DNA from: a virus
Lineage: Duplodnaviria; Caudoviricetes
Length of the DNA: 64,000 nt
IMG/VR virus record: IMGVR_UViG_3300045015_000053
Reading direction: 5' to 3' (one strand)
Each line of letters begins with the position of its first letter. Positions within the stretch are counted from its first letter, which is position 1. Shown here piece after piece: positions 1 through 64,000 of the stretch. The notes beneath the pieces were generated by a model. It had not been told where the DNA came from. It did no database searches and worked only from the letters and a program-made list of their open reading frames with translations. The position numbers and the translations under genes are program-made.

Positions 1-2
1 AC

Positions 3-359
3 GCCGTCGCGTACTTGCCGGACAGACTGATGATCCCCCCGAAAAAGGTCGCCAAGATCCCTCTGGGGTTCAGCATCGCTCTCCCGCTCGGTTGGGAGAT
101 GCAGATCCGGTCGCGGAGCGGTCATGCCAGCAAAGGGATCATCGTCGCAAACGGCATCGGAACCATAGATTCCGATTACAGAGGTCCGGTTACCACACTC
201 CTCTATAATTCAACGGACGAATCGTTCTTCGTTGAAGATGGCGACCGTGTGGCTCAGGTGAGTATCCAGCCGACACCTCGTATCGTGTGGGAACGAACGG
301 AGTTTCTGGAACAGACCGTAAGAGGTGAAGGTGGCTTTGGATCAACAGGAAACAAGTAG
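3..359 (+). CDS. dut: dUTPase (5' end runs off window)
   Basis: Motifs RSRSG, GTIDSDYRG, GDRVAQ and C-terminal RGEGGFGSTG; frame open to the window edge. Confidence 0.95.
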   Translation, partial: AVAYLPDRLMIPPKKVAKIPLGFSIALPLGWEMQIRSRSGHASKGIIVANGIGTIDSDYRGPVTTLLYNSTDESFFVEDGDRVAQVSIQPTPRIVWERTEFLEQTVRGEGGFGSTGNK

Positions 360-378
360 GTTCAAAGGCGAGAACGCA

Positions 379-618
379 ATGGACGATGCCCGGCAACAAT
401 TGTCGGACATGATGGTCAAGGACATGATCGCCGAGATCGACGCCGACACCATTCGGCGTTACAAGCTCGGTCAGCGGATCGTTCAGACCGAACACGGCCC
501 CGAATGGACTTACTTCGTGGACGCGAACAACAAGGTGGTTGACCAGAACGGGTTCCTGCTCGACAACGAGGGCTGCCCGACTGGTCAACGCGGGACATTT
601 ACATCTGGAGTTGAATGA
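379..618 (+). CDS. hypothetical protein
   Basis: ORF in co-directional run, phage-like codon usage. Confidence 0.6.
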   Translation: MDDARQQLSDMMVKDMIAEIDADTIRRYKLGQRIVQTEHGPEWTYFVDANNKVVDQNGFLLDNEGCPTGQRGTFTSGVE

Positions 619-869
619 AGGCTTACGTCGCATTGACAATTGCAAACGAGATCGACGGGCGGGCAACGGTGGTAAGGGCCGACAAAGCGTCCGCGTCCCG
701 CGAAAAGCTTGAAGAGTGGATGAGATCACGTCAGTCAAGTTGGCGCGAACAGATCCGTCTCGGCCCGCCCCCGCAACAGGGGTTCAACGTGGGCAACCAA
801 CCCCCTCAGACCATCATCGACTGTGTCTGTCAGACGCAAGTCATCGAAATCGAAGTTGACGAAAACTAA
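615..869 (+). CDS. hypothetical protein
   Basis: ATGA overlap with upstream gene. Confidence 0.65.
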   Translation: MKAYVALTIANEIDGRATVVRADKASASREKLEEWMRSRQSSWREQIRLGPPPQQGFNVGNQPPQTIIDCVCQTQVIEIEVDEN

Positions 870-877
870 GGAGGACC

Positions 878-1621
878 GTGCCTACAGACAAGATCCCGCA
901 CAACCCGCTTGAGGGAGATAGGCCAGAAATCACCCTCAACCTGCACGACGGCAGCGATGAGCAGGTGAGTATCGTCGTCGTTCACAAGGACCGGCCCGAA
1001 TACCTGAACATATGCCTTCAATCCATTGCGACGTGCAGCTACAACAACAATTACGAGTTGATTGTTGTCGATAACGCATCGGGGAAAGAGTCGCAGGAAT
1101 ACCTCGATGACATTCAGGGCGACGTGAAGGTCATTCGCAACTCTACGAATCTGTACTTCTCGGCAGCCGCGAACAAGGGCGCACAGGCGGCAGACAAAGC
1201 CTCCAAGTACCTCGTCTTCATGCACCCGGATGTGGTTGTCCTCAACCCCGCGTGGCTCGACCTGATGATCAGCGTCAGCGAATCCACCAAGAGCGGACTC
1301 GTCGGACTGGAACAGGGTCGATACCTTTTCGGTTCGCAGAAGGTGGACTTCATTCAGGAATGGTGCATGCTGATGACCAAAGAGTGCTTCAAGGACGTTG
1401 GCCCGTGGCCGGAAGAACTACCGCAGATCGGCCACAGCTTCCTGATGACCGTGAAGGCCACTCAGAAGGGTTACCGCCCGCAGATGATGTCTACGGCGGT
1501 TTGCCACCACTACAAATCCTTCAGCTTGGACATCAACGAATTTGAGAGGATGACCGAGAAGGCGATGACGACGATCCCGAAACTGATCTCGGTCGCGCAG
1601 AGTATCCCGGTCGGTCGATAA
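878..1621 (+). CDS. glycosyltransferase family 2
   Basis: VSIVVVH..., ELIVVDNAS, NLYFSAAANKG, YLVFMHPDVVV; GGAGG RBS. Confidence 0.85.
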   Translation: MPTDKIPHNPLEGDRPEITLNLHDGSDEQVSIVVVHKDRPEYLNICLQSIATCSYNNNYELIVVDNASGKESQEYLDDIQGDVKVIRNSTNLYFSAAANKGAQAADKASKYLVFMHPDVVVLNPAWLDLMISVSESTKSGLVGLEQGRYLFGSQKVDFIQEWCMLMTKECFKDVGPWPEELPQIGHSFLMTVKATQKGYRPQMMSTAVCHHYKSFSLDINEFERMTEKAMTTIPKLISVAQSIPVGR

Positions 1622-1629
1622 GGAGTCAG

Positions 1630-2094
1630 ATGGGCAATCCGAAAAGGCACATCATGGGCAGTGACATTTTCATTGCCCGTCCGGTCATGGACACCGAACA
1701 CAATCGAGTCACTTTCACGGTTTGGCAGGGACACGGTTACAACCAACCGGCCGAGCATTACGACGAGATCCAAGTCAACTTCTATTCGGCCCCTGATGTC
1801 ATTTTGCAATACTCGAACGGCAACACCACAAAAGACGAGTGGCGTCGGTACTTCAGGTACAACTTCAAGGACTTGAATCTTGTTTCAAAAGAGCAGGATT
1901 TGCTCGCCGAGTATTTCGTCTACACCTACAGTTACGGCGAGTTCAAAGACGAGCATTTCGCTTACGACGACCCCGAACTCGAACGCGACATTCCGATGGG
2001 CAAGTTCGCCGGCAAGACTCTGGAAGAAGTAGCTGAGTACAAGCGGCTGAACAAGTACCAGTTCAAGTCGAACTTCAAACCCCGCGATTCTTGA
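1630..2094 (+). CDS. hypothetical protein
   Basis: 154-aa ORF with AGGAG RBS. Confidence 0.7.
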   Translation: MGNPKRHIMGSDIFIARPVMDTEHNRVTFTVWQGHGYNQPAEHYDEIQVNFYSAPDVILQYSNGNTTKDEWRRYFRYNFKDLNLVSKEQDLLAEYFVYTYSYGEFKDEHFAYDDPELERDIPMGKFAGKTLEEVAEYKRLNKYQFKSNFKPRDS

Positions 2095-2464
2095 ACGGGT
2101 CAACCAACACCCAACGTCGGCCGATTTTCTCGTAGCCGACTTTGGCACAGGCTTTCTTGTTTCTGGTTTTGCTGCAAAGTGTGTCGCAGGCCGAACGTTT
2201 TCTTTCGTTGAAGCATGCGTTTTTCAGAGCATCTATCTGCTCTTGGGTCAAAGGCTTGAAGTGATCGCCGTAGGCGTCCCAGGCCGCTTGTGCGGCCTGT
2301 GCGACCGGCTTGCTGTTCAGACCGAGTTCGTTGCCGGTTGGCAAGCCGGCCATCTGCGCGGCCACTTCCGCCCCGCTTTTGGCTAAGGCACCGAGCCAGC
2401 CCCACCCTTCGTCTTGTCGCTTTTCACGTTCGATCAGCCACTCTGAGAACTTCATGGTATTCAT
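2075..2464 (-). CDS. hypothetical protein with capsid-targeting-like N-terminus (MNTMKFSEWLIERE)
   Basis: ATG overlaps the TGA of the 2461..2898 gene; Cys-rich C-terminus. Confidence 0.65.
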   Translation of the reverse strand: MNTMKFSEWLIEREKRQDEGWGWLGALAKSGAEVAAQMAGLPTGNELGLNSKPVAQAAQAAWDAYGDHFKPLTQEQIDALKNACFNERKRSACDTLCSKTRNKKACAKVGYEKIGRRWVLVDPFKNRGV

Positions 2465-2898
2465 TTCGGCACCTTGTTTTTGATGAAATCGACCCACGCC
2501 TCGTGGTGGTGGGTCAGCGGCGGGTGTTTGGTGTAGCAGGCCGCGTAAGCCATGCAGAAGTTTTCTTCGTCGTTGTCTTGGTTCTGTTTCTTGTTCTTCT
2601 TGGCACAGGCCGTCCACGCCTTCTTCAGTTCCGGCGTCATCAACTTTTCCCACACCATGTGGCCGATCTCGTGTAGTGTGGTGAACTCGCGGCCGTAATT
2701 CCACGGGCCGGCGACCGTCACGGTCTTCCCTTTGATCAACCCGATGTGTTCGTCGTCGCCCTTCAGGGTGTTGCCTGGGACGTACTTGAACTTGAACCCT
2801 TTCATGAGGTCCGCGTGTTTCTTGGGAAGCTTCTTCAACATCGCCTTGATGTTGCGTTCTTCCTCTTCCGCTTCTAAAAGGAACTGACTGAAGTCCAT
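2461..2898 (-). CDS. putative Zn metallopeptidase (HExxH), capsid-targeting-like N-terminus
   Basis: TTLHEIGH and EENFCMAYA motifs; starts MDFSQFLLEAE. Confidence 0.75.
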   Translation of the reverse strand: MDFSQFLLEAEEEERNIKAMLKKLPKKHADLMKGFKFKYVPGNTLKGDDEHIGLIKGKTVTVAGPWNYGREFTTLHEIGHMVWEKLMTPELKKAWTACAKKNKKQNQDNDEENFCMAYAACYTKHPPLTHHHEAWVDFIKNKVPK

Positions 2899-2903
2899 GA
2901 TCG

Positions 2904-2909
2904 TATATA
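2904..2909. promoter_or_regulatory. palindromic TATATA, putative bidirectional late promoter
   Basis: Exactly 5 nt from the ATG of each divergent gene (2898 on minus, 2915 on plus). Confidence 0.6.
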
Positions 2910-2914
2910 GATTG

Positions 2915-3709
2915 ATGCTAAACTCGTTTTCAAACTGGTTCCGCGTAGATGAGGCCGCGAACGTGGAATATCAGGAAGGTCTTGTCGCTTCGTTCTTTTC
3001 CAAGCGGATCGCCGAAGCCGTCAAGAAGTTCTTCGAGGAGGACCGGCGGGAGTCTCTGCCGTACTACCTTTCTCAGATCGTCACTGGTGACGTGAAGGAC
3101 GATGTCGGCGTTTTCCCAATCCCTTCGCAGATCGGGCGTGTCAGTCTGACGCCCGATTTCAGCGGCTGGAAGGTCGAGTTGAAACCCGCCAACGAGCGAA
3201 CCTATGCGTTCGCCGGCGCGGGGAACATCGGCATCCCGTATGACAAGTCGGTTCTGAGAAACGCCCAGTCTTTTGAAGACCCGGCGGTTGACGGCATGTT
3301 GAGTCGCATGGACGACCAACTCGTTCACGAGTGCAGCCACATTTCCACCTCGAAGATCGGGGACGACGCAACGATTAAGGGCAAGCCCTACTGGGAGAGG
3401 TTTCAAAAGGGAAGCCCGGAATACGCAGAGGCTCAGATCAAGTATTACACCGATCCGGGCGAGGTTCGCGCTCACGCCCGTCAATACGCGAACATTTATC
3501 TGAAACGATACGGGAGCGACTTCGACCGTCGCAAGTTCGAGCAGATGGCGTGGAGCGACAACAAGTTGCACAGGTTCGTAAATCGGCTCAGGGATAAGGG
3601 TGTTCAGGGGCAGTTCCCGCAGTTGAGCGAGAGGATGTCTAAGGCGTATTCGGACTTCATGAGTTCGGTGGAATACTTTGTGGACCAGGGACGGATTATT
3701 TTCAGTTGA
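2915..3709 (+). CDS. putative Zn metallopeptidase-like protein (HExxH), capsid-targeting-like N-terminus
   Basis: LVHECSHI and DPGEVRAHA; starts MLNSFSNWFRVDE. Confidence 0.75.
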   Translation: MLNSFSNWFRVDEAANVEYQEGLVASFFSKRIAEAVKKFFEEDRRESLPYYLSQIVTGDVKDDVGVFPIPSQIGRVSLTPDFSGWKVELKPANERTYAFAGAGNIGIPYDKSVLRNAQSFEDPAVDGMLSRMDDQLVHECSHISTSKIGDDATIKGKPYWERFQKGSPEYAEAQIKYYTDPGEVRAHARQYANIYLKRYGSDFDRRKFEQMAWSDNKLHRFVNRLRDKGVQGQFPQLSERMSKAYSDFMSSVEYFVDQGRIIFS

Positions 3710-3728
3710 GCGACCCTACAATACAGGC

Positions 3729-4436
3729 ATGGGCAAAGCTTCAAAAGCATCAAAAAATCCAAAAGGCGAGAAACCAATGTCTCCTCGTCGCAACTCAACC
3801 GGGTCGTACCGACTCGAATTCCTCAACCCCGCTCAGAAGCTCGCTTGGGCCACAATCGATTCACACGACGTGTGTTTCCTTGTGGGTCCGGCCGGTACGG
3901 GCAAGACACAACTGGCGACCGCTTACGCGATCCAGAGGTTCTTGGCCGGCGAGTGCCGCAAGATCTTCATCACTCGACCGATTGTCGAGGCCGAAGAGAA
4001 GTTGGGGTTCCTTCCGGGGTCGTTCGAGGAAAAGGTCTACCCGTACATGCTGCCGATCTACGACTCCATCGAAAAGTGTGTCGGTCTAGACACCCCGATG
4101 GCCGAGAAGATCAAGAAGTGTCTCGAAGTCGCGCCGCTGGCGTACATGAGGGGTAGAACCCTTGAGAGTGCCGTGTGTATCCTTGACGAAGCCCAAAACT
4201 GCACACGCAGCCAAATCAAACTGTTCCTCACCCGTCTCGGTGCCGACTCGAAGATGATTGTCACCGGCGACCCGATGCAGAGCGATTTGCGTGGCGGTAC
4301 CGAAGGACTCGAAGACGTTCTGGACGATCTCTCCGATCTCGAAGGAATCGGCATCGTGGAAATGAAGGCCGACGCCATCGTCCGTCACCCGCTGGTCGGA
4401 AAGATCATCGAGAGATTCGAGAGGCCGCGTGAATGA
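3729..4436 (+). CDS. phoH: PhoH family ATPase
   Basis: GPAGTGKT, ITRPIVE, LGFLPG, YMRGRTL, ILDEAQN, GDPMQSDL. Confidence 0.95.
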   Translation: MGKASKASKNPKGEKPMSPRRNSTGSYRLEFLNPAQKLAWATIDSHDVCFLVGPAGTGKTQLATAYAIQRFLAGECRKIFITRPIVEAEEKLGFLPGSFEEKVYPYMLPIYDSIEKCVGLDTPMAEKIKKCLEVAPLAYMRGRTLESAVCILDEAQNCTRSQIKLFLTRLGADSKMIVTGDPMQSDLRGGTEGLEDVLDDLSDLEGIGIVEMKADAIVRHPLVGKIIERFERPRE

Positions 4437-4837
4437 ACGCACTCTACGATAAAGGCCGTCAGAAGTTCTTGGAAGGGGCCGTCGCTTGGTTGACCGACGA
4501 CATCAAGTGTTGTCTGGTCAACGGCACCGATTACACCGTTAACCTCGGCTCTGACGAATTTCTCTCCGACATTCCCGGTGCGGCGATCATCGCCACCAGT
4601 GGCAATTTGGCTTCCAAGACAAGCACTGGTGGTGTCGCGGACGCCGCCGACATCAATTTCACAGCGGTTAGCGGCGACCAAATCGACGCAATTGTGATCT
4701 ACAAGGACACCGGCTCGGACGCCACCAGTCCGTTGCTGCTCTACTGTGACAGCGGCGTCGGCTTGCCTTTTACTCCTATCGGATCTGACATCCTTCTCGG
4801 ATGGGAAAACGGGTCCACGAAGATTTTCAAGCTGTAG
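4433..4837 (+). CDS. putative virion structural protein
   Basis: Small beta-rich acidic protein next to a large repeat protein; function inferred. Confidence 0.6.
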   Translation: MNALYDKGRQKFLEGAVAWLTDDIKCCLVNGTDYTVNLGSDEFLSDIPGAAIIATSGNLASKTSTGGVADAADINFTAVSGDQIDAIVIYKDTGSDATSPLLLYCDSGVGLPFTPIGSDILLGWENGSTKIFKL

Positions 4838-4869
4838 CAATTTAGCGTAAGTCTGCTGTAAATAGGACG

Positions 4870-6945
4870 ATGGCAGACATCGATCAAGTAGACGACACTG
4901 GTAGCGAAGAAGCGGTGGGAAGTCCGACTTTGGGCTTTCTTTACATCGGCGGCGGCACCATCTACGTCGGTAGCATTGGTAGTAACGTACCAAGCAACCG
5001 ACTGGATTTTCCGCTGGAGCTTTCTTGGTCCGTTAACAAGACGATCTCCTCCAAGCTCAGTTTCGAGTGGTCGGTAGGGGAACAGCCGAACTATTGGTTC
5101 CGTGTCGTCGGCGATTGCCAGCAGACCGACCAGTGCAGTTCTTCGATGCCGATCAGCACCCCTCAGCGTTGCATGCAGGGGTCTTACTTCATGACGATGG
5201 TGTTGGCGACATCCCCACAAGACGTGTGCCGTCAGCTTTCCAAGAGCAATTTCGTTTGGCGTATCACGGAGATGGGGCGGTTTTCCACCCCTGCGAACGC
5301 CGAAACAGCAAGGGCGATGGCAGACGCGGGGTTGATCGACCTCAACTGTAACACCCTGATTCCGGTTCCGTTCTCGCAGTTCGCCGACTGCTTGCAATTC
5401 AACTTGTCGGGCGACGAAGTCGTCGCTGTCGGCGGTTACATGAAGGTGTACGACACCTTCTTCAGCTACGAAGGCACGGGCGGTTTCGCGATCTCAGGAT
5501 CGGCCGAAAGCCCAGACCCGAACGAACTGGAAGGGAGCGGCGGGTTCCACCTCGGCGGCGGCGCGACCTACACGTCTACTCAGTTCAACTACGTTGGAAG
5601 TGGCGGATTCCACATCGGCGGCGGTGCGTCGAATACGAGCAGTCAGTTCAACGTTTCCGGCAGCGGCGGGATTCACGTCGGCGGCAGTGCGGACGTTACT
5701 TCTACGCAGTTCGATGCGGAAGGCGAAGGCGGATTCCATCTAGGCGGCAGTGCCGAATCCGTAGTCAGGTTGTCGTTCACTTCGAGCGGGTACGGAATTT
5801 TCGGCCCCACTTTTGCGGGCGTCCAGTTGAAGGGTTCTGCGGCCGTCGCCGCACAATACTACTTCAGCTACGAAGGGACGGGCGGGTTCCACATCGGCGG
5901 GTCCGGTGTCGGCGCGAGCAGTCAATTCAACGCAGAGGGCAGCGGCGGGTTCCACATCGGCGGTGAAGTTTTGACGACTTCCCCCGATTACAACCCCGAA
6001 GGTAGTGGCGGGTTTGAACTCGGCGGCGGTGCCGAGTCGTCTTTCAGTCTGGAGGCGTCCGGCAGCGGCGGCGCTCACCTGGGCGGCAGTGCGTTGACTT
6101 CTTTGAAGTTGCCGGCGGTTGGTAGTGGCGGGTTCCACATCGGCGGCGGCGGGTTGGGCAACAGGTTCTTCGGTAGCGGCGGCTTCCACTTGGGCGGCAG
6201 TGCCGTTGTCGATTCGACTTGGAAGGGCGAGTACATTGACGAGGCCGGTTGGGACGCCGTTTGTTTGGATCTTTCTCCGAACTTCGGTGCGGGGACGCCG
6301 ACCCTTTATGTTCCGACCGTATCGACCGTGAATGTTTGCGGTGCGAGGGGCATACCCACTAGCTTGCAAGTGGTTCAGAATTTCTCCGGGTCGAAGTTGC
6401 TGGACAACTTCCTGACCCGCAACGGACTGACCTTCCCGAACATTTTGAAGATCAGCTATCGCCGGTCCAGTGGGACTTGGCACGGCACATACCAGTACCG
6501 TGGTGCGGCCAACGACGTTTCGCGCGAGCGGTGGAACTTCTTCGTGGAGTTCGGTTGTGTGTCGGACGCCTACGGCCTTTCGGTTTCGCCGGTTTGGAAG
6601 TTCGACTTCAACGTGACGCGGGTCAACGAGCAGAGCGGACTCAGCTTCGACACGCGGATCTTGTCGTATTTCAATACCGAACCGCTGTCTGGCTACTTTA
6701 ACAAGAATGGCGTGGACCTGAACCTGGGATTGAATCCGAAGACGAAGGTCTTGAACATCATTTCCTCGAACGCGGTTCTCCAAGAGGTGACGCTGTTCGA
6801 CGGCATCGGACTTTTCTCGCCGGCCGCGTGGGGAACGAAGGACTTCCAGTACCGCGTACAACTGGTCGGCACCTTCAGTCAGTCGCCGAGCTACGACATC
6901 TTCCCGGTCTTCCCGAAACCGGAGGAGTACGCAGTAACAGTTTGA
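4870..6945 (+). CDS. large glycine-rich repeat protein, probable virion/tail component
   Basis: 691 aa with repeated GSGGFH(I/L)GG; TAAATA 5 nt upstream of ATG. Confidence 0.75.
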   Translation: MADIDQVDDTGSEEAVGSPTLGFLYIGGGTIYVGSIGSNVPSNRLDFPLELSWSVNKTISSKLSFEWSVGEQPNYWFRVVGDCQQTDQCSSSMPISTPQRCMQGSYFMTMVLATSPQDVCRQLSKSNFVWRITEMGRFSTPANAETARAMADAGLIDLNCNTLIPVPFSQFADCLQFNLSGDEVVAVGGYMKVYDTFFSYEGTGGFAISGSAESPDPNELEGSGGFHLGGGATYTSTQFNYVGSGGFHIGGGASNTSSQFNVSGSGGIHVGGSADVTSTQFDAEGEGGFHLGGSAESVVRLSFTSSGYGIFGPTFAGVQLKGSAAVAAQYYFSYEGTGGFHIGGSGVGASSQFNAEGSGGFHIGGEVLTTSPDYNPEGSGGFELGGGAESSFSLEASGSGGAHLGGSALTSLKLPAVGSGGFHIGGGGLGNRFFGSGGFHLGGSAVVDSTWKGEYIDEAGWDAVCLDLSPNFGAGTPTLYVPTVSTVNVCGARGIPTSLQVVQNFSGSKLLDNFLTRNGLTFPNILKISYRRSSGTWHGTYQYRGAANDVSRERWNFFVEFGCVSDAYGLSVSPVWKFDFNVTRVNEQSGLSFDTRILSYFNTEPLSGYFNKNGVDLNLGLNPKTKVLNIISSNAVLQEVTLFDGIGLFSPAAWGTKDFQYRVQLVGTFSQSPSYDIFPVFPKPEEYAVTV
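5470..6201 (+). repeat. intragenic ~19-20-aa GSGGFH(I/L)GG repeats
   Basis: More than ten degenerate copies in the translation. Confidence 0.85.
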
Positions 6946-6968
6946 AAACCATGAATTTGGAGGAATGA

Positions 6969-7565
6969 ATGATTGAAACGCTTGCAACCACACTGATCGT
7001 CATCTTCTGTGTGTTGATCTTCTTGGCCCAGTCAGCGGGCATAGCCAGTTTCTTTTTCTTGCTCTCGCAGAACCGCAAGTTGGCGGCTGCGAACGCCCAG
7101 TTGTTGGCCGACGCTGTACAACGCGATGCGAATCACAAAAAGGTCGAAGACTTGTTCAAGGAACTGGTCGAATTGACCTCGAAGGGGGTCAACGCTCACG
7201 CGGCAGTTACGGATCAACAGAAGAAGATCGAGGACTCGTTGAAAGAGGTGGTCAACGGTCAGTTCCAACTCGCGAACCTCACGACCGAGGGCATCAAGGC
7301 CACCACTGAGTACGTCGGCAAGACCTCGAAGGCGATGACGGACAGCGTCTTCGACTTGATCGAGAAGAACACCGACGACGTGTTGAAGCTGAACACCGAA
7401 AACGCCCAGAAGGTGTACGACTCGCTCTACGTCAACATCCAGATGATGAACTCTCTGATGAGTGCGATGGGTTACCGGCCGACCGGACCCGTCGAACCCG
7501 GCCTACAAGACCCGAAGCGGGGACAGAACTATTCCGCGCCACCGGCCCCATCCGAGGGCTTCTAA
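6969..7565 (+). CDS. membrane-anchored coiled-coil protein
   Basis: N-terminal hydrophobic helix followed by a heptad-like region; GGAGG RBS. Confidence 0.7.
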   Translation: MIETLATTLIVIFCVLIFLAQSAGIASFFFLLSQNRKLAAANAQLLADAVQRDANHKKVEDLFKELVELTSKGVNAHAAVTDQQKKIEDSLKEVVNGQFQLANLTTEGIKATTEYVGKTSKAMTDSVFDLIEKNTDDVLKLNTENAQKVYDSLYVNIQMMNSLMSAMGYRPTGPVEPGLQDPKRGQNYSAPPAPSEGF

Positions 7566-7598
7566 CTCCCTAAAATGAAGATATGGCGGGGGTTAACG

Positions 7599-8558
7599 AT
7601 GAACTACAAGAGCTTCACCAGCCGTAGGGCTTTCGGCATCGAGCTTGAGACATCTCAGACGTTGTCGCAGAGCAAGATCAAAAAACTGATTACCGAGAAG
7701 CACCACCGGCCGGTGACGGTCAAGGAGTTCATGCACTCCAAAAACAACCGCAACTGGCACGTTAAAACCGACGCCAGTTGCGGCGGTCCTGGGGAGAGCT
7801 ATGGCCTCGAAGTGGCGAGCTACAAGGGGTCGGGCGTCGAAGACATGATCTCGATTGCAGACACGGCCCAACACCTTCGAGACAACGGTCTAAAGGTGAA
7901 CCGGAACTGCGGCCTGCACGTCCACGCCGATGTCAGCGATTTCACAACTCAGCACGTCGGATTTTTGTTGGCGCGGTGGATCGCCATAGAGCCGTGGATC
8001 TTAAACGCGGTTCCGATCCGTCGCAGTTTCAGCGTTTACTGTCGCGGCCTGCGATACGTTCGGCCGCTCAAGGACAAGATCTACACCGCAAACGAGCTTT
8101 GGGAACACTTCAAACCCGACAACCCCGCCTACACCAACGGCTTGTTCGGGTTGGAACTTCAAATGCCGCAGGACTACCGCCGGGTCGCTTTGAACTTGGT
8201 CAACTTCAACGACGAACACCTGAAGGCGCGTAAAAAGCGGTGTACGGTCGAGCTTCGGTTGCCGGAAGGAACGCTGCGGCGGGTTGATGTGAAAAACTGG
8301 CCCCGGTTCTTCGTCAATTTGGTTGACGCCGCGTTCCGAGACAAGAAGACCGTTCCGTTGACCGCCGAAACACTTGACGAGTTTTTTGACGCCTGTGGGG
8401 TCGGTCACGAGGGCGATTTTTCCATCCTCAGTCCGGGCCTTCGGGAGACTAAACTCTGGCTCCTGCACCGTTTGCGAAAGTACCACTTCAAGCTCGATTC
8501 TAAGGCCATTGACGATTACATCCATCGGATGACTTGGCCCGAAAAACTGGCCTTCTGA
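7599..8558 (+). CDS. putative amidoligase (COOH-NH2 ligase type 2 family)
   Basis: FGIELE, WHVKTDASC, LEVAS, CGLHVH, TVELRL. Confidence 0.85.
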   Translation: MNYKSFTSRRAFGIELETSQTLSQSKIKKLITEKHHRPVTVKEFMHSKNNRNWHVKTDASCGGPGESYGLEVASYKGSGVEDMISIADTAQHLRDNGLKVNRNCGLHVHADVSDFTTQHVGFLLARWIAIEPWILNAVPIRRSFSVYCRGLRYVRPLKDKIYTANELWEHFKPDNPAYTNGLFGLELQMPQDYRRVALNLVNFNDEHLKARKKRCTVELRLPEGTLRRVDVKNWPRFFVNLVDAAFRDKKTVPLTAETLDEFFDACGVGHEGDFSILSPGLRETKLWLLHRLRKYHFKLDSKAIDDYIHRMTWPEKLAF

Positions 8559-8709
8559 ACTCGTATATAATTGACTTGACCGGGTTGACGAATTGTGTCA
8601 TCTTGGTCACCAGACGAGTTTCTGCAAGTTGATTTAGGTCAACCGCAGTTTCTCGGCCTTACTACCGACTACTACCGACAAGTACCGAACACTAACCCGA
8701 AGGACCACC

Positions 8710-9216
8710 GTGAATACTACCGTATCCACCAACGACCAACTTGTGACCGACCACATCCGTTTCGCCGATTCCATTGCGGCCCGGCGTAAGCGGAGAATCC
8801 CGCCCTGCGTCTCGCTCGAAGAACTCCAGTCTGCGGCCTACATGGGGCTGGTGGACGCATCGAAGCGGTACGACGGGCAGCAGGCGTTCAAGACGTTCGC
8901 CGGGCCGAGGATCGAGGGAGCGATCACCGATTACCTCCGCGAACTGCGTTGGGGCAGCCGCCGCTCGCCGGTGAAGACCCAAGCCGTTGGCGAAAGCGAC
9001 CGCAGCAACGAAACGGAAGTGAACGATCTGTTCGAGGTTGCCGGCCGTTTGGCAAACGACAACACCAGAGAGATTCTGAAGTGGCACTTTGTCGAGGGGC
9101 AGACGCAGAGCGAGATCGCGTCGAGGCTTGGGAAGACCCGTTCTTCCGTCAACCAGACGATTCAGAACTTTGCAAAAGAGGCGCGGTCGCGTTGGACGCA
9201 GGAACGCCTCTGTTGA
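8710..9216 (+). CDS. compact sigma-70 family factor (FliA/WhiG-like regions 2 and 4)
   Basis: ELQSAAYMGLVDASKRYD...FKTFAGPRIEGAITDYLRE; HTH TQSEIASRLGKTRSSV. Confidence 0.85.
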   Translation: MNTTVSTNDQLVTDHIRFADSIAARRKRRIPPCVSLEELQSAAYMGLVDASKRYDGQQAFKTFAGPRIEGAITDYLRELRWGSRRSPVKTQAVGESDRSNETEVNDLFEVAGRLANDNTREILKWHFVEGQTQSEIASRLGKTRSSVNQTIQNFAKEARSRWTQERLC

Positions 9217-9226
9217 GGGCCGAACA

Positions 9227-9460
9227 ATGACGGCGAAGGCGCGAGAAGATTGGCGTGCGAACGTCAAGACTATGGACGGCCTTCGCCGTCGTTATTCCCA
9301 CCTGCACCCGTTGATCCTTCAGCGGACCATCGAACGTGCGGAGTCGGCCGGCGAGGTGTTCGACATTCTCGAAGCCATGCCGCTGGCGTATCCCGTGGTG
9401 TGGGACTCAGAGACACGCAGGTGGGTCGAGCCGCCTGACATCTGGTTGGAAAACAAATGA
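9227..9460 (+). CDS. hypothetical protein
   Basis: ORF after sigma gene; overlaps the next start. Confidence 0.6.
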   Translation: MTAKAREDWRANVKTMDGLRRRYSHLHPLILQRTIERAESAGEVFDILEAMPLAYPVVWDSETRRWVEPPDIWLENK

Positions 9461-10074
9461 AGTTGTACGAAAAATTCCTCTCTCGATTGGGCCTCGATCT
9501 GCCCGTCATCGAACACTCTTCCAATTGGTCGTTCTTGTTTCGGACCTACGGTGACGGGTGGCTGACACCCTTCATCACCATGAAGGTCGATTGGGTCTGC
9601 CCCGAAAACCGCGTCGGCTACTACCAACTGCTTTTCCACCAGCCCATTCACGACGGCTACTCCATCCGCCGCTTCTTCGAGGAGTACAAGCAGCTTCGTT
9701 TGACTTGGGACGAGTACGACACCTTCTTCGAGAACTGGGAGGTTCGTCGCTACATCAAGCCGGGAATGCAAGAAAGTCTCGAACCCGTTTACGGCGACGA
9801 TCTCGTCCTCCGCGCCTGGGAGGTGTTCGTCTACACTCACGACAGTTGGATCGCGAAGCAGCCGTCCGAGTTTCGGATGTACGTCGAGAACGTCATTGAC
9901 GACACCAAGTCAAAAGACCAGCGACTGGCCGCGTACCAGAACGCTTTGATTTTCATGTCGAACTGCGAGCCGTCTGCTTTAAGGGTCTGGAAGAACGAAA
10001 TCTTTGAACGGTGGAATAATAACTACGCTCACTGGTTGGGTAAGTTCCTGACCCCCGAAGGAAAGAAAGCATGA
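9457..10074 (+). CDS. hypothetical protein
   Basis: 205-aa ORF, ATGA coupling. Confidence 0.75.
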   Translation: MKLYEKFLSRLGLDLPVIEHSSNWSFLFRTYGDGWLTPFITMKVDWVCPENRVGYYQLLFHQPIHDGYSIRRFFEEYKQLRLTWDEYDTFFENWEVRRYIKPGMQESLEPVYGDDLVLRAWEVFVYTHDSWIAKQPSEFRMYVENVIDDTKSKDQRLAAYQNALIFMSNCEPSALRVWKNEIFERWNNNYAHWLGKFLTPEGKKA

Positions 10075-10439
10075 AAAGAAAAATGTCAGTCTGCAAGATC
10101 TGGATGATCGGATCTCCCGCTTTGGTGTTGGGCATCGCCCACTACTCCGAAGACGACCCGAACGACGCATATTGGACGAAGTTCCAGTTGTTCACTGGGG
10201 AAGAGTATCTCGAATCCGCAGATCCCGGTTTGAAGAATTACGCCGCGAAGAACGTCAAGTACCACGGCGACACGATAATCCTTGTCGGCAAGCAACTTCA
10301 AGTTTTGAAGAAGGTCCACGACTTCGATCTGGGCGAGGCACCTTCCGTCGAAATCACCAAAGAGGAGGCCGACCTCTTGCACAAGGAACTGGCCGTAGAC
10401 GGCTGGCAGGATTTCGACTGGGAAACTTGGGGCAAATGA
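10071..10439 (+). CDS. hypothetical protein
   Basis: ATGA coupling, typical codon usage. Confidence 0.7.
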   Translation: MKRKMSVCKIWMIGSPALVLGIAHYSEDDPNDAYWTKFQLFTGEEYLESADPGLKNYAAKNVKYHGDTIILVGKQLQVLKKVHDFDLGEAPSVEITKEEADLLHKELAVDGWQDFDWETWGK

Positions 10440-10463
10440 CCTTCCGCCTTTAACTGGAGCAGT

Positions 10464-11114
10464 ATGGGTGCGACTTTTGGCGATCAAAAGTCCGTCCTGA
10501 TCGTTGACGAAAACCCCGAACCCGGTCGGTTCGCGTTGTACGCGGACCCGCCGAAGCAGCCCTCTTGGGAGAAGTGTCGGGAGAAGTTCGCGGCGATGAT
10601 CAAACCGGAGACGCCGGGTTTCTTGTTCAGTCACAGCCCGACTCAGGGGACGCATGTCGCGGGATTTCTTTCTAAGTCCGAAGACATACTTGATCTGAAT
10701 CTACGAAGTGTGTATTCTTTGACCGACCGGGAGAACGTCCTGTGGGTCGAGCCGGCACGTTTTTGGATGGACTGCTGGATTCGTCGCTCGCTGCTCACCA
10801 TCCTGCTGCGGTGCGGGATGTACTACGACTGCGGCAGCGACAACTACGAGGATGCGTTGTTTGGCAAGGGCGATGAAAAGGATCAAGCCCGTGAGTACAC
10901 TAACCGGACGAAACCGGCTGTGATGCGGTTCATGTTCGGGTTCACCAAGTTTGTGATGCCCGAAGGGATGTCCGAGCCGACCGGCGTAGTCCAGTCAAAA
11001 ATCTGGGTGGACGTTTTCAACAGCAAGACGACGCAGGAACTGAAATCGATTCTGGTGGCCGAAACACCCATGCCCTGTTTCGGCCGACTCGGAGCAGACG
11101 CAATCTGGGCATAG
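10464..11114 (+). CDS. hypothetical protein
   Basis: 216-aa ORF with GGAG RBS. Confidence 0.75.
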   Translation: MGATFGDQKSVLIVDENPEPGRFALYADPPKQPSWEKCREKFAAMIKPETPGFLFSHSPTQGTHVAGFLSKSEDILDLNLRSVYSLTDRENVLWVEPARFWMDCWIRRSLLTILLRCGMYYDCGSDNYEDALFGKGDEKDQAREYTNRTKPAVMRFMFGFTKFVMPEGMSEPTGVVQSKIWVDVFNSKTTQELKSILVAETPMPCFGRLGADAIWA

Positions 11115-11123
11115 GAGACAAAT

Positions 11124-11441
11124 ATGCTGAACCTCACCGATGAAACTTTCAAGGCCGAACTCGCGAAGCCGGGTGTTCTGGTGGTCGATTTCTGGGCCGT
11201 CTGGTGTCCCCCGTGCCGCGCCATGTCACCCGTTCTCGACAAGGTAGCCGCCGCGTTCCCGAACGTGACCTTTGCGAAGGTCAACGCCCCGGAGAACAGT
11301 GAACTATCGACCGAGTATCAGATCCAGACCATCCCGGCGTTCTTGATTTTCAAAGACGGCAAGCTGGTACACCGCTGGAGCGGTTCGTGCAGTGCCGAGC
11401 AGTTCGGACAGATTTTGAAGGACCACGGTGTAACCGGCTGA
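11124..11441 (+). CDS. trxA: thioredoxin
   Basis: VVDFWAVWCPPC and IQTIPAFLIFKDG. Confidence 0.9.
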   Translation: MLNLTDETFKAELAKPGVLVVDFWAVWCPPCRAMSPVLDKVAAAFPNVTFAKVNAPENSELSTEYQIQTIPAFLIFKDGKLVHRWSGSCSAEQFGQILKDHGVTG

Positions 11442-11504
11442 ACAAACCGGGGAATTTTGTCTATAGTGACCCTGTTCCAGACATTCCCCAGTTACGAGAC
11501 AGCC

Positions 11505-11888
11505 ATGAATACGCCTGCAATGCAGTTCAAAGACGCCGACGCCGCGAAGAAGTGGGAAGAGGGTTTGAGCAAGAACACCGACTCCTACGGTCGCGGCGTG
11601 TACACCTACGCATCGCGGTGGGCGCTGCTGATGGAGCAGAAGCTTGCCGAGGGCAAGAAACTTCAAGAGGTCGCCGAGAAGACCTCGCACGAGGCCGATA
11701 CGGAAGGCATCACCGGGTACATGTACGGGTGCGCCGTGGGCATCCTCGCGACCGTGTGGGTCCACGGCGAAATGCTTCGCCGGTGGCACAACAAGGAAAT
11801 CCAAATCGGGACCGAGGGCGATGAGGCCAACGAGAAGCCCGGAGCCGTTCTCAGCCCGGCCCTGCTCGGCGTCTCCCAGAGCAACTAA
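11505..11888 (+). CDS. hypothetical protein
   Basis: ORF; start chosen at internal ATG. Confidence 0.7.
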   Translation: MNTPAMQFKDADAAKKWEEGLSKNTDSYGRGVYTYASRWALLMEQKLAEGKKLQEVAEKTSHEADTEGITGYMYGCAVGILATVWVHGEMLRRWHNKEIQIGTEGDEANEKPGAVLSPALLGVSQSN

Positions 11889-11917
11889 GAAACCGGCATC
11901 CAACAGAGGACCGAACA

Positions 11918-12748
11918 GTGAGTTCCCCCAACGTGTTCTTTACGTCCGATACGCACTTCGGACACGACAATATCATGAAGTATTGTCGGCGCGACAAGTT
12001 CATGACGGCCGAAGAAGTTCAGATGCTCGACGCTTCCGACCGGGGCGAGATCGACCAGCGGAAGGTCCGCATCAGTCCGGCGAGCATCGACCGGATGAAC
12101 ACCGCGATGATCGACAACATCAACGCGGTTGTCAAGCCCAACGACGTGCTGTGGCACTTGGGGGACGTGTTCTGGGGTCACAACAACTTCGACTTCGCGA
12201 AGTCGATCCGCGACCGGATCAACTGCAAGACGATCCACCACGTCTGGGGCAACCACGACGAACCGGAGATCGTGTCGCTGTTCGCGTCCTCGCAACACTA
12301 TGCCGAGGTGGTGGTCGAACACCAGAAGATCTTCATGTGCCACTACCCGATGCGGGCGTGGGACAAGAGCCACAAGGGTTCGTGGCAACTCTACGGCCAC
12401 GTCCACGGCGGCAAGTGGGACGAAGACAAGTACGGTCTGGAAGCCAAAACTCGTTCGGCTCTCGAAGGTCGCTTCCGTGGGACTATCGACAAGTTTTACA
12501 AGGAAATGGGCCTGAACGTCAGTAGTGCGGTCGATTCGTGGGTGGGCGATCTCGCCCGGCTACTGTCGCAAGACGTGGCCGACGAGAACTGCCACATGCT
12601 GACGCTGGACGCGGGTGTCGATACGCACGACTATCGGCCGTGGAGCATGGACGAACTCCGCGCCGAACTCAAGCCGAAGCTGGAAGCGGCTCGGTTGCGT
12701 CGTGAAGCTGAAAAGGCCGCGATCCCGGCCGGTTCCCGCAAAGCCTGA
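11918..12748 (+). CDS. calcineurin-like metallophosphoesterase
   Basis: FTSDTHFGH, WHLGD, WGNHD, CHYP, LYGHVH. Confidence 0.9.
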   Translation: MSSPNVFFTSDTHFGHDNIMKYCRRDKFMTAEEVQMLDASDRGEIDQRKVRISPASIDRMNTAMIDNINAVVKPNDVLWHLGDVFWGHNNFDFAKSIRDRINCKTIHHVWGNHDEPEIVSLFASSQHYAEVVVEHQKIFMCHYPMRAWDKSHKGSWQLYGHVHGGKWDEDKYGLEAKTRSALEGRFRGTIDKFYKEMGLNVSSAVDSWVGDLARLLSQDVADENCHMLTLDAGVDTHDYRPWSMDELRAELKPKLEAARLRREAEKAAIPAGSRKA

Positions 12749-12769
12749 TCTTGTTCCCAGAGACGAGCC

Positions 12770-13210
12770 ATGCAACGGACGAGAATGACTTTCGCTCAGT
12801 TTGACGAACAGTTCATCGTAAAAGGTGGACTGTTCCTCGCCGTCCACTCGAAACTCGCAACCAACTGCAACGGCGACCGCGTCAAAATCTTCGAGATCGA
12901 TTTGATCTGCGAATGGCACGGCACAGACAAGCTCCGCTACTTCGCCGTCGAGTTCGACACCGAGAAGCAATACGACCGCATCGTAGTATACCTGAAACTC
13001 TGCGCCGACCTCCTTCGGGATTCGGTCCTTTCCAGCATCGATACGCTCGATGAGTTCGAGGCTGCCGGCCCGCGTACCGAAACACACGCATGCCTCGTTT
13101 GTGCGGGGCGGGGTCTGGTTTGGGAACGCATGGTAATTTCGGGGGTTGAAAGCAACGCTAGTTACTGCCCCAATTGCAGTGGCGCAGGCAAGACCACTCA
13201 CCCGGTGTAA
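12770..13210 (+). CDS. hypothetical protein with C-terminal CxxC-CxxC; paralog of next gene
   Basis: CLVCAGRG...CPNCSGAG; N-terminal domain aligns with 13212..13652. Confidence 0.7.
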   Translation: MQRTRMTFAQFDEQFIVKGGLFLAVHSKLATNCNGDRVKIFEIDLICEWHGTDKLRYFAVEFDTEKQYDRIVVYLKLCADLLRDSVLSSIDTLDEFEAAGPRTETHACLVCAGRGLVWERMVISGVESNASYCPNCSGAGKTTHPV

Positions 13211-13211
13211 A

Positions 13212-13652
13212 ATGAAACGCGACCGCATTGACTTCGCCACGTTCAAGGCGAATTTCATCGACCACCCGGACGGCTACTTCTCGGTCTATTCCAATCTGGA
13301 AGAGGACTACGAGGGGAACCGTGTCAGGTTACTGTTGCTCGACATGATCTGCGAGTGGCGGCTCGATGACGGGTGCATCAAGTTTGTCGAGGTGCCTTTC
13401 GACACCGAGGAAGAGTTTAAGCAACTCATCGCGTACCTCCGCGTTACCGCCGGTCTGCTCAATGCCGCGATTTTGGAGCGGATCGGCGAACTGTCCTATA
13501 CTGAGAGCAGACCCGAATCGGAGGCCGTTCCTTTCCCTCCGAGCAGTCTCCCGAAACTGTCCGACGAGAAGCTGGAACAGATCAGGAAACAGGTGGTCAG
13601 CTACGAGCTTTCGCTGCTCGCGGACGCTCTGCGTGAACAACGGGGAGAATGA
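13212..13652 (+). CDS. hypothetical protein, tandem paralog of previous gene
   Basis: Shared G(D/N)RV, D(L/M)ICEW and FDTE motifs. Confidence 0.7.
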   Translation: MKRDRIDFATFKANFIDHPDGYFSVYSNLEEDYEGNRVRLLLLDMICEWRLDDGCIKFVEVPFDTEEEFKQLIAYLRVTAGLLNAAILERIGELSYTESRPESEAVPFPPSSLPKLSDEKLEQIRKQVVSYELSLLADALREQRGE

Positions 13653-13653
13653 C

Positions 13654-14097
13654 ATGTTCGGTTTGTTCGGCTGGCTGTTCGGTCGGAGTTCCAACAAGGG
13701 GAAATCGCCCAAGAAGCCCGTCGAACCCGAACGGCTTCGATTCGTCAAAGCTCTTTGCGAGCGTAATCCAGAGGTCAACAAGTCCCCCGGCCAGTGGTCG
13801 TTGGGTTACATGTACACCTTCTGCATGATTTTCCCTGACGGCATCAAGATTGAAGTCGAATACAACATCGTGCGGCGCGAGTGGGACATGGAAATCTGGA
13901 GTGCCAACGCCGGCACCTTCCTGTACTACTACGACTGCCTCGACCGCAAGCCTTACGAAACCATCGACTACTTGATTGATCGTTTCGGCTTGCAGGCCAA
14001 GCTGAACAGGGCCATCGCAGAGAAGAAAGCCCGCGAAAGCAAGAAGAATGATCAAGTCGCCAAAATCAAGGCGAAATACCTCGGAGATCAGTCGTGA
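13654..14097 (+). CDS. hypothetical protein
   Basis: MFGLFGWLFG start after GGAG. Confidence 0.7.
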   Translation: MFGLFGWLFGRSSNKGKSPKKPVEPERLRFVKALCERNPEVNKSPGQWSLGYMYTFCMIFPDGIKIEVEYNIVRREWDMEIWSANAGTFLYYYDCLDRKPYETIDYLIDRFGLQAKLNRAIAEKKARESKKNDQVAKIKAKYLGDQS

Positions 14098-14432
14098 CTC
14101 GTGACATTGAAGACAAGGCGACAGAACGCGCCAGAAAAGTCGATACCACTCTGTTGCCGTTCAAGTCCTCGGCGACGGACTGGCTGACGTGGATCAACGA
14201 CGCCGGACAGTGGATGTTCATCGAGAAGGCGGTCGTAGCCGCCGCCGCAACCCACTACGGTTACGAGTTCGACGCCGCGTTCAAGTGGGTGGGACAGACC
14301 ATTCTCGACTGGTTGCAGAAACCGGAGAACGCCATCAGGCCGCGTGAGATCTGGAACTTCAACTTCCGTGGTGGGTTCAGTGTGAAGTTCGGCGCGTTCC
14401 AGAACCAGTGTTTTGTGTTCATGCCGCGATAG
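14094..14432 (+). CDS. hypothetical protein
   Basis: GTGA coupling with upstream gene. Confidence 0.65.
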   Translation: MTRDIEDKATERARKVDTTLLPFKSSATDWLTWINDAGQWMFIEKAVVAAAATHYGYEFDAAFKWVGQTILDWLQKPENAIRPREIWNFNFRGGFSVKFGAFQNQCFVFMPR

Positions 14433-14434
14433 CG

Positions 14435-14464
14435 AAGAAGCCCCGGAGATCTCCGGGGCTTCTT
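14435..14464. terminator. bidirectional terminator / perfect 30-bp palindrome
   Basis: AAGAAGCCCCGGAGATCTCCGGGGCTTCTT between convergent genes. Confidence 0.75.
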
Positions 14465-14467
14465 GCT

Positions 14468-14767
14468 TTAGAACGTCAGTTCCGAGGCCGCGAACGACAA
14501 GAGCATGCCGTTGTCGAGTGCGACGAGCCAGTTCGGAACCGAAACTCTGGCCTCCGACACTTTCTTGACTTTCTCTTTGCCGTACTGGTTTTTCTTGTCG
14601 AGCTTCACTTTGAACTCGTGGATGTACGGATAGGTGTATGGCCCGGCCAACACCGTACCCATCAAGTCCTGAAGTGCGCCCCCAACGGAATTGACTTTGA
14701 CCCGCTTGCCCTCGTCGTTTCGTCCCTGGACGAGTGTGGCATCATCGGACAGTTTGGGATGGAGCAT
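14468..14767 (-). CDS. hypothetical protein
   Basis: 99-aa ORF converging on the terminator. Confidence 0.65.
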   Translation of the reverse strand: MLHPKLSDDATLVQGRNDEGKRVKVNSVGGALQDLMGTVLAGPYTYPYIHEFKVKLDKKNQYGKEKVKKVSEARVSVPNWLVALDNGMLLSFAASELTF

Positions 14768-14845
14768 AGCAATTAAGTAGTAACCCGGCTCAGAATTTGC
14801 TCCTGCGGCATACGATAAGAGATCGGCAAAAATCTGGAATTAGGG

Positions 14846-14874
14846 TTTACAAAGTCCGGGGGTTTGTCGATACT
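14846..14874 (+). promoter_or_regulatory. sigma70-like promoter for the non-coding RNA cluster
   Basis: TTTACA-N17-GATACT. Confidence 0.6.
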
Positions 14875-14879
14875 GAAAT

Positions 14880-15135
14880 TGTGACGGGTGGGACGCGACG
14901 AGCAAATAAAACAACGACAAGTTGACAAACTGCTCCGAACGGCCTACACTGACTTGACAAGACACCGGAGACACGCCGTGCCGGGTAGGATCGAATGAAT
15001 GGGCGACGTTCGGTCGCCGGCACGGTGTGCTTATGGCGGTCGGTTTGAAACGGCAAGCACGCAAAAACGGACAACGTTCAACTAAGATTGCGTTCTCCAA
15101 ACTTGTGCGACCCGTATGCCTTCCGACCGCCTCCT
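14880..15135 (+). ncRNA. unidentified structured RNA
   Basis: No credible ORF; stems CACGCCGTGCCGG/CCGGCACGGTGTG and GGCGGTCGG/CCGACCGCC. Confidence 0.45.
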
Positions 15136-15230
15136 GGGGGAGTAGCTCAGAGGCCAGAGCGCAATCTAGGGAGCCGATTAAAAACCGGCAAACGTGATTG
15201 AGGTCGTTGGTTCGACTCCAACCTCCCCCA
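15136..15230 (+). tRNA. tRNA-like RNA with 29-nt anticodon loop
   Basis: Acceptor GGGGGAG/CTCCCCC, normal D and T arms, stem CAATC/GATTG enclosing 15167-15195. Confidence 0.7.
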
Positions 15231-15233
15231 CTC

Positions 15234-15299
15234 GGCAGGATGTTAGTAGCGGACTACATTACACCAACACCAATGTGTCTCTACGATTTTTTGCCTGCC
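15234..15299 (+). ncRNA. tRNA-associated ATG/TTTTTG RNA module, copy 1
   Basis: GGCAGG-ATG...ACATT...AATGT...TTTTTTG-CCTGCC, 3 nt after a tRNA-like gene. Confidence 0.6.
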
Positions 15300-15307
15300 A
15301 CAACATG

Positions 15308-15630
15308 CCCCTGGTGGGGCGATCTGCCGGAATGGGCGACGGCAGACGTAACGCCAGGGGCTTCTTAAATCCAGAACGGGTCAGCGAAAAAGCACCAACG
15401 GCATGTAAGAGTGCCTACCCGTTCTGGACTCGTCTTCCGCCTTATCAGCGGAAGTGGTGGAGGCGACGGTGTCACCAACATCGCTGCCCTTCGGAGAGTA
15501 AACTCCGAGCGACTCCGGTCGCGAAACAAATCTGGTGGATCGCTGGCTACTGCCGGCCCCCGGAGTACAGTCTTCGGACGGGCTTGACCCGGAAACAAAA
15601 CTGATGTGGAGTTCCTGTAAAAAGGGGCTT
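15308..15630 (+). ncRNA. unidentified multi-hairpin RNA
   Basis: Stems GCCCCTGG/CCAGGGGC, TCCAGAACGGG/CCCGTTCTGGA, TTCCGC/GCGGAA; no credible ORF. Confidence 0.5.
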
Positions 15631-15635
15631 CATAT

Positions 15636-15707
15636 GGGGAGCAGGTGTCAAGGGACACGTCCTGGCTAATCACCGGGAAGAGTGGGGTTCGATTCCCCGG
15701 CTCCCCT
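15636..15707 (+). tRNA. tRNA-Ile(AAT)
   Basis: Acceptor GGGGAGC/GCTCCCC; CCTGG-CT AAT CA-CCGGG; T loop TTCGATT. Confidence 0.65.
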
Positions 15708-15736
15708 CTGGCGATGGGGATATACCCCTCGCCTCT

Positions 15737-15827
15737 CACTCGCAACATTTTTGACCCGGTCGGGGTGCGATCCCCGTGGGTATGCAGTAGCGGGTGTACA
15801 TTCATGAAAAGCGGAGGGACGTAATGT
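15737..15827 (+). ncRNA. tRNA-associated RNA module, permuted copy 2
   Basis: CACTCGC..TTTTTG-ACCC[T-arm-like hairpin]GGGT-ATG..GCGGGTG-TACATT..AATGT. Confidence 0.5.
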
Positions 15828-15920
15828 CCGAACACTACCAGAGGGGACCGCCCCTGAGAATGTACTACCCCTATATGGCACCCATGTCCGCATACCGCAT
15901 CTGATCGCGCGGGCCGGGTG

Positions 15921-15955
15921 ACAAAAACCCCAGTGAAACCCACTGGGGTTTTTGT
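15921..15955. terminator. intrinsic terminator, A- and T-tailed
   Basis: ACAAAAACCCCAGTG/CACTGGGGTTTTTGT. Confidence 0.8.
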
Positions 15956-15974
15956 TTTTCAAGATAGATACAGC

Positions 15975-16769
15975 ATGCACACCGTCTTCGCCGAGTGGCT
16001 GTTCGAGCGGACCACCGATCCCGAACGCCGCGCCAGAATCGACAAGGCTTTCAACACCCTGAAGGCGTTCATGGAAAAGGTCGTCAAAGAAGACACCTTC
16101 TCCGACTACTTCCAGACGGACGGCGACTTCTACTACTTCTTTCCCTGCGTCAAGCACCTGCCCGAAGTCTTCAAAGGGAACATGGAGTTCATCGCTCAGA
16201 AGTTCGACAAGGAAGCTCAACAAGACACGAACCCTCTGATGGGCCAGCAGATCGACTACAGCGGCGGGTTCAACTTCCTCGACCACGATCCGCCGCTGTT
16301 CACCTTCGTCTTCCAGACCGACCGCAAGACGTTCATCCAGAACTTTCCGAAGTATTGTGCCAACTGGTTGTCACAGGTTCGGCAGACCTTCAATCACGAG
16401 TACAACCACTACCTCGACTGGCTCGACTCGGACGGGAAGGCGATCCCCGCCAAGAACATCTGGAACGCCGGCGCGGGCGAGGCCCAACGGAAGAAATACT
16501 TCAACTCGACGCACGAGGTCAACTCGTTCTTCACCGACATGGTGATGGACGACTTCGAGTTCGTGCGGGGCGGGATGTTCTCGAAGATGCCGCCGGCCAA
16601 GAAACTCGCGGTGTTCGAGAAGATGTACGGCCGGGACGCTCGCGAGTACGTCGCCAAGTTCTGGACCCGCAAACAGGGCTTCTCCGAGTTCTCCACGGAA
16701 ACCCGCAAGCGGCTGTCGAAACGACTGTACGCCGCCTACCAGCAACTGAAGGCCGAAATCTCGGCTTGA
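15975..16769 (+). CDS. HExxH protein with capsid-targeting-like N-terminus
   Basis: FNHEYNHY and THEVNSF; MHTVFAEWLFE; TAGATA 4 nt upstream. Confidence 0.75.
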   Translation: MHTVFAEWLFERTTDPERRARIDKAFNTLKAFMEKVVKEDTFSDYFQTDGDFYYFFPCVKHLPEVFKGNMEFIAQKFDKEAQQDTNPLMGQQIDYSGGFNFLDHDPPLFTFVFQTDRKTFIQNFPKYCANWLSQVRQTFNHEYNHYLDWLDSDGKAIPAKNIWNAGAGEAQRKKYFNSTHEVNSFFTDMVMDDFEFVRGGMFSKMPPAKKLAVFEKMYGRDAREYVAKFWTRKQGFSEFSTETRKRLSKRLYAAYQQLKAEISA

Positions 16770-16776
16770 AATGTCG

Positions 16777-16791
16777 CGCAATTTCGGAGAC
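16777..16791 (+). promoter_or_regulatory. conserved intergenic 15-mer CGCAATTTCGGAGAC
   Basis: Identical copies at 18750, 48235 and 52365. Confidence 0.6.
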
Positions 16792-16842
16792 TGTTTTCCC
16801 CGTGCTTGTTGGTAGTGTTCACACTCTACCAATGAGGGAAAC

Positions 16843-17151
16843 ATGCTGCACTACGTCACGCCGGAAATGGGCGACAAGGCTCCCGAAAGCGCCAAGACGT
16901 TCGCCAAACTCGCCCACTACGGCCGGCACTATTTCCTCGATTCCACCCTCGGCCCGGACGTGATCAAGGGCATGGGAGTCGTCTACCGTGGGCAGTACAA
17001 GGAAGACGCCAGCGACGACCCCCTCAAGATGGAACTGCGTTGCGAGAAGGGTTCCAAACTCGCGAACCACTACAGCTACAAGGTGACCATCCGGGCGTTC
17101 GAGAAACTTGGTAAAACCATCGACATCGCAGTGGACTGCCCACTGGATTAA
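16843..17151 (+). CDS. hypothetical protein
   Basis: GAGG RBS, typical codon usage. Confidence 0.7.
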   Translation: MLHYVTPEMGDKAPESAKTFAKLAHYGRHYFLDSTLGPDVIKGMGVVYRGQYKEDASDDPLKMELRCEKGSKLANHYSYKVTIRAFEKLGKTIDIAVDCPLD

Positions 17152-17159
17152 GGAGCAAC

Positions 17160-17573
17160 TTGTCAGAGATCGCTGTAGTTTGTACGCACTGTCAGAATCC
17201 GATGAACGTCCCGAAAACGTTCACCGGCCGGTTCGCCGAGTTCCATTGCAAGAACTGCGGCCGGTCCTTCGGTGTGACCCCGACCGACTCTCAGGTCCGC
17301 ACTCTCAGTCGCGGCGCGGAGTCGATGAGGGGGAAGGTCGCCGAGCAGATGGCTAAGGCCGGGCAAGAGATCCTCGGCCTGCCCGTTCAACTGACCCAGA
17401 TGAAAGAGGTCAAGTGGGCGGTCCAGTGCCGAGTCGAAGCTGTCACCCCCACAGGGGTCGCCATTCCGCTCGGAATTGTTCGATTTTCTGATGCGGGCAA
17501 GGTGTATTCCGAGCAATCCGGGTCTACACTGTCCGAGATCATGGACCGCGTAGACCCCAAATCCCGATGCTAA
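17160..17573 (+). CDS. zinc-ribbon protein
   Basis: CTHC...CKNCG; TTG start after AAGGAG. Confidence 0.7.
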   Translation: MSEIAVVCTHCQNPMNVPKTFTGRFAEFHCKNCGRSFGVTPTDSQVRTLSRGAESMRGKVAEQMAKAGQEILGLPVQLTQMKEVKWAVQCRVEAVTPTGVAIPLGIVRFSDAGKVYSEQSGSTLSEIMDRVDPKSRC

Positions 17574-17582
17574 GGTGCTTCA

Positions 17583-18452
17583 ATGGGACGTGAAGTTCGT
17601 CGTGTGCCGGCCGATTTCAACTGGCCGCTCAAGAAGGTCTGGTCGGGCTTTCAGATGCCCGACGAACTTCACAGTCTCCCTTGCTACCACTGCGGCGGGC
17701 AGGGCGTGAACGCGGCCACCCGCGTTCTGTCCGATAGCTGGTACGATCAGGCCGGTTTCGTGATGGTGGGCTACCAGTTCGCACCGCACGTCACGGACGC
17801 AGAGATCGCCGAGATGGTCAAGAAGGCCGGTGGGCGGTGGACGTACCGTTACGGCCAAGACCGCAACGGGAACGTCGCGGAACGCCCGCCGTGGAAGGTC
17901 ATCGGCGACTATCGCGGCTGGTGTCACGACCTCACCCAAGACGAAGTTCAGCTTCTCTTCGATGAGGGTCGTTTCTACCGGCTCAAAGAAACGGGCGTCT
18001 GCCCCACCGCCGCTGAGATCAACGAGGCGTACCAGCACGGCATGGGCCACGACGCCATCAACATGTGGATCTGCGTCAAGGCCCGCGCACAACGCATGGG
18101 CATCTACGGCCACTGCACCCACTGCAACGGTGAAGGCCGACTCTGGCGGGACGAAGAACACAAGCGGTTGCACGAAGAGTGGCAAGAGACGCCCGTTCCC
18201 GAAGGTCCGGCCTACCAAATCTGGGAGACGGTCAGTGAGGGTTCGCCCGTTTCGCCGGCCTTCTTGAAACCAGAAGACCTCGCGCGGTGGATGGTGCGTA
18301 ACGACGACTCCGTCACCAGCGGCACCAGCTTCGAGGGGTGGGTCAAGTTCATCACGAAGGTCGGGTTCGCGCCGAGTGGTGTGGGCGTCGGCGGCAACAT
18401 CAAGAGCGGCGTCGAGACACTTTCCGAACGTGTCGAAGAGGACGATCAGTGA
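17583..18452 (+). CDS. hypothetical protein with CxxCxGxG zinc-finger motifs
   Basis: CYHCGGQG and CTHCNGEG. Confidence 0.75.
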   Translation: MGREVRRVPADFNWPLKKVWSGFQMPDELHSLPCYHCGGQGVNAATRVLSDSWYDQAGFVMVGYQFAPHVTDAEIAEMVKKAGGRWTYRYGQDRNGNVAERPPWKVIGDYRGWCHDLTQDEVQLLFDEGRFYRLKETGVCPTAAEINEAYQHGMGHDAINMWICVKARAQRMGIYGHCTHCNGEGRLWRDEEHKRLHEEWQETPVPEGPAYQIWETVSEGSPVSPAFLKPEDLARWMVRNDDSVTSGTSFEGWVKFITKVGFAPSGVGVGGNIKSGVETLSERVEEDDQ

Positions 18453-18742
18453 AAATCTCCGTCACGCAGGCCGACATCGATCAGGCCGCGAATTGGCAAG
18501 AAGACTTGCAACGAAACCCGGTCGCGTGGGCGATTCGCCGGACGACCGGCATTCCAACCTCGGCCGGGCCGGGCGCGGCGGTGATCGACTACTGCACGCC
18601 GTGGCAGTCCGAGTGCTGGTTGCCGGACGAGATCATCGACTGGCTCGAAAACTTCAACAACGGCGAGGAGGTCGAGCCGATTGAGTTCGAGATCGATTTC
18701 GATCTGGAGGCTCACGAGACGCGGCGGGCCGGTCGGCGATAA
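18449..18742 (+). CDS. hypothetical protein
   Basis: GTGA coupling; MKISVTQADID. Confidence 0.65.
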   Translation: MKISVTQADIDQAANWQEDLQRNPVAWAIRRTTGIPTSAGPGAAVIDYCTPWQSECWLPDEIIDWLENFNNGEEVEPIEFEIDFDLEAHETRRAGRR

Positions 18743-18749
18743 ACTTCGG

Positions 18750-18764
18750 CGCAATTTCGGAGAC
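18750..18764 (+). promoter_or_regulatory. conserved intergenic 15-mer CGCAATTTCGGAGAC
   Basis: Second of four identical copies. Confidence 0.6.
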
Positions 18765-18819
18765 TCGGTCTGGGCGGTTTCTAAGTGGTGGAGACGGTTT
18801 CGCGAACGGGAGACGGGCC

Positions 18820-19131
18820 ATGACGTTCGGCGACGAAGTGATGGTGATCGAACGGCTGGTGCGGTGTGGTTCGGGAGTCAACTACAACTCCCGAACCATG
18901 TATCCGGCCTTGATCGGTAAAACCGGCGTCGTCAAGTTCTACGACGACGAGGCGTACAACACCGACTACCCGACCGGGTACGAGCGTGTGACTGTGACGG
19001 TCGAGATCGACGGGAAGGAACACGACGTGGACGGCGCACACGTCGTCAAGGTGTGTCAGGTGTGCAAGCACATGGGTTGTCGCGGCGGCGAACATACCTA
19101 CAACCAAACCTGCCTTTGCACTCGGAAGTAA
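18820..19131 (+). CDS. hypothetical protein
   Basis: GGGAG RBS. Confidence 0.65.
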   Translation: MTFGDEVMVIERLVRCGSGVNYNSRTMYPALIGKTGVVKFYDDEAYNTDYPTGYERVTVTVEIDGKEHDVDGAHVVKVCQVCKHMGCRGGEHTYNQTCLCTRK

Positions 19132-19132
19132 C

Positions 19133-19363
19133 ATGAAGATCTTCTCACGCATCACCGTTTACCAGATGCTCGACGGGATGGAGAAGCGGGGTGACATCAA
19201 CGGTCGCCCCTACAACTTCTCGCTGACCGTGACCTTCTACAAGCTGAAGGCCGGGTTCAAGTGGACCCTTGATAGCGGGAACCGGGTACGAAACCTTCGC
19301 GGGCCGTTCGCGACCATCGAAGAGGCTGAAGCTGCGGCGAAAACCCAACTCGAAGCTTTCTGA
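19133..19363 (+). CDS. hypothetical protein
   Basis: Tight operon packing. Confidence 0.65.
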   Translation: MKIFSRITVYQMLDGMEKRGDINGRPYNFSLTVTFYKLKAGFKWTLDSGNRVRNLRGPFATIEEAEAAAKTQLEAF

Positions 19364-19371
19364 GGTGTCCA

Positions 19372-20001
19372 ATGTTTGACGAAGTGACCCAAGAGTTCAT
19401 CGACAGCATGGAGTGGTCGCCGGAAACCCCGGACGACATCAAGAAGCTCGTGATCGGCAACCTCAAGGGGCTGTCGATCATGATGGAGACGCGGCACAAG
19501 CAGCGTCCCAAACTGTACCTGTTCATCGCGCGGAAGGACAGCAGCGAGGATTACTGTCGCGGCCACCGAATGGCGAGCTATAGTTCCGACTTCGAGATGA
19601 AGAACTTCCTCACCCGCGACGAACTGATCAAGTTGTGGGCCGAGTACCTTCAGAAGAACATGAACCTCGACTGCAACGAGTCGGGTTACGCCTTCGCCGT
19701 CTTCCGCGACGGAACCAAACTGTTCGATGACCATGTTACGTTCGACGGCGGCGAGCGGTTCGGCTACAACACCGACGAGTATTACGCCAACTACGAACGG
19801 CTCGAAGTCGAAGAGGCCGACTGCAACGTCGAGATGACCGAGATCTACGCTCTGGTACGCGAAGCGGCCAACAAGCTGCAAGGTGCCAAACTCACGCAGG
19901 AAGAACGCGAGAGGGCCGAGAGAGCTAACGCCGATGCTGCCGCCGCGAAGGAAAACCGCCGGTTGCAGTTCCTCCAACTTCAGAAGGAGTTCGGACAATG
20001 A
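19372..20001 (+). CDS. hypothetical protein
   Basis: GAGGT RBS; C-terminal helical region. Confidence 0.75.
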   Translation: MFDEVTQEFIDSMEWSPETPDDIKKLVIGNLKGLSIMMETRHKQRPKLYLFIARKDSSEDYCRGHRMASYSSDFEMKNFLTRDELIKLWAEYLQKNMNLDCNESGYAFAVFRDGTKLFDDHVTFDGGERFGYNTDEYYANYERLEVEEADCNVEMTEIYALVREAANKLQGAKLTQEERERAERANADAAAAKENRRLQFLQLQKEFGQ

Positions 20002-20441
20002 GTCGCCGTCAAAGTGCCTACGAGATGCCGCCGCCCCCACCGCCCCCGCCTCTGGTGCCGATCAGAGGACGTTTCGACGCCGGTCGCGTGCCGGACTACT
20101 ACGCCGAGCGTGGGTGGTGCGAGGAATGGGCCGGTTGGAACAAGTTGACCGTCTGCACGCAGAAGTACCTGCGTGATCTGCTGCGGCAACTGTGGGAGAA
20201 CAAGAAACATCACGGGGAAAACCCGATTGTTTCGATCCACGTCAAGAACCCGTCCGGCAAGGGCAGTCGGATTCACGAGTGCTGCCGCGTGGACGGCTGG
20301 CAGACCGGGTTCGAGGCGGAATACAACCGCGAGATCGAATACTTCTGTGTGACCGAGACGGCGCTCTGCACGGACGGCAAAGACCACCAGTTCTGGCACA
20401 AGTTCAAAATCGAGGATGTCATCTGGGTGATGGTGACGTGA
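19998..20441 (+). CDS. hypothetical protein
   Basis: ATGA coupling. Confidence 0.7.
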   Translation: MSRRQSAYEMPPPPPPPPLVPIRGRFDAGRVPDYYAERGWCEEWAGWNKLTVCTQKYLRDLLRQLWENKKHHGENPIVSIHVKNPSGKGSRIHECCRVDGWQTGFEAEYNREIEYFCVTETALCTDGKDHQFWHKFKIEDVIWVMVT

Positions 20442-20443
20442 AT

Positions 20444-20474
20444 GAGAAGGCCGGGCAAAGCGCCCGGCCTTCTC
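20444..20474. terminator. bidirectional terminator
   Basis: GAGAAGGCCGGGC/GCCCGGCCTTCTC between convergent genes. Confidence 0.75.
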
Positions 20475-20477
20475 TCT

Positions 20478-20774
20478 TTACTGCGATCTCGCACAGTCGG
20501 GACAGATCACGAGTTCCTTCACGATCTGTTTCCCGACCCCTCCGTTGTCGATGCACTCCATGTGATCGAACTTGCCGCGTTTGAATACGGGCTTGTACCG
20601 GGCGGGGTGGACTACTTCTTGGTAAAACGTGACCTTGTGCTGCTTCACCCTCGGTTGGGTGACGTTCCTGCAATTGGAGCAGACGTACATTGTCTCGGCC
20701 GTTTTTGGATTGCCTTCTCGACAGGCCGAAGCCGGAAGGGTAAAGTGAGGTACACCGTATTGTGGGAGTTTCAA
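20478..20774 (-). CDS. small zinc-binding hypothetical protein
   Basis: CSNC and CPDC. Confidence 0.55.
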   Translation of the reverse strand: MKLPQYGVPHFTLPASACREGNPKTAETMYVCSNCRNVTQPRVKQHKVTFYQEVVHPARYKPVFKRGKFDHMECIDNGGVGKQIVKELVICPDCARSQ

Positions 20775-21008
20775 ATGGAAGATATGAGCAAACTCGAAAA
20801 ATTGCTGGACGTACCGATTGTCTTCGGGCTACAAGCTCAGGGACACATCCCCACGATCCAGAAGATGCTCGCGGCCGGCGCGACGTGGAAGGAGATCGGA
20901 AACAAGATCGGCTGGTGCCAAAACACCGCCAAAGAACACTACGAACGCTACCTTCAAAGGGAGAACGGCAATGCAAAGGGAAAGACACCCGCTGCCGATG
21001 GAGTCTGA
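20775..21008 (+). CDS. small HTH-like protein
   Basis: GATWKEIGNKIGW resembles an HTH. Confidence 0.5.
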   Translation: MEDMSKLEKLLDVPIVFGLQAQGHIPTIQKMLAAGATWKEIGNKIGWCQNTAKEHYERYLQRENGNAKGKTPAADGV

Positions 21009-21279
21009 CGAGATGGCCGAAGCCCTCCGGGTTTCGCATTGCGACCGCAAGAGGCAGAACCACAAGTGTCAGGGCGTCGTCACCATCGCCCCCGGCCAAC
21101 TGCGGCTCGACTGCAAACTGTGCGGCGAGGATCGGCACACGCTGGACGAGACGATGGTTCTGGTGCGAGAGGCCAGAGAGATCTGTGACATCGTCGGCGT
21201 GAACTACGACGCACTGGACGCTCAGAAGAGACGTGAATTGTTGTTGGCGGTACTGGATCTGGCTCAGAACGGCCTGTGA
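20998..21279 (+). CDS. hypothetical protein
   Basis: Cys-containing ORF overlapping the previous gene. Confidence 0.6.
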   Translation: MESDEMAEALRVSHCDRKRQNHKCQGVVTIAPGQLRLDCKLCGEDRHTLDETMVLVREAREICDIVGVNYDALDAQKRRELLLAVLDLAQNGL

Positions 21280-21335
21280 CGCACTCAGTCCGGCAGATTC
21301 CACATTGCTGCTTCCTCTGCCGGACTGAGGGTTGT

Positions 21336-21761
21336 TCACTCGAAGTAGAAGTTGAAGTCGGCTCTCAACACGTTGATCTGCTTGTCGGCTTTGCCTTCGT
21401 CCAAAACAAACGTTCCCAAGATGAGCTTGCGTTCGCCTGCGGTCCTGTCTTCCATCTCTTTTTCGATTTGGAACAACTTCTCGATGATCTCGTTCAGATC
21501 CTGCCGCCACATGGTGTGGATTCTGCCTTTGAATGACATCCGCCATCGGTCAATCGATTGCAGGCTGAAGGAGATCATCGGCAGGTTGATCTTATCGACG
21601 CCCTTCTCGATGTCTTCGGCGACCAGTTCACGCGGGAGCAGCGAGGTCGATTTCTCTTCGCTGGCGTAAATCGTTTTGACTTGGTGTTCTTTGCCACTCT
21701 TGTCTCGTACCGTCACTTTTTGAAACAGCTTCATCAGTGCTTCTTCGTTCTCGCGGATCAT
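21336..21761 (-). CDS. hypothetical protein
   Basis: GAGG RBS; typical codon usage. Confidence 0.7.
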   Translation of the reverse strand: MIRENEEALMKLFQKVTVRDKSGKEHQVKTIYASEEKSTSLLPRELVAEDIEKGVDKINLPMISFSLQSIDRWRMSFKGRIHTMWRQDLNEIIEKLFQIEKEMEDRTAGERKLILGTFVLDEGKADKQINVLRADFNFYFE

Positions 21762-21842
21762 TTTTCCTCGGTTGTTTGAACTCCTCGGTCGGCATCTACA
21801 TCTTAGTCACTTGTTTTCTTTTGGTTTGGGGTAGATACCGTT

Positions 21843-22724
21843 ATGCACGACCTCAAGTTCTCCGATTGGCTCAACGTCCAAGAAATGGCGCTCAGGAAAA
21901 TGGAACTGGTGCCGCCGCACAACCCGGACGATCCGAAATCCGCTTGGGGGCCAAAAGGCCGCAAGTACGGTTGGGACGACACCGACCGCAAGCTCGTCAC
22001 GTCCGAGGGCGGCGTGAAGAAATTCACGAAGCTGTTCGCGAACACCGAGTGGGACTTCGAGTTTTACCTCGTGCGGTCCAAAGAAGCCGCGAAGTGGGTC
22101 GAACACGGCGAAGTGACGACAGAGTGGGTTCACGATAACATCCCGCAGATGGCGACGTACCAACCGGCCGAAGACGCCATCAACGTGATCTTCACCAACA
22201 ACACCGGCGCGGAGAAGATGCACTTCTCGGCGTGGACCGCCGCTCACCGCTTGGGCCACGTCATCCAAAGGAGTCCGAACGTCGAGTATTGGAAGGAGTT
22301 CACGGCCGGTCTTCAAAGACAAATGGAAGGCATTCTGAGCCGCCACTACAACCACAAGGCCACCAGAGCTTTCTACGGCAGTAGTTTCCCAGACCAGAAG
22401 ACGGAGAAGTTGCTCGGCCGACTCGCGACGAACATGGGTACGATGCGGTCGGCTCGCCAAAACAACATCCGCAACTACTTCGAGTTCGCCTACGAACTCC
22501 TGGCCCAGTTCCTGACGACCAAGAACAAAGTTCAGTTCAACGGGCAGTTGGAGCGGATGCTCGCGACCAAGTTCGCGTGGGGCAAGCCGAGCGGCGGGGC
22601 GTACCAGAAGTACGACTCCGACAAAGAACAGATCGCGAGCGAGGTGGAGGACATCGCCGATTACTGTAACGAGTACCTCGAAGAAGTCATGCGAGAGTGC
22701 GTCGGCCGAACATTCGTGATGTAA
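21843..22724 (+). CDS. hypothetical protein with capsid-targeting-like N-terminus
   Basis: MHDLKFSDWLNVQE; TAGATA 5 nt upstream; AAHRLGH motif. Confidence 0.8.
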   Translation: MHDLKFSDWLNVQEMALRKMELVPPHNPDDPKSAWGPKGRKYGWDDTDRKLVTSEGGVKKFTKLFANTEWDFEFYLVRSKEAAKWVEHGEVTTEWVHDNIPQMATYQPAEDAINVIFTNNTGAEKMHFSAWTAAHRLGHVIQRSPNVEYWKEFTAGLQRQMEGILSRHYNHKATRAFYGSSFPDQKTEKLLGRLATNMGTMRSARQNNIRNYFEFAYELLAQFLTTKNKVQFNGQLERMLATKFAWGKPSGGAYQKYDSDKEQIASEVEDIADYCNEYLEEVMRECVGRTFVM

Positions 22725-22764
22725 CACAACGACCCAGGTGGCAATGATCCATCTGGGTCGCTGA

Positions 22765-23090
22765 ACTTTTGGGGTTATGATTGGTCCGGCTCGCTCTGTG
22801 GTGCAAACGCTAAACGGGCTTGAATCAGCCCTTTCACTCCCACAGGGAGCTATCCTTGACGACATGCCCTTCCTCTATGGCTCTGCCGGGCCAACGGGCC
22901 ACTTCCACCGCCTAGCGGTCTTAACTAGAGGTTCCGCAACATGACGTATTCTTCCGAGAGATTTCCAACCACTCGTATCCTTTTGCCCTCGGTTGCGATG
23001 TCGTCTTTCCGTCCATTTGGTTTTTCGGTCGAAACCTACTGGCCGTTAGAACGGTTTTGTCTCCTCGGACGCCGAAGCGTTTGAGGGTTT
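22765..23090 (-). ncRNA. candidate structured non-coding RNA
   Basis: ~330-nt ORF-free gap with short hairpins, bounded by hairpin 22730-22762; strand inferred from adjacent operon. Confidence 0.35.
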
Positions 23091-23097
23091 GACTTAT

Positions 23098-23898
23098 CTA
23101 GGCACTCACCTCAATTGTTGGTTTCAGCCACTGTACAAAAAGGTGTGGGTTTTCTCGCACATACGCCGGCATCATTTCGAGCGACACCACCTTGTTGCGC
23201 GACTCGTCCAGCGGCATTTGGCGGTCGAACGGGTCTTTGCCGGCCTTCATCCGCTCGGCGATCTTGTCCACGTCCGTAAATTGCGGCAAGTCGAACTCGA
23301 CGTGCATGTACGATTCGATCTTCTTCTTCACCCGCTCCGCGCCTCCCATGAACCCGAAGTGCCAGCCCCCTTTGTCCATCGTCAACACCGGCGACTTGTG
23401 GCGGAACGTGTGCATGTCCCACCGCTGTTCGTAGATCAGCCCCATCCGGGCGATCCGCGTACCCATCCAGTTGCTGCCGATCCGCAGGTTCAAGTAGTAT
23501 TGGTAGATCTCCTGCTTGAAGGCGATGTCGCCGCGATGAAGGTAGTCCACCGCTTTTTTGACGACTGCCGCGTTGGGGATCTCGTCAACGTCCGACATCA
23601 TCACGGTGTCTTCCGGCTTGGCCCCTATCTGCAACAGCCCCTGCCACGCCATCTGCCGCTGGAACTGTTCGCGTGCGTGTGGCTCGCCTTTGGGCAACTG
23701 CGTCTTGATCACCGCAAGCTTGCGACCCCACTTGGCAAAGAACTCGCGCCGCTCATTGAACAGGAACGGCTTCGGCTTCCCCGAATGGGTACTGTCGGCT
23801 TCGACCAACACGAACTTGTCAACGACCGGGTCCAGTTCGTTGAGCCGGATCGTCAGTAGCTCGAACTCGTTGAAGAATGGGAAGCAGTCGTAGATCAT
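23098..23898 (-). CDS. glycosyltransferase family 17-like (beta-1,4-GlcNAc transferase)
   Basis: IYDCFPFFNE, FVLVEADSTHSG, SDVDEIP, GGWHFGF; paralog at 54474. Confidence 0.85.
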   Translation of the reverse strand: MIYDCFPFFNEFELLTIRLNELDPVVDKFVLVEADSTHSGKPKPFLFNERREFFAKWGRKLAVIKTQLPKGEPHAREQFQRQMAWQGLLQIGAKPEDTVMMSDVDEIPNAAVVKKAVDYLHRGDIAFKQEIYQYYLNLRIGSNWMGTRIARMGLIYEQRWDMHTFRHKSPVLTMDKGGWHFGFMGGAERVKKKIESYMHVEFDLPQFTDVDKIAERMKAGKDPFDRQMPLDESRNKVVSLEMMPAYVRENPHLFVQWLKPTIEVSA

Positions 23899-25334
23899 TT
23901 CAGCCCCTTCACGCGGATCACCTTGTTGTCGTAGACCTCGCGCAACTTGCCCTCTTTCAGCAGCCGGTATGATTCTTTCCAGTGCGAGCCGACGAACGGG
24001 TGGTGGTTGCCGGCTTCAATAGCCTCGGTCCCGATCTTGATCTTCTTGGCGTACCGCTCGTAGCCCCTGATCGGGTAGTGGTGCAACCACATTTCTTTCA
24101 GAAGGCCGATGGCCCCGGCGTAGTCGATGATGTTGTCCTGCCCCATCCCGATCTTGATGCCCTTGTAGGGGCGGTAGGCAAACCGGCCGCTGCACCACTT
24201 CCCGAACTTGCGGTCGTGGCGGTGGTAGATGGGCATCTGCTTGGTGCTGAACGGCTCCTCGATAAGATCGGTCGGCGGATGCTCGTAGAGGCAATCAGCC
24301 AGCACCGCTCCGAAGTTGGGCTGCACCATTCTCAGGTTTTCCATACCGCACCAGAACTCGTCGCCGTCGATGGGAACGACCCATGACGCCCCCCGTTCCA
24401 ACGCCATCTCCCCCATTCGGCTCTGCCACAGGTCTTGACGGTACTCGTTGGACGGTTCGTCAACGATGTGGACGTTCTTGAAAGTGGCCGCGATCTCACG
24501 GGTGCGGTCGGTCGAGGCGTTATCCATTAGGATCACTTCGTCAACGCCGTTGGCGAAGTTGTGTTCGAGGCATTCGGCGAGGATGTCCTCTTCGTTACGC
24601 ACCAGCATGGTGGCGACGATTTTCTGTCGTTGGTGTTCGAGCTTGATCATGCCGGGTGCCTCGCCGTTCGCGTTCTTGTAGTGCAAAGTGGGCAACTTCT
24701 CTTTGTTCAGGCCGTGTGCCTTGAGTTGGTGATCGATCAGGTGTTCGTGGCACCACGTCGCCGACTCCTTCAGCAAGTAGGTGTCCATCAGGTCGGGGAG
24801 CGTCATCATGACTTCCATCGTGTTCCGATCCGCGATGAACAGGTTGTCCGTCAACTCCATGAACACGCTGTTCTGGGGGAAGTAGACCGTTCCGGGCTTC
24901 GGCGAGAAGTCGATGGGGAGGCCGGTGAAGACGTAATCGGGGCGGAATCTAATGACGGTGTCGTACCTGAAGCCGTTCCGCTGTTCGTAGTCCTTTAGGA
25001 GCATCCACGCCCGCTTCAGGATGTGGAACATGCAGAAGCTGTCGTGACCCTGTCGGTTCTTGTGGCAACTGGCGTCGAACTTCCGGTACTTCTCGAAGTA
25101 GCGGTTCTTCAGCACCGCCGATTCGAGTACCGCGTTGAAGTTCGAGATCTCCACCGTCTTCGCGTTGAAGATGGCCTTCGTCTTCTCCGCGTCGATCAGG
25201 GGTGCGTCGGGCGTGCATTCCTCGCGGTCCCATGTGGCGAGAAATATGTCCGCGTGGAACTTGTTTTTCATCTGCCTGACGAACTCTTCGCTGTTGTAGC
25301 GGAGGTGGCCGGAAAGGAATATCGCTTTACGCAT
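23895..25334 (-). CDS. two-domain glycosyltransferase (N-terminal putative GT domain + GT2)
   Basis: YDTVIRFRPD; VRNEEDIL, DNASTDRT, PIDGDEFW. Confidence 0.8.
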   Translation of the reverse strand: MRKAIFLSGHLRYNSEEFVRQMKNKFHADIFLATWDREECTPDAPLIDAEKTKAIFNAKTVEISNFNAVLESAVLKNRYFEKYRKFDASCHKNRQGHDSFCMFHILKRAWMLLKDYEQRNGFRYDTVIRFRPDYVFTGLPIDFSPKPGTVYFPQNSVFMELTDNLFIADRNTMEVMMTLPDLMDTYLLKESATWCHEHLIDHQLKAHGLNKEKLPTLHYKNANGEAPGMIKLEHQRQKIVATMLVRNEEDILAECLEHNFANGVDEVILMDNASTDRTREIAATFKNVHIVDEPSNEYRQDLWQSRMGEMALERGASWVVPIDGDEFWCGMENLRMVQPNFGAVLADCLYEHPPTDLIEEPFSTKQMPIYHRHDRKFGKWCSGRFAYRPYKGIKIGMGQDNIIDYAGAIGLLKEMWLHHYPIRGYERYAKKIKIGTEAIEAGNHHPFVGSHWKESYRLLKEGKLREVYDNKVIRVKGLK

Positions 25335-25336
25335 GC

Positions 25337-25903
25337 TCAGTTCTTGATGAAGAGGGGTTTGTTGATTTTGAATACCGTACCGACCTTCTTGGCGAGCATT
25401 TCGACGTAGCGGCCGTCGTCGGCGATGTCGTTGCCGGGCCACGGGGTCGTCTTCACCACGTCGGCGGCGGCGATCCAGTTGCCCAGGTCGCACTCCGTGA
25501 TCTTCGGCTGACAGCGGCAGACGCTCCAGCCGAACTCGCGGTGGAGCATGTCGCACATGACCATCTTGCAGTCGTTGCTGTCGCGGAAGACCTTCAGCAT
25601 TTCTTCGAGGTAGCCGGGGACGTAGTAGTTGTCGTCGTTGGTCAAGCCGATCACGTCGCCGGTGCAGTGCTTGATCGCGAGATTGCGATACGGGTGGCCC
25701 CAGAATCCCAGAAGTGCGGGGGTTTCGAGCATGACGAGACGTGGGTCGGCGAACGACGCGACGAGTTGTTTGGCGTTGTCGTTCGGGCCGTCAGTCGTTA
25801 TGATCGCTTCCCAGTCCTCGTGCGTCTGACGCTTCAGACAGAGGATCATGGCGAGCAGTCGGTCAACGGGGTACTTCACACGCACGCAGATGGATGCTTT
25901 CAT
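25337..25903 (-). CDS. glycosyltransferase family 2
   Basis: IITTDGP, GHPYRNLAI, LTNDDNYY. Confidence 0.85.
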   Translation of the reverse strand: MKASICVRVKYPVDRLLAMILCLKRQTHEDWEAIITTDGPNDNAKQLVASFADPRLVMLETPALLGFWGHPYRNLAIKHCTGDVIGLTNDDNYYVPGYLEEMLKVFRDSNDCKMVMCDMLHREFGWSVCRCQPKITECDLGNWIAAADVVKTTPWPGNDIADDGRYVEMLAKKVGTVFKINKPLFIKN

Positions 25904-25954
25904 CTGAAAGCATTGTAGTCCGAAACTTTTTCTAGATTTTTTTCAAGTCTGGTG

Positions 25955-25983
25955 TTGGAAATCGAAAACAAGGTCGCTACTAT
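25955..25983 (+). promoter_or_regulatory. sigma70-like promoter of main tRNA cluster
   Basis: TTGGAA-N17-TACTAT, 5 nt before the first tRNA. Confidence 0.55.
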
Positions 25984-25988
25984 AAACA

Positions 25989-26059
25989 TGCGGAGTGGAG
26001 GAGAGGTTCCTTGTGAGGCTCATAACCTCAAGACGCTGGTTCGAGTCCAGCCTCCGTAA
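25989..26059 (+). tRNA. tRNA-Met(CAT), initiator-like
   Basis: TGAGG-CT CAT AA-CCTCA; acceptor TGCGGAG/CTCCGTA. Confidence 0.9.
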
Positions 26060-26065
26060 CTAGAC

Positions 26066-26136
26066 TGCGGGTTGGAGGAGAGGTTCCTTGTGAGGCTCAT
26101 AACCTCAAGACACTGGTTCGAGTCCAGTACCCGCGA
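26066..26136 (+). tRNA. tRNA-Met(CAT), tandem near-duplicate
   Basis: Same D and anticodon arms as previous; acceptor TGCGGGT/ACCCGCG. Confidence 0.9.
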
Positions 26137-26211
26137 CTCAGGCAGACGGAAAGAATTTTGGAAATCTGCCAAAAGGCGTGAACCACTTACGGGTGAAAGC
26201 GTCTATACTAC

Positions 26212-26560
26212 ACGGGCCGACGATGTCCATCCAAAAGGGATGGCTCACTCGACCCAAACCCAATGAAGCCGTAGGGGTGGATTTGGGGTCCAAATAATGC
26301 GAGTTCAATCTCGCGGAAGTCACTGCCATGTTCGTCGTAAACCACAAGCCAGGGAAACAGATGCAAGCGCAGGCAGTGCGCGTTTGCACTGGCATTACCG
26401 TCAACGGACCCGCCGCCGCATGGTGCGAACGTCCGCAAGGTAATGATAAGACCAAGACTCCCTGACTTCTCATCAGAGATCAGTCGGGGATTAACTCCCC
26501 CGGCGATAGCACACAAGAACCCTCGCCGGGGTCAAAGCTCTGGCGAGGGTTCTTTCGTTT
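26212..26560 (+). ncRNA. unidentified structured RNA with own promoter and terminator
   Basis: TATACT at ~26203; hairpin GCGAGTTCAATCTCGC at 26299; terminator AAGAACCCTCGCC/GGCGAGGGTTCTT-T at 26515-26560. Confidence 0.55.
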
Positions 26561-26601
26561 GGGAGACTGAGATGACGTATAAACGCAGGGGCTTTTAATC
26601 T

Positions 26602-26675
26602 GGCCCCGAAAGCTTTAGCTAGATGAGCAACAGCCTTTTAAGCTGTGGAAGAGGGTGCGATTCCCTACGGGGCTA
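26602..26675 (+). tRNA. tRNA-Lys(TTT)
   Basis: ACAGC-CT TTT AA-GCTGT; acceptor GGCCCCG/CGGGGCT. Confidence 0.85.
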
Positions 26676-26681
26676 CTGAAT

Positions 26682-26754
26682 GGCCCGCTTGCTACAACGG
26701 AGAAGCGCCGAGCTTTTAACTCGGTCACGGTCGGTTCGATTCCGACGCGGGCTA
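26682..26754 (+). tRNA. tRNA-Lys(TTT)
   Basis: CCGAG-CT TTT AA-CTCGG. Confidence 0.85.
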
Positions 26755-26859
26755 CTCCAAATGACGTGTAATTGTGTTGTCGTTGTCACCGCGAGTTGCA
26801 TGCCAACTTGCTTGACAAAATCACACTGCAAAAGACTTACGAAGCTGAATGGGAAAGAC

Positions 26860-26933
26860 GGCTGTGTAGCATAATTGGTAGTGCGACGGTTTCATAAGCC
26901 GTGTCAGCGTCGGTTCGACTCCGACCACAGCTA
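26860..26933 (+). tRNA. tRNA with CAT anticodon (Met or Ile2)
   Basis: ACGGT-TT CAT AA-GCCGT. Confidence 0.85.
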
Positions 26934-26990
26934 CTAACGCCTGGATTCATCTCCGGGCCGTTCTTTGACAAGTAGGTAAGCCATAATACG

Positions 26991-27029
26991 GTGACTCACA
27001 CGTCAATTACCAGTTGACGTGTGAGTCAC
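26991..27029. repeat. perfect 16-bp inverted repeat with 7-nt loop
   Basis: GTGACTCACACGTCAA-TTACCAG-TTGACGTGTGAGTCAC. Confidence 0.85.
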
Positions 27030-27036
27030 CTGAAAC

Positions 27037-27108
27037 GGCCCGTTCGACTTCTGGCGAGGTCAGCAGTTTTTCAAACTGTTCAGGCGAGATCGAAACTCGC
27101 ACGGGTCA
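27037..27108 (+). tRNA. non-canonical tRNA-Glu(TTC)
   Basis: GCAGT-TT TTC AA-ACTGT; T loop ATCGAAA. Confidence 0.65.
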
Positions 27109-27174
27109 CTGCACGACATTGCGGATGATAGAACCTGTCAAAAGGTTTAGCGCCTTCTGTAATGCGTGCTACAT

Positions 27175-27246
27175 GGCCCATTCGACTTCTAGTGAGGTCA
27201 CCTGTTTCTCGAACAGGTCAGGTCGGAGCGTAACCGACATGGGTCA
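27175..27246 (+). tRNA. non-canonical tRNA-Glu(CTC)
   Basis: CCTGT-TT CTC GA-ACAGG; T loop AGCGTAA; paralog of previous. Confidence 0.65.
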
Positions 27247-27265
27247 CTGACGGCTTCCAAAGAAT

Positions 27266-27336
27266 GCGGGATTGATGAAGTGGTATCGTGTCACGCTTCC
27301 AACGTGAACTCGCCGGTTCGATTCCGGCATCCCGTA
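27266..27336 (+). tRNA. tRNA-Gly(TCC)
   Basis: TCACG-CT TCC AA-CGTGA. Confidence 0.9.
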
Positions 27337-27393
27337 CTTGCAAGGTTCCATTTTTGTCTATAGTGTGTGGGGCAACTCAAACACGAGGCAATC

Positions 27394-27690
27394 ATGAAAC
27401 GGCAAAAGATCAAGCTCGAAGGCGGTCCACTGGATGGCGCGGAGATGGAGGTCGATGAACACATCTTCAAGTCCATCTTGGCTCAAGGTGGGCTGACGCT
27501 GGAGTGGCCCTTCGAGGAAGAAAAGTTCGATCCGATGAAGTTTACAGTCAGGGCGAACAAACCCGTGACGTATCAGGATCGAGGAATGTCGTCAATCGAT
27601 GATCAACCGATTTACGACTACGAATCGGCGTACCCTCTGTGGTACGAAAACGACAAGGACCAGATCATGGAAATGATCAAAGGTAATTAA
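27394..27690 (+). CDS. hypothetical protein
   Basis: GAGG RBS; LEGGPLDG motif. Confidence 0.65.
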   Translation: MKRQKIKLEGGPLDGAEMEVDEHIFKSILAQGGLTLEWPFEEEKFDPMKFTVRANKPVTYQDRGMSSIDDQPIYDYESAYPLWYENDKDQIMEMIKGN

Positions 27691-27699
27691 GTTGATCTT

Positions 27700-27832
27700 G
27701 TTGTGGTAGCTCAGTAGTAGAGCAGCGGACATGGCGAAAGCCTGTTGTCTCGCAATTTTTGCCCGCAAGGGATGCCTGATGGGATTACATTTTAATCCGC
27801 CGGTCGCAGGGTGCGAATCCTTGCCCACAACA
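27700..27832 (+). tRNA. tRNA-Lys(TTT) interrupted by a 59-nt insert (RNA module copy 3)
   Basis: GCGGA-C[27731-27789]TTTTAA-TCCGC; removing 59 nt restores a 7-nt loop. Confidence 0.75.
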
Positions 27833-27838
27833 CTAGAC

Positions 27839-27913
27839 TGCCGAAGATTCAGTGCTGGTACTGTAGTTCGCCTTTGAAGCGAAATGTCTCAGGTTCGATT
27901 CCTGATTCGGCAA
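27839..27913 (+). tRNA. tRNA-Gln(TTG)
   Basis: TTCGC-CT TTG AA-GCGAA. Confidence 0.85.
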
Positions 27914-27918
27914 CTTAC

Positions 27919-27992
27919 CAGGGCGTGGGAAAGCTTGGAAATCCGCTTGCGTCGGAAGCAAGAGATCGGCGGTTCAAATCCGCCCGCCCTGA
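27919..27992 (+). tRNA. tRNA-Pro(CGG)
   Basis: CTTGC-GT CGG AA-GCAAG. Confidence 0.85.
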
Positions 27993-27995
27993 CTT

Positions 27996-28066
27996 CGGGG
28001 ATTGGTATAGTGGAAGCACACATGCTTCGGGAGCATGTAGCGCAGGTTCGATTCCTGTATCCCCGA
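27996..28066 (+). tRNA. tRNA-Pro(CGG)
   Basis: CATGC-TT CGG GA-GCATG; weak D stem. Confidence 0.75.
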
Positions 28067-28116
28067 CTGAATAGGAAGGAATAGGAAAGCCTTCCGAAAT
28101 GATCGAAGTAAAACAT

Positions 28117-28191
28117 TGTCGAGGATTGAGTGCTGGTACTCTTGTCTGCCTCTGAAGCAGAATGTCTCAGGTTCGATTCCTGACTCGACAA
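28117..28191 (+). tRNA. tRNA-Gln(CTG)
   Basis: TCTGC-CT CTG AA-GCAGA. Confidence 0.85.
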
Positions 28192-28244
28192 CTAGATTGG
28201 CTCTGAGATTTGTGTTTTTCAGAGCCGACTTGCTAAGATAGTGT

Positions 28245-28664
28245 ATGAAGAAATGCACTATTTGTCGGCAAGATAAGGCTCTTGCCGACTTCAACAAAAA
28301 GCCAAGTACAAAAGACGGATACCAGACAAAGTGTCGCAAGTGCAGTAAGCGTCTTGCAAAGGCGCGGTACTACGACAATCGCGACACTGAAATGAAAAGA
28401 ATCAAGGACCGTCAAGAAGATCTTGCTAATCGGTTTTATGAATTCAAGCGAACTTTGCGGTGCGAGTTTTGTCCTGAGACAACAGCTTGCTGTTTGGACT
28501 TCCATCACCGCGACCCGAACTCGAAGGAATTCAACATCGCATTCGCTTGTCGCCAGGGTTACTCTTGGGACAAGCTCATGGAGGAAGTGAATAAGTGTGT
28601 GGTGGCCTGTGCGAACTGTCACAGGAAGATACATCACGGTTTGATTGATTGCCCGCTCGTATAA
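28245..28664 (+). CDS. HNH endonuclease, tRNA-associated family
   Basis: CTICRQ...CRKC; CEFC...CLDFHH...KCVVACANCHRKIH; stop codon inside the next tRNA. Confidence 0.9.
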   Translation: MKKCTICRQDKALADFNKKPSTKDGYQTKCRKCSKRLAKARYYDNRDTEMKRIKDRQEDLANRFYEFKRTLRCEFCPETTACCLDFHHRDPNSKEFNIAFACRQGYSWDKLMEEVNKCVVACANCHRKIHHGLIDCPLV

Positions 28665-28720
28665 CGGTAGTACAACTGACTCTGACTCAGTTAGTGAAGG
28701 TTCGACTCCTTCGTGGGCAT
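28650..28720 (+). tRNA. tRNA-Gln(CTG)
   Basis: ACTGA-CT CTG AC-TCAGT. Confidence 0.9.
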
Positions 28721-28725
28721 CTGAC

Positions 28726-28796
28726 TGAGGAATCATCTAATGGTAGGATGCAAGGCTTTGACCCTTGTCGTGGCGGTTCGAGTCCGTCTTCCTCAA
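28726..28796 (+). tRNA. tRNA-Gln(TTG)
   Basis: CAAGG-CT TTG AC-CCTTG. Confidence 0.9.
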
Positions 28797-28798
28797 CT

Positions 28799-28856
28799 TC
28801 CGACATGTTAGGAGAGAACACGCCAAGTGCGGCAGGTTCGAGGTCTGCTGTCGGAT
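28799..28856 (+). ncRNA. 58-nt tRNA-like RNA lacking a D arm
   Basis: Acceptor TCCGACA/TGTCGGA, T-arm-like GCAGG-TTCGAGG-TCTGC, small CAC-GCCAA-GTG hairpin. Confidence 0.45.
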
Positions 28857-28858
28857 AC

Positions 28859-28929
28859 GCGGGATTCGTTTAGTGGCAAGATCCAACTTTCCCAAAGTTG
28901 AGTCGCCGGTTCGATTCCGGCATCCCGTA
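28859..28929 (+). tRNA. tRNA-Gly(CCC)
   Basis: CAACT-TT CCC AA-AGTTG. Confidence 0.9.
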
Positions 28930-28933
28930 CTGT

Positions 28934-29006
28934 GGGCCATTGGCATGTCTGGCGATTGCAGCGGACTGTTAACCCGCCGAGGTTGGTTCGATTCCAACAT
29001 GGCCCT
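28934..29006 (+). tRNA. tRNA-Asn(GTT)
   Basis: GCGGA-CT GTT AA-CCCGC. Confidence 0.85.
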
Positions 29007-29026
29007 CTCGCTCCAAGAAAGGCAAC

Positions 29027-29281
29027 ATGAGCAAGACAACGTATTACCGGCAGTGCCGACTTCAACGCGGCAATTGCCACCAAGTGAGTTGGATTCCCGA
29101 ACCGTACTGCGTCAAGGACAAAGTCCTGAAGCTCAAGAACAGTGACGGTGTTTGGGAGAACGGATGGGTGGTGAAGGGAGCCGGAACCAACCGGATCACC
29201 GACGTGCCGCACGCCGAAGGTTTGATTCGCGCACACCGGAAAGCTACTGGTGATTCGCTGCCGAAAGGTCCGAACAATTGA
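29027..29281 (+). CDS. hypothetical protein
   Basis: 84-aa ORF within tRNA cluster. Confidence 0.7.
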   Translation: MSKTTYYRQCRLQRGNCHQVSWIPEPYCVKDKVLKLKNSDGVWENGWVVKGAGTNRITDVPHAEGLIRAHRKATGDSLPKGPNN

Positions 29282-29346
29282 AACAGGGGCAGGGTTTAGC
29301 CACCCTGATCGGTCGGGAGTAGCTACCCCGCCCGTGGCCCCTACAC

Positions 29347-29417
29347 GCGGGATTCGTTAAGTGGTAAGACGCATGCTTGCCAAGCATGAGACGCCGGTTC
29401 GATTCCGGCATCCCGCA
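29347..29417 (+). tRNA. tRNA-Gly(GCC)
   Basis: CATGC-TT GCC AA-GCATG. Confidence 0.9.
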
Positions 29418-29544
29418 CTCCGATTTTGAAGGCTCTGGTTCCCCTTGTGGGTGGTAAAAAGATCGCGCATAATCATCACGTTGCTGCGATTGGGCTGTAG
29501 AAATCGAAACCCCCAATGTCTGCGTAGCAGACAGGGAGTAAGTG

Positions 29545-30720
<1,176 letters not shown>

Positions 30721-30783
30721 AGATCTAGTAGTTAAACAGGGGGAGAACTGGCCCCCACCCCGTCGCGAGACGGGGCTACTGAT

Positions 30784-30854
30784 GGCCCTATAGTCTAGTG
30801 GCAGGACGTAACCCTCTCAAGGTTAAGATTGGAGTTCGATTCTCCATAGGGTCA
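30784..30854 (+). tRNA. tRNA-Glu(CTC)
   Basis: TAACC-CT CTC AA-GGTTA. Confidence 0.9.
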
Positions 30855-30903
30855 CAGGCTCGACTACGTCCGACGCTCAGTTTTTCGGACGTTATAATTT
30901 GTC

Positions 30904-31329
30904 ATGGAGAAGACATGTTACAAGTGTAAACAATTGAAGCTTGCGGACGAGTTCTCGAAAGATACTCGGAGTAAAGATGGGTTGTGTGCGGCTTGTAGAG
31001 CTTGCCGAAGCGAGCTTAAAAAGCAGTATTACAACCGCGAACATGATGGCTTGAGGATCAAGCAGCTTGAGAAGCGTCGGAAGCTTCAGGATTGGGTTAG
31101 CACATTCAAGAAAGAGTGTAGTGTTTGCGGAGAGGATCATCCGGCTTGTTTGGATTTTCATCATGATGGCGAGAAGGAAGCAGGTATTGCCAACATGATC
31201 AATCGCAACAATATGACCGACGAAATGAGATCGAAGGTTTTGGCTGAGATCGCCAAATGCAAAGTCTTGTGTTCAAACTGTCACAGGAAGTTGCACTGGA
31301 AAGAAAGAAGAGAAGGCCCATTCGTCTAG
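30904..31329 (+). CDS. HNH endonuclease, tRNA-associated family
   Basis: CSVCG...CLDFHH...KCKVLCSNCHRKLH; TATAAT 5 nt upstream; stop inside the next tRNA. Confidence 0.9.
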   Translation: MEKTCYKCKQLKLADEFSKDTRSKDGLCAACRACRSELKKQYYNREHDGLRIKQLEKRRKLQDWVSTFKKECSVCGEDHPACLDFHHDGEKEAGIANMINRNNMTDEMRSKVLAEIAKCKVLCSNCHRKLHWKERREGPFV

Positions 31330-31385
31330 TGGTAGGACATCAGATTTTCACTCTGACAACCGGAGTTCAATTCTCCGATGGGTCA
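31315..31385 (+). tRNA. tRNA-Glu(TTC)
   Basis: TCAGA-TT TTC AC-TCTGA. Confidence 0.9.
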
Positions 31386-31441
31386 CTCAAAAGAAAGAAA
31401 CGAATCGGTATATACCCCACAGGCCGAACACAAGGGGTTTC

Positions 31442-32113
31442 ATGTTTAGTTTCAAAGAATGGTTTGACGAGTCTCTAAAGTGGGATTACCTCGCGAGCGA
31501 AGCCGAGTTGTATCCCGAAGGGTTCCGTGATTTTGCGAACCGGATGCTCGGCCGCAAAAAGAAGCCGATGGATTTGCCAGACGACGGCACGTTGCCGATG
31601 GCTGCGTCCGAAAAGAATCCGGCCGTCTATCCGGGGATGAACAATCCCAGAGACGCAATCGCAGCCACCAAAGACAAACCGGCGGTTTACCCAGGCGTGA
31701 ACAACCGAAGGGACGCGATTGCGGCGACCAAAGACAAGCCGGCCGTGTATCCGGGTGTGAACAACCCAAGAGATCCGATTGCGGCTACGAAGAACAAGCC
31801 GGCCGTGTACCCAGGCGAGAACGACGAAAAGCTCCCGATGGGACACGAGTTGAATAGCGTTATGCACGTTTACAAGCAGGTGCAGGACGGTATCACACGG
31901 ATCTGGAAGGATGACGCTGTGAGGGCGTTGTTCAAAAACGATCCGAGCGGAACGAATCAAAAGAAGGCCGACGACTTGGTGAAGTCTTGGAACGCCTTCA
32001 AAGATGTCATCAACCAACAGTCCAAGTTCCAACAAGGCAGAGGCAAACCACCAGAATTGCCGATGCCGGCTCGTCAACGGGCGGCTAACCGCGACGATCA
32101 CTGGAGGGGTTGA
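31442..32113 (+). CDS. repeat protein with capsid-targeting-like N-terminus
   Basis: MFSFKEWFDES; 20-aa repeats. Confidence 0.75.
   Translation: MFSFKEWFDESLKWDYLASEAELYPEGFRDFANRMLGRKKKPMDLPDDGTLPMAASEKNPAVYPGMNNPRDAIAATKDKPAVYPGVNNRRDAIAATKDKPAVYPGVNNPRDPIAATKNKPAVYPGENDEKLPMGHELNSVMHVYKQVQDGITRIWKDDAVRALFKNDPSGTNQKKADDLVKSWNAFKDVINQQSKFQQGRGKPPELPMPARQRAANRDDHWRG
31610..31822 (+). repeat. intragenic 60-bp (20-aa) tandem repeat, ~3.5 copies
   Basis: K(D/N)(K/N)PAVYPG(V/M)NN(P/R)RD(A/P)IAAT. Confidence 0.85.
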
Positions 32114-32204
32114 AAATCGCCGCCGCGTCGATTACGCGGCCAGTTAGAAGTCAAAAGCGACATCTGTAAAATGTCATTGCTCACTGACACGAAAGTGTCT
32201 TAAT

Positions 32205-32332
32205 GCCGGGTTAGCTCAGTGGCAGAGCGCGTAAAAGTTGACTCACCACATTTTGCCCGCAAGGGATGACTCGATGGGTTTACATTCCATTCCCAGGACG
32301 AGGTCGCGAAGTTCGATTCTTCGCTCCCGGCT
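32205..32332 (+). tRNA. tRNA-like RNA with RNA module (copy 4) in anticodon arm
   Basis: Acceptor GCCGGG/CCCGGC, normal D and T arms; insert GACTC..TTTTG-CCC-GCAA-GGG-ATG..GGGTTTACAT. Confidence 0.65.
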
Positions 32333-32338
32333 TTATCT

Positions 32339-32417
32339 GTCGTAGGAACCTAAATTCGCGTGGTGCGGAGCGGGCCTGCAAAGCTTGTGGTAAGGGGTTC
32401 GATTCCTCCCTACGACT
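32339..32417 (+). tRNA. tRNA-Cys(GCA), atypical D arm
   Basis: CGGGC-CT GCA AA-GCTTG; acceptor GTCGTAG/CTACGAC, U73. Confidence 0.65.
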
Positions 32418-32496
32418 CTTGATTCCGAAACGATCTGCAAAGCAACAGTTACGACCGTTGTTTTAGGCAGCTACTCATCGTCGGAAGTTCTCACAT

Positions 32497-32569
32497 GCCC
32501 CGTTTGCTACAATGGTGAAGCGCCTGTCTCTTAAACAGGTTACGGCCGGTTCGATCCCGGCACGGGGTA
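32497..32569 (+). tRNA. tRNA-Lys(CTT)
   Basis: CCTGT-CT CTT AA-ACAGG. Confidence 0.85.
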
Positions 32570-32601
32570 CTGATTCATGCTGTCTCTGATTTAGAAAGAT
32601 T

Positions 32602-32684
32602 GACTTGCACGCAGTAGTGGCATCTGCCTCTCGCTCTTAACGAGACGCCGTAAGGCATTCAGGGTTCAAGTCCCTGGCGAGTCA
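32602..32684 (+). tRNA. tRNA-Lys(CTT) with long variable arm
   Basis: TCTCG-CT CTT AA-CGAGA followed by GCC-GTAA-GGC hairpin. Confidence 0.7.
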
Positions 32685-32689
32685 CTGGA

Positions 32690-32865
32690 CCTGTGGTTAC
32701 TGCGAGTTCAATCTCGCAAAGATGGCGGGGACAAAAGCAGTCGTGGAAACACGGGGCTTCCCTGCGGAGGATCAGGTTGCCGACTGAAAGACATTACAGC
32801 GAGTTCAATCTCGCCCGGATGTGAAAAACCAACTGCAAAGACCACATACGCAGTGAAAGTCGGCA
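32690..32865 (+). ncRNA. unidentified structured RNA with two GCGAGTTCAATCTCGC hairpins
   Basis: Identical 16-mers at 32702 and 32799 (third copy at 26299). Confidence 0.45.
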
Positions 32866-32870
32866 CACAT

Positions 32871-32997
32871 TGTGGGGTAGCTCAGTGGTAGGGCGCGTAA
32901 AACTAGATTCGCGCCTTTTTGCCCTAACGGGATGTCCTTGCGGATTTACATTACATGTGAGGACGAGGATGTAAGGTTCGATTCCTTACCCCCACAG
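32871..32997 (+). tRNA. tRNA-like RNA with RNA module (copy 5) in anticodon arm
   Basis: Acceptor TGTGGGG/CCCCACA; GATTCGC..TTTTTG-CCC-TAAC-GGG-ATG..GCGGATT-TACAT-TAC-ATGT-GA. Confidence 0.65.
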
Positions 32998-33050
32998 CTA
33001 GTTGACGTTTGTGGCGAACCCACCGGGGTTCGCCACAACCTTTGATGAAT

Positions 33051-33262
33051 ACGTTGAGTGGCGAAACGAAGAACGCAGAGGGACCACAGAGAACGGTCGC
33101 TCGGCACGCTAACTCGCAGTACAACTTGGAGGACCGTGTCAGCGGTATCCTCTCAAGCTCTGGAGTGTCCTTGCGACACCCCCACTTCAGTGTGGGACCA
33201 TCTACGAGGCTGACCCCTGACAGGGAAGTGCAATGTGAGGTTTGAGTCCTCACCTCGACGTA
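33051..33262 (+). ncRNA. ~210-nt RNA with Leu-type tRNA ends and a large internal insert
   Basis: ACGTTGAG/CTCGACGT pairing, D-arm-like GCG..CGC, T arm GTGAGG-TTTGAGT-CCTCAC. Confidence 0.55.
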
Positions 33263-33266
33263 TAAC

Positions 33267-33339
33267 GGGCCATGAGTTCGGTTAGTAGAACATCCCCCTG
33301 TCACGGGGAAGGTTGCGGGTGCGACTCCCGTATGGCTCG
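33267..33339 (+). tRNA. tRNA-Asp(GTC)
   Basis: TCCCC-CT GTC AC-GGGGA. Confidence 0.9.
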
Positions 33340-33367
33340 CTTTTGTTTTTGTTGATATAATCGGGTC

Positions 33368-33994
33368 ATGCCATACAAAGACCCGCTTCGACAAAAAGAA
33401 GCCCAACGTCAACACTATCTCGCCAACAAGCAAAATTACATTTGCAGTCGGCGGAAAAATCGTGATGAACGAGATGTTTGGCTCGAAGAGTACAAGCGTG
33501 ACAAGAAATGCGTCAGATGCGGCGAACCCGATTCGAGATGTTTCGATTTCCACCATCCCGACGCCTCGAAAAAGCTGTTTCAAATAACCGAAGCTGTTAA
33601 GCAAGGTTATGCTCTTGGCAGGATCAAGGCTGAGATTGCGAAGTGCGAGATTCTCTGCGCCAACTGTCACCGCCTTGAACATTACCAAGAAAGAACGCCT
33701 GAAGATTACGCGAGGTCTTGGGTCGGCGAAAACGTTCTTTGGTTGCGTCAGCAGAAGTCCATGAGAGTCTGCATGAAATGCCAGACCGAAGATTGGAGAT
33801 TGCTAGACTTCCATCATCGTGACGGTGTCGAAAAGAAACAAACTCTTTCAAAGATGGCCGGAAGTGGCTGTTCGATTCAGGCTCTTTTGGAAGAGATCGC
33901 GAAGTGTGACGTGTACTGTGCCAACTGCCACAGGAAGCATCACAACAACAACAAATGGAAAGAAGCGTCTGTAAGAAAAGGCTCTATGGTGTAG
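33368..33994 (+). CDS. HNH endonuclease with two tandem HNH domains
   Basis: Two C..C...DFHH...KC.(IL/VY)CANCHR units; stop inside the next tRNA. Confidence 0.9.
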   Translation: MPYKDPLRQKEAQRQHYLANKQNYICSRRKNRDERDVWLEEYKRDKKCVRCGEPDSRCFDFHHPDASKKLFQITEAVKQGYALGRIKAEIAKCEILCANCHRLEHYQERTPEDYARSWVGENVLWLRQQKSMRVCMKCQTEDWRLLDFHHRDGVEKKQTLSKMAGSGCSIQALLEEIAKCDVYCANCHRKHHNNNKWKEASVRKGSMV

Positions 33995-34052
33995 TGGTCT
34001 GCACGCTTGGTTGTCAACCAATAAGAGTGGGGTTCGATTCCCCCTAGAGCCG
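33980..34052 (+). tRNA. tRNA-Asp(GTC)
   Basis: TTGG-TT GTC AA-CCAA; acceptor GGCTCTA/TAGAGCC. Confidence 0.85.
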
Positions 34053-34055
34053 CTC

Positions 34056-34300
34056 TGGTTTGTCGGTATCAGTCTGCTTCGGCAGTGTCACCGACTTGAA
34101 CGTAGACGATGGTGCCTGTCAGGTTCGTCTAGCCGGTAACTGGGCTGCGTCGTGAAATAATCGACTATGGTCAAGGTGTGGTCCGACGAGGATAATCCAC
34201 CCGTTCGCGAACGGGCAGACAAGTGAATCGGCTTTTCATGCGACGGTGTGAAGAACCGAGGAACAGCCATACTGATATGGGGTTCGATTCCCCTGCGGTC
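34056..34300 (+). ncRNA. candidate structured RNA ending in a T-arm-like hairpin
   Basis: Hairpins CTGC-TTCG-GCAG, CCCG-TTCGCGAA-CGGG, GGGG-TTCGATT-CCCC; no 5' acceptor partner found. Confidence 0.35.
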
Positions 34301-34315
34301 CTCCTAAATACCCGC

Positions 34316-34906
34316 ATGATGAATTTCATGCTGTGGATCGAAGGTGTAGAAAATCGCGGGCCTCAAGGCACACCCAAAAGGGGTCGCGGGCCGCGAGAAG
34401 ACATTTACGAAGTGATGGAAGCCGGGATGCACCACGGCGTCATCGTCGGTCCCATGTGGGAATATGTCGCGAGACTCCACGGCGGCGCGGCGATGAACCA
34501 ACCGTCCGAAGCCGAGCGGGTGAAAAAACTCGCCGGCCAGATTTCCGGTTTCGGCGGATACTGGGAGCGGCCGATTGTTGACGAAGAAAACGTCGTCATG
34601 GAAGGCCAGCACCGGCTCGAAGCCGCAAGGCACTTGGGATACAAGAAGATCCCGATCATGCGAGTCATGGACCTCGGCCGCGTCTTCGGTTACGAACAAA
34701 TGGCTGCGGCGGCAAAAGCCGTGAAGCCGATGGGTGGCGATGCCCTTCAGCAGATTGTCGGTCGCGCCCTCGACACCTTGTACGAAGAGAAGGGCAACGT
34801 CGAAGAGGCTTTGCAGTACACTGTCGGTCGCGGGTACGATGACGCCTTCCACGCCGCGATCAATGCGGCGAAAAGGGCAAAGCTGCCGAACTACATAAAA
34901 GCATGA
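34316..34906 (+). CDS. ParB/Srx-like domain protein with capsid-targeting-like N-terminus
   Basis: RPIVDEENVVMEGQHRLEAARHLGYKKIPI; TAAATA 5 nt upstream. Confidence 0.75.
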   Translation: MMNFMLWIEGVENRGPQGTPKRGRGPREDIYEVMEAGMHHGVIVGPMWEYVARLHGGAAMNQPSEAERVKKLAGQISGFGGYWERPIVDEENVVMEGQHRLEAARHLGYKKIPIMRVMDLGRVFGYEQMAAAAKAVKPMGGDALQQIVGRALDTLYEEKGNVEEALQYTVGRGYDDAFHAAINAAKRAKLPNYIKA

Positions 34907-36255
34907 ACGGCTTTCAAAACTGGTTCGAGTCACAAACGGCAGACCTCGAAGACAAGATCTTCGCGGCCATCAGCGACGACAAAGCTTCCGACTTTGACGC
35001 GATGCTCAAGGAATGGGTCAAAAGCACCAACCCGTCGATGTCCGGCGTGGTCCTGAAACGGGACCACTACGGCAAGAATCGCGGCGAGGGCGTGACCTAC
35101 TTCAGCGGCCAACTGACGCCCTCTTACCGAGAGGTGTCGGCTCACCGCAAGAGCGAGAGCGGGTTTTCTGGGATGGGCCTGATCGTCACGCCCCTGACCT
35201 ACCGCTACCTCCGCTCGCACACGTTGGAGCATTTCGACGGCATCGGGATCGACAACGGGATGTTCACGGAAGCCGGACAGAAGAATTTTTCGTGGACCAA
35301 GTACGAGAAGATGATCAAGGTGGCCCTCGCCCAAGAGAAGCGAGAGGTACTCGGCCAACTGCACTTCTTCACGGTGCCGGATCAGCCGTTCGACTGGGCG
35401 GCGACGATGAAGAAGTTCAAGGAACACGCTTCCGACGTGAAGCGACTTCGGAGTTGGGGAGCGCCGGTTGCCATCTGTATTCAGAACGGGGCGGTCGTCG
35501 CCAACGTGCCGTGGGGCGAGATCGACGTGATCTTCATCGGCGGCAACGACGAGTACAAGACCGGGCCGGACGCACAGGCGATCACGGCCGAGGCCAAGAA
35601 GCTCGGCAAGGGCGTTCACATGGGACGTGTGAACAACCTGAAAAGAATGAACAAAGGGTCGGAATGGGGCGTGGATACCGCTGACGGGACATACGTCATG
35701 CACGAGCTTGCGAAGGCTCTCCACGAGATTGAGACAAAGAACCCGATCCGGCCGCGAGAGGGGATCGTCCAGTACCACGAAAGACTGAGGCGGTTGCTGC
35801 ACGGTACGCACGCGGAAAAAGACTTGCACGTTCCGGGCAGCAAACACCTGACGGAGCCAGAGATCATCGACAATCTTGTTTCGCACATTCTGGACATCCA
35901 GACTAAGAACAACATGGGTGCGAGGTACAACGCGATTGCCGACATGGTCGCCCACATGAAGGGCAAGCCGTTGAGCCGGGACGCGGTTCGAGAGTCGGAC
36001 AGATTCTTGCCGCAGGTTCCACACATCTCGCCCGACGACGATGTGGTACAATATGACGACGCGGGGAACGTGAAGCTCGGACGCGACGGCCGACCACTCA
36101 AGAACTACAAAGTCTTCAGTCAGTTGGCGGATCGCCCGGAGTACCGACCGATGCCGAAGGGCATCCCGTTCGACCCGAAAGACATGAGCGTGTACAACAA
36201 GTACATCAACAAATACATCATGAGGATGCGAGACGCGGGCGTACTGCCCCACTGA
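34903..36255 (+). CDS. TGT/DpdA-like TIM-barrel protein (putative) with capsid-targeting-like N-terminus
   Basis: IDNGMF, VPD, QNG, IFIGG, VHMGRVN, DTADGT; family assignment from recall only. Confidence 0.55.
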   Translation: MNGFQNWFESQTADLEDKIFAAISDDKASDFDAMLKEWVKSTNPSMSGVVLKRDHYGKNRGEGVTYFSGQLTPSYREVSAHRKSESGFSGMGLIVTPLTYRYLRSHTLEHFDGIGIDNGMFTEAGQKNFSWTKYEKMIKVALAQEKREVLGQLHFFTVPDQPFDWAATMKKFKEHASDVKRLRSWGAPVAICIQNGAVVANVPWGEIDVIFIGGNDEYKTGPDAQAITAEAKKLGKGVHMGRVNNLKRMNKGSEWGVDTADGTYVMHELAKALHEIETKNPIRPREGIVQYHERLRRLLHGTHAEKDLHVPGSKHLTEPEIIDNLVSHILDIQTKNNMGARYNAIADMVAHMKGKPLSRDAVRESDRFLPQVPHISPDDDVVQYDDAGNVKLGRDGRPLKNYKVFSQLADRPEYRPMPKGIPFDPKDMSVYNKYINKYIMRMRDAGVLPH

Positions 36256-36262
36256 GGCCACC

Positions 36263-36493
36263 ATGATGCAGTTGATCGACAAGTGGTACAAAGAGTACAC
36301 TGACCTTCTGAAAGAAGCCGACAAGCTGGACATTCAGCGGGACGCGAACTCGACGTACTACAGCCGGATGACGGAAGCGGAAAAAGTTCAGTTCGATGAT
36401 TTGCGTGACCGGGCCTACCGGATGCGGATCGAGGCGTCGGCGGTGAAACGGTGCTACGACCAGTTGGTCGCGCACTTCACATGCAATGCGTGA
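36263..36493 (+). CDS. hypothetical protein
   Basis: GAGG RBS. Confidence 0.65.
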   Translation: MMQLIDKWYKEYTDLLKEADKLDIQRDANSTYYSRMTEAEKVQFDDLRDRAYRMRIEASAVKRCYDQLVAHFTCNA

Positions 36494-36498
36494 GAGCC

Positions 36499-36702
36499 AT
36501 GAAGGAATACCGCTACAAGATGCTGACGGAATACACTTGCGAGCTTTGCCAGACGACTTACCCTCTTGCCAGACCGACAGCCAACGACTGTTTCATCGCA
36601 CTTTGTCAGGGCTGTATCAGGAAGTGCAAGGAAGAAGGCAAGAGCTTGTTTGAGGAACTCAAGAAAGCTCGCGAGGCCAAACGCAATGATCACCCACAAT
36701 GA
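36499..36702 (+). CDS. small zinc-finger-like protein
   Basis: CELC and CQGC. Confidence 0.55.
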   Translation: MKEYRYKMLTEYTCELCQTTYPLARPTANDCFIALCQGCIRKCKEEGKSLFEELKKAREAKRNDHPQ

Positions 36703-37174
36703 CATCGAATCGCAACTGGATCAGTCGCCCCAGAACTGGTGGTTGAGGAAGCACTACGCGGGGTGGCTGGCCGACAATGGCAACGTGCCTCTGGCGCGGG
36801 TGCAGTTGTGGCTCGCGAAGAACGAGAAATGCCCTGGCCCGAAGTGTGTGCTGGAAGGCAAGTGGCACGAGGCGACTTGGTGGTCGGAAGATCAGGCTGG
36901 CAAAAGGTGGACCCTCGATTACAACGAGAGCGTTCACATCAAGCCGGAATGGTGTTTGCCGCACAAGGTCTTCAATGCGACCAAAGGGTATCTGGTTGCA
37001 GACCGGCGTGACAAGGGGTTCCACAACAAGTTTGCCCGTTCTTGGAACGGTCGGCGTGACGCGGAAGCGGCCATGATGATCTTCGCGGTGGAAAAGAAGA
37101 AGAAACTCGTTCAGTTCCGGTCGCTGGATGCGTTGTGGGATTACGACGAACCCTTGAAGCCGCTGTTTGAGTAA
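36686..37174 (+). CDS. protein with TIGR02996-like N-terminus
   Basis: SQLDQSPQNWWLRKHYAGWLADNG resembles the RLVYADWLEE-G motif. Confidence 0.5.
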   Translation: MITHNDIESQLDQSPQNWWLRKHYAGWLADNGNVPLARVQLWLAKNEKCPGPKCVLEGKWHEATWWSEDQAGKRWTLDYNESVHIKPEWCLPHKVFNATKGYLVADRRDKGFHNKFARSWNGRRDAEAAMMIFAVEKKKKLVQFRSLDALWDYDEPLKPLFE

Positions 37175-37179
37175 TTGAT

Positions 37180-37255
37180 TGCTGTGGGGTGACTGTTGGT
37201 AGTCACGCGAAGCTGTTAACTTCGTCTCCCGATGGTTCGATTCCATCCGCAGCAG
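37180..37255 (+). tRNA. tRNA-Asn(GTT)
   Basis: CGAAG-CT GTT AA-CTTCG. Confidence 0.85.
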
Positions 37256-37260
37256 CTTAT

Positions 37261-37349
37261 TCCTGGGTAGCATACGTTGGTTAAATGCAGACGGCTGTTA
37301 ACCGTCAGAGGGGGAAACCTCTCCGCTGGTTCGATTCCAGCCCCAGGAG
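37261..37349 (+). tRNA. tRNA-Asn(GTT) with long variable arm
   Basis: GACGG-CT GTT AA-CCGTC then GAGGG-GGAAA-CCTCTC hairpin. Confidence 0.8.
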
Positions 37350-37353
37350 CTTT

Positions 37354-37655
37354 CTCGATGTAGTGTGAATCGCCGTACCCAGTAGGGCGGCGTGAAAGGG
37401 ACAGATAAGGCGTCCGAAAACGGCGTGTAACGTAGCAATGGGCAAATCGCTTTGTGCGAAACTAGAACTAAGGTTCTAGTTTCAGGCACGGCAACCATAA
37501 AAACCGTGAGCCAGAGGTAGGGTCTGGACAGGCACGCCGCCTAAGACGAGATAATGGTCTTCAGTAACGTCGTTCGGAAAGTATGGTAGGCCAGCACGCA
37601 GCTATGCACATTGCTACCGGAGGCTGAGGTTCAGGTTCGAGTCCTGACATCGAGA
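37354..37655 (+). ncRNA. 302-nt RNA with tRNA ends, ~225-nt D-loop insert and 18-nt anticodon loop
   Basis: Acceptor CTCGATG/CATCGAG-A-CT; D stem GTGT/GCAC; CAGCT/GGCTG; T arm TCAGG-TTCGAGT-CCTGA. Confidence 0.6.
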
Positions 37656-37657
37656 CT

Positions 37658-38058
37658 TTACAACTCGAATCCGTCATCAGGGTTGGTGGTCCGCAGAGGC
37701 GAAGATTCGCCGGTCGGTTGGGCCGGTTTCGGAGCGGTCGGTTCGACGTACTTCTTCTTGCGGTAGTATTCGTCGGCCTGGGCGATGACCTTCATCTGGG
37801 CGAGGATTTTGTTCGCGAGCTTTCTCGATGCGGTCTTGATGCCTTTGGACAGATCGCGAACGCTGTTCGCAACGTCGTGGTATGCTTTGAAAACCGGGTC
37901 GTGCGGGTCCAGGCTCATACCCCGCTCACGAATGAGGGAGTTATAATTGTTGTCGAGGCCGGTGGTCATGCCGTCGAGCGCTTGACGATTTGCCTGAGAA
38001 CGTCGTGGTTCTCTGTGTAAGGTGTGTTGGTTTCGAGCCAGTTTTTGAATGAACGCAT
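37658..38058 (-). pseudogene. frameshifted gene with capsid-targeting-like N-terminus
   Basis: MRSFKNWLETN frame stops at 37966; coding-like sequence continues in another frame from ~37982. Confidence 0.5.
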
Positions 38059-38102
38059 GTCGCTCCTTTTGATGCGATATGTAGGGGTTGACTGACAAAA
38101 AC

Positions 38103-38173
38103 AGGTCGGTGATGTAATGGTAGCATAACAGTCTCCAAAACTGTTCGTCGGGGTTCGAGTCCCTGCCGACCTG
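38103..38173 (+). tRNA. tRNA-Trp(CCA)
   Basis: ACAGT-CT CCA AA-ACTGT. Confidence 0.9.
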
Positions 38174-38176
38174 CTT

Positions 38177-38425
38177 ATGAGAAAGAAAGAACAGACCGTG
38201 AAACAAGAACGCAAAGCGGTGCGAAAGCAACGCAGAGGCTGGTTCATCGTGAAGGCACAACACGACTGTGGCTGCTGCCACAGCGAGATGTACTTCAAAA
38301 GTGAAGCTTCGGCCAAGAAAGCTTGGTCGGCCGCTGGACTTCAGTTGTCGGCGAAGATTACCGACGACAAGGGAACCGTTCACGAAGGTGTGGATACGTT
38401 CTACGGGGTAGTCAGGATTTCTTGA
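38177..38425 (+). CDS. hypothetical protein
   Basis: 82-aa ORF directly after tRNA. Confidence 0.6.
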   Translation: MRKKEQTVKQERKAVRKQRRGWFIVKAQHDCGCCHSEMYFKSEASAKKAWSAAGLQLSAKITDDKGTVHEGVDTFYGVVRIS

Positions 38426-38810
38426 GCAGATCGAGAATCTGATTCTCGACATCCTTGTTCTGGTTCTTGAGGATCATCAGGATCTCTTTCTCGATCCTGA
38501 TGTCCTTCTTGATGAGGCGGCGGATACCGTGCAGGGTTCTCCGGTGGGCGGCTTCGGCCTTCTTCTCGGCGCGACCTTGCGACATCAGGATGAAGGGGGC
38601 TTGAAAGGCGGCAACCATGCTGAGAAGCAGGTTGAGTAGAATGAAGGGGTAGGGATCGAATTGAAGGTTCTTGGTGGCGAGCAGGTTCCAAGAAGCCCAA
38701 GCGGACATTACGCAGAGGGCCGAGATGATGAACCACCATGAGCCGCCGAAGCTGGCGATGTGGTCTGCGATGCGTTCGCTCCGGGTCCGGTCGTCGTGTG
38801 GCGGATTCAT
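38412..38810 (-). CDS. DUF1003 family membrane protein
   Basis: ADHIASFGGSWWFI, FDPYPFILLNLLLS, AAFQAPFILMSQ. Confidence 0.9.
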   Translation of the reverse strand: MNPPHDDRTRSERIADHIASFGGSWWFIISALCVMSAWASWNLLATKNLQFDPYPFILLNLLLSMVAAFQAPFILMSQGRAEKKAEAAHRRTLHGIRRLIKKDIRIEKEILMILKNQNKDVENQILDLLKKS

Positions 38811-38848
38811 CGTTGCCTCCCGTAGTAGTTGTTTGCAAGTATCTAGAA

Positions 38849-38923
38849 GGCCGATTGATCGTAGTAGTGGTAACTCGCTTGTTTTACACGCAAGAGTCGG
38901 GGGTTCGATTCCCTCATCGGCCA
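38849..38923 (+). tRNA. tRNA-Val(TAC)
   Basis: CTTGT-TT TAC AC-GCAAG. Confidence 0.8.
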
Positions 38924-38935
38924 CTGTTAGTTGAT

Positions 38936-39006
38936 AGATCCGTGTAGGTGGTCCTACAGCGAAACTCCAAATCTCGCCAAACCGGGTTCGATTCCTGGCG
39001 GATCTG
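38936..39006 (+). tRNA. tRNA-Trp(CCA), atypical D arm
   Basis: Loop CT CCA AA; acceptor AGATCCG/CGGATCT. Confidence 0.7.
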
Positions 39007-39503
39007 CTTCAAATTCTTCGATTAGTTTGGAGTCTTCATGACTAAGATAAGTCATGAAGACTAAACATTGCAAACGATGTTCGTTGGACTTGCCAACGTC
39101 ATCATTCTCGAAGAACTGCCGTAAATCTGATGGCCTTCAAATCAGTTGTAAAAGCTGTATGAAGGCAATGAACGCCAAACACTATGTCCAGTACAAAGAC
39201 AAGCAGTTGGCGATCAACCGAGAAAACAAACGCATCATCCGCGAAAAGGTTCGATTTCTGAAAGAGGCGAACCCTTGCGGTTGTGGCGAGTCTGCTGTGT
39301 GCTGTTTGGACTTCCACCATATCGGGAAGAAGTCTGACACGATTTCAAGGATGTTGTCCAACACATACAGTTGGGAGCGACTGGAAGCTGAACTCAGGAA
39401 ATGTTGTGTGTTGTGCGCCAACTGCCATCGCAAGCATCATGCGGGCGAAAAATTGAAGTTCAAATGCGTTCCGATTTTGTTGTGATTCCTGGCGGATCTG
39501 CTT
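38990..39503 (+). mobile_element. HNH cassette bounded by a 20-bp direct repeat of the tRNA-Trp 3' end
   Basis: GATTCCTGGCGGATCTGCTT at 38990-39009 and 39484-39503. Confidence 0.75.
39054..39485 (+). CDS. HNH endonuclease, tRNA-associated family
   Basis: CKRC...CKSC; CLDFHH...KCCVLCANCHRKHH. Confidence 0.9.
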   Translation: MKTKHCKRCSLDLPTSSFSKNCRKSDGLQISCKSCMKAMNAKHYVQYKDKQLAINRENKRIIREKVRFLKEANPCGCGESAVCCLDFHHIGKKSDTISRMLSNTYSWERLEAELRKCCVLCANCHRKHHAGEKLKFKCVPILL

Positions 39504-39504
39504 G

Positions 39505-40221
39505 ATGATCAATCCCAACAACCCGTACACCAACATGCAAAAAAGGGTGTACGGCTCGCAGTCGCCGTGGTGGTCGGTTCATCGACGCGATCCCGTTGTC
39601 GGGACGTTCGACGCCCACAACAAACACTCCGACTACGAGTTGTTGTTCAAAGGAATCGACACCAAAGAACTGGTCGCACTCGACTTCGGATGTGGTCCGG
39701 GTCGAAACATCGTGAAGTACGCCGGCCGCTTCCGTCGTATCGACGGCGTGGATCTCGACTACGCCAACCTGCTCAACGCGAAGAGTTGGGCCGATCACAA
39801 CGGGTTGAACGGGTTCAAACTGTACCTGTGCAACGGTGTGGATCTCGGCGGCATCGGAAATGACGAGTACGATCTGGTGATGACGACGATCACCCTTCAA
39901 CACATCTGCGTACACGAGATACGCCAGAACTACTTCCGAGAGTTCTGTCGGGTGCTGAAGCCGGGCGGTCGGTTGTCGTTCCAAATGGGGTTCGGGTCGC
40001 CGTCGCCGAACGCGGTGAGCTATTACGCGAACCACTACGAGGCGACCGCGACGAACAGGGGTTGCGACACCGAGGTGTCCGACCCGGATCATCTAAAAGA
40101 AGATCTGGGCAAGGCCGGTTTCGATGGGTTCGAGTACGATCTGCGGCCACCGGGTCCGGGTGACTATCACCCCCAGTGGATCTTCGTGCGGGCGAGAAGT
40201 CGCGCTCAGGAGGATAGATAG
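39505..40221 (+). CDS. class I SAM-dependent methyltransferase
   Basis: ALDFGCGPGRN, GVDL, YDLVMTTITLQHI, RVLKPGG. Confidence 0.9.
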   Translation: MINPNNPYTNMQKRVYGSQSPWWSVHRRDPVVGTFDAHNKHSDYELLFKGIDTKELVALDFGCGPGRNIVKYAGRFRRIDGVDLDYANLLNAKSWADHNGLNGFKLYLCNGVDLGGIGNDEYDLVMTTITLQHICVHEIRQNYFREFCRVLKPGGRLSFQMGFGSPSPNAVSYYANHYEATATNRGCDTEVSDPDHLKEDLGKAGFDGFEYDLRPPGPGDYHPQWIFVRARSRAQEDR

Positions 40222-40572
40222 GTGTGAACGATTCACGCCGAGCTAAGGAGGCTCATGAGCGAAAAGGACTTCAAAAACAAGCGTGCGCGTAAGGCACTGC
40301 GGGATTTGTGAGAGGTACAGTGAGCGGCTGTCGTTGTTCGAGGCCGAGTTGATGGTGTTGGCGATCAGGGCGGGCAGCATGGTGGCGGCTCTGAAAGAAA
40401 TTGGGATTGCAAAAAGCAGGATAAAGGGCATACTGAGAGCGGCCAGGGAACTGGACGAAAAACTCAGAGACATGTGAACCTTCGGATGGACGGCAGCGTC
40501 CATCCAGTACAGAGATCCGGCGAGAAGCAACAGGATGAAGGGCGTGACGCTCGCTTGTGATTATGAGTTAAC

Positions 40573-40643
40573 GGGGTCGTGGTGAAGTGGTATCATGCGA
40601 CAATGGCATTGTTGAGGTAGGGGTTCGATTCCCCTCGGCTCCA
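40573..40643 (+). tRNA. tRNA-Ala(GGC)
   Basis: G3:U70 pair; CGACA-AT GGC AT-TGTTG. Confidence 0.85.
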
Positions 40644-40654
40644 CTAAAGGTGTG

Positions 40655-40894
40655 ATGATGACGGACGAAGAACTTTGGGACGCTCTCGACGGCTTGTTCG
40701 CCTATGACATGGGCTGTCGCTCGTCGGGCATCAAAGATGATAAGCTTCGAGATCGCGTCAAGGCTGAATTGGAGAAAGACAAGCTGAGACTGTCGCGCAT
40801 CGTCAGAGATCGAATGCTGACGGAAAACCGACTGGCTCAAGGATACGGTCTGGAAGACGTAAAAGAGTTCATTGATTGGTCAGACCGCCTGTAG
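40655..40894 (+). CDS. hypothetical protein
   Basis: AAAGGT RBS. Confidence 0.65.
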   Translation: MMTDEELWDALDGLFAYDMGCRSSGIKDDKLRDRVKAELEKDKLRLSRIVRDRMLTENRLAQGYGLEDVKEFIDWSDRL

Positions 40895-40904
40895 GAAGAA
40901 AGTC

Positions 40905-41270
40905 ATGAGCGTCAGAAGTCGCGCGGCGAACAAGGCAAAGGCTACGAAGCTCGGCATCTCGCTCCAAAAGATCGAGAAGCTCCACCTACCCTACAGCGGG
41001 TGCGGTGACGCGGCCGAGTGGCACAGTCTTCTGGGCGAGTTCCTCGCGACCTACAAGGACGCGAAGCCACGGGTCGAAATCGATGTTGACGGGTACGATG
41101 GGTATCCAGACAACGTGGTGGTTTCGGCCGTCGTGGACAAGACCGATCAGGAACTGATCAACGAGATCAAGTCGAAGGAAGACCTGATCGCCGCTCAGAA
41201 GAAGAAGATCGAAGACAAGGAACGGGCTGAACTCGAACGGCTTGAGGCCAAGTACAGGAAGAAGTCATGA
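40905..41270 (+). CDS. hypothetical protein
   Basis: AGGAAG RBS; C-terminal coiled coil. Confidence 0.7.
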   Translation: MSVRSRAANKAKATKLGISLQKIEKLHLPYSGCGDAAEWHSLLGEFLATYKDAKPRVEIDVDGYDGYPDNVVVSAVVDKTDQELINEIKSKEDLIAAQKKKIEDKERAELERLEAKYRKKS

Positions 41271-41500
41271 TCACCGACGACGACCGCGCCTACGTCGCAA
41301 AGAAGATCGGCGAGTGGGTTGCCACCCTAGAAGCCGAGGGTTTGGCCGACAAGCCGATCATGTCTTGTGCGTGCGGGCAGTGTCCGAATGGGGTCGTCAC
41401 GCCGCGCAGCGTTCTCAGGGACATTGAGAACCGGACGGAAGAGGGCGAGCGGTTCGTTGAGAGTTGGGTGGACTTGAACGTCCGAGGTATTCTGAAATGA
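41267..41500 (+). CDS. hypothetical protein
   Basis: ATGA coupling. Confidence 0.65.
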   Translation: MITDDDRAYVAKKIGEWVATLEAEGLADKPIMSCACGQCPNGVVTPRSVLRDIENRTEEGERFVESWVDLNVRGILK

Positions 41501-41709
41501 CGCCTCCTTTCCCGAATTTCATCGCCGTGGTGCTTGGTCTGTCGATGGCGTCCTGTTTTTTCTTGGGTGGCAACATCCGAAAGTGGATGTTGGGGCATAA
41601 ATTGGATGTGTGGGAAAAGGCCGGGATGCTGTTGCACCCGGTGGTGATTGTGGCGGGTGTCGTGAACGTGTTCTTGGCACTTGGGAATAAGGGGTCACTA
41701 GCGGACTAG
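41497..41709 (+). CDS. small membrane protein
   Basis: Two hydrophobic segments; stop lies inside tRNA-Ala(CGC). Confidence 0.55.
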   Translation: MTPPFPNFIAVVLGLSMASCFFLGGNIRKWMLGHKLDVWEKAGMLLHPVVIVAGVVNVFLALGNKGSLAD

Positions 41710-41758
41710 CTCTGTCGTTCGCAACGACGGATTCGGGGTTCGACTCCCCGTGGCTCCA
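41691..41758 (+). tRNA. tRNA-Ala(CGC), shortened D arm
   Basis: G3:U70; loop TT CGC AA; 68 nt. Confidence 0.75.
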
Positions 41759-41814
41759 CTGCACGCTTCTTGCTGAAATGCGGATAAATCGACGTGCGTT
41801 AAAAATATCGGCCT

Positions 41815-41885
41815 GGGGTGTTGGTATAGTGGTATTACGTCTGCTTTGCAAGCAGAAGACCGGGGTCCGATTCCCCGACGCTCCA
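41815..41885 (+). tRNA. tRNA-Ala(TGC)
   Basis: TCTGC-TT TGC AA-GCAGA; G3:U70. Confidence 0.85.
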
Positions 41886-41887
41886 CT

Positions 41888-41947
41888 GCGAAGATGACAG
41901 TTGGGATTACATCGCCAATGTGAAATCTCAGCGACTTTTTGCTTCGC
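41888..41947 (+). ncRNA. tRNA-associated RNA module, copy 6
   Basis: GCGAAG-ATG..GGGATT-ACAT..ATGT-GA-AATCTC..TTTTTG-CTTCGC between two tRNAs. Confidence 0.65.
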
Positions 41948-41951
41948 GATT

Positions 41952-42022
41952 GCCTTCATAGTTTAGTGGCAGAACACGATCTTGGTAAGATTGAAACCTG
42001 AGTTCGATTCTCAGTGAAGGCT
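41952..42022 (+). tRNA. tRNA-Thr(GGT)
   Basis: CGATC-TT GGT AA-GATTG. Confidence 0.9.
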
Positions 42023-42035
42023 CTTGGAGACACCG

Positions 42036-42350
42036 ATGTCATCCGAAGAAGATGAGGTTGAAGGTGGTCCGTGTCACACGGTGACGGCGGAAGACATGAT
42101 CGAGATACGCCGGCGCATGTGCGGCGGTGATGTCCTCAAGCTAGTCAACCACTACTTGATTTCATACGGCACGCCGTACTCGGCAGAATTGGTTGTGAAC
42201 GACACCAGTCTCGTCTGCGTGACGAAGGACGTGTCGGAAGGCCAAAGCACCGAGTGCTACAACGCCGAAGAGTTGTTGAAGTCACTGGAACGCTGTTCTT
42301 CGACGGAAGACGTGCGAGTGGTTTTGGAAGAAAGCGGTCTGGCTCTGTGA
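42036..42350 (+). CDS. hypothetical protein
   Basis: GGAG RBS. Confidence 0.6.
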   Translation: MSSEEDEVEGGPCHTVTAEDMIEIRRRMCGGDVLKLVNHYLISYGTPYSAELVVNDTSLVCVTKDVSEGQSTECYNAEELLKSLERCSSTEDVRVVLEESGLAL

Positions 42351-42360
42351 ATGGGGGAAC

Positions 42361-42717
42361 TTGAGGACGTTTAACGAGTGGGTTCTGCTGCAAGAAGATA
42401 CGATCTGGGAGAAGCACGGTCGCGATCTCCCGTCCATCTTTAAGTCAACCCATTATGCTCTGCCGACCTATCAACAACTGGAAGAGTTCAGCGACTATCC
42501 CGAACTGACGGCAGAAGAGATCGTTCAAGGTTTCGGGTATACGATTGTGGGTCGTGGCGTGAGCAGTCCCGACAACTGCAAGAAGATCGTTGAGTCGATT
42601 CGGTTGTTGGTGGAGCGATACCCCGACCGGCTGGAATACAAAGAGGCGTTGACTAAGGCCGAAGAAGAGGCCAAGATCAAACTCGAAAAGTGGCGCAGGG
42701 GGGTACGTTTCCCGTAA
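42361..42717 (+). CDS. hypothetical protein with capsid-targeting-like N-terminus
   Basis: TTG start; MRTFNEWVLLQE. Confidence 0.7.
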   Translation: MRTFNEWVLLQEDTIWEKHGRDLPSIFKSTHYALPTYQQLEEFSDYPELTAEEIVQGFGYTIVGRGVSSPDNCKKIVESIRLLVERYPDRLEYKEALTKAEEEAKIKLEKWRRGVRFP

Positions 42718-42730
42718 TGGAGGGATTGTC

Positions 42731-43162
42731 ATGACGCTTCCGACCGGCAAGAACAAGACGAAGCTCGTCCGCGAGGGTGAGGAAAAACGGCTCGCACAAG
42801 AAAGTGAGCAGAAGCGGCAAGAGACGGAAAAGGCTGCGGCCGAGCAGCGAAAGAAGGATGACGAGTTCTCCAAGCTCGTCACGAGCTTGAAGGAACGGAT
42901 CGAAGCAACCGTTTACCGCGCGATCAACGCCGGTCATCGGGAAACCGAGATCATCATCCCGAAGGACTACGCCGAGCCTCGATACCTCGAAGCGTGGACG
43001 AAGGCGGTGGTCGGGCTGCGGCGCAGTTACGGCAAAGAATACAAGTTCGATTTGCACGAACACCGCCTATACTGTGACAACAGGTTCGAGGCCGCGAACG
43101 TGGACGGCGTCAGCTACCAAGAGTGGACCGAAGACGCTCACAGGTTGAAGGTCACTTGGTGA
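42731..43162 (+). CDS. hypothetical protein
   Basis: GGAGG RBS. Confidence 0.7.
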   Translation: MTLPTGKNKTKLVREGEEKRLAQESEQKRQETEKAAAEQRKKDDEFSKLVTSLKERIEATVYRAINAGHRETEIIIPKDYAEPRYLEAWTKAVVGLRRSYGKEYKFDLHEHRLYCDNRFEAANVDGVSYQEWTEDAHRLKVTW

Positions 43163-43204
43163 TTTTGCGGTGAAGTTTGAAAACGGGTCTATAATGACCT
43201 TGAT

Positions 43205-43278
43205 GGTGTGCGTGGTGTAGTGGCTTTGCACGTTTCCCTGTGAAGGAAAAGGTGGCGGATCGTAACCGCTCGCACACC
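43205..43278 (+). tRNA. tRNA-His(GTG)
   Basis: G-1:C73 8-bp acceptor; TTTCC-CT GTG AA-GGAAA; atypical T loop ATCGTAA. Confidence 0.8.
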
Positions 43279-43345
43279 CTAGTCGAGATGACAGACAGGA
43301 GTACATTCACTACTCGTTCTCTTGTCAACTTATTGCTCGGCTTAT

Positions 43346-43413
43346 GCCCCGCCCTGCGGTCAGGTTCGGAGTCTACGAAACTCTGAAGTTCCGTTCGACT
43401 CGGAAGCGGGGTA
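43346..43413 (+). tRNA. tRNA-Arg(ACG), compact
   Basis: GGAGT-CT ACG AA-ACTCT; acceptor GCCCCGC/GCGGGGT. Confidence 0.7.
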
Positions 43414-43416
43414 CTT

Positions 43417-43487
43417 GCCCGGTCCAGCGGTTTACCGGCACTGAGCTTGCGAAGCTCGGTTGCGTGGTTCGACTCCACGACAGGGTA
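43417..43487 (+). tRNA. tRNA-Arg(GCG)
   Basis: TGAGC-TT GCG AA-GCTCG. Confidence 0.7.
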
Positions 43488-43491
43488 CTCG

Positions 43492-43553
43492 GTGAGATGA
43501 ACGTAGGGATTACATTGGTTATGTGAAATCTCTACAACCTTTTTGCTCATCAC
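43492..43553 (+). ncRNA. tRNA-associated RNA module, copy 7
   Basis: GTGAG-ATG..GTAGGGATT-ACAT..ATGT-GA-AATCTCTAC..TTTTTG-CTCAT. Confidence 0.65.
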
Positions 43554-43574
43554 ATTTTCTTCCGAAAGGCGCGA

Positions 43575-43853
43575 ATGGCGACGAGTGGCGACCCTGAGAT
43601 CTGGTTGTTGCAACGCATTGATGAGTTGCAGGACAAACCTAATTGGCCCGCGACCCACAAGAACATCTGGCAGGGCAGTTATGATGTGTGGTTCTCGGAA
43701 CAAGATCGGATCGACGCCTACGAGATTCCAAAAAGACGGATGGCGAGCGCTGTCAAGCAGGATCTCATTCAGAGTAGCATCAAGGAAGTCGGGAAGTACA
43801 AGTTCGAGGTCTGGAGTTTGACCGAGAAGGGCAAGCAGTTGATTGGCAAGTGA
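43575..43853 (+). CDS. hypothetical protein
   Basis: 92-aa ORF. Confidence 0.65.
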   Translation: MATSGDPEIWLLQRIDELQDKPNWPATHKNIWQGSYDVWFSEQDRIDAYEIPKRRMASAVKQDLIQSSIKEVGKYKFEVWSLTEKGKQLIGK

Positions 43854-43866
43854 TGTGGGCAATAAC

Positions 43867-44058
43867 ATGAGCAAGACGATTTTGCCGTGGCCGATGATTT
43901 TGGGGCTAACCGCCGGAATCATGGTCGGAAATTGTTGCTTGAAATTGCTTGAAGACTGGCCTCGCGACAAAGGGTTGTTGTTCGGTTTGGTTTGCGGCCT
44001 CGTGAACGTTGTTTTGTGCGGTTCGTTCCGTGTAATTGAATGGATGGTTCGGCGTTAA
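43867..44058 (+). CDS. small membrane protein
   Basis: Two hydrophobic segments. Confidence 0.55.
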   Translation: MSKTILPWPMILGLTAGIMVGNCCLKLLEDWPRDKGLLFGLVCGLVNVVLCGSFRVIEWMVRR

Positions 44059-44132
44059 CGGCCCATAGTGTAGTGGTTTCTGCACGAGAGTCTGATAAAC
44101 TCTAAGTCGAAGTTCGATTCTTCGTGGGCCGA
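44059..44132 (+). tRNA. tRNA-Ile(GAT)
   Basis: AGAGT-CT GAT AA-ACTCT. Confidence 0.9.
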
Positions 44133-44141
44133 CTGATTGAT

Positions 44142-44211
44142 GGTGTACGACTCCGGTGAGTAGTTGTGGTTGTGAACTATGACAAGGTGGGTTCGACCCC
44201 CATCGTACACC
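44142..44211 (+). tRNA. tRNA-His(GTG), short D arm
   Basis: GGTGTACG/CGTACACC; loop TT GTG AA. Confidence 0.75.
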
Positions 44212-44214
44212 CTT

Positions 44215-44292
44215 GCGAGATGACCTTGTTGGGGATTACATTCCTTTTCAGAATGTGCCGAAAGGCACAATCTCCGACGTTCTTTTGCTCGC
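44215..44292 (+). ncRNA. tRNA-associated RNA module, copy 8
   Basis: GCGAG-ATG..GGGATT-ACATT..AATGT[GTGCCGAAAGGCAC]AATCTC..T-run-G-CTCGC. Confidence 0.65.
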
Positions 44293-44298
44293 TTTATT

Positions 44299-44370
44299 CG
44301 GCCTGTCGTTCAATGGTTAGGACAGTGGTCTGATAAACCGCAAACGGTGGTTCGACTCCACCCAGGCCGA
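44299..44370 (+). tRNA. tRNA-Ile(GAT)
   Basis: GTGGT-CT GAT AA-ACCGC. Confidence 0.9.
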
Positions 44371-44422
44371 CTTCTGTCTGATAATTTTTCCAATTTATCA
44401 GACAACATGGCTATAATACGTC

Positions 44423-44890
44423 ATGGAGAAATACTGCTCGACATGCAAGCAGACCAAGCTTTGCTCTGCATTCAACAAGAACCGCTATCGCAAAGACGGC
44501 CTGCAAGTCAGGTGCAGAGATTGCGACAAAGCCAGATCAAAACAGAGGTATCAGGGCGAGTACAAAGACTACTACATCGCCAAGAGCCAAGAGACGCTGG
44601 CTGCACGACGCCAGTGGTTCGAGGATTACAAGAAAGACAAATGCTGTTCACGGTGTGGCGACCTTCGCTGGTATGTGTTGGAGTTTCACCACCGTGACGG
44701 CGTTGACAAGGAAGACGAAATCTCTCGAATGGTCTTCAACAAGAGATCGGTCGATAAGATCATGCTGGAGATAGCCAAGTGCGATCTGGTGTGCGCCAAC
44801 TGCCACCGTGAATTGCACCACATGCAAAAACAGACGGGCGGTTCGACCCCGCCCTTCCGTACTGACGGGTTTCCACCCAGTAAAAACTAG
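44423..44890 (+). CDS. HNH endonuclease, tRNA-associated family
   Basis: CSRCG...LEFHH...KCDLVCANCHRELH; TATAAT 5 nt upstream. Confidence 0.9.
   Translation: MEKYCSTCKQTKLCSAFNKNRYRKDGLQVRCRDCDKARSKQRYQGEYKDYYIAKSQETLAARRQWFEDYKKDKCCSRCGDLRWYVLEFHHRDGVDKEDEISRMVFNKRSVDKIMLEIAKCDLVCANCHRELHHMQKQTGGSTPPFRTDGFPPSKN
44833..44861 (+). pseudogene. orphan tRNA 3' half inside the HNH gene end
   Basis: GGCGG-TTCGACC-CCGCC-CTTCCGT-A-CT. Confidence 0.55.
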
Positions 44891-44997
44891 CAGGGTATCG
44901 GCTAGTTTCCCTGTCTACCCATAACCTCTGGTACGCTTGCGTGCCGGAAGGCTGAAACAACAGTGTACTGGTCGCTTTGCGGCCGGTGGGGACAAAA

Positions 44998-45070
44998 GGC
45001 GGCGTAGCCAAGTGGTAAGGCACCTACCCGCAAGGTAGGAGATTCGGGGGTTCGAGTCCTTCCGCCGCCT
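44998..45070 (+). tRNA. tRNA-Cys(GCA)
   Basis: CCTAC-CC GCA AG-GTAGG; U73. Confidence 0.8.
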
Positions 45071-45084
45071 CTGAGGATTTCAAG

Positions 45085-45312
45085 ATGAAAGACTTCGATG
45101 AAACCGTCGCGCGGTTCAAGAATCAAGAACTCGACGTAGACGATTGGAACTTTGTCGTCCACTACGAAGGTGCCGGCGACTACGCGGCCTACATCATGGG
45201 CGAAGGCTCTCAGCAGTGCCTCGCCTACAAGACGGGGTTCGCGAGCAAGGAAGTAGTCATCGAGTTCTTCAAGTCCCTCGGCGTCAGCCGGGTACTCGAA
45301 GGGCTTGGGTAA
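45085..45312 (+). CDS. hypothetical protein
   Basis: GAGG RBS. Confidence 0.65.
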   Translation: MKDFDETVARFKNQELDVDDWNFVVHYEGAGDYAAYIMGEGSQQCLAYKTGFASKEVVIEFFKSLGVSRVLEGLG

Positions 45313-45383
45313 CAGGGGTAATTGTTACGGTAGCATTCTACTTTTGGAAAGTAGCAGCGTGGGTTCGACTCCCGCACCCCTGA
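45313..45383 (+). tRNA. tRNA-Pro(TGG)
   Basis: CTACT-TT TGG AA-AGTAG. Confidence 0.85.
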
Positions 45384-45401
45384 CTCGGAAACGCCTATGA
45401 C

Positions 45402-45602
45402 ATGAGGGCCGAGCAGAGAACCTTCACCGCCGAACTTCTGGCTTGGGGTTCTCTCCTGCTGGCTCTGGGCTTTCTGGTGGTCCCCATCTTGATGGGCGAA
45501 CCACGGCACATGTCGAACCCGATCTGCGAAAACGGGTTCATCGTGTTCGGCTTCGCCTGTTGCGCGTTTTTCTTGGTCGTGTTCGTGAATCCTGACAAAT
45601 GA
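45402..45602 (+). CDS. small membrane protein
   Basis: Two hydrophobic segments. Confidence 0.6.
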   Translation: MRAEQRTFTAELLAWGSLLLALGFLVVPILMGEPRHMSNPICENGFIVFGFACCAFFLVVFVNPDK

Positions 45603-45603
45603 C

Positions 45604-46001
45604 CGGGGACAAGTGTTCCGCTTCTGCTATAATTTGGGTATGAGCAGAGCAGAATACCGTCGCGAGTATCGTCGCCGTCGCAACTTGACCGACCCGAACT
45701 GGCGCAAAACAGAAAACGCAGATCAACTGAAACGGATTGAGCGAAATCGCCAGTTCGTAAATGAATTCAAGAAAAACAAAGGTTGCAAGTATTGCCCGGA
45801 GGCGGCTGTTTGTTGCCTCGACCTCCATCACCGAGATGGTGAAGAGAAAGACAAGGCGGTTTCCTACATGGTCAAAATGGGCTATGGTTTGGAACGCCTA
45901 AACGAAGAGATTCAGAAGTGTGACGTGGTGTGTGCAAACTGTCATCGCAAGTTGCACGCTGGTCACGTTCTGAATAGTAGATAACGGGGACAAGTGTTCC
46001 G
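45604..46001 (+). mobile_element. HNH cassette bounded by a 17-bp direct repeat of the tRNA-Pro 5' end
   Basis: CGGGGACAAGTGTTCCG at 45604-45620 and 45985-46001. Confidence 0.75.
45640..45984 (+). CDS. HNH endonuclease, tRNA-associated family
   Basis: GCKYC...CLDLHH...KCDVVCANCHRKLH; TATAAT 6 nt upstream. Confidence 0.9.
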   Translation: MSRAEYRREYRRRRNLTDPNWRKTENADQLKRIERNRQFVNEFKKNKGCKYCPEAAVCCLDLHHRDGEEKDKAVSYMVKMGYGLERLNEEIQKCDVVCANCHRKLHAGHVLNSR

Positions 46002-46056
46002 GTACGCACCCGTGCTTTGGGAGCATGGAGAGCGGGTTCGATTCCCGCGTCCCCGA
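45985..46056 (+). tRNA. tRNA-Pro(TGG)
   Basis: CGTGC-TT TGG GA-GCATG. Confidence 0.8.
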
Positions 46057-46059
46057 CTT

Positions 46060-46224
46060 ATGCGACACCTACTCAACTTTCTGATCCTGCTGACGGCGGT
46101 CATCGGATTGCCATTCGGGTGGATCGTTGCTTGGAACAAGCCCATTGGCAAGAAGCTCCAGACGAGCTTCGTGTGCGGCGTAGTTCTTGTAGCGGCCGTC
46201 ATCCTGTACTTCAGCTTGAGGTGA
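46060..46224 (+). CDS. small membrane protein
   Basis: Two hydrophobic segments. Confidence 0.55.
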   Translation: MRHLLNFLILLTAVIGLPFGWIVAWNKPIGKKLQTSFVCGVVLVAAVILYFSLR

Positions 46225-46227
46225 TTT

Positions 46228-46410
46228 GTGGGTGCAAAATCAACCATAGACATCACGCGGGCCGAGGCGTTGGCTTTCATCATGGACGCTTTGGGTCGTG
46301 CCGACAACGAGACGATTTCGCGTGTTCTTGAAGAATTGAACGACTGCGTTCGTGAGAGCGGCGACTACTCGAACAGTCTCGGCTTGCACAACTTTGCGGT
46401 TCGGGGCTAA
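46228..46410 (+). CDS. hypothetical protein
   Basis: GTG start after GAGG. Confidence 0.55.
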   Translation: MGAKSTIDITRAEALAFIMDALGRADNETISRVLEELNDCVRESGDYSNSLGLHNFAVRG

Positions 46411-46418
46411 ATAACCAC

Positions 46419-46616
46419 ATGAAGAAGACCTTGTTTTCAAAGTGGTTGAAGGTTCGCGAGGCGGTGGGCGGCGCGGTCGGCCCTTACATCGCGGGCAAAA
46501 AGGACAAGACTGGTTCCGGGTGCGGCAAGCACACCGACTTCCAAGTCAGCGGCGCGTGCAGCGACCTGAACACTGAGAAGGGGAACAAGAAGATCCGCGA
46601 CGGCAACATCAAGTAA
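46419..46616 (+). CDS. small protein with capsid-targeting-like N-terminus
   Basis: MKKTLFSKWLKVREA; TAAATA 5 nt upstream. Confidence 0.7.
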   Translation: MKKTLFSKWLKVREAVGGAVGPYIAGKKDKTGSGCGKHTDFQVSGACSDLNTEKGNKKIRDGNIK

Positions 46617-46617
46617 C

Positions 46618-46705
46618 GGATGGGTAGATTAACTGGTAGAGCGATAAGTGTAGACGGAGATCCGTCAAGCATCAAAGTGTGTGGGTTCGAGTCCCACCCC
46701 ATCCG
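46618..46705 (+). ncRNA. Ser-type tRNA-like RNA with no canonical anticodon arm
   Basis: Acceptor GGATGGG/CCCATCC-G-CT, normal T arm; central GACGG-AGAT-CCGTC hairpin. Confidence 0.5.
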
Positions 46706-46714
46706 CTCGACAAT

Positions 46715-46787
46715 CGGGGTGAAGTCTTGTTAGTGAGACGCCTGTCTGGGGGACAGGAAGCGGCCGGTGCAACTCCGGTCACCCCGA
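46715..46787 (+). tRNA. tRNA-Pro(GGG)
   Basis: CCTGT-CT GGG GG-ACAGG. Confidence 0.85.
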
Positions 46788-46793
46788 CTTTAT

Positions 46794-46865
46794 GCACCGG
46801 AGCCTCTATGGTTGGGGTGCCGTCTTATAAGCGGCTAGTCGTGGGTTCGATTCCCACCCGGTGTA
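46794..46865 (+). tRNA. tRNA-Ile(TAT)
   Basis: GCCGT-CT TAT AA-GCGGC. Confidence 0.85.
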
Positions 46866-46877
46866 CTCGGAGGTCGG

Positions 46878-47366
46878 ATGATGAAACGCATCTTGTCCAG
46901 ACTGTTCGCCGCTGCTGTTCTGGGGTTCCTGTTTTGGATCGTCTACACGGCCGGTCATCTCGACGGCCACAAACACGTCGAGGAAGCCAAGCTCGCGGCT
47001 AAGGCGGAAACGCCCAAATCGCCGCCCCTCACCGACTGGAAGAAGTTCTACGATCTGGTGAAGGCCGACAAAGCTGGCTACATGTTGATCGAGGTCGAAG
47101 CATCGTGTGCCGACCGCGAACAATCCGATTTCACTTTGTTTCTCGTAGACGGCAATCGCTGGTACGAGATGCAAGTCGGCGGCTTGTGGAGTTGCGGCGG
47201 GCCGCACCCCGACAAGCCGTATCGTTTTTTCGCCCTGCCCCAACCGTCATTCGATTCGATTTTGAAGAGGGTTCCCTCCGACGACGCCAAGTTCGTCATG
47301 GTGGGACCGGGTCAGCCGAAACTGACCAACGTCAAGATCTCCTATCACGACAAGGACAGGCCATGA
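46878..47366 (+). CDS. membrane-anchored hypothetical protein, paralog of next gene
   Basis: N-terminal TM; TDWKKFY, TLFLVDGNRWYE, LWSCGGPH, VPSDDAKFV. Confidence 0.75.
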   Translation: MMKRILSRLFAAAVLGFLFWIVYTAGHLDGHKHVEEAKLAAKAETPKSPPLTDWKKFYDLVKADKAGYMLIEVEASCADREQSDFTLFLVDGNRWYEMQVGGLWSCGGPHPDKPYRFFALPQPSFDSILKRVPSDDAKFVMVGPGQPKLTNVKISYHDKDRP

Positions 47367-47857
47367 AAAAGGCACTGCTCGCTTCGGCCGCGATCATCTT
47401 CGCTGTCTGGTTCGGTCATTACGTCGGCTACAGCCGGTGCAAGATCGACACGATGGAGCGTGAGAACGCCGAGTCCCGCGCCAAGATGATGGCGACGAAG
47501 CCCATCATTCCTCCAGTTACCGACTGGAAAAAGTTCTACATCGCCATTGAAAGTGGCGATGTCAACGCGATGGAATGGAGTGTTGGCGTTCAGGCCGATC
47601 CCGATTCGGAATACAACCGCTGCACCTTGTTTCTCGTAGACGGGGACCGCTGGTACGAGGTGGAAGATCTCAGTTTGTGGAGTTGCGGCGGGCCGCACGA
47701 AGACGGCGAACTGTACCGTTCTTACGTTCTGCCGCGAGACAAGTTCCGCAAGATGTTGAAGACGGTGCCGTCCGACGACGCGAAGTTCGTGGTGGTCGGC
47801 CCCGGTCGCGCCAAACTGGTCGAAGTCGAAATCAAGTATCGCGAACGCAAACGATAA
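47363..47857 (+). CDS. membrane-anchored hypothetical protein, tandem paralog
   Basis: Same motifs as the previous gene; ATGA coupling. Confidence 0.75.
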   Translation: MKKALLASAAIIFAVWFGHYVGYSRCKIDTMERENAESRAKMMATKPIIPPVTDWKKFYIAIESGDVNAMEWSVGVQADPDSEYNRCTLFLVDGDRWYEVEDLSLWSCGGPHEDGELYRSYVLPRDKFRKMLKTVPSDDAKFVVVGPGRAKLVEVEIKYRERKR

Positions 47858-47885
47858 CGTATACTGACGGCTGGAGGACAAAGCC

Positions 47886-48233
47886 ATGACCCCGGCCGAA
47901 CGCAAACAAAAGATCCGCGACCTTCAATGTCGCGCCGCCGATCTCTACCGGGAGGCCGGCGACCTTCGATGCGACTGCAACCACAACGTTCTGGTCAAAG
48001 AACCGGACGAATCCGGTCACTACGGCAGTGCCGAGTGCGAGGGTTGCGACGAAGACTTCGGGTGGTACTGTCACGCTTCCCCAGATCGTCGCTGTCACTA
48101 CTGGTTCCAGATCGAAGGCGAACGCAAGTTCGTTACGCTTGTCGATGGGACTCAGCACGACGTACCGGCCGACACTGAGGAACCGTATTACGAAGATTGC
48201 ATCTTCTGCGGACACCCCGACGAAAGAAAGTAG
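47886..48233 (+). CDS. Cys-rich hypothetical protein
   Basis: Multiple CxxC/CxH motifs; GGAGG RBS. Confidence 0.7.
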   Translation: MTPAERKQKIRDLQCRAADLYREAGDLRCDCNHNVLVKEPDESGHYGSAECEGCDEDFGWYCHASPDRRCHYWFQIEGERKFVTLVDGTQHDVPADTEEPYYEDCIFCGHPDERK

Positions 48234-48234
48234 A

Positions 48235-48249
48235 CGCAATTTCGGAGAC
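48235..48249 (+). promoter_or_regulatory. conserved intergenic 15-mer CGCAATTTCGGAGAC
   Basis: Third copy; TATACT 16 nt downstream. Confidence 0.6.
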
Positions 48250-48301
48250 TGGCTCTTTCCCAGTTTATACTGAGCGGGAACTTACTTTCTCGGAGCCAGC
48301 C

Positions 48302-48550
48302 ATGAACAAGGAATCGATCTTGGAACGTGTCCGCACCCACCCGGCCGAGCCGTTAAAGGACGACGCCCTTTACGTCTTTCGGATCACGCAGTTCAAGGGT
48401 CTGCTCGACCTCGTTGAAGACACGATGAAAAAGAGCGGCAAGGATCTGCCGACCGTTCTCGGCGCGTTCGCCAAGAACCGGGAGATCGTCCTGAACAGCT
48501 TCCCCTACGTTGGGGATGCGTTCGATGTCCTCATCAAAGACTTTAGCTGA
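48302..48550 (+). CDS. hypothetical protein
   Basis: GGAG RBS. Confidence 0.6.
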   Translation: MNKESILERVRTHPAEPLKDDALYVFRITQFKGLLDLVEDTMKKSGKDLPTVLGAFAKNREIVLNSFPYVGDAFDVLIKDFS

Positions 48551-48559
48551 GGACAAGCC

Positions 48560-49156
48560 ATGCGACGCGCCGTTTACTTGGGAATCGTGTCGGGTCTGTG
48601 CGTGGCGTGGACCCTTTTGATGATCGTCGCCGCAGGTTGGGCGAAGGATCACCCGGTCGCGGGTGTGTTCCCGATTGTGTTGCTCGTGATGGTCCCGATG
48701 GCCGTGGCGATCTACCTGATCCAGTCGGTTTACATCATGTACACACAACCGGAGTGGCACTTCTGGCCCTCGGTTGCGCGGTGCCAACTCTGTCAGAAGC
48801 GGATTTACGTCTGGCAGAACTACGAGCGGCGCGACATGAAGATGAAGGTGATGATGACCTGTACTTTGCCGGTGCAAGTCTGGGGCAGTTCCTTGTGCCA
48901 CACGGCCTGTGAGGGACAGCCTGAAGGTGAAGTAACGGCGAGTCGGGAAGTGGTTACTCGTTCGGCGGCAGACGAGCGGTTCACTGACGAGGAAATGAAG
49001 CAGCCGCACGTTCAGCAGTACCTGTTGGATCGCGTGAACCGGGAAGACGCGGCGCGAGCGGCCGAAGAACGTCGAAGTGCCGAAATGCTCGCCGAAGCGG
49101 AGCAACAGGTGGATCGCGAGTACCCTGCAAAGGGCTGGCCCGTTCAGAAAGACTAA
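48560..49156 (+). CDS. membrane protein with Cys motifs
   Basis: Two N-terminal TM segments; CQLC. Confidence 0.65.
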   Translation: MRRAVYLGIVSGLCVAWTLLMIVAAGWAKDHPVAGVFPIVLLVMVPMAVAIYLIQSVYIMYTQPEWHFWPSVARCQLCQKRIYVWQNYERRDMKMKVMMTCTLPVQVWGSSLCHTACEGQPEGEVTASREVVTRSAADERFTDEEMKQPHVQQYLLDRVNREDAARAAEERRSAEMLAEAEQQVDREYPAKGWPVQKD

Positions 49157-49516
49157 AATGTCTAAGCAGCAAGAGCGAGATGAGCAACTCGCTGAGTTGT
49201 GGCGGGTGTTAACAGAAACACACGAACCGAGCCACCGCGCACGGCGCAAGCCGGGTGAGGAAATATCCCACACAACTGCCAAAGTGGAAGAAAAAGGTCG
49301 CGAGGCCGAGTATCGCTATCACCACGAATGTGCAAGCCAAACAGACCTGAGCCGGGGGCAGGGCGTTGAAGGTCGGGTTGGTGCGGCAGCTATCGGGCTG
49401 CGGGGCGAGCAATCGCCTCAGTCTAATGGTGGCACTTGTTATACGCGACTCAAAGGTTACGGCCTTTGAGTCAGGCGTGTGGCATAGAACAGAATGGGAG
49501 TTACGGGTTCGTGGAC

Positions 49517-49588
49517 GGTCGATTCGTCTAGTGGCGAAGACATCTGCATCACACGCAGAAAACAGGGGTTCGATTCCCTTATCGACTA
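49517..49588 (+). tRNA. tRNA-Val(CAC)
   Basis: TCTGC-AT CAC AC-GCAGA. Confidence 0.85.
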
Positions 49589-49610
49589 CTAACTACTCTG
49601 GAGTCTGATC

Positions 49611-49760
49611 ATGGCGAGCTTCGCGGACGGGATCGGTCAGGGACTCGACGGGATATTCAAGGTCGGCGGGTGCATCATCATCTTCCTTTTGGGTCTGAGC
49701 GTTCTGTCGCTCGGCACTACGGCTTACCTGCTGTGGCGGTTCTGGGGTCAGTTGTTTTGA
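49611..49760 (+). CDS. small membrane protein (49 aa)
   Basis: GGAG RBS; hydrophobic segment; translated by eye. Confidence 0.55.
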   Translation: MASFADGIGQGLDGIFKVGGCIIIFLLGLSVLSLGTTAYLLWRFWGQLF

Positions 49761-49768
49761 GTTGTGAT

Positions 49769-49839
49769 CGGCGATTCGTTCAATGGTAGGACACCTGCCT
49801 GACGTGCAGAAGACGGGGGTTCGATTCCCTCATCGCCGA
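49769..49839 (+). tRNA. tRNA-Val(GAC)
   Basis: CTGC-CT GAC GT-GCAG. Confidence 0.85.
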
Positions 49840-50003
49840 CTTTGACCAGAGGTGTCTTATGCCCAGAAACTCCATCCTCGGTGAAGCTCTCGCCTGTTTC
49901 ATCATGGCGGGTCTTATGCCGATCTTCATTCTCGTCTTTTTGACTGGCGGCATTCCAACTTTGGCTGTCGCCAGTCATCGCCGAGATTGACTAAGATTAC
50001 GGT

Positions 50004-51341
50004 ATGATCACCACCGTAATCTTCGACCTCGACGGCGTTCTCATCGACGCCAAGCCTTACCACTTCAAGGCTCTGAACGACGCTCTCCCAGAGCAATTCC
50101 GCATAACCGACATCGAACACCTGTCGGTTTACGATGGCTTGCCTACTCGCGACAAGCTGCTCAAGCTGTCTCAACTCAAATCCTTCCCACGCGATTGGCA
50201 CCAAAAGACCATCGACGCGAAGAACAAGAACTTCTTCGCATACCTCGCGTCTTTGGCCCCGGACGCTCAGAAACAAGAACTGTTCGCCAAACTGACCGGC
50301 GACGGCTTTAGGATCGCCGTGGTCAGCAATTCCATCAGGCACACCATCGTTTCTGCCCTGAAGCGGCTAGGGCTGTACGAATATGTCTCGCACATTGTCT
50401 CGAACGAGGACATCGCGTCCCCGAAGCCGAACCCGCAACCGTACATGTCGGCGATGTTGTTTCTGGGGGTCGGGCCGCACGAAACGCTGATCGTTGAGGA
50501 CTCTCCTGTGGGCCTCGAAGCGGCCTACAGATCCGGCGCACACGTTCTTCAAGTCGCTGATTCGACCGAGGTCACTTGGATCAACATCAACGCGGCGATC
50601 AAGAACGCCCGCCGCCGCGAGGTGTGGACCGACTACAAGATGAACGTGGTCGTTCCGATGGCCGGCAACGGGAAGAGGTTCGCCGAAGCGGGGTTCGTGG
50701 TCCCCAAGCCGCTGATCGAGATCAACGGCCAGCCGATGATCAAACTCGCGGTCAACTCGCTCAACGTGAAGGCCAATTTCTTCTTCTTGGCTCGGCGAGA
50801 ACACATTCCCCAGTGTGTGTTCCTCGCCTACGATAACCCGGCTTCGCGGTTCGTTCCTGTGGACGGGCTGACCGAAGGCGCGGCGTGTACCGTGCTTCTG
50901 GCCGAGCGTTTCATCGACAACGACAAGCCGCTGCTCATCGCGAACTCGGATCAGTTCGTCGTTTACGATGCTCTCAGGTTCTTCTACACGGCGAAGGACT
51001 ACGACGGGAGCATCCTGACCTTCCCGGCGAAAGAGAGCAAGTGGAGCTACGCGGCCGTGGAAGACGGGATCGTAACGCGGGTGGCCGAGAAGGAAGTGAT
51101 TTCGCCTCACGCGACGGTGGGTGTCTACTTGTGGAACAAGGGCAGTGATTTCGTGAAGTACGCGAAGCAGATGATGGCGAAGGACGTTCGCGTGAACAAC
51201 GAGTTCTACGTCTGCCCGGTTTTCAACGAGGCGATTGCGGACGGCAAGCGGTTCACGATCTTCCCGGTGGAGCAAATGATCGGTATGGGTACGCCAGAAG
51301 ATTACGCAAAAGCTATGTACCCGTTGACCAAGTTGATGTAA
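50004..51341 (+). CDS. HAD-family phosphatase fused to a sugar nucleotidyltransferase
   Basis: FDLDGVLID, VVSNS, KPNP, VEDS; VPMAGNGKRF, PKPLIEING, TEGAACT. Confidence 0.9.
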   Translation: MITTVIFDLDGVLIDAKPYHFKALNDALPEQFRITDIEHLSVYDGLPTRDKLLKLSQLKSFPRDWHQKTIDAKNKNFFAYLASLAPDAQKQELFAKLTGDGFRIAVVSNSIRHTIVSALKRLGLYEYVSHIVSNEDIASPKPNPQPYMSAMLFLGVGPHETLIVEDSPVGLEAAYRSGAHVLQVADSTEVTWININAAIKNARRREVWTDYKMNVVVPMAGNGKRFAEAGFVVPKPLIEINGQPMIKLAVNSLNVKANFFFLARREHIPQCVFLAYDNPASRFVPVDGLTEGAACTVLLAERFIDNDKPLLIANSDQFVVYDALRFFYTAKDYDGSILTFPAKESKWSYAAVEDGIVTRVAEKEVISPHATVGVYLWNKGSDFVKYAKQMMAKDVRVNNEFYVCPVFNEAIADGKRFTIFPVEQMIGMGTPEDYAKAMYPLTKLM

Positions 51342-51367
51342 TATGATCGGGAACTGGAGGACCGATC

Positions 51368-51982
51368 ATGCCGCCGTATCAGCAAGAAGACCGCCTTCGT
51401 CCCTTGATCTCGCGTCTGGTCGAGCCTGGACTCGTGCCGGCGATCCAGAAGTTCCACGACGACCACCTCGATGACATCCTCGCCAACCCCGGCAGCGGCC
51501 ACAATCATCAGAACTGGTACGGCGGTTACTGCGACCACATCGTTCAGTGTCTGACGCTGGCCGAACAACAGTACAAAATGCTGTGCAAGTTCCATTCGGC
51601 CAAGTTCGGCAACGAGCGGAAGTTCGCTTCGTACACGCCCCCGTTCACGCTGGCGAGTGCTGCTCTCGTTCTCTACTTCCACGACGTGGAGAAGATCCCG
51701 AAGTACACCCGCACACCGCACATGTTCAACGACGCTCTGAAGTATAACCAAGAGATCTGGTACTACGGCGTTCTGCCAGAGTGGTACGGGATCATCTTTA
51801 TGCCCAACGAACAGAACGCCCTGAAGTACGTTCACGGCGAACACGACCACTCGAAGACCGAGCGGAAGGCCAAGCCGCTGGCCGCATTCTGTCACTGCTG
51901 CGACATGATGTCATCGCGGATGTTCCACGACACCTACGAGTTGAGGGTTCCCAATGGCTCTGACGTGCTGCCTCAAGTGTGA
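51368..51982 (+). CDS. HD-domain protein
   Basis: HNHQ...GGYCDH, YFHDVEK, HG, CDMMSSR. Confidence 0.75.
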   Translation: MPPYQQEDRLRPLISRLVEPGLVPAIQKFHDDHLDDILANPGSGHNHQNWYGGYCDHIVQCLTLAEQQYKMLCKFHSAKFGNERKFASYTPPFTLASAALVLYFHDVEKIPKYTRTPHMFNDALKYNQEIWYYGVLPEWYGIIFMPNEQNALKYVHGEHDHSKTERKAKPLAAFCHCCDMMSSRMFHDTYELRVPNGSDVLPQV

Positions 51983-52172
51983 CAAGTGCTACGGCGAAAA
52001 CAAACCGCGTTGTCCGCATTGCGGTGCGTACAACTTCTTCGCCGACAACGACACCCTCGGACCAGCCGTGGATGTACTGGTCGAGAAAGTCAAGCTCGAT
52101 GCCAAACTCGCCGAACTTGCGGCGGTGCGGGCTGAGATTCTTGACCCCCTTCCATTTGCCGAGGAAATCTGA
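51954..52172 (+). CDS. small zinc-finger protein
   Basis: CLKC...CPHCG. Confidence 0.6.
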   Translation: MALTCCLKCDKCYGENKPRCPHCGAYNFFADNDTLGPAVDVLVEKVKLDAKLAELAAVRAEILDPLPFAEEI

Positions 52173-52384
52173 TGAGAGACAAACCGTCGCGGCTCCGAGA
52201 GATGGCCGAGGAAGAACGGTCGGCCCGTGGGTTCGGGATCACCGTGGAACAACTTCGTCAGCAAAGGCGCGAACTCGGCCAGTTGTTGACGGGTCCATAC
52301 GCCGGGTGTTCGCCGGATTTCGCCGATTTCATGGAGTCGAGCAAGAAAGTCTCGAAACTTCTTGCGCAATTTCGGAGACAGTGA
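52172..52384 (+). CDS. hypothetical protein
   Basis: TGATG coupling. Confidence 0.5.
   Translation: MRDKPSRLREMAEEERSARGFGITVEQLRQQRRELGQLLTGPYAGCSPDFADFMESSKKVSKLLAQFRRQ
52365..52379 (+). promoter_or_regulatory. conserved intergenic 15-mer CGCAATTTCGGAGAC
   Basis: Fourth copy; TATACT 25 nt downstream, upstream of the RNA ligase. Confidence 0.6.
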
Positions 52385-52429
52385 AAGACGGCCCTTTTTC
52401 AGCGTATACTGATCACCGGAGGTAAGGCC

Positions 52430-53389
52430 ATGAACTTCGTCGGTTTCCCAAGCATCGAGAGTTTTCATCACATCGTTCGTTACGCTGCGGCGTACCCGGA
52501 CGCGATCAAGGCTCCCGTTCGTTACCGGGGCAAGGTGAAACTCCACGGCACGAACGCCGGCATCCGCGTCGTCAACGGCGAGGTGCAGGCTCAGTCCCGT
52601 AGCCAACTGATCACACCGCAGTCCGACAACGCCGGGTTCGCGCGGTGGGTGGACGGAAACAAGGACTTCTGGCCGGTTCTGAACGCGACCCTCCCCGACT
52701 GCACCGTCTTCGGCGAGTGGGCCGGGCCGGGCATCATGAAGGGTACGGCGATCAACCAAGCGGCCGGCAAATTCTTCGCCGTGTTCGCCATCTACACGCC
52801 GACCGAGATCATCGCCGACCCCGCCGAGATCGCGGCTCTGCTCCCTAACCGTCCGGCCGACGTTCACATTCTGCCGTGGTACGGGGAAGAGTTCGAGGTG
52901 GACTACTGCAACGAAGCCTCGATGCGTCGGACGGTGCCGAACCTGAACGCGGTGGTCGAGACGGTCGAGAAGTGCGACCCGTGGGCGAAGGAAGTTCTGG
53001 GCGTCGAAGGCGTCGGCGAGGGCGTGGTGTACTACCCGCAGACCCGCGACAGCGAGGTGTTCAAGACCCTCGTGTTCAAGGCGAAGGGCGAACAGCACCG
53101 CGTCGTCAAGGCGAAGGAAGCCGTGCAAATGGCTCCCGAAGTCGCCGAGAACATCACCGCGTTCGTGACGATGTTCGTCACCCCGGCGCGACTAGAACAG
53201 GGGCTGGCGGCGGTGGGCGGGCAAGCTCTCATGCCGAAGATGAAGGACTTCCTTCAGTGGATGATGGGGGACGTGGTCAAGGAAAGCAAGGCGGAACTGG
53301 AGGCTTCGGGCATGAAGTGGGAACAGGTCGATAAGGCCGTTCTCAAGGCGTGCCGCGAGTGGTTTATCCAGAAGAGTCGCACCGTCTAA
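52430..53389 (+). CDS. RNA ligase, Rnl2 family
   Basis: KLHGTN (motif I), FGEWAG (III), GEGVV (IV), FKAK (V). Confidence 0.85.
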   Translation: MNFVGFPSIESFHHIVRYAAAYPDAIKAPVRYRGKVKLHGTNAGIRVVNGEVQAQSRSQLITPQSDNAGFARWVDGNKDFWPVLNATLPDCTVFGEWAGPGIMKGTAINQAAGKFFAVFAIYTPTEIIADPAEIAALLPNRPADVHILPWYGEEFEVDYCNEASMRRTVPNLNAVVETVEKCDPWAKEVLGVEGVGEGVVYYPQTRDSEVFKTLVFKAKGEQHRVVKAKEAVQMAPEVAENITAFVTMFVTPARLEQGLAAVGGQALMPKMKDFLQWMMGDVVKESKAELEASGMKWEQVDKAVLKACREWFIQKSRTV

Positions 53390-53473
53390 GTACAAGAAGT
53401 ACAACGACACCGAGATCGAGTTAAACCTGTTGTCCGAGCATTTGATGCTCGAAGTCATGATGATGGAGAAGAA

Positions 53474-53782
53474 ATGACCGCCGAAGAGTTCAACGTGTTG
53501 TGTCAGGGGTTGATTACCTACAACCCCAACAACTTCCTCGAAAAGCTGTTCAAGACCGACAACGGGTGGTTCCCGTTCGGCGAGTTGGGCATCGCCTCGC
53601 CAGAGGCGATTCGGGTGACGTACATGCAGACGCCGTGGGCGAACTTGGCGGTGATCGTGTTCTTCCACATGTTCGAGGGCTACACCTACAGCAAGACGTA
53701 CAAGATCACCGATCTGCCGTCCGTGCGGGACGGGTACGCGAAACTCAAGGAATCGTTGCCGGGCAACTCCGTCTGCCAGTGA
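53474..53782 (+). CDS. hypothetical protein
   Basis: GGAG RBS. Confidence 0.65.
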   Translation: MTAEEFNVLCQGLITYNPNNFLEKLFKTDNGWFPFGELGIASPEAIRVTYMQTPWANLAVIVFFHMFEGYTYSKTYKITDLPSVRDGYAKLKESLPGNSVCQ

Positions 53783-53955
53783 CGGGCGCGGGGTTCAACT
53801 CCCCGCGATTCCTTTTCGGGGCCGAAAGGCAGGGCGAGCGAAAGCTGTGACCTCTGGTGGGAGCCGCCAAAGACTGTCGCCTAGTCTGGGCTTGCCTCGT
53901 AGCAGGTGACTATAGAGCAAGATGGCAACTTGCGTGGCCGACCCCACCCCCGACA
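53783..53955 (+). ncRNA. candidate structured RNA beginning with a T-arm-like hairpin
   Basis: CGGGG-TTCAACT-CCCCG, GCGAAAGC hairpin; no ORF. Confidence 0.3.
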
Positions 53956-54003
53956 ACTCTCTGGTATAATGTACAGGAAGTACACATTACCGTGAGGCAA
54001 ACA

Positions 54004-54198
54004 ATGGACGACATTCTCAAGGACATCGCAGCCCAACTCGCCGCCGACCCGAAGCAGGCGTTCGTTGAAGTCGATCAAGACGACTTCTTCACGCCTGCGG
54101 TCATGACCCGTATCGAAGACCAGTTCCCGAACTATGTGGCAAACACAGGTTCCGGTCGCGGGTCCGGGTCTTGGGTCCAACTCCTACCGAAAGACTGA
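54004..54198 (+). CDS. hypothetical protein
   Basis: GAGG RBS, upstream TATAAT. Confidence 0.6.
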   Translation: MDDILKDIAAQLAADPKQAFVEVDQDDFFTPAVMTRIEDQFPNYVANTGSGRGSGSWVQLLPKD

Positions 54199-54201
54199 GT
54201 C

Positions 54202-54462
54202 ATGCTGTTCGCAAACGTGGTCGGCGATTTCATATTGATCTGTTTGGTATTCGCCCTCGTCGGCTTGTTCTGGCTTCTCTACCACATCGGTTACTGGCTG
54301 GCTTACCTGTGCGCCGGCAAACACGGACGCCGGTATATCAGGCGGAAACGCAAGGCCGAACAATTGAAGTTTGCGGAACAAGAACTCGCCAGTCTTCACG
54401 CGGCGACCGATGCTAAGACGGCTGAAGTCAACCGATTGAATGCCGAACTTGACGCCATCTGA
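54202..54462 (+). CDS. membrane protein with coiled coil
   Basis: N-terminal TM segment. Confidence 0.65.
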   Translation: MLFANVVGDFILICLVFALVGLFWLLYHIGYWLAYLCAGKHGRRYIRRKRKAEQLKFAEQELASLHAATDAKTAEVNRLNAELDAI

Positions 54463-54473
54463 TACAATTCAGC

Positions 54474-55268
54474 ATGGTTTACGACACGTTCATTTTCCTC
54501 AACGAGTTCGAGATCCTCGACATCCGCTTCCGCGAACTCGAAGACGTGGTTGACACGTTCGTGATCGTGGAGGCCGGCGAAACGCACAGCGGGAAACCCA
54601 AGCCGTTCTTCTTCGAGGAAAAGGCTCGGTGGTTCGCCCGCTGGCTTCACAAAGTCACTCACGTCAAGGTTCAGAAGATCCCTCCGGGCTATCCCGACAA
54701 GCCCATCGCTTACGCCCGCGAGCATTCACACCGCGATTGTACGATCCACGGCTTGGGCAACGTCAAGGCCGACGACTACGTCATGGTCGGTGACGTTGAC
54801 GAGATCCCATCGGCGAACGCCGTTCTTCGCGCCAAAGAGTTGACCGACATGCAGGAGTCGGTGTGGTTCAACCAGCCGCTCTACTACTACTACTTGAACA
54901 ACTTCATGTCGCCGATCTGGAACGGCACCCGGATGGTGAAGGGAAAGTTCTTTCAAGACAAAGAAAACACTGCTACTATGTGTAAGTCGGTTTGGACGCG
55001 GCCGGGGTGCGAGTTGAAGGACGCGGGGTGGCACTTTTCGTGGATGGGTAGTGCCGAGAAGTTGTCGTACAAGCTGTCGTCTTTCATGCACCAAGAATGG
55101 AACCAGCCGCAATACAATAATCTCGCCAACTTCCAAAAGAGCTTGGACACGGGCGACGATTTCTGGGGGCGGGCGCACAAGGGGACCATCGTGCCGCTCG
55201 ACCAGATGCCCAAGTGTGTCCGTGACAATCCGTCGAGCTACGCGGCTCTACTCAAAGCGAAGTGGTGA
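54474..55268 (+). CDS. glycosyltransferase family 17-like
   Basis: VYDTFIFLNE, GDVDEIP, AGWHFSW; paralog of 23098..23898. Confidence 0.85.
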   Translation: MVYDTFIFLNEFEILDIRFRELEDVVDTFVIVEAGETHSGKPKPFFFEEKARWFARWLHKVTHVKVQKIPPGYPDKPIAYAREHSHRDCTIHGLGNVKADDYVMVGDVDEIPSANAVLRAKELTDMQESVWFNQPLYYYYLNNFMSPIWNGTRMVKGKFFQDKENTATMCKSVWTRPGCELKDAGWHFSWMGSAEKLSYKLSSFMHQEWNQPQYNNLANFQKSLDTGDDFWGRAHKGTIVPLDQMPKCVRDNPSSYAALLKAKW

Positions 55269-55271
55269 ATC

Positions 55272-55619
55272 ATGACAGAGGTTAAAGACAAGCCCGCCGA
55301 GAAACCAATCGTCACTCTGGCCGAACTCTACGAGGACTACGGCAATCTGAGGAGCGATTTGTTCGAGTTGGTGGAACTTTTGCCGGACGGCGATCTCAAA
55401 GATCACATACTCGAAACCGACAAGAGGATTCTGAACATCATCGACGGCAAGGTGAACACGCCGTTGAAGTGCAGACACTGCGAGCAATCGGCCCAGTTTT
55501 GGGCTGAGAAGGCGAGGGAGAAGTGCTTGGAGATGGGGCTTGAGGAAGAACCGGACAACGTCATGTATGCGTTGAAGTGTTACATCGTACAGAACGCGGG
55601 GAGCCACCCGGTTTCATGA
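55272..55619 (+). CDS. hypothetical protein
   Basis: 115-aa ORF. Confidence 0.65.
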   Translation: MTEVKDKPAEKPIVTLAELYEDYGNLRSDLFELVELLPDGDLKDHILETDKRILNIIDGKVNTPLKCRHCEQSAQFWAEKAREKCLEMGLEEEPDNVMYALKCYIVQNAGSHPVS

Positions 55620-55678
55620 GCCGGGAAGGTGGGATGCGCAGCAGGGGCAACTCTGTACCACCCCCGCGACCAACACGG

Positions 55679-55709
55679 CAAAAAGCACGCGACATTCGCG
55701 TGCTTTTTG
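55679..55709. terminator. intrinsic terminator
   Basis: AAAAAGCACGCGA/TCGCGTGCTTTTT. Confidence 0.75.
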
Positions 55710-55747
55710 TCTATACTGGTTTTAACTTGCACACACAGGATTCCAAC

Positions 55748-56362
55748 ATGACCGGCTACACCCAAGAACTCGTTGATCGGAAGCTAGGATTCGAGGACTT
55801 CGCACTCCTCTGTAGTCGGGCCTTCGGCGCACTCGTCACCCTCCGCGACGAACCCCTTTCTGCACCGATCCCCCAAGAACTCAAGCCGAGCAACTACCAC
55901 TTCAAGGAAATCGGCAAGGCGAAAGCCGCACTCCTCAAGCTCCGCGCGATCAAGACCAAGAAAGACCGCATCGTTTGGGGCCGCAAGCGGCTCAAGAAGG
56001 ACATCGCGGCTTACACCGTACACCGCGACGAAGCGAAGTCGAAAGATACTACCGGCCAAATGCGTGCCGTTCTGATGAAGGTCGAGGCGTGGAAGCCGCC
56101 GCACCCCGACCATGCGGAGTTCAAGAAGTTCATGGTGCAACAACTGACCGACTCCATTGCGATGGAGGAACGGTCGGGCGACTTCTACGGCGACATGGTC
56201 ACCAAGCTGGAAGGCACCGGCCCGCTCACCGCTTACGAGCAAGCACTCAAGAAGGCGAAGGACGATCTCGCCTACCACACGAAAGAGTGGAAGGAAGAGG
56301 TCGCCCGCACAAAGAGCCGGAACCTCTGGCTCGGTCGCCTGCGTCGTTCTCTGAAGAAGTGA
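55748..56362 (+). CDS. hypothetical protein
   Basis: AGGA RBS; typical codon usage. Confidence 0.75.
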   Translation: MTGYTQELVDRKLGFEDFALLCSRAFGALVTLRDEPLSAPIPQELKPSNYHFKEIGKAKAALLKLRAIKTKKDRIVWGRKRLKKDIAAYTVHRDEAKSKDTTGQMRAVLMKVEAWKPPHPDHAEFKKFMVQQLTDSIAMEERSGDFYGDMVTKLEGTGPLTAYEQALKKAKDDLAYHTKEWKEEVARTKSRNLWLGRLRRSLKK

Positions 56363-56386
56363 TCCGCCCTTAACTGGAGTTCTGTC

Positions 56387-56548
56387 ATGTCTGTTCTCGA
56401 ACGCATGCGCAAGGTTCGTAAGGTTCCCGATCACCTCCGTCAGTACCGCGATCCCGAAACCGGGTGGCTGTACATCCGCGACGGAGCGTACCTGATCACC
56501 TACTGGGCCAACGGGGAAGTCAAGTCCGTCGAGGTGGTCGGCAAGTGA
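56387..56548 (+). CDS. hypothetical protein (53 aa)
   Basis: GGAG RBS; GTGA coupling to the next gene. Confidence 0.55.
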   Translation: MSVLERMRKVRKVPDHLRQYRDPETGWLYIRDGAYLITYWANGEVKSVEVVGK

Positions 56549-56976
56549 TCATCGAAGAAACCGGCAAGCATGTGCCGCTGTTTGCGGGGACCGGCGTACT
56601 GCGGTACTCCCGGCCCCCTGAATACGGCTTCAGGCTCGTGATGGAATGCGATCAGGCTATCGCCGACTACTACCGCGCCCTGATCCCCAAATACAAGAAA
56701 CCCGCTCCGCAAAGATACGGCGCACACGTCTCGGTCGTCAGGAAGGAAATTCCCGACTTGGCGGCTTGGGGGCGGTACGAGGGCGAGCCGATTGAGTACA
56801 TCTACACCGGCACCGTCTACTTCGGCCGGGTCTACTGTTGGCTGAACGTGTTCTGCACGCGGCTAGAGGAAGTGCGGCGCGAGTTGGGCCTCCCGGTAGC
56901 CAGTGAGTACACCCTGCCGCCGGAAGGCTTCACCAAGTGCTTCCACATGACAATTGGCAATTTTAAGGAACTGTGA
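56545..56976 (+). CDS. putative 2H phosphoesterase
   Basis: Two H-x-[S/T] motifs: AHVSVV and FHMTIG. Confidence 0.6.
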   Translation: MIIEETGKHVPLFAGTGVLRYSRPPEYGFRLVMECDQAIADYYRALIPKYKKPAPQRYGAHVSVVRKEIPDLAAWGRYEGEPIEYIYTGTVYFGRVYCWLNVFCTRLEEVRRELGLPVASEYTLPPEGFTKCFHMTIGNFKEL

Positions 56977-57236
56977 TGACACTTCCACCACTGCCGTATG
57001 CCGACTGGATCACGGCGATCCTCACCATCAGCTACATGCAGTTGATGGCGATGAGGAACGGGTGGGCGTGGCCGCTCGGCATCGCCACGCAGTTCCTCTG
57101 GATCTACATGAGCGTCTCGAAAGAGATGTACGGCATCGTGGTGCTTTCTCTGGTGTTGATGGCACAGTGTGCTTACGGCTGGTGGAACTGGAGCCGCCCG
57201 CCAGAGAAAGAACCCCTCGAAATGGGTGACCAATGA
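56973..57236 (+). CDS. PnuC-like small membrane protein
   Basis: Three hydrophobic helices; WAWPLGI and YGWWNW. Confidence 0.55.
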   Translation: MMTLPPLPYADWITAILTISYMQLMAMRNGWAWPLGIATQFLWIYMSVSKEMYGIVVLSLVLMAQCAYGWWNWSRPPEKEPLEMGDQ

Positions 57237-57407
57237 GATACCGAATCTTGATGGCCGTTTTGTTGGCGTCGGGTGTGGCAGGTTGGATCGCAATGATTCC
57301 CGCGCCGCCCTGTCAGAAAAACAAGTCGAATTCAGGGTTGTCAACCACGCGAAGGTTTGATACCTTCTTCTTGAAGCCTCTAACTGCGGACACCGTTCCG
57401 CTGCAAC

Positions 57408-57734
57408 ATGAAGTATTCAGACCGAATCCTGAAGGTCGGCGAGAAACGCTACCGAAGCCTTTCCGCGACCTTGTACCGCCACGACCTTGAGAACCTCGTC
57501 TTGTGTGGCGTTCCGGCCGACGAATACGCTCACGAGGCGTTGTTGGTACTCGAAGAGGCCGACAAAGAAACGAACTTGACCGAGGCGCGGGTGCTGGCGA
57601 TCTTGGTGGACGTTTTCACCAAGATGTTCTCCCCGCCACGCGAAGACTACCGGCGAAACCGAATCGAGCGAGCTTCGGTCAGCCCGAAGTACGCGGCGGC
57701 GGCGAAGGAAGTCTTTGAGGAGTTGACATCGTGA
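57408..57734 (+). CDS. hypothetical protein
   Basis: PADEYAHEA motif; overlaps alternative ORF 57233..57490. Confidence 0.6.
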   Translation: MKYSDRILKVGEKRYRSLSATLYRHDLENLVLCGVPADEYAHEALLVLEEADKETNLTEARVLAILVDVFTKMFSPPREDYRRNRIERASVSPKYAAAAKEVFEELTS

Positions 57735-57860
57735 TCGTTGGTCCCGTAGCTCAGTTGGTAGAGCAGCGCACTATTTATTGAGTTAACTTGGGGATAAATA
57801 ATGGTTATTTTTTAATTTTCGTAATATATAATTAAAATAATTAAAATAAAAGGATCAAAT

Positions 57861-58292
57861 ATGAAATCATTTAGAGAATGGGTTAAGAAAAATAAGAATG
57901 TAAATTTAAATGAAAATAGTAATGAAGCTGAAATCCAACAATTGGTAGGATTAATTGATGAACCGATGAAACAAATCTTGTCCATTCAAAAACAGTTTAC
58001 TTTCAATCCACATGTTGCAAACACACCAGAGCAAAATAGCCAAATTCACCAAATTGCGAATCAAATTTCTCCCACCATTAAGAAACTGGGAAGTTCGGTG
58101 CTATCAGTCCATGAAAAAACAGGCTATGAGATGATGAAATTGGGAGATTCGTTGTTCAAAAGCGACTCAAATACAACACGAGCTATTTTGGAGTTTGCTC
58201 AAAAATGGGAACAGATAAAACAATTGGCATTATCTGCATCATCATCTGCAAAAAAATTGTTTAAAAGTAAATTCGGCAAATTCGGCGGATGA
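57861..58292 (+). CDS. AT-rich protein with capsid-targeting-like N-terminus, inside the split tRNA
   Basis: MKSFREWVKK; A/T-ending codons unlike the flanking genes. Confidence 0.75.
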   Translation: MKSFREWVKKNKNVNLNENSNEAEIQQLVGLIDEPMKQILSIQKQFTFNPHVANTPEQNSQIHQIANQISPTIKKLGSSVLSVHEKTGYEMMKLGDSLFKSDSNTTRAILEFAQKWEQIKQLALSASSSAKKLFKSKFGKFGG

Positions 58293-58330
58293 AATTTTTG
58301 ATACCGTCGATCCACCCTTTGGAGAATCGA

Positions 58331-58408
58331 ATGGATATCTGGAAGGACATTCCTGGGTATGAAGGCTTCTACCAAGTGAGCAATACGGGGAACGTTAGGA
58401 ATGCGTAG
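58331..58408 (+). pseudogene. NUMOD4 motif fragment (remnant of a NUMOD4-HNH endonuclease)
   Basis: MDIWKDIPGYEGFYQVSNTGNVRNA*, stopping inside the tRNA 3' half. Confidence 0.75.
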
Positions 58409-58555
58409 GTCGAGGGTTCGACTCCCTCCGGGGCCACTTGAAGACAATCTGCGGTCTAATGTTCGAGGCGATGATTGCAATGGTGTTGGTAACCATTGCA
58501 ATCATCGCCTCTTTTTTCTTGGGTATAATCTCACAGCCCACAACCGGAGGACAAA

Positions 58556-59281
58556 ATGGCAGCTTACGAAGAACAAGATGAAGAATTGCCGCTCGACGGC
58601 CCGGACTCTTACGAGGATTCCCCGCCGCGCCCAGATCTTACGCCCGAAGAAGCGTTGAAGATCTACGAGAAGATCCGCGCCCTCGGCGGCACAGAACTCA
58701 ACGAGAAGCTCGACGCCGCCATCAAAACCGACGCCGGTATGCGTCAGGGCATGTGGGGCGTTGCGGCTTCGTGGAACGGCACCGAGCTTCCCGAACACCT
58801 TTCCGAACAACTGACCTTTGAGTTCGGGGAGGGCTACCTCTACGCACGGAATCTCGTTTCGTTGCACGGCGAATGGATCGAACTGGGCGTGCTGACCGGC
58901 TATCTTCCCGACTCCATCATCCTCAAGGACTTCGATTTCTCGATGGAAGGCAAGGCGAAGGAAGTGGGCATCGATTTCGAGAAACTGTGTGACGACATCG
59001 CGGAATTGTTCGTCGGCATCGACAAGGATTGCGGCGGCAACAGATTGTTCGTGTTCCGTGACGGGCTGGAAGAGGGCCGCTGGTGTGACATCATGCGGGT
59101 GACGGGAGCCGGCAGCGTGTACGGCGACTGGGGACGGGGTCGCGGCTGGCGCGGTATTCCGGCCGAAGGTCTGGCCGGGGAGAACCTGAAAGAGATCCTC
59201 AACATCGAAGACCTCGATAACCCCGTCATTCAATTCACACCGCCAGACAACCCCGAAAACTCCAACTCAGGGAACGAGTAA
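58556..59281 (+). CDS. acidic hypothetical protein
   Basis: GGAGG RBS; 241 aa. Confidence 0.75.
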   Translation: MAAYEEQDEELPLDGPDSYEDSPPRPDLTPEEALKIYEKIRALGGTELNEKLDAAIKTDAGMRQGMWGVAASWNGTELPEHLSEQLTFEFGEGYLYARNLVSLHGEWIELGVLTGYLPDSIILKDFDFSMEGKAKEVGIDFEKLCDDIAELFVGIDKDCGGNRLFVFRDGLEEGRWCDIMRVTGAGSVYGDWGRGRGWRGIPAEGLAGENLKEILNIEDLDNPVIQFTPPDNPENSNSGNE

Positions 59282-59583
59282 TGGCTCAAGGCCGAAGGGT
59301 TAGTCCGACAGGGTGTGCTATTGTCATCCTGTTCTGGCCGTTTTTGATCTGGTGGGCCTTGATCGACATGTCGATCAAGGCCGTCTGGGGTGACAAGCGA
59401 GTTGTCGCCCCGCCAACAAAGGCTCAAGTTCAAGACGTAGCCAAAGCCTATCGAGATGCTAAAAAGCTCATCGAGATAAGGCTGAAGGTGTTGAGGAGAG
59501 AAGATGGAAAGCGTGGTGATCAGGGACATCGTGGACTTCCTCAAGAAACACATGAAGCTGGAAGTCAAAAAGAAGACGTTTGA
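59281..59583 (+). CDS. membrane protein
   Basis: TAATG coupling; N-terminal TM. Confidence 0.55.
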   Translation: MAQGRRVSPTGCAIVILFWPFLIWWALIDMSIKAVWGDKRVVAPPTKAQVQDVAKAYRDAKKLIEIRLKVLRREDGKRGDQGHRGLPQETHEAGSQKEDV

Positions 59584-59680
59584 CATGGTGTGTTACGAAG
59601 AAACGCTGGTTGTCAAAATCGGCGAAGAGGTTATTACCGAAGTGTGTTTGAGACAGGAGACATTGCCGGACTGGGGCTAA
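59504..59680 (+). CDS. hypothetical protein
   Basis: GAGGAG RBS; overlaps the previous ORF. Confidence 0.5.
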   Translation: MESVVIRDIVDFLKKHMKLEVKKKTFDMVCYEETLVVKIGEEVITEVCLRQETLPDWG

Positions 59681-59688
59681 ATAGCTGT

Positions 59689-59991
59689 ATGCCTCACACA
59701 TTCCTCGAATACGTCGGCCAGCGAACCGAGAGCTACTTGATTCACACGGCCCAGAAGATCAAGCACGGTCCCGATTACGGGTACTTGTACTGGAACGAAG
59801 AGAAGAAAAAGGTTCACTGGACTGCGGCAGACGGCGACGGGTTCGATCCGAGGGACGAACACCCGTTGACATCGCTGAAGGAAATCAAGAAGATGTTCGC
59901 CAGCATCCCCGGCGTCAAGGACGTGGAGATCGGCGACGAGTGGTCGCCGAAGGGCGACGGGTGGCAACGGATTGACTACAAGAGGAAGTGA
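59689..59991 (+). CDS. hypothetical protein with capsid-targeting-like N-terminus
   Basis: MPHTFLEYVG; TAAATA 5 nt upstream. Confidence 0.7.
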   Translation: MPHTFLEYVGQRTESYLIHTAQKIKHGPDYGYLYWNEEKKKVHWTAADGDGFDPRDEHPLTSLKEIKKMFASIPGVKDVEIGDEWSPKGDGWQRIDYKRK

Positions 59992-60227
59992 TGAAAAACA
60001 CCGTTCGCGAAACCAAGTTGGAAGACTTGGTTCGCCTCGATGAAAAGATCCTCGCCAACATGCTCAAGGACGCGAACATGGACCTCAAGATGGATCGTGT
60101 CGCCGACAAGATCGAAGAGGGCGTCGTGATGACCGCTGAAATGGCTTCACTGGCGAAGATCGCCTGCTACGCGATGGCGGTCGAACTGCGGCTCAAGACT
60201 TTTTCTGCGCCTGCTCACGTTGTTTGA
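59988..60227 (+). CDS. hypothetical protein
   Basis: GTGA coupling. Confidence 0.6.
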   Translation: MMKNTVRETKLEDLVRLDEKILANMLKDANMDLKMDRVADKIEEGVVMTAEMASLAKIACYAMAVELRLKTFSAPAHVV

Positions 60228-60351
60228 CCCATTCGGCGAACGATTTCTTCTGTTCGCCGACCGTGACGGTTTCGCCGCCGGTGTCGAGCGCGAATTTGAT
60301 GCCCTTCTTCTTTTTCTTCTTGCAGTTTTCTGCGAGTGGTTTCTTATTCAT
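60193..60351 (-). CDS. small basic protein (52 aa)
   Basis: TACATA 5 nt upstream; internal SFAEWVKQRE motif. Confidence 0.55.
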   Translation of the reverse strand: MNKKPLAENCKKKKKKGIKFALDTGGETVTVGEQKKSFAEWVKQREQAQKKS

Positions 60352-60361
60352 GGAGGTATGT

Positions 60362-60613
60362 ATGCTCCACTGGCCGATTAAAGCTCGCGAGAATACGGCC
60401 CATTACGGCGTCGGTGTCAACTCGGCGAGAACGCACGTTCTGGTGCAGTTGGGCGAGGACGTACACTACCCGGAAGACGACCACGTTCAGATCCGAGTTC
60501 CGTTGACGCGGGAGGAGGCTTTGAATATGATCGAGCTACTTCAAAGATCTATCGCGGGACTTTCCACCGAAGACCAACAGGACATGTCCCGCGTTCCTGG
60601 GTTCGACGGCTAA
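60362..60613 (+). CDS. hypothetical protein
   Basis: GGAGG RBS. Confidence 0.6.
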   Translation: MLHWPIKARENTAHYGVGVNSARTHVLVQLGEDVHYPEDDHVQIRVPLTREEALNMIELLQRSIAGLSTEDQQDMSRVPGFDG

Positions 60614-60628
60614 ACGCAAAGGGGCAAA

Positions 60629-61090
60629 ATGGGGGTCGATTTCTTTCTCTGCGACTATTGCAGTGACTCGATCTGTGACTGCGGGTCGTGGGAGCGGTGC
60701 AACGAGCATTGCGGTCGCCGCTGGTGCGACATGAAGTGCGCCGCAGCGGACGGCTATCGACAAGATGACGATTGGCCGGAAGACGGCAGTTGCAAGTATT
60801 GTCGAGACGAAGACGCGACGGACAGACAACTCCTGTACTTCCTCATGAGGTGGTATGGAACCAATTTGAAGAAGGCCAAGAAGCTGTACGTCGAACATGG
60901 CGGCGTCGTGCCGAAAGGGAAGAATGCCAAAAAAGCAAAGCCTCGATCACGAAAAGAAGTACATCCAGTTTCTGGAGAAGAGGCTGGCGAGTGCGAACTA
61001 CAAGGCGAACGTGACGCCGGAAGAGTACCAGAAAACGAAGGACAAACTGGCGAAGGCGCGGCTGAAGCTCAAACTACTGAGGTAAAGTGA
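60629..61090 (+). CDS. Cys-rich hypothetical protein
   Basis: Several CxxC motifs; 3' part overlaps ORF 60924..61085. Confidence 0.55.
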   Translation: MGVDFFLCDYCSDSICDCGSWERCNEHCGRRWCDMKCAAADGYRQDDDWPEDGSCKYCRDEDATDRQLLYFLMRWYGTNLKKAKKLYVEHGGVVPKGKNAKKAKPRSRKEVHPVSGEEAGECELQGERDAGRVPENEGQTGEGAAEAQTTEVK

Positions 61091-61326
61091 ACACGAACTT
61101 GAACGACGTAGTTCCCAGGCAGTTGTTCGTAAAGGGCGACTTCAAATCAGCGGCCGGCTTGACCTTACCCTGGAAGGTCGAGTGCGACTCCCTGAACGAA
61201 TGGGACTGGGACACTCTGGCGTTGATGGCTCTGCCGTTGCTGCCGCCCTTCGGCCGTGTCGAGGCGGTGATGAACGGGGGTTTGAATTTCGGCTCTTGTT
61301 TGATGCGGCACCGGACGCCCTCGTAA
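61087..61326 (+). pseudogene. truncated phosphoribosyltransferase-like gene
   Basis: FKSAAGLTLPWKVECDSL...GG resembles the phage OPRT-like N-terminus; PRPP-binding VDDV loop absent. Confidence 0.55.
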
Positions 61327-61715
61327 ACGGCCACAAAATAAGTTGTCCACAATGTGGCAGAAATCGTGCAGGCAACAAGCTATGGAGAGGCACAGGCAAT
61401 ATCAGCGGCAAGTTTTGGAGTAGCATCCGTTGGAGTGCGAAAGTTCGTAACTTGGTTTTTGCTATTGAGCCTCGATACGCTTGGGATCTTTTTGAGAAAC
61501 AAGATCGCAAATGCGTTTTGACTGGCGAGCCTATTGAGATCCATCGATACGGTGAAGTCACTGCTTCGTTAGATCGTATCCGTTCTGACGAAGGCTATGT
61601 TGCGGGAAATGTGCAATGGGTTCACAAACGTATCAACTGGATGAAAAGCGACATGTCAGAAAAGGATTTCATTGATTGGTGTAAGAAAGTGACCTTGAAA
61701 TCGGCAGGTTTGTAA
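61182..61715 (+). CDS. HNH/endonuclease VII-like homing endonuclease (start uncertain)
   Basis: CVLTG, ASLDRIRSDEGYVAGNVQWVHKRINWMK. Confidence 0.8.
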   Translation: MRLPERMGLGHSGVDGSAVAAALRPCRGGDERGFEFRLLFDAAPDALVNGHKISCPQCGRNRAGNKLWRGTGNISGKFWSSIRWSAKVRNLVFAIEPRYAWDLFEKQDRKCVLTGEPIEIHRYGEVTASLDRIRSDEGYVAGNVQWVHKRINWMKSDMSEKDFIDWCKKVTLKSAGL

Positions 61716-61764
61716 TCGAGATCAAGGGGTTCAACAAGTTCAGCTTCCGCAAGGACAAGTCCAC

Positions 61765-62286
61765 ATGATCGTCACGCTCGAAGACTTCGAGATGGACATC
61801 GCCAACTTCGTCGGCCACCGTCGCCAAGAGGAGGCCGAGAAGAAGGGACTGCCGGACAAACACGGCTTCGAGGGCGGCACCGCAGAGGGGACTCACATCC
61901 ACTGCTGCGGTGCCGTCGCCGAGTTTGCGGTGGGCAAAGCACTTGACATCCACTGGGGCGGCTCAGTCAACACGTTCAAACGCGGCGGCGACGTGGGCCA
62001 CTTCCAAGTCCGCTACCGCAGTCAAGAACATTACCAACTCATTGTCCGCGCCGACGACCGGGACGAAGACATCTTCATCTTGGTTCGCGGCACGCCCCCG
62101 ACGCTCGACGTGGTGGGCTGGCTCACGGGCAAAGACGCCAAGAACCCCGAATGGGTACGCAGGTACGGCGGCAGACCCCCGGCCTTCTTCGTGCCGGACG
62201 ACCAGTTGAAGCCGACCGTGGACCTTCTGAAACAGTACCTCAAAGACAAGTTCGCGAGAGTACGGGAATGCAAGTCGTCAACGTGA
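61765..62286 (+). CDS. hypothetical protein, possibly nuclease-fold
   Basis: AEFAVGKAL...DV...QVR pattern. Confidence 0.6.
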   Translation: MIVTLEDFEMDIANFVGHRRQEEAEKKGLPDKHGFEGGTAEGTHIHCCGAVAEFAVGKALDIHWGGSVNTFKRGGDVGHFQVRYRSQEHYQLIVRADDRDEDIFILVRGTPPTLDVVGWLTGKDAKNPEWVRRYGGRPPAFFVPDDQLKPTVDLLKQYLKDKFARVRECKSST

Positions 62287-62594
62287 GCGTGTACGGCGGC
62301 GTCGAGAAGGCCAAAAAGAAGGGCGTCATCTACTGCGGCCGTCCTTCGACCCTCGGCAACCCGTACCCACTGAAGAACGAGGCCGACCGCGCCGCAGTTC
62401 TCGAACAGTATCGCGAGTGGTTGCTGTTTATGGTGGCCGACAACGACGAGCCGGTGATGGACGCCCTTCGCGAATTGAACGAAGACAGCGTACTGGGCTG
62501 CTGGTGCAAGCCGCATCATGTGGCAACCGGGTTATGTCACTGCGAGATCATTATCGAGGTGTGGAAGGATCTGAAAGCTCGGTCTGTGATCTAG
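62268..62594 (+). CDS. DUF4326 domain protein
   Basis: YCGRPSTLGNPY and LGCWCKP...CHCEII. Confidence 0.85.
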   Translation: MQVVNVSVYGGVEKAKKKGVIYCGRPSTLGNPYPLKNEADRAAVLEQYREWLLFMVADNDEPVMDALRELNEDSVLGCWCKPHHVATGLCHCEIIIEVWKDLKARSVI

Positions 62595-62601
62595 ATAAGG
62601 C

Positions 62602-63093
62602 ATGCGATTCAAAGAGTGGCTTCTTGCCGAAGACATCCAGATTTACGGCGGCGACGACGACAGCGAAGCCGCGAGCGGTGCCGCTTACGTTATGGACGAC
62701 GCCGGTCTGCGATGGACCCGTGACAAGAGTTTGTTGTTGGTTGCGGTGGACGGCAAGCGTGGGGAGGACTTCGACGGGAGCGACGTGGTCGGATGCGTCG
62801 TCTACAGTTGGGGTCCAGACCATGAGTCCGAGGACCGCGATCACTACGTTTTCGATTTCGACACAGCCGTAAGACGCGACTATCAGGCGAAACCCATGTT
62901 GCGTGTCGGCCCGCGATTGATTGACGCCGCAATTGCGTACTACCGCAGCTTGGCCTCCGAAGTTGACAGTTCCGAGATCAGAGTGTACGCCGTGAACCCG
63001 AACATCGTCAAGTTCTTGACCGGCCCGCGTTACGGGTTCAGGGTGGAAGAGGAACTTCAGGGAGGGAAGGCGATTTTGTCTTGGCGCAGATAG
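62602..63093 (+). CDS. GNAT-like protein with capsid-targeting-like N-terminus
   Basis: MRFKEWLLAE; VVGCV, AVRRDYQ...VGPRLI, N...F...YGF; TAGATA 4 nt upstream. Confidence 0.55.
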   Translation: MRFKEWLLAEDIQIYGGDDDSEAASGAAYVMDDAGLRWTRDKSLLLVAVDGKRGEDFDGSDVVGCVVYSWGPDHESEDRDHYVFDFDTAVRRDYQAKPMLRVGPRLIDAAIAYYRSLASEVDSSEIRVYAVNPNIVKFLTGPRYGFRVEEELQGGKAILSWRR

Positions 63094-63101
63094 ATAATGT
63101 C

Positions 63102-63482
63102 ATGCGTGTCTTGCGAATTCTCTTCTTGGTTTTGATCCCCGCATGTTGCCTGACGCTGCCGATCCAGCGTCCAGTCCCGCCTAGTTCGACCACAGTAAAA
63201 CGATCTGCTCAGACCCCGTTCAAAGAGGTGACACGCCGGTGTGTCGTTTCCGGTCGGTTCGTGGGTTTCCACGACAGCTTCATCTACGTTGAAAGTCCCA
63301 AAGAGGGGCTGGTGCGGGTGAAGGTTTCGCCTAAGACGCGGATCTTGTTTCACAACTACACGACGCACGAGCGGCTGGAAGCGACCAGCGTCAAAGAGGT
63401 GATTTTGAAGTTGCCAGACGCGGTGACGATTGGCGTTAACGGGATGGCGGAAGACGTGATCTTTGCGGTTACTGAAGACTGA
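63102..63482 (+). CDS. secreted/lipoprotein-like hypothetical protein
   Basis: Hydrophobic N-terminus with Cys; TAGATA 5 nt upstream. Confidence 0.6.
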   Translation: MRVLRILFLVLIPACCLTLPIQRPVPPSSTTVKRSAQTPFKEVTRRCVVSGRFVGFHDSFIYVESPKEGLVRVKVSPKTRILFHNYTTHERLEATSVKEVILKLPDAVTIGVNGMAEDVIFAVTED

Positions 63483-63506
63483 GGGGGCGTCAATTTGACG
63501 CCCCCC
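63483..63506. terminator. hairpin between convergent genes
   Basis: GGGGCGTCAA-T-TTGACGCCCC. Confidence 0.65.
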
Positions 63507-63513
63507 TTGTCGT

Positions 63514-63807
63514 TTACCATCCGAACCGCCCGAACTGGTACTGATACTGGAATCCGAACTGGTTGTATCGGAACCGGAACGTTTCGGAGAAACCGAACGC
63601 CACTGGCGGGTAGGGATACAGGAACGGCTGGACGTAGGGACGCGGCAGCACGACCGGCGGCGCGACGAACGGACGCCCGAACGGGTAGGCCGGGCCGGGG
63701 ACCAGAACGGGTTGTACAACGACCACCGGCGGGCGACGATTGGGTTGTGCCTGTGCGGTCGATGCGAACAGGCAGAGGGCGGCGGCGATAGCTAATAGTG
63801 TCTTCAT
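63514..63807 (-). CDS. secreted proline-rich protein
   Basis: Signal peptide MKTLLAIAAALCLFASTAQA; AAGGA RBS. Confidence 0.7.
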   Translation of the reverse strand: MKTLLAIAAALCLFASTAQAQPNRRPPVVVVQPVLVPGPAYPFGRPFVAPPVVLPRPYVQPFLYPYPPVAFGFSETFRFRYNQFGFQYQYQFGRFGW

Positions 63808-63885
63808 TTCTTTTCCTTTGTTTGGGTCTTACAGGGCTAATGAAGTTTAGTGTGCAATTTGCGCGGAGTTGGCCTAAATAACCGC

Positions 63886-64000
63886 ATGAAGACTTTCTTG
63901 CAACTTCACGAAAACGCTCTCCGCTTCAACGAGTCGGTGATCGATGACGCTTGTGTCAAAAGCTTCAAGAAGAAGCTGGACGAGATCAAGAAGATGATCG
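63886..64000 (+). CDS. partial ORF with capsid-targeting-like N-terminus
   Basis: TAAATA 5 nt upstream; MKTFLQLHENALRFNES runs off the window. Confidence 0.65.
   Translation, partial: MKTFLQLHENALRFNESVIDDACVKSFKKKLDEIKKMI

Follow-up and report, generated by a model that had tools for sequence, protein, structure and literature searches.

The window (the whole stretch analysed, 64,000 nt from a giant phage) carries a tRNA array in which nine copies of a small RNA module are found, with a tenth lying outside it. Every copy is on the transcribed strand of the array. The eight copies listed in a preliminary description are all present where it placed them, on the + strand, and two further ones were added (43282-43341 and genome positions 122,501-122,624). 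Five copies are plain hairpins adjoining tRNAs and five are closed at P1, four of the latter in the anticodon arm of a cloverleaf. The copies are as follows:

15234-15299, + strand: putative open hairpin Y RNA, YrlB-like, 2 nt after tRNA-Ser(GGA) (15136-15231); P1 GGCAGG/CCUGCC, AUG, P2 with a C bulge and a G.U pair, UACAU hairpin, UUUUUUG.
15737-15827, + strand: closed variant, P1 capped by a T-arm-like hairpin; order P2', UUUUUG, P1' ACCC, cap CGGGG-UGCGAUC-CCCG, P1 GGGU, AUG, P2, UACAU hairpin; preceded by tRNA-Ile(AAU) (15636-15708) and a 5' hairpin (15710-15733).
27700-27832, + strand: putative tRNA-order Y RNA, full cloverleaf, Lys-UUU-like with a deviant T loop (UGCGAAU); insert of 59 nt (27731-27789) between positions 32 and 33; Ro60-type module at 27747-27790, P1 CCC-GCAA-GGG; additional GGCGAAAGCC hairpin.
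32205-32332, + strand: putative tRNA-order Y RNA in a cloverleaf shell; module at 32240-32285, P1 CCC-GCAA-GGG, which interrupts the anticodon stem on its 5' side between positions 28 and 29.
32871-32997, + strand: putative tRNA-order Y RNA in a cloverleaf shell (U1-A72, G73); module at 32905-32952, P3 closed by a triloop.
41888-41947, + strand: putative open hairpin Y RNA, exactly filling the spacer between tRNA-Ala(UGC) (end 41886) and tRNA-Thr(GGU) (start 41952).
43282-43341, + strand: putative degenerate open hairpin Y RNA, filling the spacer between tRNA-His (end 43279) and tRNA-Arg (start 43344); UUAUUG replaces the U-run and UACAU has no AUGU partner.
43491-43551, + strand: putative open hairpin Y RNA, following a non-canonical tRNA-like element (about 43416-43489) at a distance of 2 nt.
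44215-44292, + strand: putative open hairpin Y RNA between a tRNA-like element (44142-44211) and tRNA-Ile(GAU) (start 44299); additional GCCGAAAGGC hairpin between P3 and P2'.
Genome 122,501-122,624, outside the window: tRNA-embedded copy, module at 122,534-122,577.

The five open hairpins begin 1-3 nt after a tRNA or tRNA-like 3' end, and three of them also end 2-6 nt before the next tRNA. Four open copies had been described as following tRNAs, but two of these, 43416-43489 and 44142-44211, are non-canonical tRNA-like elements. A structural descriptor made of P1, ATG, P2 and a T-run followed by G, in which GGGATTACAT was not required, matched seven times on the + strand compared with 0.26 times per strand in shuffled sequences, and chance can therefore be excluded.

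In the module, an internal loop separates two helices that covary. AUG, a G.U wobble in P2 three base pairs before UACAU, UACAU itself and a closing UUG are present in 10/10 copies. The AUG and UACAU that had been reported as invariant are indeed so, whereas the U-run is not, since it ranges from UUUUG to UUUUUUG in eight of the ten copies and reads UUAUUG and CUAUUG in one copy each, leaving only UUG constant; P2 had also been drawn 3 bp too short, and its invariant wobble had been overlooked. That the stems differ between copies yet keep pairing was confirmed by a covariation test on nine closed copies (five from this genome and four from relatives, in an alignment fitted to the model), in which 97.9% of the cells pair and compensatory changes occur at 9 of 11 pairs; none of 500 shuffles equalled this value and slid controls reached 28-59%. 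Minimum free energy folds of the five open copies contain P1 and P2 in all cases, and the P3 hairpin in some form in four, clearly in two. The circular permutation of the module is also real and is no more than a helix-loop-helix arrangement permits, as either end can be capped. A model trained only on closed copies of this genome (R1) found the variant at 15737-15827, which was not in its training set, with 24.7 bits (E = 0.007).

The preliminary description called the module unnamed and took its core to match none that it recognised, which was mistaken, as its architecture and signature are those of the Ro60 stem of YrlA and YrlB. All ten copies fit a two-helix stem with the signature AUG...P2(G.U)...UACAU / UUG, and the Rfam YrlA consensus (cggCga-AUGCu-uggGgaa-CUAc ... 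uucCcca-aAaAcUuG-ucGccg) has AUGC, CUAc and UuG at the places of the module. Judging from this structure and homology, the module is very probably the Ro60 (Rsr)-binding stem of YrlA/YrlB-type Y RNAs. A full cloverleaf with T and D arms is present in the four embedded copies and only a T-arm-like cap in 15737-15827; the five hairpins lack a tRNA-like domain and would therefore be YrlB-like, and hairpin Y RNAs are known to occur alongside YrlA (PMC4201824; bioRxiv 10.1101/312249). The Rsr site has been proposed to be a GNCGAAN0-1G motif ending in AUG (PMC4201824; bioRxiv 10.1101/312249). Its terminal (A)UG is found in 10/10 copies and the remainder is kept in part: CGA occurs in three of the five open copies (GCGAAG, GCGAG and GUCGAG) with one additional purine before AUG, while GGG precedes AUG in four closed copies and GGGU in one, so that the P1 end reads GAG, AAG or GGG, compared with CGA in the published motif.

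Rfam gave no match to any window copy, even when short slices were searched at E<=10, and no copy reached the gathering scores of RF02553 (69 bits) or RF02565 (97 bits). For the closed copies this is to be expected, since circularly permuted sequences are beyond the reach of a covariance model. A match to an existing family, which had been named as an outcome that would speak against a new module, was thus absent for the window copies themselves but present for homologues with the same signature, which match YrlA.

The phage encodes a Ro60 homologue, a 597-aa ORF at genome positions 132,725-134,518, about 28 kb past the end of the window, with vWA_Ro60 (PF25045, 6.5e-14) and TROVE (PF05731, 1.3e-7) domains. 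It has thousands of homologues, and its closest cultured relative is in Myxococcus phage Mx1 (41% identity, E = 4e-134). The tRNA array of Mx1 contains two RNAs with the frame P1-AUG-N-P2-UACAU...UUUUG-P1' and with T- and D-arm-like hairpins inside, one of which gives a weak full-length match to Rfam YrlA (32 bits, E = 3.9e-5). At 80 bacterial rsr loci, searched within 3 kb on either side, the descriptor found 163 elements on the rsr strand and none on the other strand; UACAU is present in 155 of these and the G.U wobble, at the register of the module, in 131. They comprise 35 short hairpins and 128 long elements, and two exceed the YrlA gathering score of 69 (76.7 and 69.4 bits). The exact CGAAUGC motif is found in Mx1 and in bacterial elements. 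The module is conserved beside rsr across phyla.

Linkage to rsr is also seen in related phages. In three megaphages with Ro60 proteins 50-53% identical to this one, the R1 matches are closed, tRNA-embedded copies downstream of rsr, at a distance of about 80 nt in L155 and L156 and 860 nt in L154, and a 76% relative has another such copy 9.9 kb upstream of the gene. According to a published survey, Y RNAs share the strand of rsr and lie no more than about 2-3 kb from it. The copies of the present genome are not adjacent to it: a distance of 10.1 kb, upstream and on the rsr strand, separates the nearest one from the gene, and those of the window are 47-76 kb away.

When compared with YrlA (RF02553; Chen et al. 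2014, PMC4201824; structure in bioRxiv 10.1101/312249), the module shares the basal stem P1, AUG(C), P2, (C)UAC / UUG-P1', and a Ro60 gene is likewise present in the same genome. The order of the neighbouring parts in YrlA and the embedded copies is the same, that is T arm, acceptor stem, U8-A9, D arm and the stem leading to the Ro60 site. They differ in where the chain ends: YrlA begins and ends at P1 and its acceptor stem forms a closed hairpin, whereas the phage embedded copies begin and end in the acceptor stem and carry a tetraloop on P1. Given that the parts and neighbours are those of YrlA and that the break in the chain has moved from P1 to the acceptor stem, we regard these RNAs as probable YrlAs in tRNA order. 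Smaller differences are the 3' strand (cUuG in YrlA, a run of U4-6 in the phage), the P1 end before AUG (CGA compared with GAG or GGG) and the position next to rsr, which is usual for YrlA but not seen for the copies of this genome. The hairpin Y RNAs of S. Typhimurium and M. smegmatis (YrlB, RF02565) and of D. radiodurans (Yrn2) consist mostly of the Ro60-binding stem and a small loop, as here, and are also encoded together with a tRNA-like Y RNA, but they lie in tandem beside rsr, whereas the phage hairpins are scattered in the tRNA array and abut tRNAs; Rfam YrlB itself has no match among the window copies. Another known Y RNA has an open, tRNA-like acceptor end like that of the phage embedded copies, but it is made of two base-paired pieces because P1 is open there as well, whereas each phage copy is one chain encoded in tRNA order. 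The Ro60-binding Y RNA stem is already known, and what appears to be new is a circular permutation of YrlA grafted into a tRNA-like cloverleaf; we did not find a tRNA-order YrlA in a cloverleaf anticodon arm described in the literature.

The preliminary description had offered three readings, of which a protein-binding module was right in kind, while the ribozyme and the self-excising intron fare less well. In regards to the intron hypothesis, the embedded copies would be tRNA introns from which the module is removed by a protein enzyme or by the RNA itself and the exons are ligated, yielding functional tRNA-Lys(UUU), tRNA-Gly(UCC) and tRNA-Ile(AAU). In silico excision gives 74-nt products that ARAGORN calls as tRNA-Lys(UUU), Gly(UCC) and Ile(AAU) in three of the four embedded copies, with a canonical C32-U33-UUU-A37-A38 loop in the Lys product and discriminators (A, U and A) that we take to fit the Lys, Gly and Ile identities, and an RNA ligase gene is nearby (52430-53389). 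Because ARAGORN recognises such products, this reading keeps some plausibility for 27700-27832. Against it, the T loop of that copy (UGCGAAU) lacks U55, two of the three restored loops carry C37 at a position that is almost always a purine in tRNAs, and excision restores no canonical anticodon arm in 32871-32997. The Gly-like shell and the Ile-like shell share 80% identity, and no canonical phage tRNA exceeds 69% identity with them; they are therefore paralogous shells and not interrupted Gly and Ile genes. In related megaphages the loop remnants differ from one orthologue to another (AUCUC compared with AACCA) and the equivalent excision leaves non-canonical loops, and five copies of the module lie outside any tRNA. 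With C37, paralogous shells and remnants that are not conserved, the self-excising tRNA intron is weak, and tRNA introns in general seem to us an improbable account of the embedded copies. We rejected a group I or BHB intron, as the inserts (50-59 nt) match no Rfam intron family at E<=10, searches of the 188-kb fragment found neither the splicing endonuclease (PF01974) nor RtcB, and the loops are not conserved. Were introns to be removed, ligation could perhaps be carried out by the phage RNA ligase, and the excised module might still be a Y RNA.

That the module is a new self-cleaving ribozyme, trimming tRNA 3' ends and excising itself from tRNAs, is hardly credible. The copies directly after tRNA 3' ends and the circular permutations recall some ribozyme classes, by analogy only. 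HDV-like theta ribozymes occur at phage tRNA 3' ends, and the likeness is one of position directly after phage tRNA genes: theta is a catalytic fold, whereas the module, by homology, would be a protein-binding stem without the nested double pseudoknot and without an Rfam HDV-type match. No ribozyme family in Rfam (hammerhead, twister, HDV/theta, hatchet, pistol or hairpin) has a match overlapping a copy at E<=10, and the core is a simple helix, internal loop and helix with neither a junction nor a pseudoknot. Also, the position of the chain ends varies between P1 and P2/P3 from copy to copy, which leaves no fixed cleavage site common to them, and the same module occurs 163 times beside bacterial rsr, where it is the stem that closes RNAs known to be bound by Ro60. 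Selfish repeated DNA, for example a miniature mobile element or a homing target that enters or flanks tRNA genes without an RNA function of its own, could account for many copies in one array and for three different insertion points in tRNA-like genes, but is very improbable. The helices vary in sequence but stay paired, G.U pairs included, which points to selection at the RNA level; the strand from which the tRNA array is transcribed carries all the copies, neither terminal repeats nor target duplications were seen, and conservation beside rsr extends across phyla.

If the module is a Y RNA stem, as we favour, the phage Ro60 would be expected to bind the conserved core, by homology with characterised Y RNAs. 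This core would comprise the P1 end, AUG, a short linker, P2 with its G.U wobble and UACAU, with UUG closing the opposite strand. The choice of partner tethered to the Ro60 particle, which is PNPase in Deinococcus and Salmonella, would then depend on the variable distal part. As the minimal hairpins abut tRNA or tRNA-like ends, tRNA-processing enzymes would release them, presumably RNase Z and RNase P. In the four embedded RNAs a tetraloop closes P1, and the module projects from the anticodon arm of a complete cloverleaf whose acceptor ends are free. RNase P cleaves the YrlA of M. smegmatis, which also receives CCA (PMC4201824; bioRxiv 10.1101/312249).

Two further possibilities are speculative and, taken together, rather unlikely: either the tRNA-order Y RNAs mature like tRNAs and tether Ro60 to the tRNA-handling or translation machinery in place of PNPase, or the 59-nt insert of 27700-27832 is excised. 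Maturation could involve cleavage by RNase P and RNase Z, CCA addition and perhaps charging or binding by the phage EF-Tu, while excision would make 27700-27832 the source of a tRNA-Lys as well as of a free Y RNA. Each of the two, if true, would link tRNAs directly with Y RNAs and would bear on the origin of YrlA from tRNA. The phage EF-Tu is itself encoded in the same tRNA array.

All eight copies of the ~60-nt RNA module listed in the preliminary description were found in place, and two more were recovered, a degenerate hairpin and a tRNA-embedded copy outside the window. The open copies, which are plain hairpins, and the tRNA-embedded addition are as follows.

Open copies of the module, and the additional embedded copy
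15234-15299 and 43491-43551: open copies, starting 2 nt after a tRNA or tRNA-like 3′ end
41888-41947: open copy, 1 nt after tRNA-Ala and 4 nt before tRNA-Thr
43282-43341: the added degenerate hairpin, 2 nt after tRNA-His and 2 nt before tRNA-Arg
44215-44292: open copy, 3 nt after a tRNA-like element (44142-44211) and 6 nt before tRNA-Ile
Genome 122,501-122,624: the added tRNA-embedded copy, outside the window

In a common frame the module runs P1, AUG and 2-6 nt, P2 (6-10 bp), UACAU and a variable cap, P2′, 1-5 nt, a U-run ending in G, and P1′. The AUG and the UACAU are present in 10/10 copies, so that two of the three motifs first described as invariant (AUG, ACAT and TTTTTG) hold throughout, and the U-run does so only in part, since two copies read UUAUUG and CUAUUG. 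A G.U wobble in P2, three pairs ahead of UACAU, had been overlooked and occurs in every copy. With a descriptor limited to pairing, ATG and the T-run with its G, 7 copies were found on the + strand versus 0.26 per strand in shuffled sequences. The minimum free energy folds of the five open copies reproduced P1 and P2, and the P3 hairpin less consistently. MAFFT aligned the open copies poorly; these were therefore parsed by hand and modelling was confined to the closed frame, in which P1 is capped. The apparent circular permutations arise because the module consists of a helix, an internal loop and a helix, either end of which can be capped.

The same element accompanies rsr, the gene for the Y RNA-binding protein Ro60 (Rsr), in bacteria. 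In a sample of 80 bacterial rsr loci, taken with 3 kb per side, a descriptor (P1 of at least 5 bp, ATG, P2 of at least 6 bp, [UA]ACA[UC], UG, P1′) detected 163 elements on the rsr strand and 0 on the opposite strand, with at least one element in 68/80 loci and a maximum of six. UACAU is found in 155/163 of these elements and the G.U wobble, in the same register as in the window copies, in 131/163; short hairpins (≤70 nt) account for 35 and longer elements for the other 128. Near-copies of the window stems occur among them, as in L221, where GUUGGGAC-UACAUC compares with GUUGGGAUU-ACAUC in copy 41888. Two elements scored above the Rfam YrlA gathering score, L198:4832-4967 (76.7 bits) and L222:5245-5358 (69.4 bits), and both start with ...CGA AUGC ... 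GGAAC/GGAAG UACAUG. Judged by sequence, these loci identify the module as the stem by which YrlA/YrlB-type Y RNAs bind Ro60.

The phages lead to the same family. Among GenBank phages, Myxococcus phage Mx1 has the nearest Ro60 (41% identical across 96% of the length), and in Mx1 too Ro60 adjoins a tRNA array. When the descriptor was combined with UACAU, exactly two elements were obtained in the Mx1 locus (L137), at 8255-8383 and ~8606-8712, both directly 3′ of a tRNA or tRNA-like gene, the former also with one after it. Each consists of a P1 ending in GA, AUGC, P2, UACAU, a T-arm and other hairpins, P2′, UUUUG and P1′.

YrlA-like Y RNA of phage Mx1
L137:8606-8712 (~45,520-45,626 in record OR576727.2): P1 CAGUGA, AUGC, P2 GAAGAC, UACAUC, T-arm GCGG-UUCGAUU-CCGC, UUUUG

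The Rfam YrlA model matched Mx1 8255-8383 over its full length (32 bits, E 3.9e-5). The YrlA consensus, cggCga AUGCu uggGgaa CUAc [T arm, closed acceptor-like hairpin, UA, D arm] guA uG uucCcca aAaAcUuG ucGccg, is the very architecture of the preliminary description. The published bacterial motif is GNCGAAN0-1G (PMC4201824), and on alignment the AUG of the module is the end of this motif, GNCGAA(U)G, with (U)UAC equivalent to CUAc and the end of the U-run to UuG. A known family thus takes the place of the proposed new ribozyme, intron or unnamed module, and because the module was already known, a new ribozyme class can no longer be claimed.

Neither Mx1 element is annotated as a Y RNA: 8255-8383 carries no annotation, and 8606-8712 is overlaid by a 'hypothetical protein' CDS (locus 8610-8732, WNM70101.1) that is probably a mis-annotation. 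The Mx1 tRNA array also contains a full-length tmRNA (L137:9732-10109; Rfam, 117.7 bits) for which the record has no entry among the features of this region; the end of the tmRNA is overlapped by a short CDS (10005-10130) annotated as 'Hef-like endonuclease'. In bacteria, Y RNAs occur immediately next to rsr in tandem arrays of three to six (L198:4605-4967, L158, L160, L162, L168, L174, L182, L191 and L212), which mix short hairpins with tRNA-like forms. Most of these fall under the Rfam YrlA/YrlB thresholds, and the Rfam models therefore miss much of the Y RNA family. The extended signature (AUG, G.U wobble, UACAU, UUG) detects Y RNAs that Rfam misses and exposes probable mis-annotations such as the CDS over the Mx1 Y RNA.

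On the window itself, Rfam returned only tRNAs at the gathering threshold, and no match to the copies even at E≤10. Exact-pattern scans of IMG/VR gave chance matches only for GATG-N-GGGATTACAT, 13 matches, all by chance, for GGGATTACAT...ATGT...AATCTC, and zero for a closed-form pattern; protein-seeded locus searches of IMG/VR (with ORF 34903-36255 and with Ro60) did not find relatives. Several other identities were considered and dropped: a K-turn or C/D box, given that GA pairs are absent; an Sm/Hfq site, the U-run being lineage-specific (cUUG in bacteria); an AUG-CAU pseudoknot, which is sterically implausible across P2; and a BHB intron.

The closed form was followed with R1, a covariance model trained on four closed copies, which recovered the fifth, 15737, from outside the training set (24.7 bits). 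Related megaphages were reached via Ro60 and then scanned with R1.

Closed copies outside the phage under study
L152:73-119: megaphage, R1 match, 9.9 kb upstream of rsr; Ro60 76% identical
L154:12725-12772: megaphage, R1 match, 0.86 kb downstream of rsr
L155:11800-11846: megaphage, R1 match, ~80 nt downstream of rsr
L156:11793-11839: megaphage, R1 match, ~80 nt downstream of rsr
L216:2028-2149 (SAR324 cluster MAG JANQHV010000087.1): tRNA-order Y RNA, ~100 nt downstream of rsr; the anticodon arm of a full cloverleaf carries the Ro60 module

All four megaphage copies sit within a cloverleaf with D and T arms. Across nine closed copies pairing holds in 97.9% of cells and compensatory changes occur in 9/11 pairs, in an alignment that was model-fitted and somewhat favours structure; no shuffle equalled these values, and slid controls gave 28-59%. 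P1 covaries (CCC/GGG, UCC/GGA, GGC/GCC), and the U.G pair is invariant in all nine. Only 1/80 bacterial loci contains a true tRNA-order closed copy, L216:2028-2149, which the Rfam tRNA model takes for a tRNA carrying a large insertion; it is preceded by a plain hairpin Y RNA (~1937-1994). The other R1 matches in bacterial loci, with 'caps' of 13-30 nt, joined the 3′ strand of one Y RNA to the 5′ strand of the next and were discarded as tandem artefacts. The closed form recurs near rsr in four related megaphages and one bacterial MAG.

In the four embedded copies (27700-27832, 32205-32332, 32871-32997 and genome 122,501-122,624), where a closed module lies within the anticodon arm of a cloverleaf, P2 and UACAU are followed by the 3′ anticodon-stem strand, the T arm and the 3′ acceptor strand, at which the chain ends; from the 5′ acceptor strand it then runs through U8-A9, the D arm and the 5′ anticodon-stem strand to P2′. 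YrlA has this order, but in YrlA the acceptor stem is closed into a hairpin and the chain begins and ends at P1 (bioRxiv 10.1101/312249). Since the parts run in YrlA order except for the ends and the acceptor closure, the embedded RNAs are YrlA in tRNA order. In the literature YrlA has been likened to a circularly permuted tRNA, with speculation that some YrlAs are possibly processed into tRNA-like molecules; in the literature searched, of which coverage was incomplete, no description of a gene encoded in tRNA-order arrangement was found. The module belongs to a known type, and the novelty lies in its permutation into tRNA order and in how large the family is and where its members lie. In four of the ten copies the cloverleaf is complete, its acceptor ends are free and the Ro60 site grows out of the anticodon arm, so that the phage offers natural, testable substrates for the question of whether YrlA is processed into tRNA-like molecules.

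The embedded copies could instead be introns that are spliced out of tRNAs, given that excision in silico turned three of the four genes into tRNAs called by ARAGORN, tRNA-Lys(UUU), Gly(UCC) and Ile(AAU). However, the fourth gene was not restored by excision, and the restored Gly-like and Ile-like loops have C37. The Gly-like and Ile-like shells share 80% identity, but neither exceeds 69% (background) with any canonical phage tRNA, Gly and Ile included. The loop remnants of the L155 and L156 orthologues are unlike each other, and in the L152 relative of 27700-27832 the equivalent cut would leave a 6-nt loop. Splicing endonuclease and RtcB were not found in the record (nor was Hfq), although with ~37% of the genome covered their absence is weak evidence. 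For the Lys-like gene (27700-27832), whose T loop lacks U55, there is a small chance that splicing does occur. Because of these points against splicing, the embedded genes are read, from their sequences, as tRNA-like shells, an intermediate form that could plausibly bridge tRNA and YrlA. In three places, the 27700-27832 shell, the 15737 cap (15752-15776) and L152:136-152 (the embedded Y RNA of the 76% relative), the T loop deviates to UGCGA(A)UC, with G replacing U55, and this recurrence suggests a common origin or a common partner.

For the open copies, the simplest inference from their position is release by RNase Z and RNase P, and the arrangement in Mx1 is alike, tRNAs framing one Y RNA on both sides and the other directly following a tRNA. 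At 43416-43489 and 44142-44211 the window has non-canonical tRNA-like elements, with a T arm and odd acceptor and D regions, each with a hairpin Y RNA starting 1-3 nt beyond it. ARAGORN called neither, and Rfam gave only a weak tRNA-Sec match for 44142-44211 (28 bits). In Deinococcus and Salmonella, Rsr is tethered to PNPase by a Y RNA, which gates the Rsr cavity (PMC4201824), and in a Thermus phage, Ro60 binds both Y RNA-like RNAs of the phage and the host PNPase (PMC12135203). By homology, the phage Ro60 would bind the conserved core, and the distal parts may choose the partners. One giant phage carries at least ten Y RNA genes across its tRNA array, whereas characterised bacteria have two or more and at most six were counted within 3 kb of a bacterial rsr.

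The window corresponds to 41,123-105,122 of the 188,369-bp IMG/VR virus record, the completeness of which is estimated at ~37%; the phage is a megaphage, since an identical Ro60 protein is also found on a 475,914-bp contig. Of the 50 tRNA genes that ARAGORN called in the record, 44 fall within the window; all are on the + strand, and genes for EF-Tu and an RNA ligase lie among them.

Protein genes of the record
Window 7575-8558: amidoligase-family protein
Window 29542-30720: full-length EF-Tu gene (GTP_EFTU, D2 and D3 domains), within the tRNA array
Window 50004-51341: HAD hydrolase, possibly fused with a nucleotidyltransferase-like domain (weak, sub-threshold Pfam matches)
Window 52430-53389: RNA ligase (PF09414)
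Genome 132,725-134,518: ORF matching vWA_Ro60 and TROVE

The RNA ligase could be relevant to any tRNA repair or splicing. Sequencing runs with the phage, none of them an RNA run, came from lake water, and in the DNA runs the phage was identical, so that they contained no natural variants of the modules; the joints listed for these runs trace to the tRNAs and EF-Tu of other organisms. The EF-Tu gene, which has embedded Y RNAs at 1.5-2 kb on both sides, attracted a pile-up of lake metagenome contigs from many other organisms.

Follow-up and report, generated by a model that had tools for sequence, protein, structure and literature searches.

Six HNH endonuclease genes lie among the tRNA genes of a lake-water phage of ~0.5 Mb, and sequence comparison supports their being free-standing nuclease genes that are linked to the borders of tRNA genes and behave as insertions. 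They are probably (at roughly 0.7) the cores of self-contained mobile cassettes of free-standing homing-endonuclease type with a specialisation for such borders. New here is a relative, co-linear with the DNA analysed and found in a different lake sample, that carries no intact HNH gene at the six sites.

The HNH genes and their place in the tRNA array

The DNA analysed (the window, 64,000 nucleotides) is a fragment of the phage genome. tRNA genes in the window were called with ARAGORN and also scored with Rfam, and ARAGORN found 44, all on the + strand; the Val(TAC) gene in Table 1 was not called by this program. All six HNH ORFs listed in the initial annotation were located from ORF and ARAGORN coordinates (Table 1). 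They are intact, paralogous to each other (32–38% pairwise identity) and each retains a putative promoter. Three further copies of the family were found outside the window in the same 188-kb record.

Table 1 Features at the HNH sites of the window, with the un-invaded Val(TAC) gene
Feature	Position	Strand	Support
tRNA-Gln(CTG), 76 nt, odd-shaped, 5' of HNH1	28117..28192	+	ARAGORN; Rfam 39 bits
TAAGAT, -10-like, 5 nt from HNH1 ATG	28234..28239	+	
HNH1, 139 aa, N-terminal zinc ribbon and C-terminal HNH	28245..28664	+	PHROG 2255, E 8e-31
tRNA-Gln(CTG), 72 nt; D-loop TAA is the HNH1 stop	28650..28721	+	ARAGORN; Rfam
tRNA-Glu(CTC), 5' of HNH2	30784..30855	+	ARAGORN; Rfam
TATAAT, -10-like, 5 nt from HNH2 ATG	30893..30898	+	
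HNH2, 141 aa, CSNCHR variant; stop TAG at tRNA positions 13–15	30904..31329	+	PHROG 2255, E 3e-26
tRNA-Glu(TTC), overlapped by HNH2 end	31315..31386	+	
tRNA-Asp(GTC), 5' of HNH3	33267..33340	+	97% identity to L099:1715-1788
634-bp insertion relative to Asp-Asp empty site	33342..33975	+	boundaries: window against L099 1700-1885
HNH3, 208 aa; stop TAG within next tRNA	33368..33994	+	PHROG 3106, E 3e-44
tRNA-Asp(GTC), overlapped by HNH3 end	33980..34053	+	
tRNA-Val(TAC), intact, un-invaded	38849..38923	+	Rfam 38 bits; cloverleaf acceptor pairing
tRNA-Trp(CCA), 5' of HNH4	38936..39007	+	ARAGORN
Hairpin, TAAGAT (39043-39048) in loop, HNH4 ATG in 3' arm	39031..39062	+	
HNH4, 143 aa	39054..39485	+	PHROG 2255, E 2e-25
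Orphan tRNA-Trp end, last 18 nt + 2 nt; adjoins methyltransferase start	39484..39503	+	
tRNA-Ile(GAT), intact, 5' of HNH5	44299..44371	+	ARAGORN; Rfam
TATAAT, -10-like, 5 nt from HNH5 ATG	44412..44417	+	
HNH5, 155 aa	44423..44890	+	PHROG 2255, E 9e-33
Orphan Ile(GAT) 3' half (T-arm and acceptor strand), inside HNH5 ORF	44836..44862	+	
tRNA-Pro(TGG), upstream copy	45313..45384	+	86% identity to L101:2768-2839
Orphan tRNA-Pro(TGG) 5' end, 17 nt	45604..45620	+	exact repeat of 45985-46001
TATAAT -10 with TG extension, 6 nt from HNH6 ATG	45628..45633	+	
HNH6, 114 aa, own TAA, ends at border of tRNA-Pro	45640..45984	+	PHROG 2255, E 1e-23
tRNA-Pro(TGG), intact, HNH-accompanying allele	45985..46057	+	

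The six proteins matched "HNH endonuclease" families PHROG 2255 or 3106 (E 1e-23 to 3e-44), and none of them had a match in Pfam. Invariant among the six are C73, C76, H87, H88, K94, E114, K117, C118, C122, N124, C125, H126, R127 and H130, and the CxxC...HH...CxxCH core did not vary in 36 homologs. The common motif initially proposed holds for these residues, but not to the letter, as HNH2 (30904) reads CSNCHR in place of CANCHR. HNH3 (33368) is a tandem pair of HNH domains, with a PHROG 3106 match in two stretches and a 39-nt internal repeat, and both HNH3 and HNH6 lack the N-terminal zinc ribbon. In the AlphaFold2 model of HNH5 (pLDDT 92.6 overall, low in the tail only) residues 1–40 resemble the zinc ribbon of Hpy99I (Z 5.7, rmsd 1.6 over 40), and the C-terminal part gave weak matches to Gme HNH, Cas9 HNH and T5 SciA.

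A TATAAT or TAAGAT box stands 5–6 nt before the ATG of all six genes, as had been noticed before. The entire 188-kb record has just 10 instances of this arrangement, of which seven are at starts of the HNH family (binomial probability 4e-18); a -35 element accompanies it at HNH6 only, and the consensus may not match the promoter rules of the host. Upstream of the HNH1 box is a 12-bp hairpin (~28197-28228, z -3.5), the hairpin at the HNH4 start has -21.1 kcal/mol (z -6.6), and at HNH5 a 6-bp stem contains the ATG and has the box in its loop. At the other end, HNH1, HNH2 and HNH3 stop, as first described, within the downstream tRNA: the TAA or TAG is in the same frame, at tRNA positions 13–15 in the D-loop, and the final 15 nt of HNH1 are positions 1–15 of its tRNA-Gln(CTG).

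Filled and empty sites in related phages

The closest relative, R1, consists of L105, L099 and L101, contigs from a single further lake sample that tile the array of the window co-linearly, plus L100. The HNH-less alleles sought in related phages were found here: all six sites are without an intact HNH gene in R1 and, as empty sites, agree to the base with the footprints in the window. No polymorphism was seen within one population, the phage of the window being identical in all samples containing it.

The two repeats and the orphan tRNA piece reported initially were located at exact coordinates, and each corresponds to an empty site. In L099 and L100 HNH4 is absent and the methyltransferase ATG follows directly after the end of tRNA-Trp; in the window the 20-bp end is exactly repeated (38990-39009 and 39484-39503), and its first two bases at the second copy finish the TGA stop of HNH4. 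HNH5 is missing from L101, L102 and L103. The orphan within it is 24/26 identical to the 3' end of the L102 Ile gene at 235-308 and is followed by the spacer that in relatives follows the intact tRNA-Ile, so that the last ~17 codons of HNH5 are orphan and old spacer read through. The orphan is of a different allele from the adjoining intact tRNA-Ile(GAT), which resembles the L102 allele at the same position; L101, L103 and L104 have another allele there. At the Pro site, HNH6 is missing from L101, where an intact tRNA-Pro starts at exactly the position of the orphan, abutting the ORF stop; in the window the orphan also provides a -35-like GGGACA. L104 has another HNH gene of the family at this place (45% identity to HNH6), preceded by a broken piece, 59 nt long, of the resident Pro(TGG) allele and followed by an intact Pro(TGG) of another allele. 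This broken piece is the resident allele of L101, and the anticodon arm of the tRNA-Pro at 45985 is that of the intact tRNA after the L104 gene and differs from the L101 resident allele. The second Pro(TGG) noted near HNH6 is indeed present, but a 66-aa ORF (45402-45602) intervenes.

The reverse case is Val(TAC), at which the window is empty and two relatives are filled: L097 and L099 have a different Val(TAC) together with an HNH gene bordered by orphan fragments of the allele that is whole in the window, arranged in L097 as an 18-nt orphan, TATAAT, HNH and new Val, and in L099 as an HNH remnant with orphan pieces on either side plus new Val.

The three remaining sites are those of HNH1, HNH2 and HNH3. 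In R1 HNH1 is absent and 5 nt separate two Gln(CTG) genes; the one at 28650 has 83% identity to its R1 ortholog (L105:9008-9079), and that at 28117 is without ortholog at its position, where R1 has a 72-nt Gln(CTG). The Asp-Asp pair is likewise 5 nt apart in L099, the 634-bp insertion of the window comprising a T-rich lead, TATAAT (33356-33361) and most of HNH3; the tRNA at 33980 has 86% identity to L099:1794-1868 and 80% to L097:14384-14458. The HNH2 site is occupied in relatives by unrelated small ORFs, and Glu(CTC) is missing from L105 and follows EF-Tu in L106 and L108. Other relatives have family HNH genes at other tRNA sites, L097 with a copy after Gly(GCC). Because the paralogs are 32–38% identical and the family phylogeny, which was built as initially suggested, does not resolve, orthology between cassettes that occupy a given site in separate phages is not demonstrable.

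Proposed mechanism and alternatives

The proposed cassette is a unit of ~0.4–0.65 kb that joins a short hairpin and a -10 box of its own to a zinc-ribbon and HNH ORF, usually without its own stop. The box is placed such that transcription would start at or beside the ATG, giving a leaderless message, and for want of a stop codon translation would enter the neighbouring tRNA and end on conserved tRNA bases. During mixed infection the nuclease is predicted to cut the matching tRNA locus of a cassette-free phage, and repair from the carrier phage would copy the cassette into the cut locus. First entry inside a tRNA gene would leave an intact tRNA of the same identity beside the nuclease gene, at some sites a different allele, and a leftover piece of the old one, as at Trp, Ile and Pro in the window and at Val in relatives. 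As the stop codon lies within the tRNA, RNase P would sever the message upstream of that codon, and in read-through transcripts the hairpins may mask the ATG; the two effects should limit the amount of nuclease, in line with what was proposed for T4 SegB.

The initial annotation supposed that each nuclease brings a re-coded tRNA copy. The footprints at Pro, Ile and Val support such a replacement, and the Glu and Trp sites do not: Glu(TTC) at 31315 departs from the HNH-less allele (L105:11602-11673) at a single T-loop position (99% identity), and tRNA-Trp has 94% identity to that of L099/L100, the 3' halves being the same and the D-stem changes compensatory. Over the array, tRNA alleles of the window and R1 differ by 0–43% whether or not an HNH gene is adjacent (Mann-Whitney p=0.48), so tRNA genes would have been replaced without a resident HNH gene, or the latter was lost afterwards.

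Homologs were surveyed at the best 80 IMG/VR loci. tRNA genes occur within 2.5 kb at 50 of them, and for 21 ORFs the end falls -37 to +10 nt from the start of a same-strand tRNA. Exact orphan pieces are rare (one of about 25 tRNA-abutting loci, a 15-nt 5' orphan in L076). The other 30 loci have no tRNA nearby, part of the family residing elsewhere, which is compatible with homing and with passive survival alike.

It is unlikely that the genes lack any tRNA-directed specificity and survive best in a dispensable array with short spacers, the orphans arising by illegitimate recombination at D-loop and T-loop motifs common to all tRNA genes. The breakpoints do fall in the D-loop (positions 17–21) or T-arm, the tRNA segments with the highest conservation and repetition. 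The family tree also has frequent switches in the type of the downstream tRNA, 18 in number where shuffled labels give 20.9 ± 1.2, and the EF-Tu/Glu(TTC) gap has three unrelated occupants in different relatives. Against this, the precision and recurrence of the ORF-tRNA junction exceed what passive accumulation would give, with modes at -10 (stop at tRNA positions 8–10) and -15 (positions 13–15) in unrelated phages, and in every footprint (Trp, Ile, Pro, Val) the broken piece has the identity of the adjoining intact tRNA.

Still less probable is that the phage keeps the nucleases because breaks in the array help its tRNA genes to amplify, exchange and diversify, for instance in outrunning host defences that cut tRNA. 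Such a benefit would accord with the tRNA-Tyr amplification by SegB against Septu (PMC13096335), with the Ile1 and Ile2 positions of the window, L101, L102 and L103, where divergent tRNA bodies are swapped between conserved spacers, and with the six intact ORFs and their promoters; but the R1 array is equally rich and redundant without intact HNH genes, one relative has a decaying HNH remnant, as for a selfish element after fixation, and comparison of tRNA identities and repeats revealed no tandem segmental amplification around the cassettes in the window.

That each cassette adds a second, resistant tRNA beside its target, and thereby creates the isoacceptor redundancy as first suggested, is very improbable, even with same-amino-acid tRNAs on both sides of four of the six cassettes and the pattern repeated by Lys(CTT)/HNH/Lys(CTT) in L097 and Pro/HNH/Pro in L104, since Gln(CTG)-Gln(CTG), Asp-Asp and the amino-acid order of the array all exist in HNH-less R1, and Glu(CTC)...Glu(TTC) surrounds a non-HNH small ORF in L106 and L108. 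For Gln, Glu and Asp this version is contradicted by the empty sites. The cassettes are therefore not the cause of the same-type flanks or of the redundancy. The Gln, Glu and Asp pairs reported initially are real, but same-type flanks are not clearly in excess of chance in the window, where 15 of 43 adjacent tRNA pairs share their amino acid anyway (P=0.10 for four of six), and among homologous loci elsewhere the two flanks agree in amino acid in just about 3 of 18 cases with a tRNA on both sides. Flanking tRNAs with the same anticodon are just 57–72% identical and thus not fresh duplicates; at sites with footprints the old tRNA gene was destroyed instead of being retained, and the number of tRNAs is therefore no higher.

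Relation to known systems

The mobile cassettes proposed here have their closest known counterparts in T4 SegB and T5 hegC/hegD. In two cultured phages, Erwinia Hena1 and Pectobacterium Wc4, an HNH ORF overlaps an annotated tRNA. SegB recognises a T-loop motif of tRNA genes, its stop codon adjoins tRNA-Arg and its start is hidden by a hairpin (PMC2330249); it is associated with tRNAs across phages, and in phage T6 amplification of the tRNA-Tyr segment by SegB gives escape from Septu (PMC13096335). The T5 genes hegC and hegD overlap the 5' ends of tRNA-Ser2 and tRNA-Gln2.

HNH genes and tRNA genes of the array

The window covers bases 41123-105122 of a 188,369-bp IMG/VR virus record with an estimated completeness of 37% (CheckV), which makes the record part of a phage genome some 0.5 Mb in size. 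ARAGORN predicted 50 tRNA genes in the record, 44 of them in the window and all on the + strand; Rfam added three tRNAs to these, and several odd-shaped tRNAs received no Rfam score.

Six ORFs previously assigned to the HNH type were found at the positions given in the initial annotation, and are designated HNH1-HNH6. They are paralogs (32-38% identical) sharing the expected motif as an invariant C-x2-C ... HH ... KC-x3-C-x-NCHR-x2-H core, of which C-x2-C ... H-H ... C-x3-C-x-N-C-H-R-x2-H is also invariant in 36 homologs. All six match PHROG 2255/3106/35854 ('HNH endonuclease') with E values of 1e-23 to 3e-44. No HNH model of Pfam or NCBIfam was matched at E below 0.1, a Pfam scan with E up to 0.1 gave no NUMOD model, and the GIY-YIG family was absent from the Pfam, NCBIfam and PHROG matches of all six proteins. 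In profile searches against the PDB, the HNH regions of McrA and LtrA were matched weakly (E 0.015-0.03).

A confident AlphaFold2 model was obtained for HNH5 (pLDDT 92.6): a four-Cys zinc ribbon forms its N-terminal part, and besides a long helix there is a C-terminal domain in which the conserved core residues are surrounded by strand 86-90, strand 120-124 and helix 125-137. VIA-align superimposed the zinc ribbon of the model on the ribbon of Hpy99I, a beta-beta-alpha-Me enzyme (Z 5.7, rmsd 1.6 over 40), and the model on Gme HNH (Z 3.6, rmsd 3.3 over 70). Foldseek returned no match to the model at E 0.001 or better; its list of weak matches is rich in HNH proteins (T5 SciA, Hpy99I, Cap5, McrA and the Cas9 HNH), and the weak structural neighbours of the C-terminal domain are nearly all HNH nucleases. 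The zinc ribbon is lacking in HNH3 and HNH6. Three further family copies are present in the record outside the window, and a 235-aa member found there has the same TATAATACGTC-ATG lead as HNH5. A terminase-associated HNH gene was rejected on account of the multiple copies, all within the tRNA array.

Features of the tRNA array and of the corresponding regions in relatives (window coordinates unless a contig is named)
Feature	Position	Strand	Remarks
HNH1	28245 (start)	+	Gln site
HNH2	30904 (start)	+	Glu site
HNH3	33368 (start)	+	Asp site; tandem pair of HNH domains
HNH4	39054 (start)	+	Trp site
HNH5	44423 (start)	+	Ile site
HNH6	45640 (start)	+	Pro site
Family member outside the window	G000:C1:132076-132783		~140-aa C-terminal extension past the HNH domain
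EF-Tu gene	29542-30720		full length, three Pfam domains; within the tRNA array
EF-Tu to Glu(TTC) gap	30721-31314		Glu(CTC) and HNH2
Same gap, L105	11177-11601		114-aa ORF
Same gap, L106	11174-11604		75-85-aa ORF ending DAGCC
Odd-shaped Glu/Gln tRNAs	27037-27247, 27839-27914, 28117-28192		73-76 nt; Rfam score low or none
Standard Glu/Gln tRNAs	28650-28797, 30784-31386		72 nt
tRNA-Val(TAC)	38849-38923		intact; uncalled by ARAGORN; Rfam 38 bits
DUF1003 ORF call	38412-38924	-	5' end overlaps tRNA-Val(TAC)
Class I SAM methyltransferase	39502-40221		directly 3' of the Trp/HNH4 site
tRNA-His(GTG)-like gene	44142-44211		compact, 70 nt; between two Ile(GAT) genes
tRNA-like gene	26603-26674		Rfam alone, 30.5 bits
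tRNA-like gene	46618-46705		Rfam alone, 37.7 bits; long extra arm
Ile(GAT) positions compared	44059-44371; L101 1367-1700; L102 235-579; L103 944-1289		no HNH gene in these relatives
tRNA-like piece, L105	9080-9218		T-arm and acceptor-like piece in 140-nt Gln(CTG)-Gln(TTG) gap

Several other features of the array were recorded. Its Glu and Gln tRNAs occur in two styles, odd-shaped and standard, and the same doubling was seen in relatives. The tRNA-His(GTG)-like gene gave no more than a weak tRNA-Sec match in Rfam, and ARAGORN calls its counterpart in three relatives (L101, L102 and L103) but not in the window. The EF-Tu is 82-99% identical to those of phage relatives; the nearest named cellular proteins (~72% identical) belong to Gemmataceae/Planctomycetota, a similarity that may hint at the host lineage. 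The methyltransferase has hundreds of homologs at 50-60% identity, many of them on 0.2-0.7 Mb metagenomic contigs.

Occupied and empty sites at tRNA borders

Relatives were found via exact-protein look-ups of neighbouring genes. A megablast search of GenBank phages with the 18-kb region gave a 54-nt tRNA match and nothing more, a 450-aa neighbour protein used as query had no close relative in IMG/VR, and an exact 26-nt Trp pattern led to no relative. The phage itself was recovered, base-for-base identical, in several lake samples (including L093-L096, 100% identical to the window). When contigs from four lake-water DNA runs were compared with 27500-47000, identical fragments were obtained together with joints having 21-22-nt sides, which are tRNA cross-matches; no supported HNH-less joint was detected in the same population.

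The nearest relative, here called R1, is represented by three contigs from one other lake sample (L105, L099 and L101) and one from a further sample (L100), which tile the same array in the same order with a local identity to the window of about 75% to 100%. R1 carries no intact HNH gene across this stretch and is empty at all six sites. At the Gln site two Gln(CTG) genes are separated by 5 nt, and at the Asp site 5 nt likewise lie between two Asp genes, the 634-bp insert of the window falling exactly in that spacer. At the Trp site the methyltransferase ATG follows immediately on the end of tRNA-Trp, which is the form predicted if the cassette is taken out along with one of the two 20-bp repeats. 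At the Ile site, the spacer behind the second Ile(GAT) is the one that stands after the orphan half (a broken tRNA piece) in the window, and at the Pro site the stop of a 66-aa ORF leads directly into tRNA-Pro(TGG), where the window has a 17-nt orphan. The Glu site holds an unrelated 114-aa ORF between EF-Tu and Glu(TTC). This last gap is a hot spot with three unrelated occupants, the third being a conserved ORF shared by the relatives L106, L108 and L097. A tRNA-like piece in the Gln(CTG)-Gln(TTG) gap of R1 could represent a further tRNA remnant or else a tRNA missed by the gene calls.

More remote relatives are occupied at other places. L097 has family members between two Lys(CTT) genes, after Gly(GCC) and before Val(TAC), L104 has one before its second Pro(TGG), and L106 has one at another place. 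In L097 the Val(TAC) site begins with a 5' orphan of 18 nt, after which come a TATAAT box, an HNH ORF of 121 aa and a different Val(TAC); in L099 it consists of a 5' orphan, a decayed HNH tail, that different Val(TAC) and a 26-nt 3' orphan, the last identical to the Val end of the intact Val(TAC) of the window. The empty sites of R1 and the intact Val(TAC) of the window together show gain and loss at precise tRNA borders in both directions. Presence and absence at the same site in otherwise co-linear relatives, as expected of free-standing homing endonuclease genes, was thus observed. tRNA introns were rejected as an explanation in view of the complete flanking tRNAs and the existence of empty sites. 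As judged from these comparisons, mobile HNH cassettes at tRNA borders, of the SegB/T5 kind, are real and well documented.

Replacement alleles, isoacceptors and the wider family

Each nuclease had been proposed to bring a re-coded copy of its tRNA gene. This is supported at Val, Pro and Ile but not at Glu(TTC) and Trp. Beside the HNH gene in relatives, the intact Val(TAC) belongs to another allele than the broken one. At the Pro site, L104 has 59 nt of the resident (HNH-less) allele of L101, followed by the HNH gene and by an intact Pro with the same anticodon arm as the tRNA at 45985 in the window. The Ile orphan half is identical at 24 of 26 positions to another Ile allele (in L102) and unlike the adjacent intact Ile. 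For the tRNAs that lend D-loop stops, identity to the R1 alleles is 86% (Asp) and 83% (Gln), against 90-100% in the surrounding sequence. Between carrier and empty form, Glu(TTC) is 99% identical and the 3' half of tRNA-Trp is identical. The idea of a replacement tRNA therefore holds at some sites, as far as allele comparison can indicate, and the hints that the same comparison gives on a cleavable cassette-free allele and a resistant carrier allele are mixed.

Among 39 tRNAs, divergence from R1 (0-43%) did not track HNH adjacency (p=0.48), and tRNA bodies are swapped among relatives also at HNH-free positions, with conserved spacers. At two fixed positions, Ile(GAT) bodies were found exchanged for divergent alleles between close relatives, the spacers being conserved up to the tRNA borders. 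The HNH protein at the Pro site of L104 is 45% identical to HNH6 and 42% to HNH2; being no closer to the former, it does not allow a linkage of nuclease lineage and tRNA allele to be proved.

Flanking tRNAs of the same type, a feature named in the initial annotation, are present at four of the six sites, a number not special by itself (P=0.10) because the array is ordered by amino acid and 15 of its 43 neighbouring pairs share one. The partners are 57-72% identical, an ordinary tRNA-to-tRNA likeness. Nor do the cassettes explain the redundancy of isoacceptors: the Gln-Gln and Asp-Asp pairs stand also in R1, which has no cassettes there, L106 and L108 have a non-HNH ORF inside their Glu(CTC)...Glu(TTC) pair, and wherever a footprint exists the old tRNA gene was destroyed, not kept. 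A tempting inference is thereby corrected: the duplicated isoacceptors predate the cassettes and do not depend on them.

The family has at least 410 relatives in IMG/VR, and junctions were read in the best 80 loci. Among these 80, tRNAs lie within 2.5 kb in 50, and 21 have an ORF whose end falls at -37 to +10 nt relative to the start of a tRNA on the same strand; the modes are -10 (stop at tRNA positions 8-10) and -15 (positions 13-15). The upstream tRNA-ORF gap, which contains the promoter, is looser (about 25-80 nt). Of the 18 doubly flanked loci in this set of 80, only about 3 share the amino acid. One clear case of exact orphan pieces (L076) was found in the 80 loci, besides T-loop chance matches. 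In a phylogeny of the family the six window copies are scattered and form no clade; with 4 of 68 inner branches starred the tree is poorly resolved, so that donor and order of events cannot be read from it. The downstream tRNA type changes 18 times on the tree (20.9 +/- 1.2 with shuffled labels) and is conserved only among very close relatives. Cultured carriers are phages of Mycobacterium, Streptomyces, Gordonia, Pseudomonas, Klebsiella, Erwinia and Pectobacterium, in which the family ORF sometimes overlaps an annotated tRNA; Erwinia phage Hena1, Pectobacterium phage Wc4, Pseudomonas KIL-like phages and cluster C mycobacteriophages are among them. The phage of the window is itself uncultured.

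Expression signals, proposed mechanism and known systems

A -10-like box, TATAAT or TAAGAT, does lie 5-6 nt 5' of the ATG in all six ORFs, none of which has a Shine-Dalgarno sequence. The box-N5-6-ATG pattern occurs 10 times in the whole record, seven of these at family starts (P=4e-18). A sigma-70 scan found fewer promoter-like sites than in shuffles, and both promoter hexamers in HNH6 alone. The placement of stop codons in the downstream tRNA was likewise confirmed: the frames of HNH1, HNH2 and HNH3 enter the tRNA at its first base and stop at positions 13-15. The 20-bp Trp and 17-bp Pro repeats are exact, and an orphan T-arm lies inside the HNH5 ORF. HNH4 is preceded by a hairpin of -21.1 kcal/mol (z -6.6) with the box within its loop, and HNH5 has a smaller one of this kind.

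A cassette consists of a hairpin, a -10 box at the ATG and a zinc-ribbon/HNH ORF, usually without its own stop. In a mixed infection, a genome lacking the cassette would be cleaved by the nuclease at the cognate tRNA border and would acquire the cassette through repair of the break. Expression is likely to be subject to two brakes: cleavage by RNase P at the 5' end of the tRNA would sever the message upstream of its stop codon, and the hairpin would make the ATG inaccessible when transcription reads through from upstream, while a transcript starting at the box within the cassette would be without the 5' arm of the hairpin.

A much broader proposal, to which we would give roughly three chances in ten, is that these cassettes act in a gene-drive-like manner, overwriting tRNA genes with re-coded alleles of the same identity, and are the main engine of tRNA-body swaps at fixed array positions in huge phages; allele diversity would also shield from host nucleases cutting tRNAs or tRNA genes, and the stop within the tRNA would be a governor tying nuclease dosage to tRNA processing.

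The usual explanations for tRNA arrays in phages are codon usage and escape from host defence. A third force is visible when the window is compared with its relatives: small nuclease cassettes that come and go at tRNA gene borders, sometimes breaking a tRNA gene and leaving an intact one of the same identity instead. Their turnover offers a concrete mechanism for mosaic, allele-swapped arrays, and they are a natural example of a selfish element able to occupy an RNA gene without an intron.

A close parallel is T4 SegB, a GIY-YIG enzyme whose recognition site is a T-loop motif; it cleaves tRNA genes at their 3' ends, and neighbouring tRNAs travel with it on homing (PMC2330249). In T6, SegB amplifies a tRNA-Tyr segment against Septu, and the association of SegB with tRNAs across phages is already published (PMC13096335). 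Both brakes, processing and a start-hiding hairpin, have been proposed for SegB and other T4 endonucleases (PMC2330249). As in T4 and T6, the nuclease genes lie within a phage tRNA array and are missing from close relatives, the ORF runs up to the 5' end of the next tRNA, whose processing would remove the stop, and the start codon is predicted to be hidden by a hairpin; a conserved tRNA-gene motif as target, here predicted, and co-inherited neighbouring tRNA genes would extend the likeness. The window proteins differ in being of the zinc-ribbon and HNH type with no GIY-YIG signal, in occurring as six to nine copies per genome, all of them with a -10 box of their own at the ATG, and in the broken tRNA pieces that several copies have beside an intact tRNA, which we did not find described in the literature on SegB. 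By this comparison, HNH1-HNH6 would be SegB-like in working but are not members of the SegB family.

In the tRNA arrays of mycobacteriophages and Mycobacterium, no coding sequences are as widespread as HNH genes, which have been suggested to diversify the tRNA repertoire (Pope et al. 2014 as cited in PMC5966550), according to the accessible portions of PMC5966550 and PMC6409571; the same portions describe the association only, without junction anatomy, empty sites, orphan pieces or replacement alleles. Cluster C and Myrna-like mycobacteriophages carry members of the same HNH family (36-39% identity). No paper was found on orphan tRNA pieces together with an intact same-identity tRNA beside an HNH gene.

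In T5, HNH genes likewise lie within the tRNA cluster, and hegA, hegC and hegD encode F-Tfl enzymes (Akulenko et al. 2004, in the form cited in PMC2330249). A tRNA-Gln(CUG) labelled as a pseudogene, beside tRNA-Gln(UUG), is overlapped at its 5' end by the annotated hegD, and tRNA-Ser(GGA), beside tRNA-Ser(UGA), likewise by hegC. The recurrent stop lent by a tRNA, which the window shares with SegB and hegC/hegD, points to a general RNase P throttle on a dangerous nuclease, an idea testable in cultured phages carrying the present HNH family. The T5 proteins are larger (~190 aa, against 114-155 aa here) and are annotated with HNH and NUMOD4 (IPR002711 and IPR010902), whereas those of the window have no Pfam HNH or NUMOD and match PHROG 2255/3106 instead.

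In the mobile ORFs of fungal mitochondria, an endonuclease gene, mostly LAGLIDADG or GIY-YIG, lands in a protein-coding gene and carries a replacement for the displaced part, the old part staying behind as an unused remnant; the presumed target of the cassettes described here is instead a phage tRNA gene.

What the first reader, a model, noticed from the sequence alone, without database searches (positions are those of the whole stretch)
32205..32997. Two tRNA/module chimeras with no clean anticodon
Seen: 32205-32332 and 32871-32997 have canonical acceptor, D and T arms and share the junctions GCGCGTAAAA and GGACGAGG. The anticodon stem is only 3 bp (CGT/ACG) before opening into the module. 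Hypothetical excision gives imperfect loops (possibly TCC and TGT/GTG). Inference: tRNA-shaped scaffolds presenting the module (decoys or EF-Tu/synthetase ligands) rather than decoding tRNAs.
Basis: partly seen in the sequence, partly recalled or inferred. Interest (0 to 1): 0.65.

Follow-up and report, generated by a model that had tools for sequence, protein, structure and literature searches.

The report
tRNA-shaped partner RNAs of phage Ro60
The two odd genes are real: each is a complete tRNA body with a conserved, folded 54-base "handle" set into its anticodon stem. In many unrelated phages this handle lies right behind the gene for a Ro60-type RNA-binding ring protein, so these are most likely a new kind of tRNA-mimicking Y RNA, not ordinary decoding tRNAs.

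Summary
Observation confirmed and extended. Window 32205-32332 and 32871-32997 are tRNA-shaped genes (7-bp acceptor, D arm, 6-bp T stem) with a 54-nt insert in the 5' strand of the anticodon stem. The stem is split, not 3 bp: CG | insert | UCC pairs with GGACG. A third copy lies at 27700-27832, a fourth about 17 kb beyond the window, and a weak free-standing copy at 15734-15802.

The insert is a structured RNA family with no Rfam match. It has helix Pb, hairpin Pc flanked by invariant UUG and AUG, and a 3' UUACAU. Across 38 distinct sequences 99% of cells pair, and 8 of 9 pairs show compensatory changes.

It occurs only in phage contigs. Those phages share one divergent Ro60/Rsr subfamily (the G000 and G033 proteins align at E 5e-93; Rsr structure 2NVO matches at 5e-18). 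In at least 7 contig groups the insert sits 0.1-1 kb downstream of that gene on the same strand, alone, in tandem, inside tRNAs, or with tRNAs nested inside it.

Best reading (about 0.6): Y-RNA-like handle-tRNA fusions bound by the phage Ro60. Main rival (about 0.25): a new mini-intron, since removing it restores canonical Phe, Gly, His, Arg and Met anticodon arms. No expression data could be obtained. This scan earlier noted other Ro60-linked handle RNAs on other phage DNA.

The parts
32205..32332 (+). Chimera tl1: a complete tRNA body (acceptor GCCGGGU/UCCCGGC, D arm, 6-bp T stem) with the handle set into the anticodon stem. The distal hairpin is UCC-AUUCCCA-GGA (anticodon-like UCC).
   Evidence: 76 bits; in-silico removal gives ARAGORN tRNA-Gly(tcc), 74 nt
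32232..32285 (+). Handle (module) of tl1. It comprises 5' linker UAAAAGUU, Pb 32240-32245 / 32275-32280, UUUUG, Pc 32256-32258 / 32263-32265 (GCAA loop), invariant AUG 32266-32268, and tail UACAU 32281-32285.
32871..32997 (+). Chimera tl2: the same design as tl1, with acceptor UGUGGGG/CCCCACA. The distal hairpin is degenerate (UAC AUGUGA GGA; 6-nt loop, one mismatch). The orthologue L108 is intact with a GUG loop.
   Evidence: (69 bits)
32898..32951 (+). Handle of tl2: Pb 32905-32913 / 32939-32947, Pc CCC-UAAC-GGG, AUG, and tail ACAU 32948-32951.
27700..27832 (+). Chimera tl3: a tRNA body with an intact 5-bp anticodon stem GCGGA/UCCGC. The handle (27731-27790, with an extra 5' GGC-GAAA-GCC hairpin) sits in the anticodon loop. 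Removing it leaves a Lys-type UUU loop (CAUUUAA or CUUUUAA).
   Evidence: (59 bits)
15734..15802 (+). Weak, free-standing handle-like unit, not inside a tRNA. Pb is CACUCGC/GCGGGUG, an extra hairpin sits in the Pc loop, and the tail is GUACAUU.
   Evidence: 21.6 bits, E about 0.05-0.09; tentative

Best explanation
tl1 and tl2, together with tl3 and tl4, are non-coding RNAs of the Y-RNA type.

Anatomy:
- Each is a full tRNA body that should fold into the L shape.
- Being tRNA-shaped, it should be cut out of the tRNA-array transcript by RNase P and RNase Z like its neighbours.
- Its anticodon arm carries a roughly 50-nt handle.
- The handle consists of helix Pb, an internal loop with invariant UUG...AUG around hairpin Pc, and a single-stranded (U/C)UACAU tail.

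Proposed mechanism: the handle is the docking site for the phage's own Ro60/Rsr-like ring protein (TROVE + vWA, G000:132725-134518). The tRNA part then acts as the second module of the particle. It would serve as a tether or gate that links Ro60 to tRNA-binding or RNA-decay machinery, or to the phage's own tRNA pool. This parallels YrlA-Rsr-PNPase particles in bacteria and the Yrl-Ro60-PNPase complex of Thermus phage phiLo.

Shown:
- the fold and its covariation;
- restriction of the family to phage contigs;
- co-occurrence with one Ro60 subfamily;
- position directly downstream of that gene in many relatives;
- occurrence of the handle without tRNA and around tRNAs.

Inferred:
- transcription and processing;
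- physical binding to Ro60;
- the role of the tRNA part.
For: (1) The handle is a real structured RNA. In 38 distinct sequences 99.1% of cells are paired and 8 of 9 pairs have changes on both sides. The covariation score is 0.669 against at most 0.174 when partners are slid.

(2) No Rfam family matches it.

(3) It was found only in phage contigs. There were 13 pattern matches in 185,579 prokaryote genomes, and none passed the model.

(4) Every module-carrying record at least 98% complete encodes one Ro60-like subfamily, and so does G000: G000, G003, G031-G035.
- G000 vs G033: 29% identity over the full length, E 5e-93.
- G000 vs G003: 50% identity.
- The TROVE proteins of the non-carriers G004 and G021 are only remote (E 2e-3 and 3e-18).
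- The G000 protein matches solved Rsr 2NVO (5e-18) and Ro60 structures 9NEN and 1YVP (about 4e-13).

(5) Among 17 loci fetched by that protein, all 16 model hits are on the gene's strand, 0.1-1.2 kb downstream of it. This is the criterion used to find bacterial Y RNAs (PMC4201824).

(6) The handle also occurs in other arrangements:
- free-standing or in tandem behind the gene (L149, L158, L156);
- replacing the anticodon arm outright (G003:4898-4945);
- with ARAGORN-called tRNA-Gly and tRNA-Glu nested in its Pc loop (L156).
None of these fits an intron.

(7) The chimeras duplicate anticodons already supplied by intact genes:
- G000: Gly UCC, Lys UUU, His GUG, Ile AAU;
- G001: Phe;
- G003: Arg UCG, Val UAC, Met.

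(8) About half of the loop types break tRNA rules (C37, U37, A33, G33; 5-, 6- and 9-nt loops; double-length arms).

(9) Complete carrier genomes G031 and G033 have no RtcB, Rnl1, Rnl2 or splicing endonuclease.

(10) Published precedent: Y RNAs that mimic tRNA, including in phages (PMC4201824), and a phage Ro60 that binds phage-encoded Y-like RNAs (PMC12135203).
Against: - In G000 itself the Ro60-like gene is followed by a terminator, not by a handle. The chimeras lie 10-65 kb away, so for this genome the link is co-occurrence only.
- G001 has a chimera but no Ro60-like gene in its 52% of the genome.
- The handle lacks the known Ro-binding motifs (GGUCCGA; GNCGAAN0-1G/CGAA). Only tl3's extra hairpin happens to read GGCGAAAG.
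- The Ro60-like genes sit inside tRNA clusters, so some adjacency to tRNA-like genes would arise anyway.
- Looping out the handle restores a perfect 5-bp stem and 7-nt loop in at least 10 different stems. Several are canonical (Phe CUGAAAA, Gly AUUCCAA, His CUGUGGA, Arg AUUCGGA, Met CUCAUAA). This is what an intron would look like.
- In G003 near-identical handles sit at the same stem position in three different tRNA bodies, which suggests precise mobility.
- There are no transcript or binding data.
Confidence: 0.6

Rival explanations
1. The insert is a new class of mobile mini-intron (47-60 nt) in phage tRNA genes. It would be cut out just before the A-rich 5' linker and right after UUACAU. 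The nick in the anticodon stem or loop would then be sealed by a phage Rnl2/Rnl1-type or host ligase, or the RNA would splice itself. The products would be working tRNAs such as Gly(UCC) from tl1. The Ro60-like protein might act as a chaperone for this step.
For: - In-silico removal restores 5-bp stems and 7-nt loops in at least 10 stem contexts, with compensatory changes across the split: CG|UCC-GGACG, GG|UCC-GGACC, ACG|GC-GCCGU, C|UCCU-AGGAG, CU|UCC-GGAAG, C|UUCU-AGAAG, U|UUCA-UGAAA.
- ARAGORN then calls tRNA-Gly, Phe, His, Ile, Lys, Arg, Val and Ser.
- The Phe, Gly, His, Arg and Met loops are canonical.
- In L053 the junction is unambiguous (GGG|AAAAAC...UUACAU|UCC).
- G000 and G003 encode Rnl2-like (PF09414) and Rnl1-like (PF09511) ligases. 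A nick in a duplex stem is the preferred Rnl2 substrate (own knowledge).
- Near-identical inserts lie at position 28/29 of three different tRNAs in G003.
- 'Enigmatic' introns in phage tRNAs have been reported (PMC6784885).
Against: - The same element occurs free-standing, in tandem arrays, replacing the anticodon arm, and with whole tRNAs nested inside it.
- The Leu-type chimeras do not regain a normal arm on removal.
- The 3' cut would have to shift by one base in L082 and perhaps L051.
- Complete carriers G031 and G033 lack RtcB, Rnl1, Rnl2 and EndA.
- No bulge-helix-bulge motif is present and no ribozyme family matches.
- The one intron-less allele searched for (the CGGCUAA type) was not found in IMG/VR.
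- No GTCCAT....AGGAC paralogue exists in five genomes.
- The chimeras are mostly redundant with intact tRNAs.
- Many loops have a pyrimidine at position 37 or a non-U at position 33.
Confidence: 0.25
2. The chimeras are tRNA genes inactivated by insertion of a small selfish or repetitive element. On this view they are pseudogenes with no function of their own.
For: - tl2 has a damaged anticodon arm compared with its orthologue L108.
- The chimeras are redundant with intact tRNAs.
- The array is full of homing-endonuclease cassettes that disrupt tRNA genes (earlier notes e1-5377840 and e1-5377928; HNH hits).
Against: - Acceptor, D, T and handle helices keep pairing through many compensatory changes between copies and between distant phages.
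- The anticodon hairpin UUCA-CGGCUAA-UGAAA is invariant across diverged bodies and handles.
- The family persists from GC-rich phages of about 0.5 Mb to AT-rich phages of about 185 kb.
Confidence: 0.07
3. The handle is a processing or folding signal of the polycistronic tRNA-array transcript, for example a structured spacer or a self-cleaving element. It would be independent of Ro60.
For: - Handles lie between and around tRNAs in arrays.
- Small ribozymes are known next to phage tRNAs (own knowledge: HDV-like theta ribozymes).
- The conserved single-stranded UUG, AUG and UACAU could form an active site.
Against: - No known ribozyme family matches at E up to 5.
- This does not explain the strict co-occurrence with one Ro60 subfamily across unrelated phages.
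- Most phage tRNA arrays searched lack it.
Confidence: 0.08

Closest known systems
YrlA-type bacterial and phage Y RNAs bound by Rsr/Ro60 (Rfam RF02553; Chen et al. 2014, PMC4201824)
   Same: A non-coding RNA that combines a Ro60-associated element with a tRNA-like domain (D and T arms, acceptor). It is encoded near the Ro60 gene on the same strand, and phages also carry it.
   Different: - Topology: in YrlA the 5'/3' ends form the Ro-binding stem where the anticodon stem would be, and the acceptor is closed by a loop. Here the acceptor is open as in a true tRNA, an anticodon-like hairpin is usually kept, and the handle is a side branch of the anticodon arm.
- Motif: the GNCGAAN0-1G motif is absent.
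- Rfam: there is no RF02553 match.
- Protein: the partner belongs to a divergent subfamily.
Thermus phage phiLo Ro60 with Yrl1/Yrl2 (PMC12135203; PDB 9KOP, 9L5Y)
   Same: A phage-encoded Ro60 ring with a vWA domain, plus phage-encoded partner RNAs next to the gene. That work shows them to form a complex with host PNPase.
   Different: - Yrl1 and Yrl2 are simple stem-bulge RNAs with a CGAA motif, upstream of the gene, with no tRNA body.
- The G000 protein matches 9KOP only weakly (E 3e-4).
'Enigmatic' introns of Lak megaphage tRNAs (Devoto et al. 2019, PMC6784885)
   Same: Short inserts in the anticodon region of huge-phage tRNA genes. They are conserved across genomes and too small to be group I introns.
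   Different: [quoted passage not shown]
- Here the insert is a Pb/Pc handle with a UUACAU tail. It mostly sits in the 5' strand of the anticodon stem, also occurs outside tRNAs, and is linked to a Ro60-like gene.
Engineered tRNA scaffolds for RNA expression (Ponchon and Dardel; own knowledge)
   Same: A foreign structured RNA is grafted into the anticodon arm of a tRNA, so that the chimera is processed and stabilised like a tRNA.
   Different: That is a laboratory design. This would be a natural counterpart, and it keeps a distal anticodon-like hairpin.

Membership tests
Y RNA / YrlA-like RNA (partner of Ro60/Rsr) | Encoded close to a Ro60/Rsr gene, on the same strand (within about 4 kb in PMC4201824) | tested here: inconclusive
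   Met in relatives: all 16 model hits in 17 Ro60-like loci lie 0.1-1.2 kb downstream on the same strand. In G031-G035 and G003 the distance is 0.3-1 kb. Not met in G000 itself: the gene is at 132725-134518 and the chimeras at 68.8-74.1 kb and 122.5 kb.
Y RNA / YrlA-like RNA (partner of Ro60/Rsr) | Physically bound by Ro60/Rsr | not testable with these tools
   Needs EMSA or co-immunoprecipitation; the complex-prediction tool takes proteins only.
Y RNA / YrlA-like RNA (partner of Ro60/Rsr) | Ro-binding sequence motif (GGUCCGA helix; bacterial GNCGAAN0-1G / CGAA) | tested here: not met
   The handle consensus has no such motif. Only the extra hairpin of tl3 reads GGCGAAAG. The Pb 5' strand (A/G)GUCUCA resembles GGUCCGA only loosely.
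Y RNA / YrlA-like RNA (partner of Ro60/Rsr) | tRNA-like domain with D and T arms | tested here: met
   The Rfam tRNA model scores the AT-rich chimeras at 39-47 bits across the insert.
Y RNA / YrlA-like RNA (partner of Ro60/Rsr) | Match to Rfam RF02553 (YrlA) or RF00019 (Y_RNA) | tested here: not met
   No hit at E up to 5 on window 27600-33400, nor at E up to 0.5 around nine Ro60-like genes.
Ro60/Rsr protein (the proposed partner) | TROVE ring domain plus Ro60-type vWA domain | tested here: met
   G000 ORF: PF25045 52.6 bits (cut-off 27.7) and PF05731 31.6 bits (cut-off 23). PDB 2NVO E 5e-18, and 9NEN E 3e-13 over residues 19-552.
Canonical decoding tRNA | Continuous 5-bp anticodon stem, 7-nt loop with U33 and a purine at position 37 | tested here: not met
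   The stem is interrupted by 54 nt. After notional removal tl1 has C37 and tl2 has a 6-nt loop and a mismatch. Rfam tRNA gives no hit for tl1 or tl2.
Group I intron in tRNA | Ribozyme core of about 200 nt or more (P3-P8), matching Rfam Intron_gpI | tested here: not met
   The insert is 47-60 nt, with no Rfam hit.
Archaeal/eukaryal protein-spliced tRNA intron | Bulge-helix-bulge motif at the splice sites and an EndA-type endonuclease | tested here: not met
   By inspection the junctions lie 1-8 nt 5' and 4-5 nt 3' of Pb, with no 3-nt bulges spaced by 4 bp. PF01974 is absent from 5 carriers, 3 of them complete.

The most novel reading that the evidence does not exclude
The handle is a genuinely new kind of bacterial-virus intron. 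On this reading a structured element of about 50 nt inserts precisely into the anticodon stem or loop of tRNA genes and is removed from the RNA. Removal would be either self-catalysed, or done with the Ro60-like ring as the recognition factor and a ligase to seal the nick. Ro60 would then control when a second set of phage tRNAs becomes active.
Probability: 0.2. Interest if true: 0.9.

Novelty: new variant of a known kind. Interest (0 to 1): 0.68.

Why it matters
Ro60-Y RNA particles are conserved from bacteria to humans, yet what their tRNA-like modules do is still open. Here a phage lineage appears to have built such RNAs the other way round, by grafting a Ro60-linked handle into otherwise complete tRNAs with varied anticodon-like hairpins.

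This gives a natural series for asking what the tRNA half is for. The series runs from handle alone, to handle in tRNA, to tRNA in handle.

It also flags a family of RNA genes that tRNA finders and Rfam miss, or mis-call as intron-bearing tRNAs, in huge-phage genomes.

If the rival reading were right instead, it would be a new intron class in viruses of bacteria.

Tried and rejected
- Known RNA families for the insert: none, including hammerhead, twister, pistol, hatchet, HDV, group I, YrlA and Y_RNA.
- Phage GenBank blastn of the region: no match.
- First exact patterns in IMG/VR gave only a chance hit in a coding region. A later pattern found the first true relative.
- Scan of 26 EF-Tu-bearing phage records: no handle.
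- Bacterial and archaeal genomes: the pattern matches did not pass the model.
- A-run/U-run pseudoknot idea: dropped, because the A-rich 5' linker is not conserved in the AT-rich group.
- Bulge-helix-bulge, RNase P/Z 'mini-tRNA' and IS200/IS605-type readings were considered by inspection and rejected. The Pc loop is a tetraloop, not a T loop. The junction distances do not fit. There is no conserved target tetranucleotide.
- Intron-less alleles: not found for the one type searched. Two pattern hits for a GTCCAT....AGGAC arm were coding sequence.
- In-silico deletion scan with ARAGORN is too permissive to fix the exact junctions.
- Second model R2 did not recover the divergent units with large Pc insertions. 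A loose regex showed 5.3-fold enrichment downstream of the gene.

Full report
**Setting.** The window is G000:C1:41123-105122 of a 188-kb IMG/VR virus record, estimated 37% complete, so it comes from a huge phage with 56% G+C. ARAGORN finds 44 tRNA genes in the window, all on the + strand. The array also holds an EF-Tu gene and an Rnl2-type RNA ligase gene.

**The observation.**
- Both elements are as described.
- Each has a 7-bp acceptor, a standard D arm, a T loop UUCGAUU with a 6-bp T stem, and a 54-nt insert after GCGCG.
- ARAGORN and the Rfam tRNA model miss them.
- The anticodon stem is split, not 3 bp. C27-G28 lie before the insert and U29-C30-C31 directly after it, and together they pair with GGACG.
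- tl1 then shows a 7-nt loop AUUCCCA. tl2 shows UAC/AUGUGA, with one mismatch and a 6-nt loop.
- A pattern search and a scan for unannotated T arms gave a third copy (window 27700-27832, insert in the anticodon loop of a Lys-type arm) and a fourth (G000:122501-122624).

**The insert is a structured RNA family.**
- Hand comparison showed a helix Pb that covaries between copies: GACUCA/UGGGUU, GUCUCG/UGGGAU, AUCUCGA/UUGGGAU and AGAUUCGCG/UGCGGAUUU.
- Pb encloses a hairpin Pc (GCCC-NNNN-GGG) and is followed by UACAU.
- A covariance model built from five copies found further members:
  - five in a complete 533-kb phage, G003;
  - several in complete AT-rich phages of about 185 kb, G031-G035;
  - many in metagenome contigs.
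- On 38 distinct sequences 99.1% of cells pair, and 8 of 9 pairs change on both sides. Pc runs CCC/GGG, UCC/GGA, UCU/AGA and UUC/GAA. Sliding the partners destroys the signal.
- UUG before Pc, AUG after it and UUACAU at the end are nearly invariant.
- RNAalifold on six full chimeras recovers the cloverleaf plus Pb, Pc and the distal 3-bp/7-nt hairpin.
- No Rfam family matches, and no bacterial or archaeal genome holds it.

**First reading: an intron.**
- The relative in G001 becomes a textbook tRNA-Phe arm (CUCCU CUGAAAA AGGAG) once the insert is removed.
- The same holds for Gly AUUCCAA, His CUGUGGA, Arg AUUCGGA and Met CUCAUAA arms.
- The split stems covary across the insert.
- G000 and G003 encode Rnl1- and Rnl2-type ligases.
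- Phage tRNA introns of unknown mechanism have been reported (PMC6784885).

These observations did not fit that reading:
- About half the loop types have C37, U37, A33 or G33, or loops of 5, 6 or 9 nt.
- The Leu-type chimeras end up with a double-length arm.
- One G003 copy replaces the anticodon arm and variable loop outright.
- One G000 copy is free-standing.
- Complete carriers G031 and G033 have no RtcB, Rnl1, Rnl2 or EndA.
- In G000 and G001 every chimera duplicates an anticodon already supplied by an intact gene, and in G003 three of four do.

**The turn.**
- Annotating the genes around three tandem chimeras in G033 showed that the gene just upstream is a Ro60/Rsr orthologue.
- The same subfamily is present in G000 (597 aa; PF25045 and TROVE above cut-off; 2NVO E 5e-18), in G003 and in G031-G035.
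- G000 and G033, phages of very different size and composition, share it at E 5e-93. The TROVE proteins of the handle-less relatives G004 and G021 are only remotely similar.
- Using the protein to fetch 17 loci, every one of the 16 model hits lay on the gene's strand, 0.1-1.2 kb downstream.
- By eye and by a pairing script, further loci show compact free-standing units and tandem arrays behind the gene.
- In L156, ARAGORN-called tRNA-Gly and tRNA-Glu are nested inside the Pc loop of handle units.
- Position next to rsr on the same strand is how bacterial Y RNAs were found, and those RNAs mimic tRNA (PMC4201824).
- A phage Ro60 has been shown to bind phage-encoded Y-like RNAs and host PNPase (PMC12135203).

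**Conclusion.**
- The most economical explanation is that the module is the handle of a Y-RNA-like family that partners a phage Ro60 subfamily, and that tl1 and tl2 are handle-tRNA fusions.
- They are not members of YrlA. The topology is inverted, the known Ro-binding motif is absent and RF02553 does not match. I therefore file them as a new variant of the known kind.
- In G000 itself the link is co-occurrence only. Its Ro60-like gene ends in a terminator and the nearest chimera is 10 kb away.
- The intron reading stays alive at about one in four, mainly because of the precise restoration of anticodon arms and the apparent spread of near-identical handles to the same stem position in G003.
- No expression data could be obtained.
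- Earlier notes of this scan describe other Ro60-linked handle RNAs (stem plus ACAGCAA) carrying tRNA parts on other phage DNA. I saw them after reaching the Ro60 lead. They agree in concept but concern a different handle.

Noticed in passing
window 29542-30720 (+): A full-length EF-Tu gene (three Pfam domains, E 3e-53) sits inside the phage tRNA array. Relatives with 52-74% identity occur in 37 IMG/VR phage contigs.
   Followed up: partly
window 52430-53389 (+); G000:169976-170395: The phage encodes an Rnl2-type RNA ligase (PF09414, in the window) and an Rnl1-type ligase (PF09511, outside the window). G003 has three PF09414 genes and one PF09511 gene.
   Followed up: partly
window 32340-32412 (+): Between tl1 and the Lys tRNAs lies another tRNA-like element with a good acceptor (GUCGUAGG/CCUACGAC) and T arm but no proper D arm and a G.U-rich anticodon stem. 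Rfam tRNA-Sec scores only 21 bits.
   Followed up: no
window 32690-32830 (+): Two copies of a T-arm-like hairpin GCGAGUUCAAUCUCGC lie about 95 nt apart, downstream of an 84-nt tRNA-Lys(CUU). These may be tRNA remnants.
   Followed up: no
window 15636-15708 (+); tl4 (G000:122501-122624); L118; L070: Anticodons starting with A (AAU, AUG, AUA) recur in these phages' tRNA and tRNA-like genes. This is unusual for bacteria, where A34 is normally confined to tRNA-Arg(ACG).
   Followed up: no
window 32301-32332, 32966-32997, 27795-27832: The G000-lineage chimeras have a 6-bp T stem with a 7-bp acceptor, a 13-bp stack as in tRNA-Sec. An ordinary tRNA of the same phage checked by eye has the usual 7/5 arrangement. 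This might keep them off EF-Tu.
   Followed up: partly
L156 13490-14170 (IMGVR_UViG_3300034782_000062): Reverse nesting: complete tRNA-Gly(GCC) and tRNA-Glu(CUC) genes lie inside the Pc loop of handle units, which in turn lie inside an outer tRNA-like frame.
   Followed up: partly
L134 (G033:109000-121000), minus strand 6050-6700: In the AT-rich phages the order is Ro60-like gene, tRNA-Pro(UGG), three consecutive chimeras, then a small P-loop kinase-like gene (AAA_28, 175 aa) and an HNH gene.
   Followed up: partly
L151 and L159, just downstream of the Ro60-like gene: In two lineages the next gene looks like a cytidine-deaminase-type enzyme (CAER...PCGACRQ motif read from the DNA), not a handle RNA.
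   Followed up: no
window 37436-37670, 43268-43500, 34083-34320: Several well-formed T-arm hairpins with acceptor-like 3' ends have no ARAGORN or Rfam call. They may belong to further split, nested or HNH-disrupted tRNA genes.
   Followed up: no
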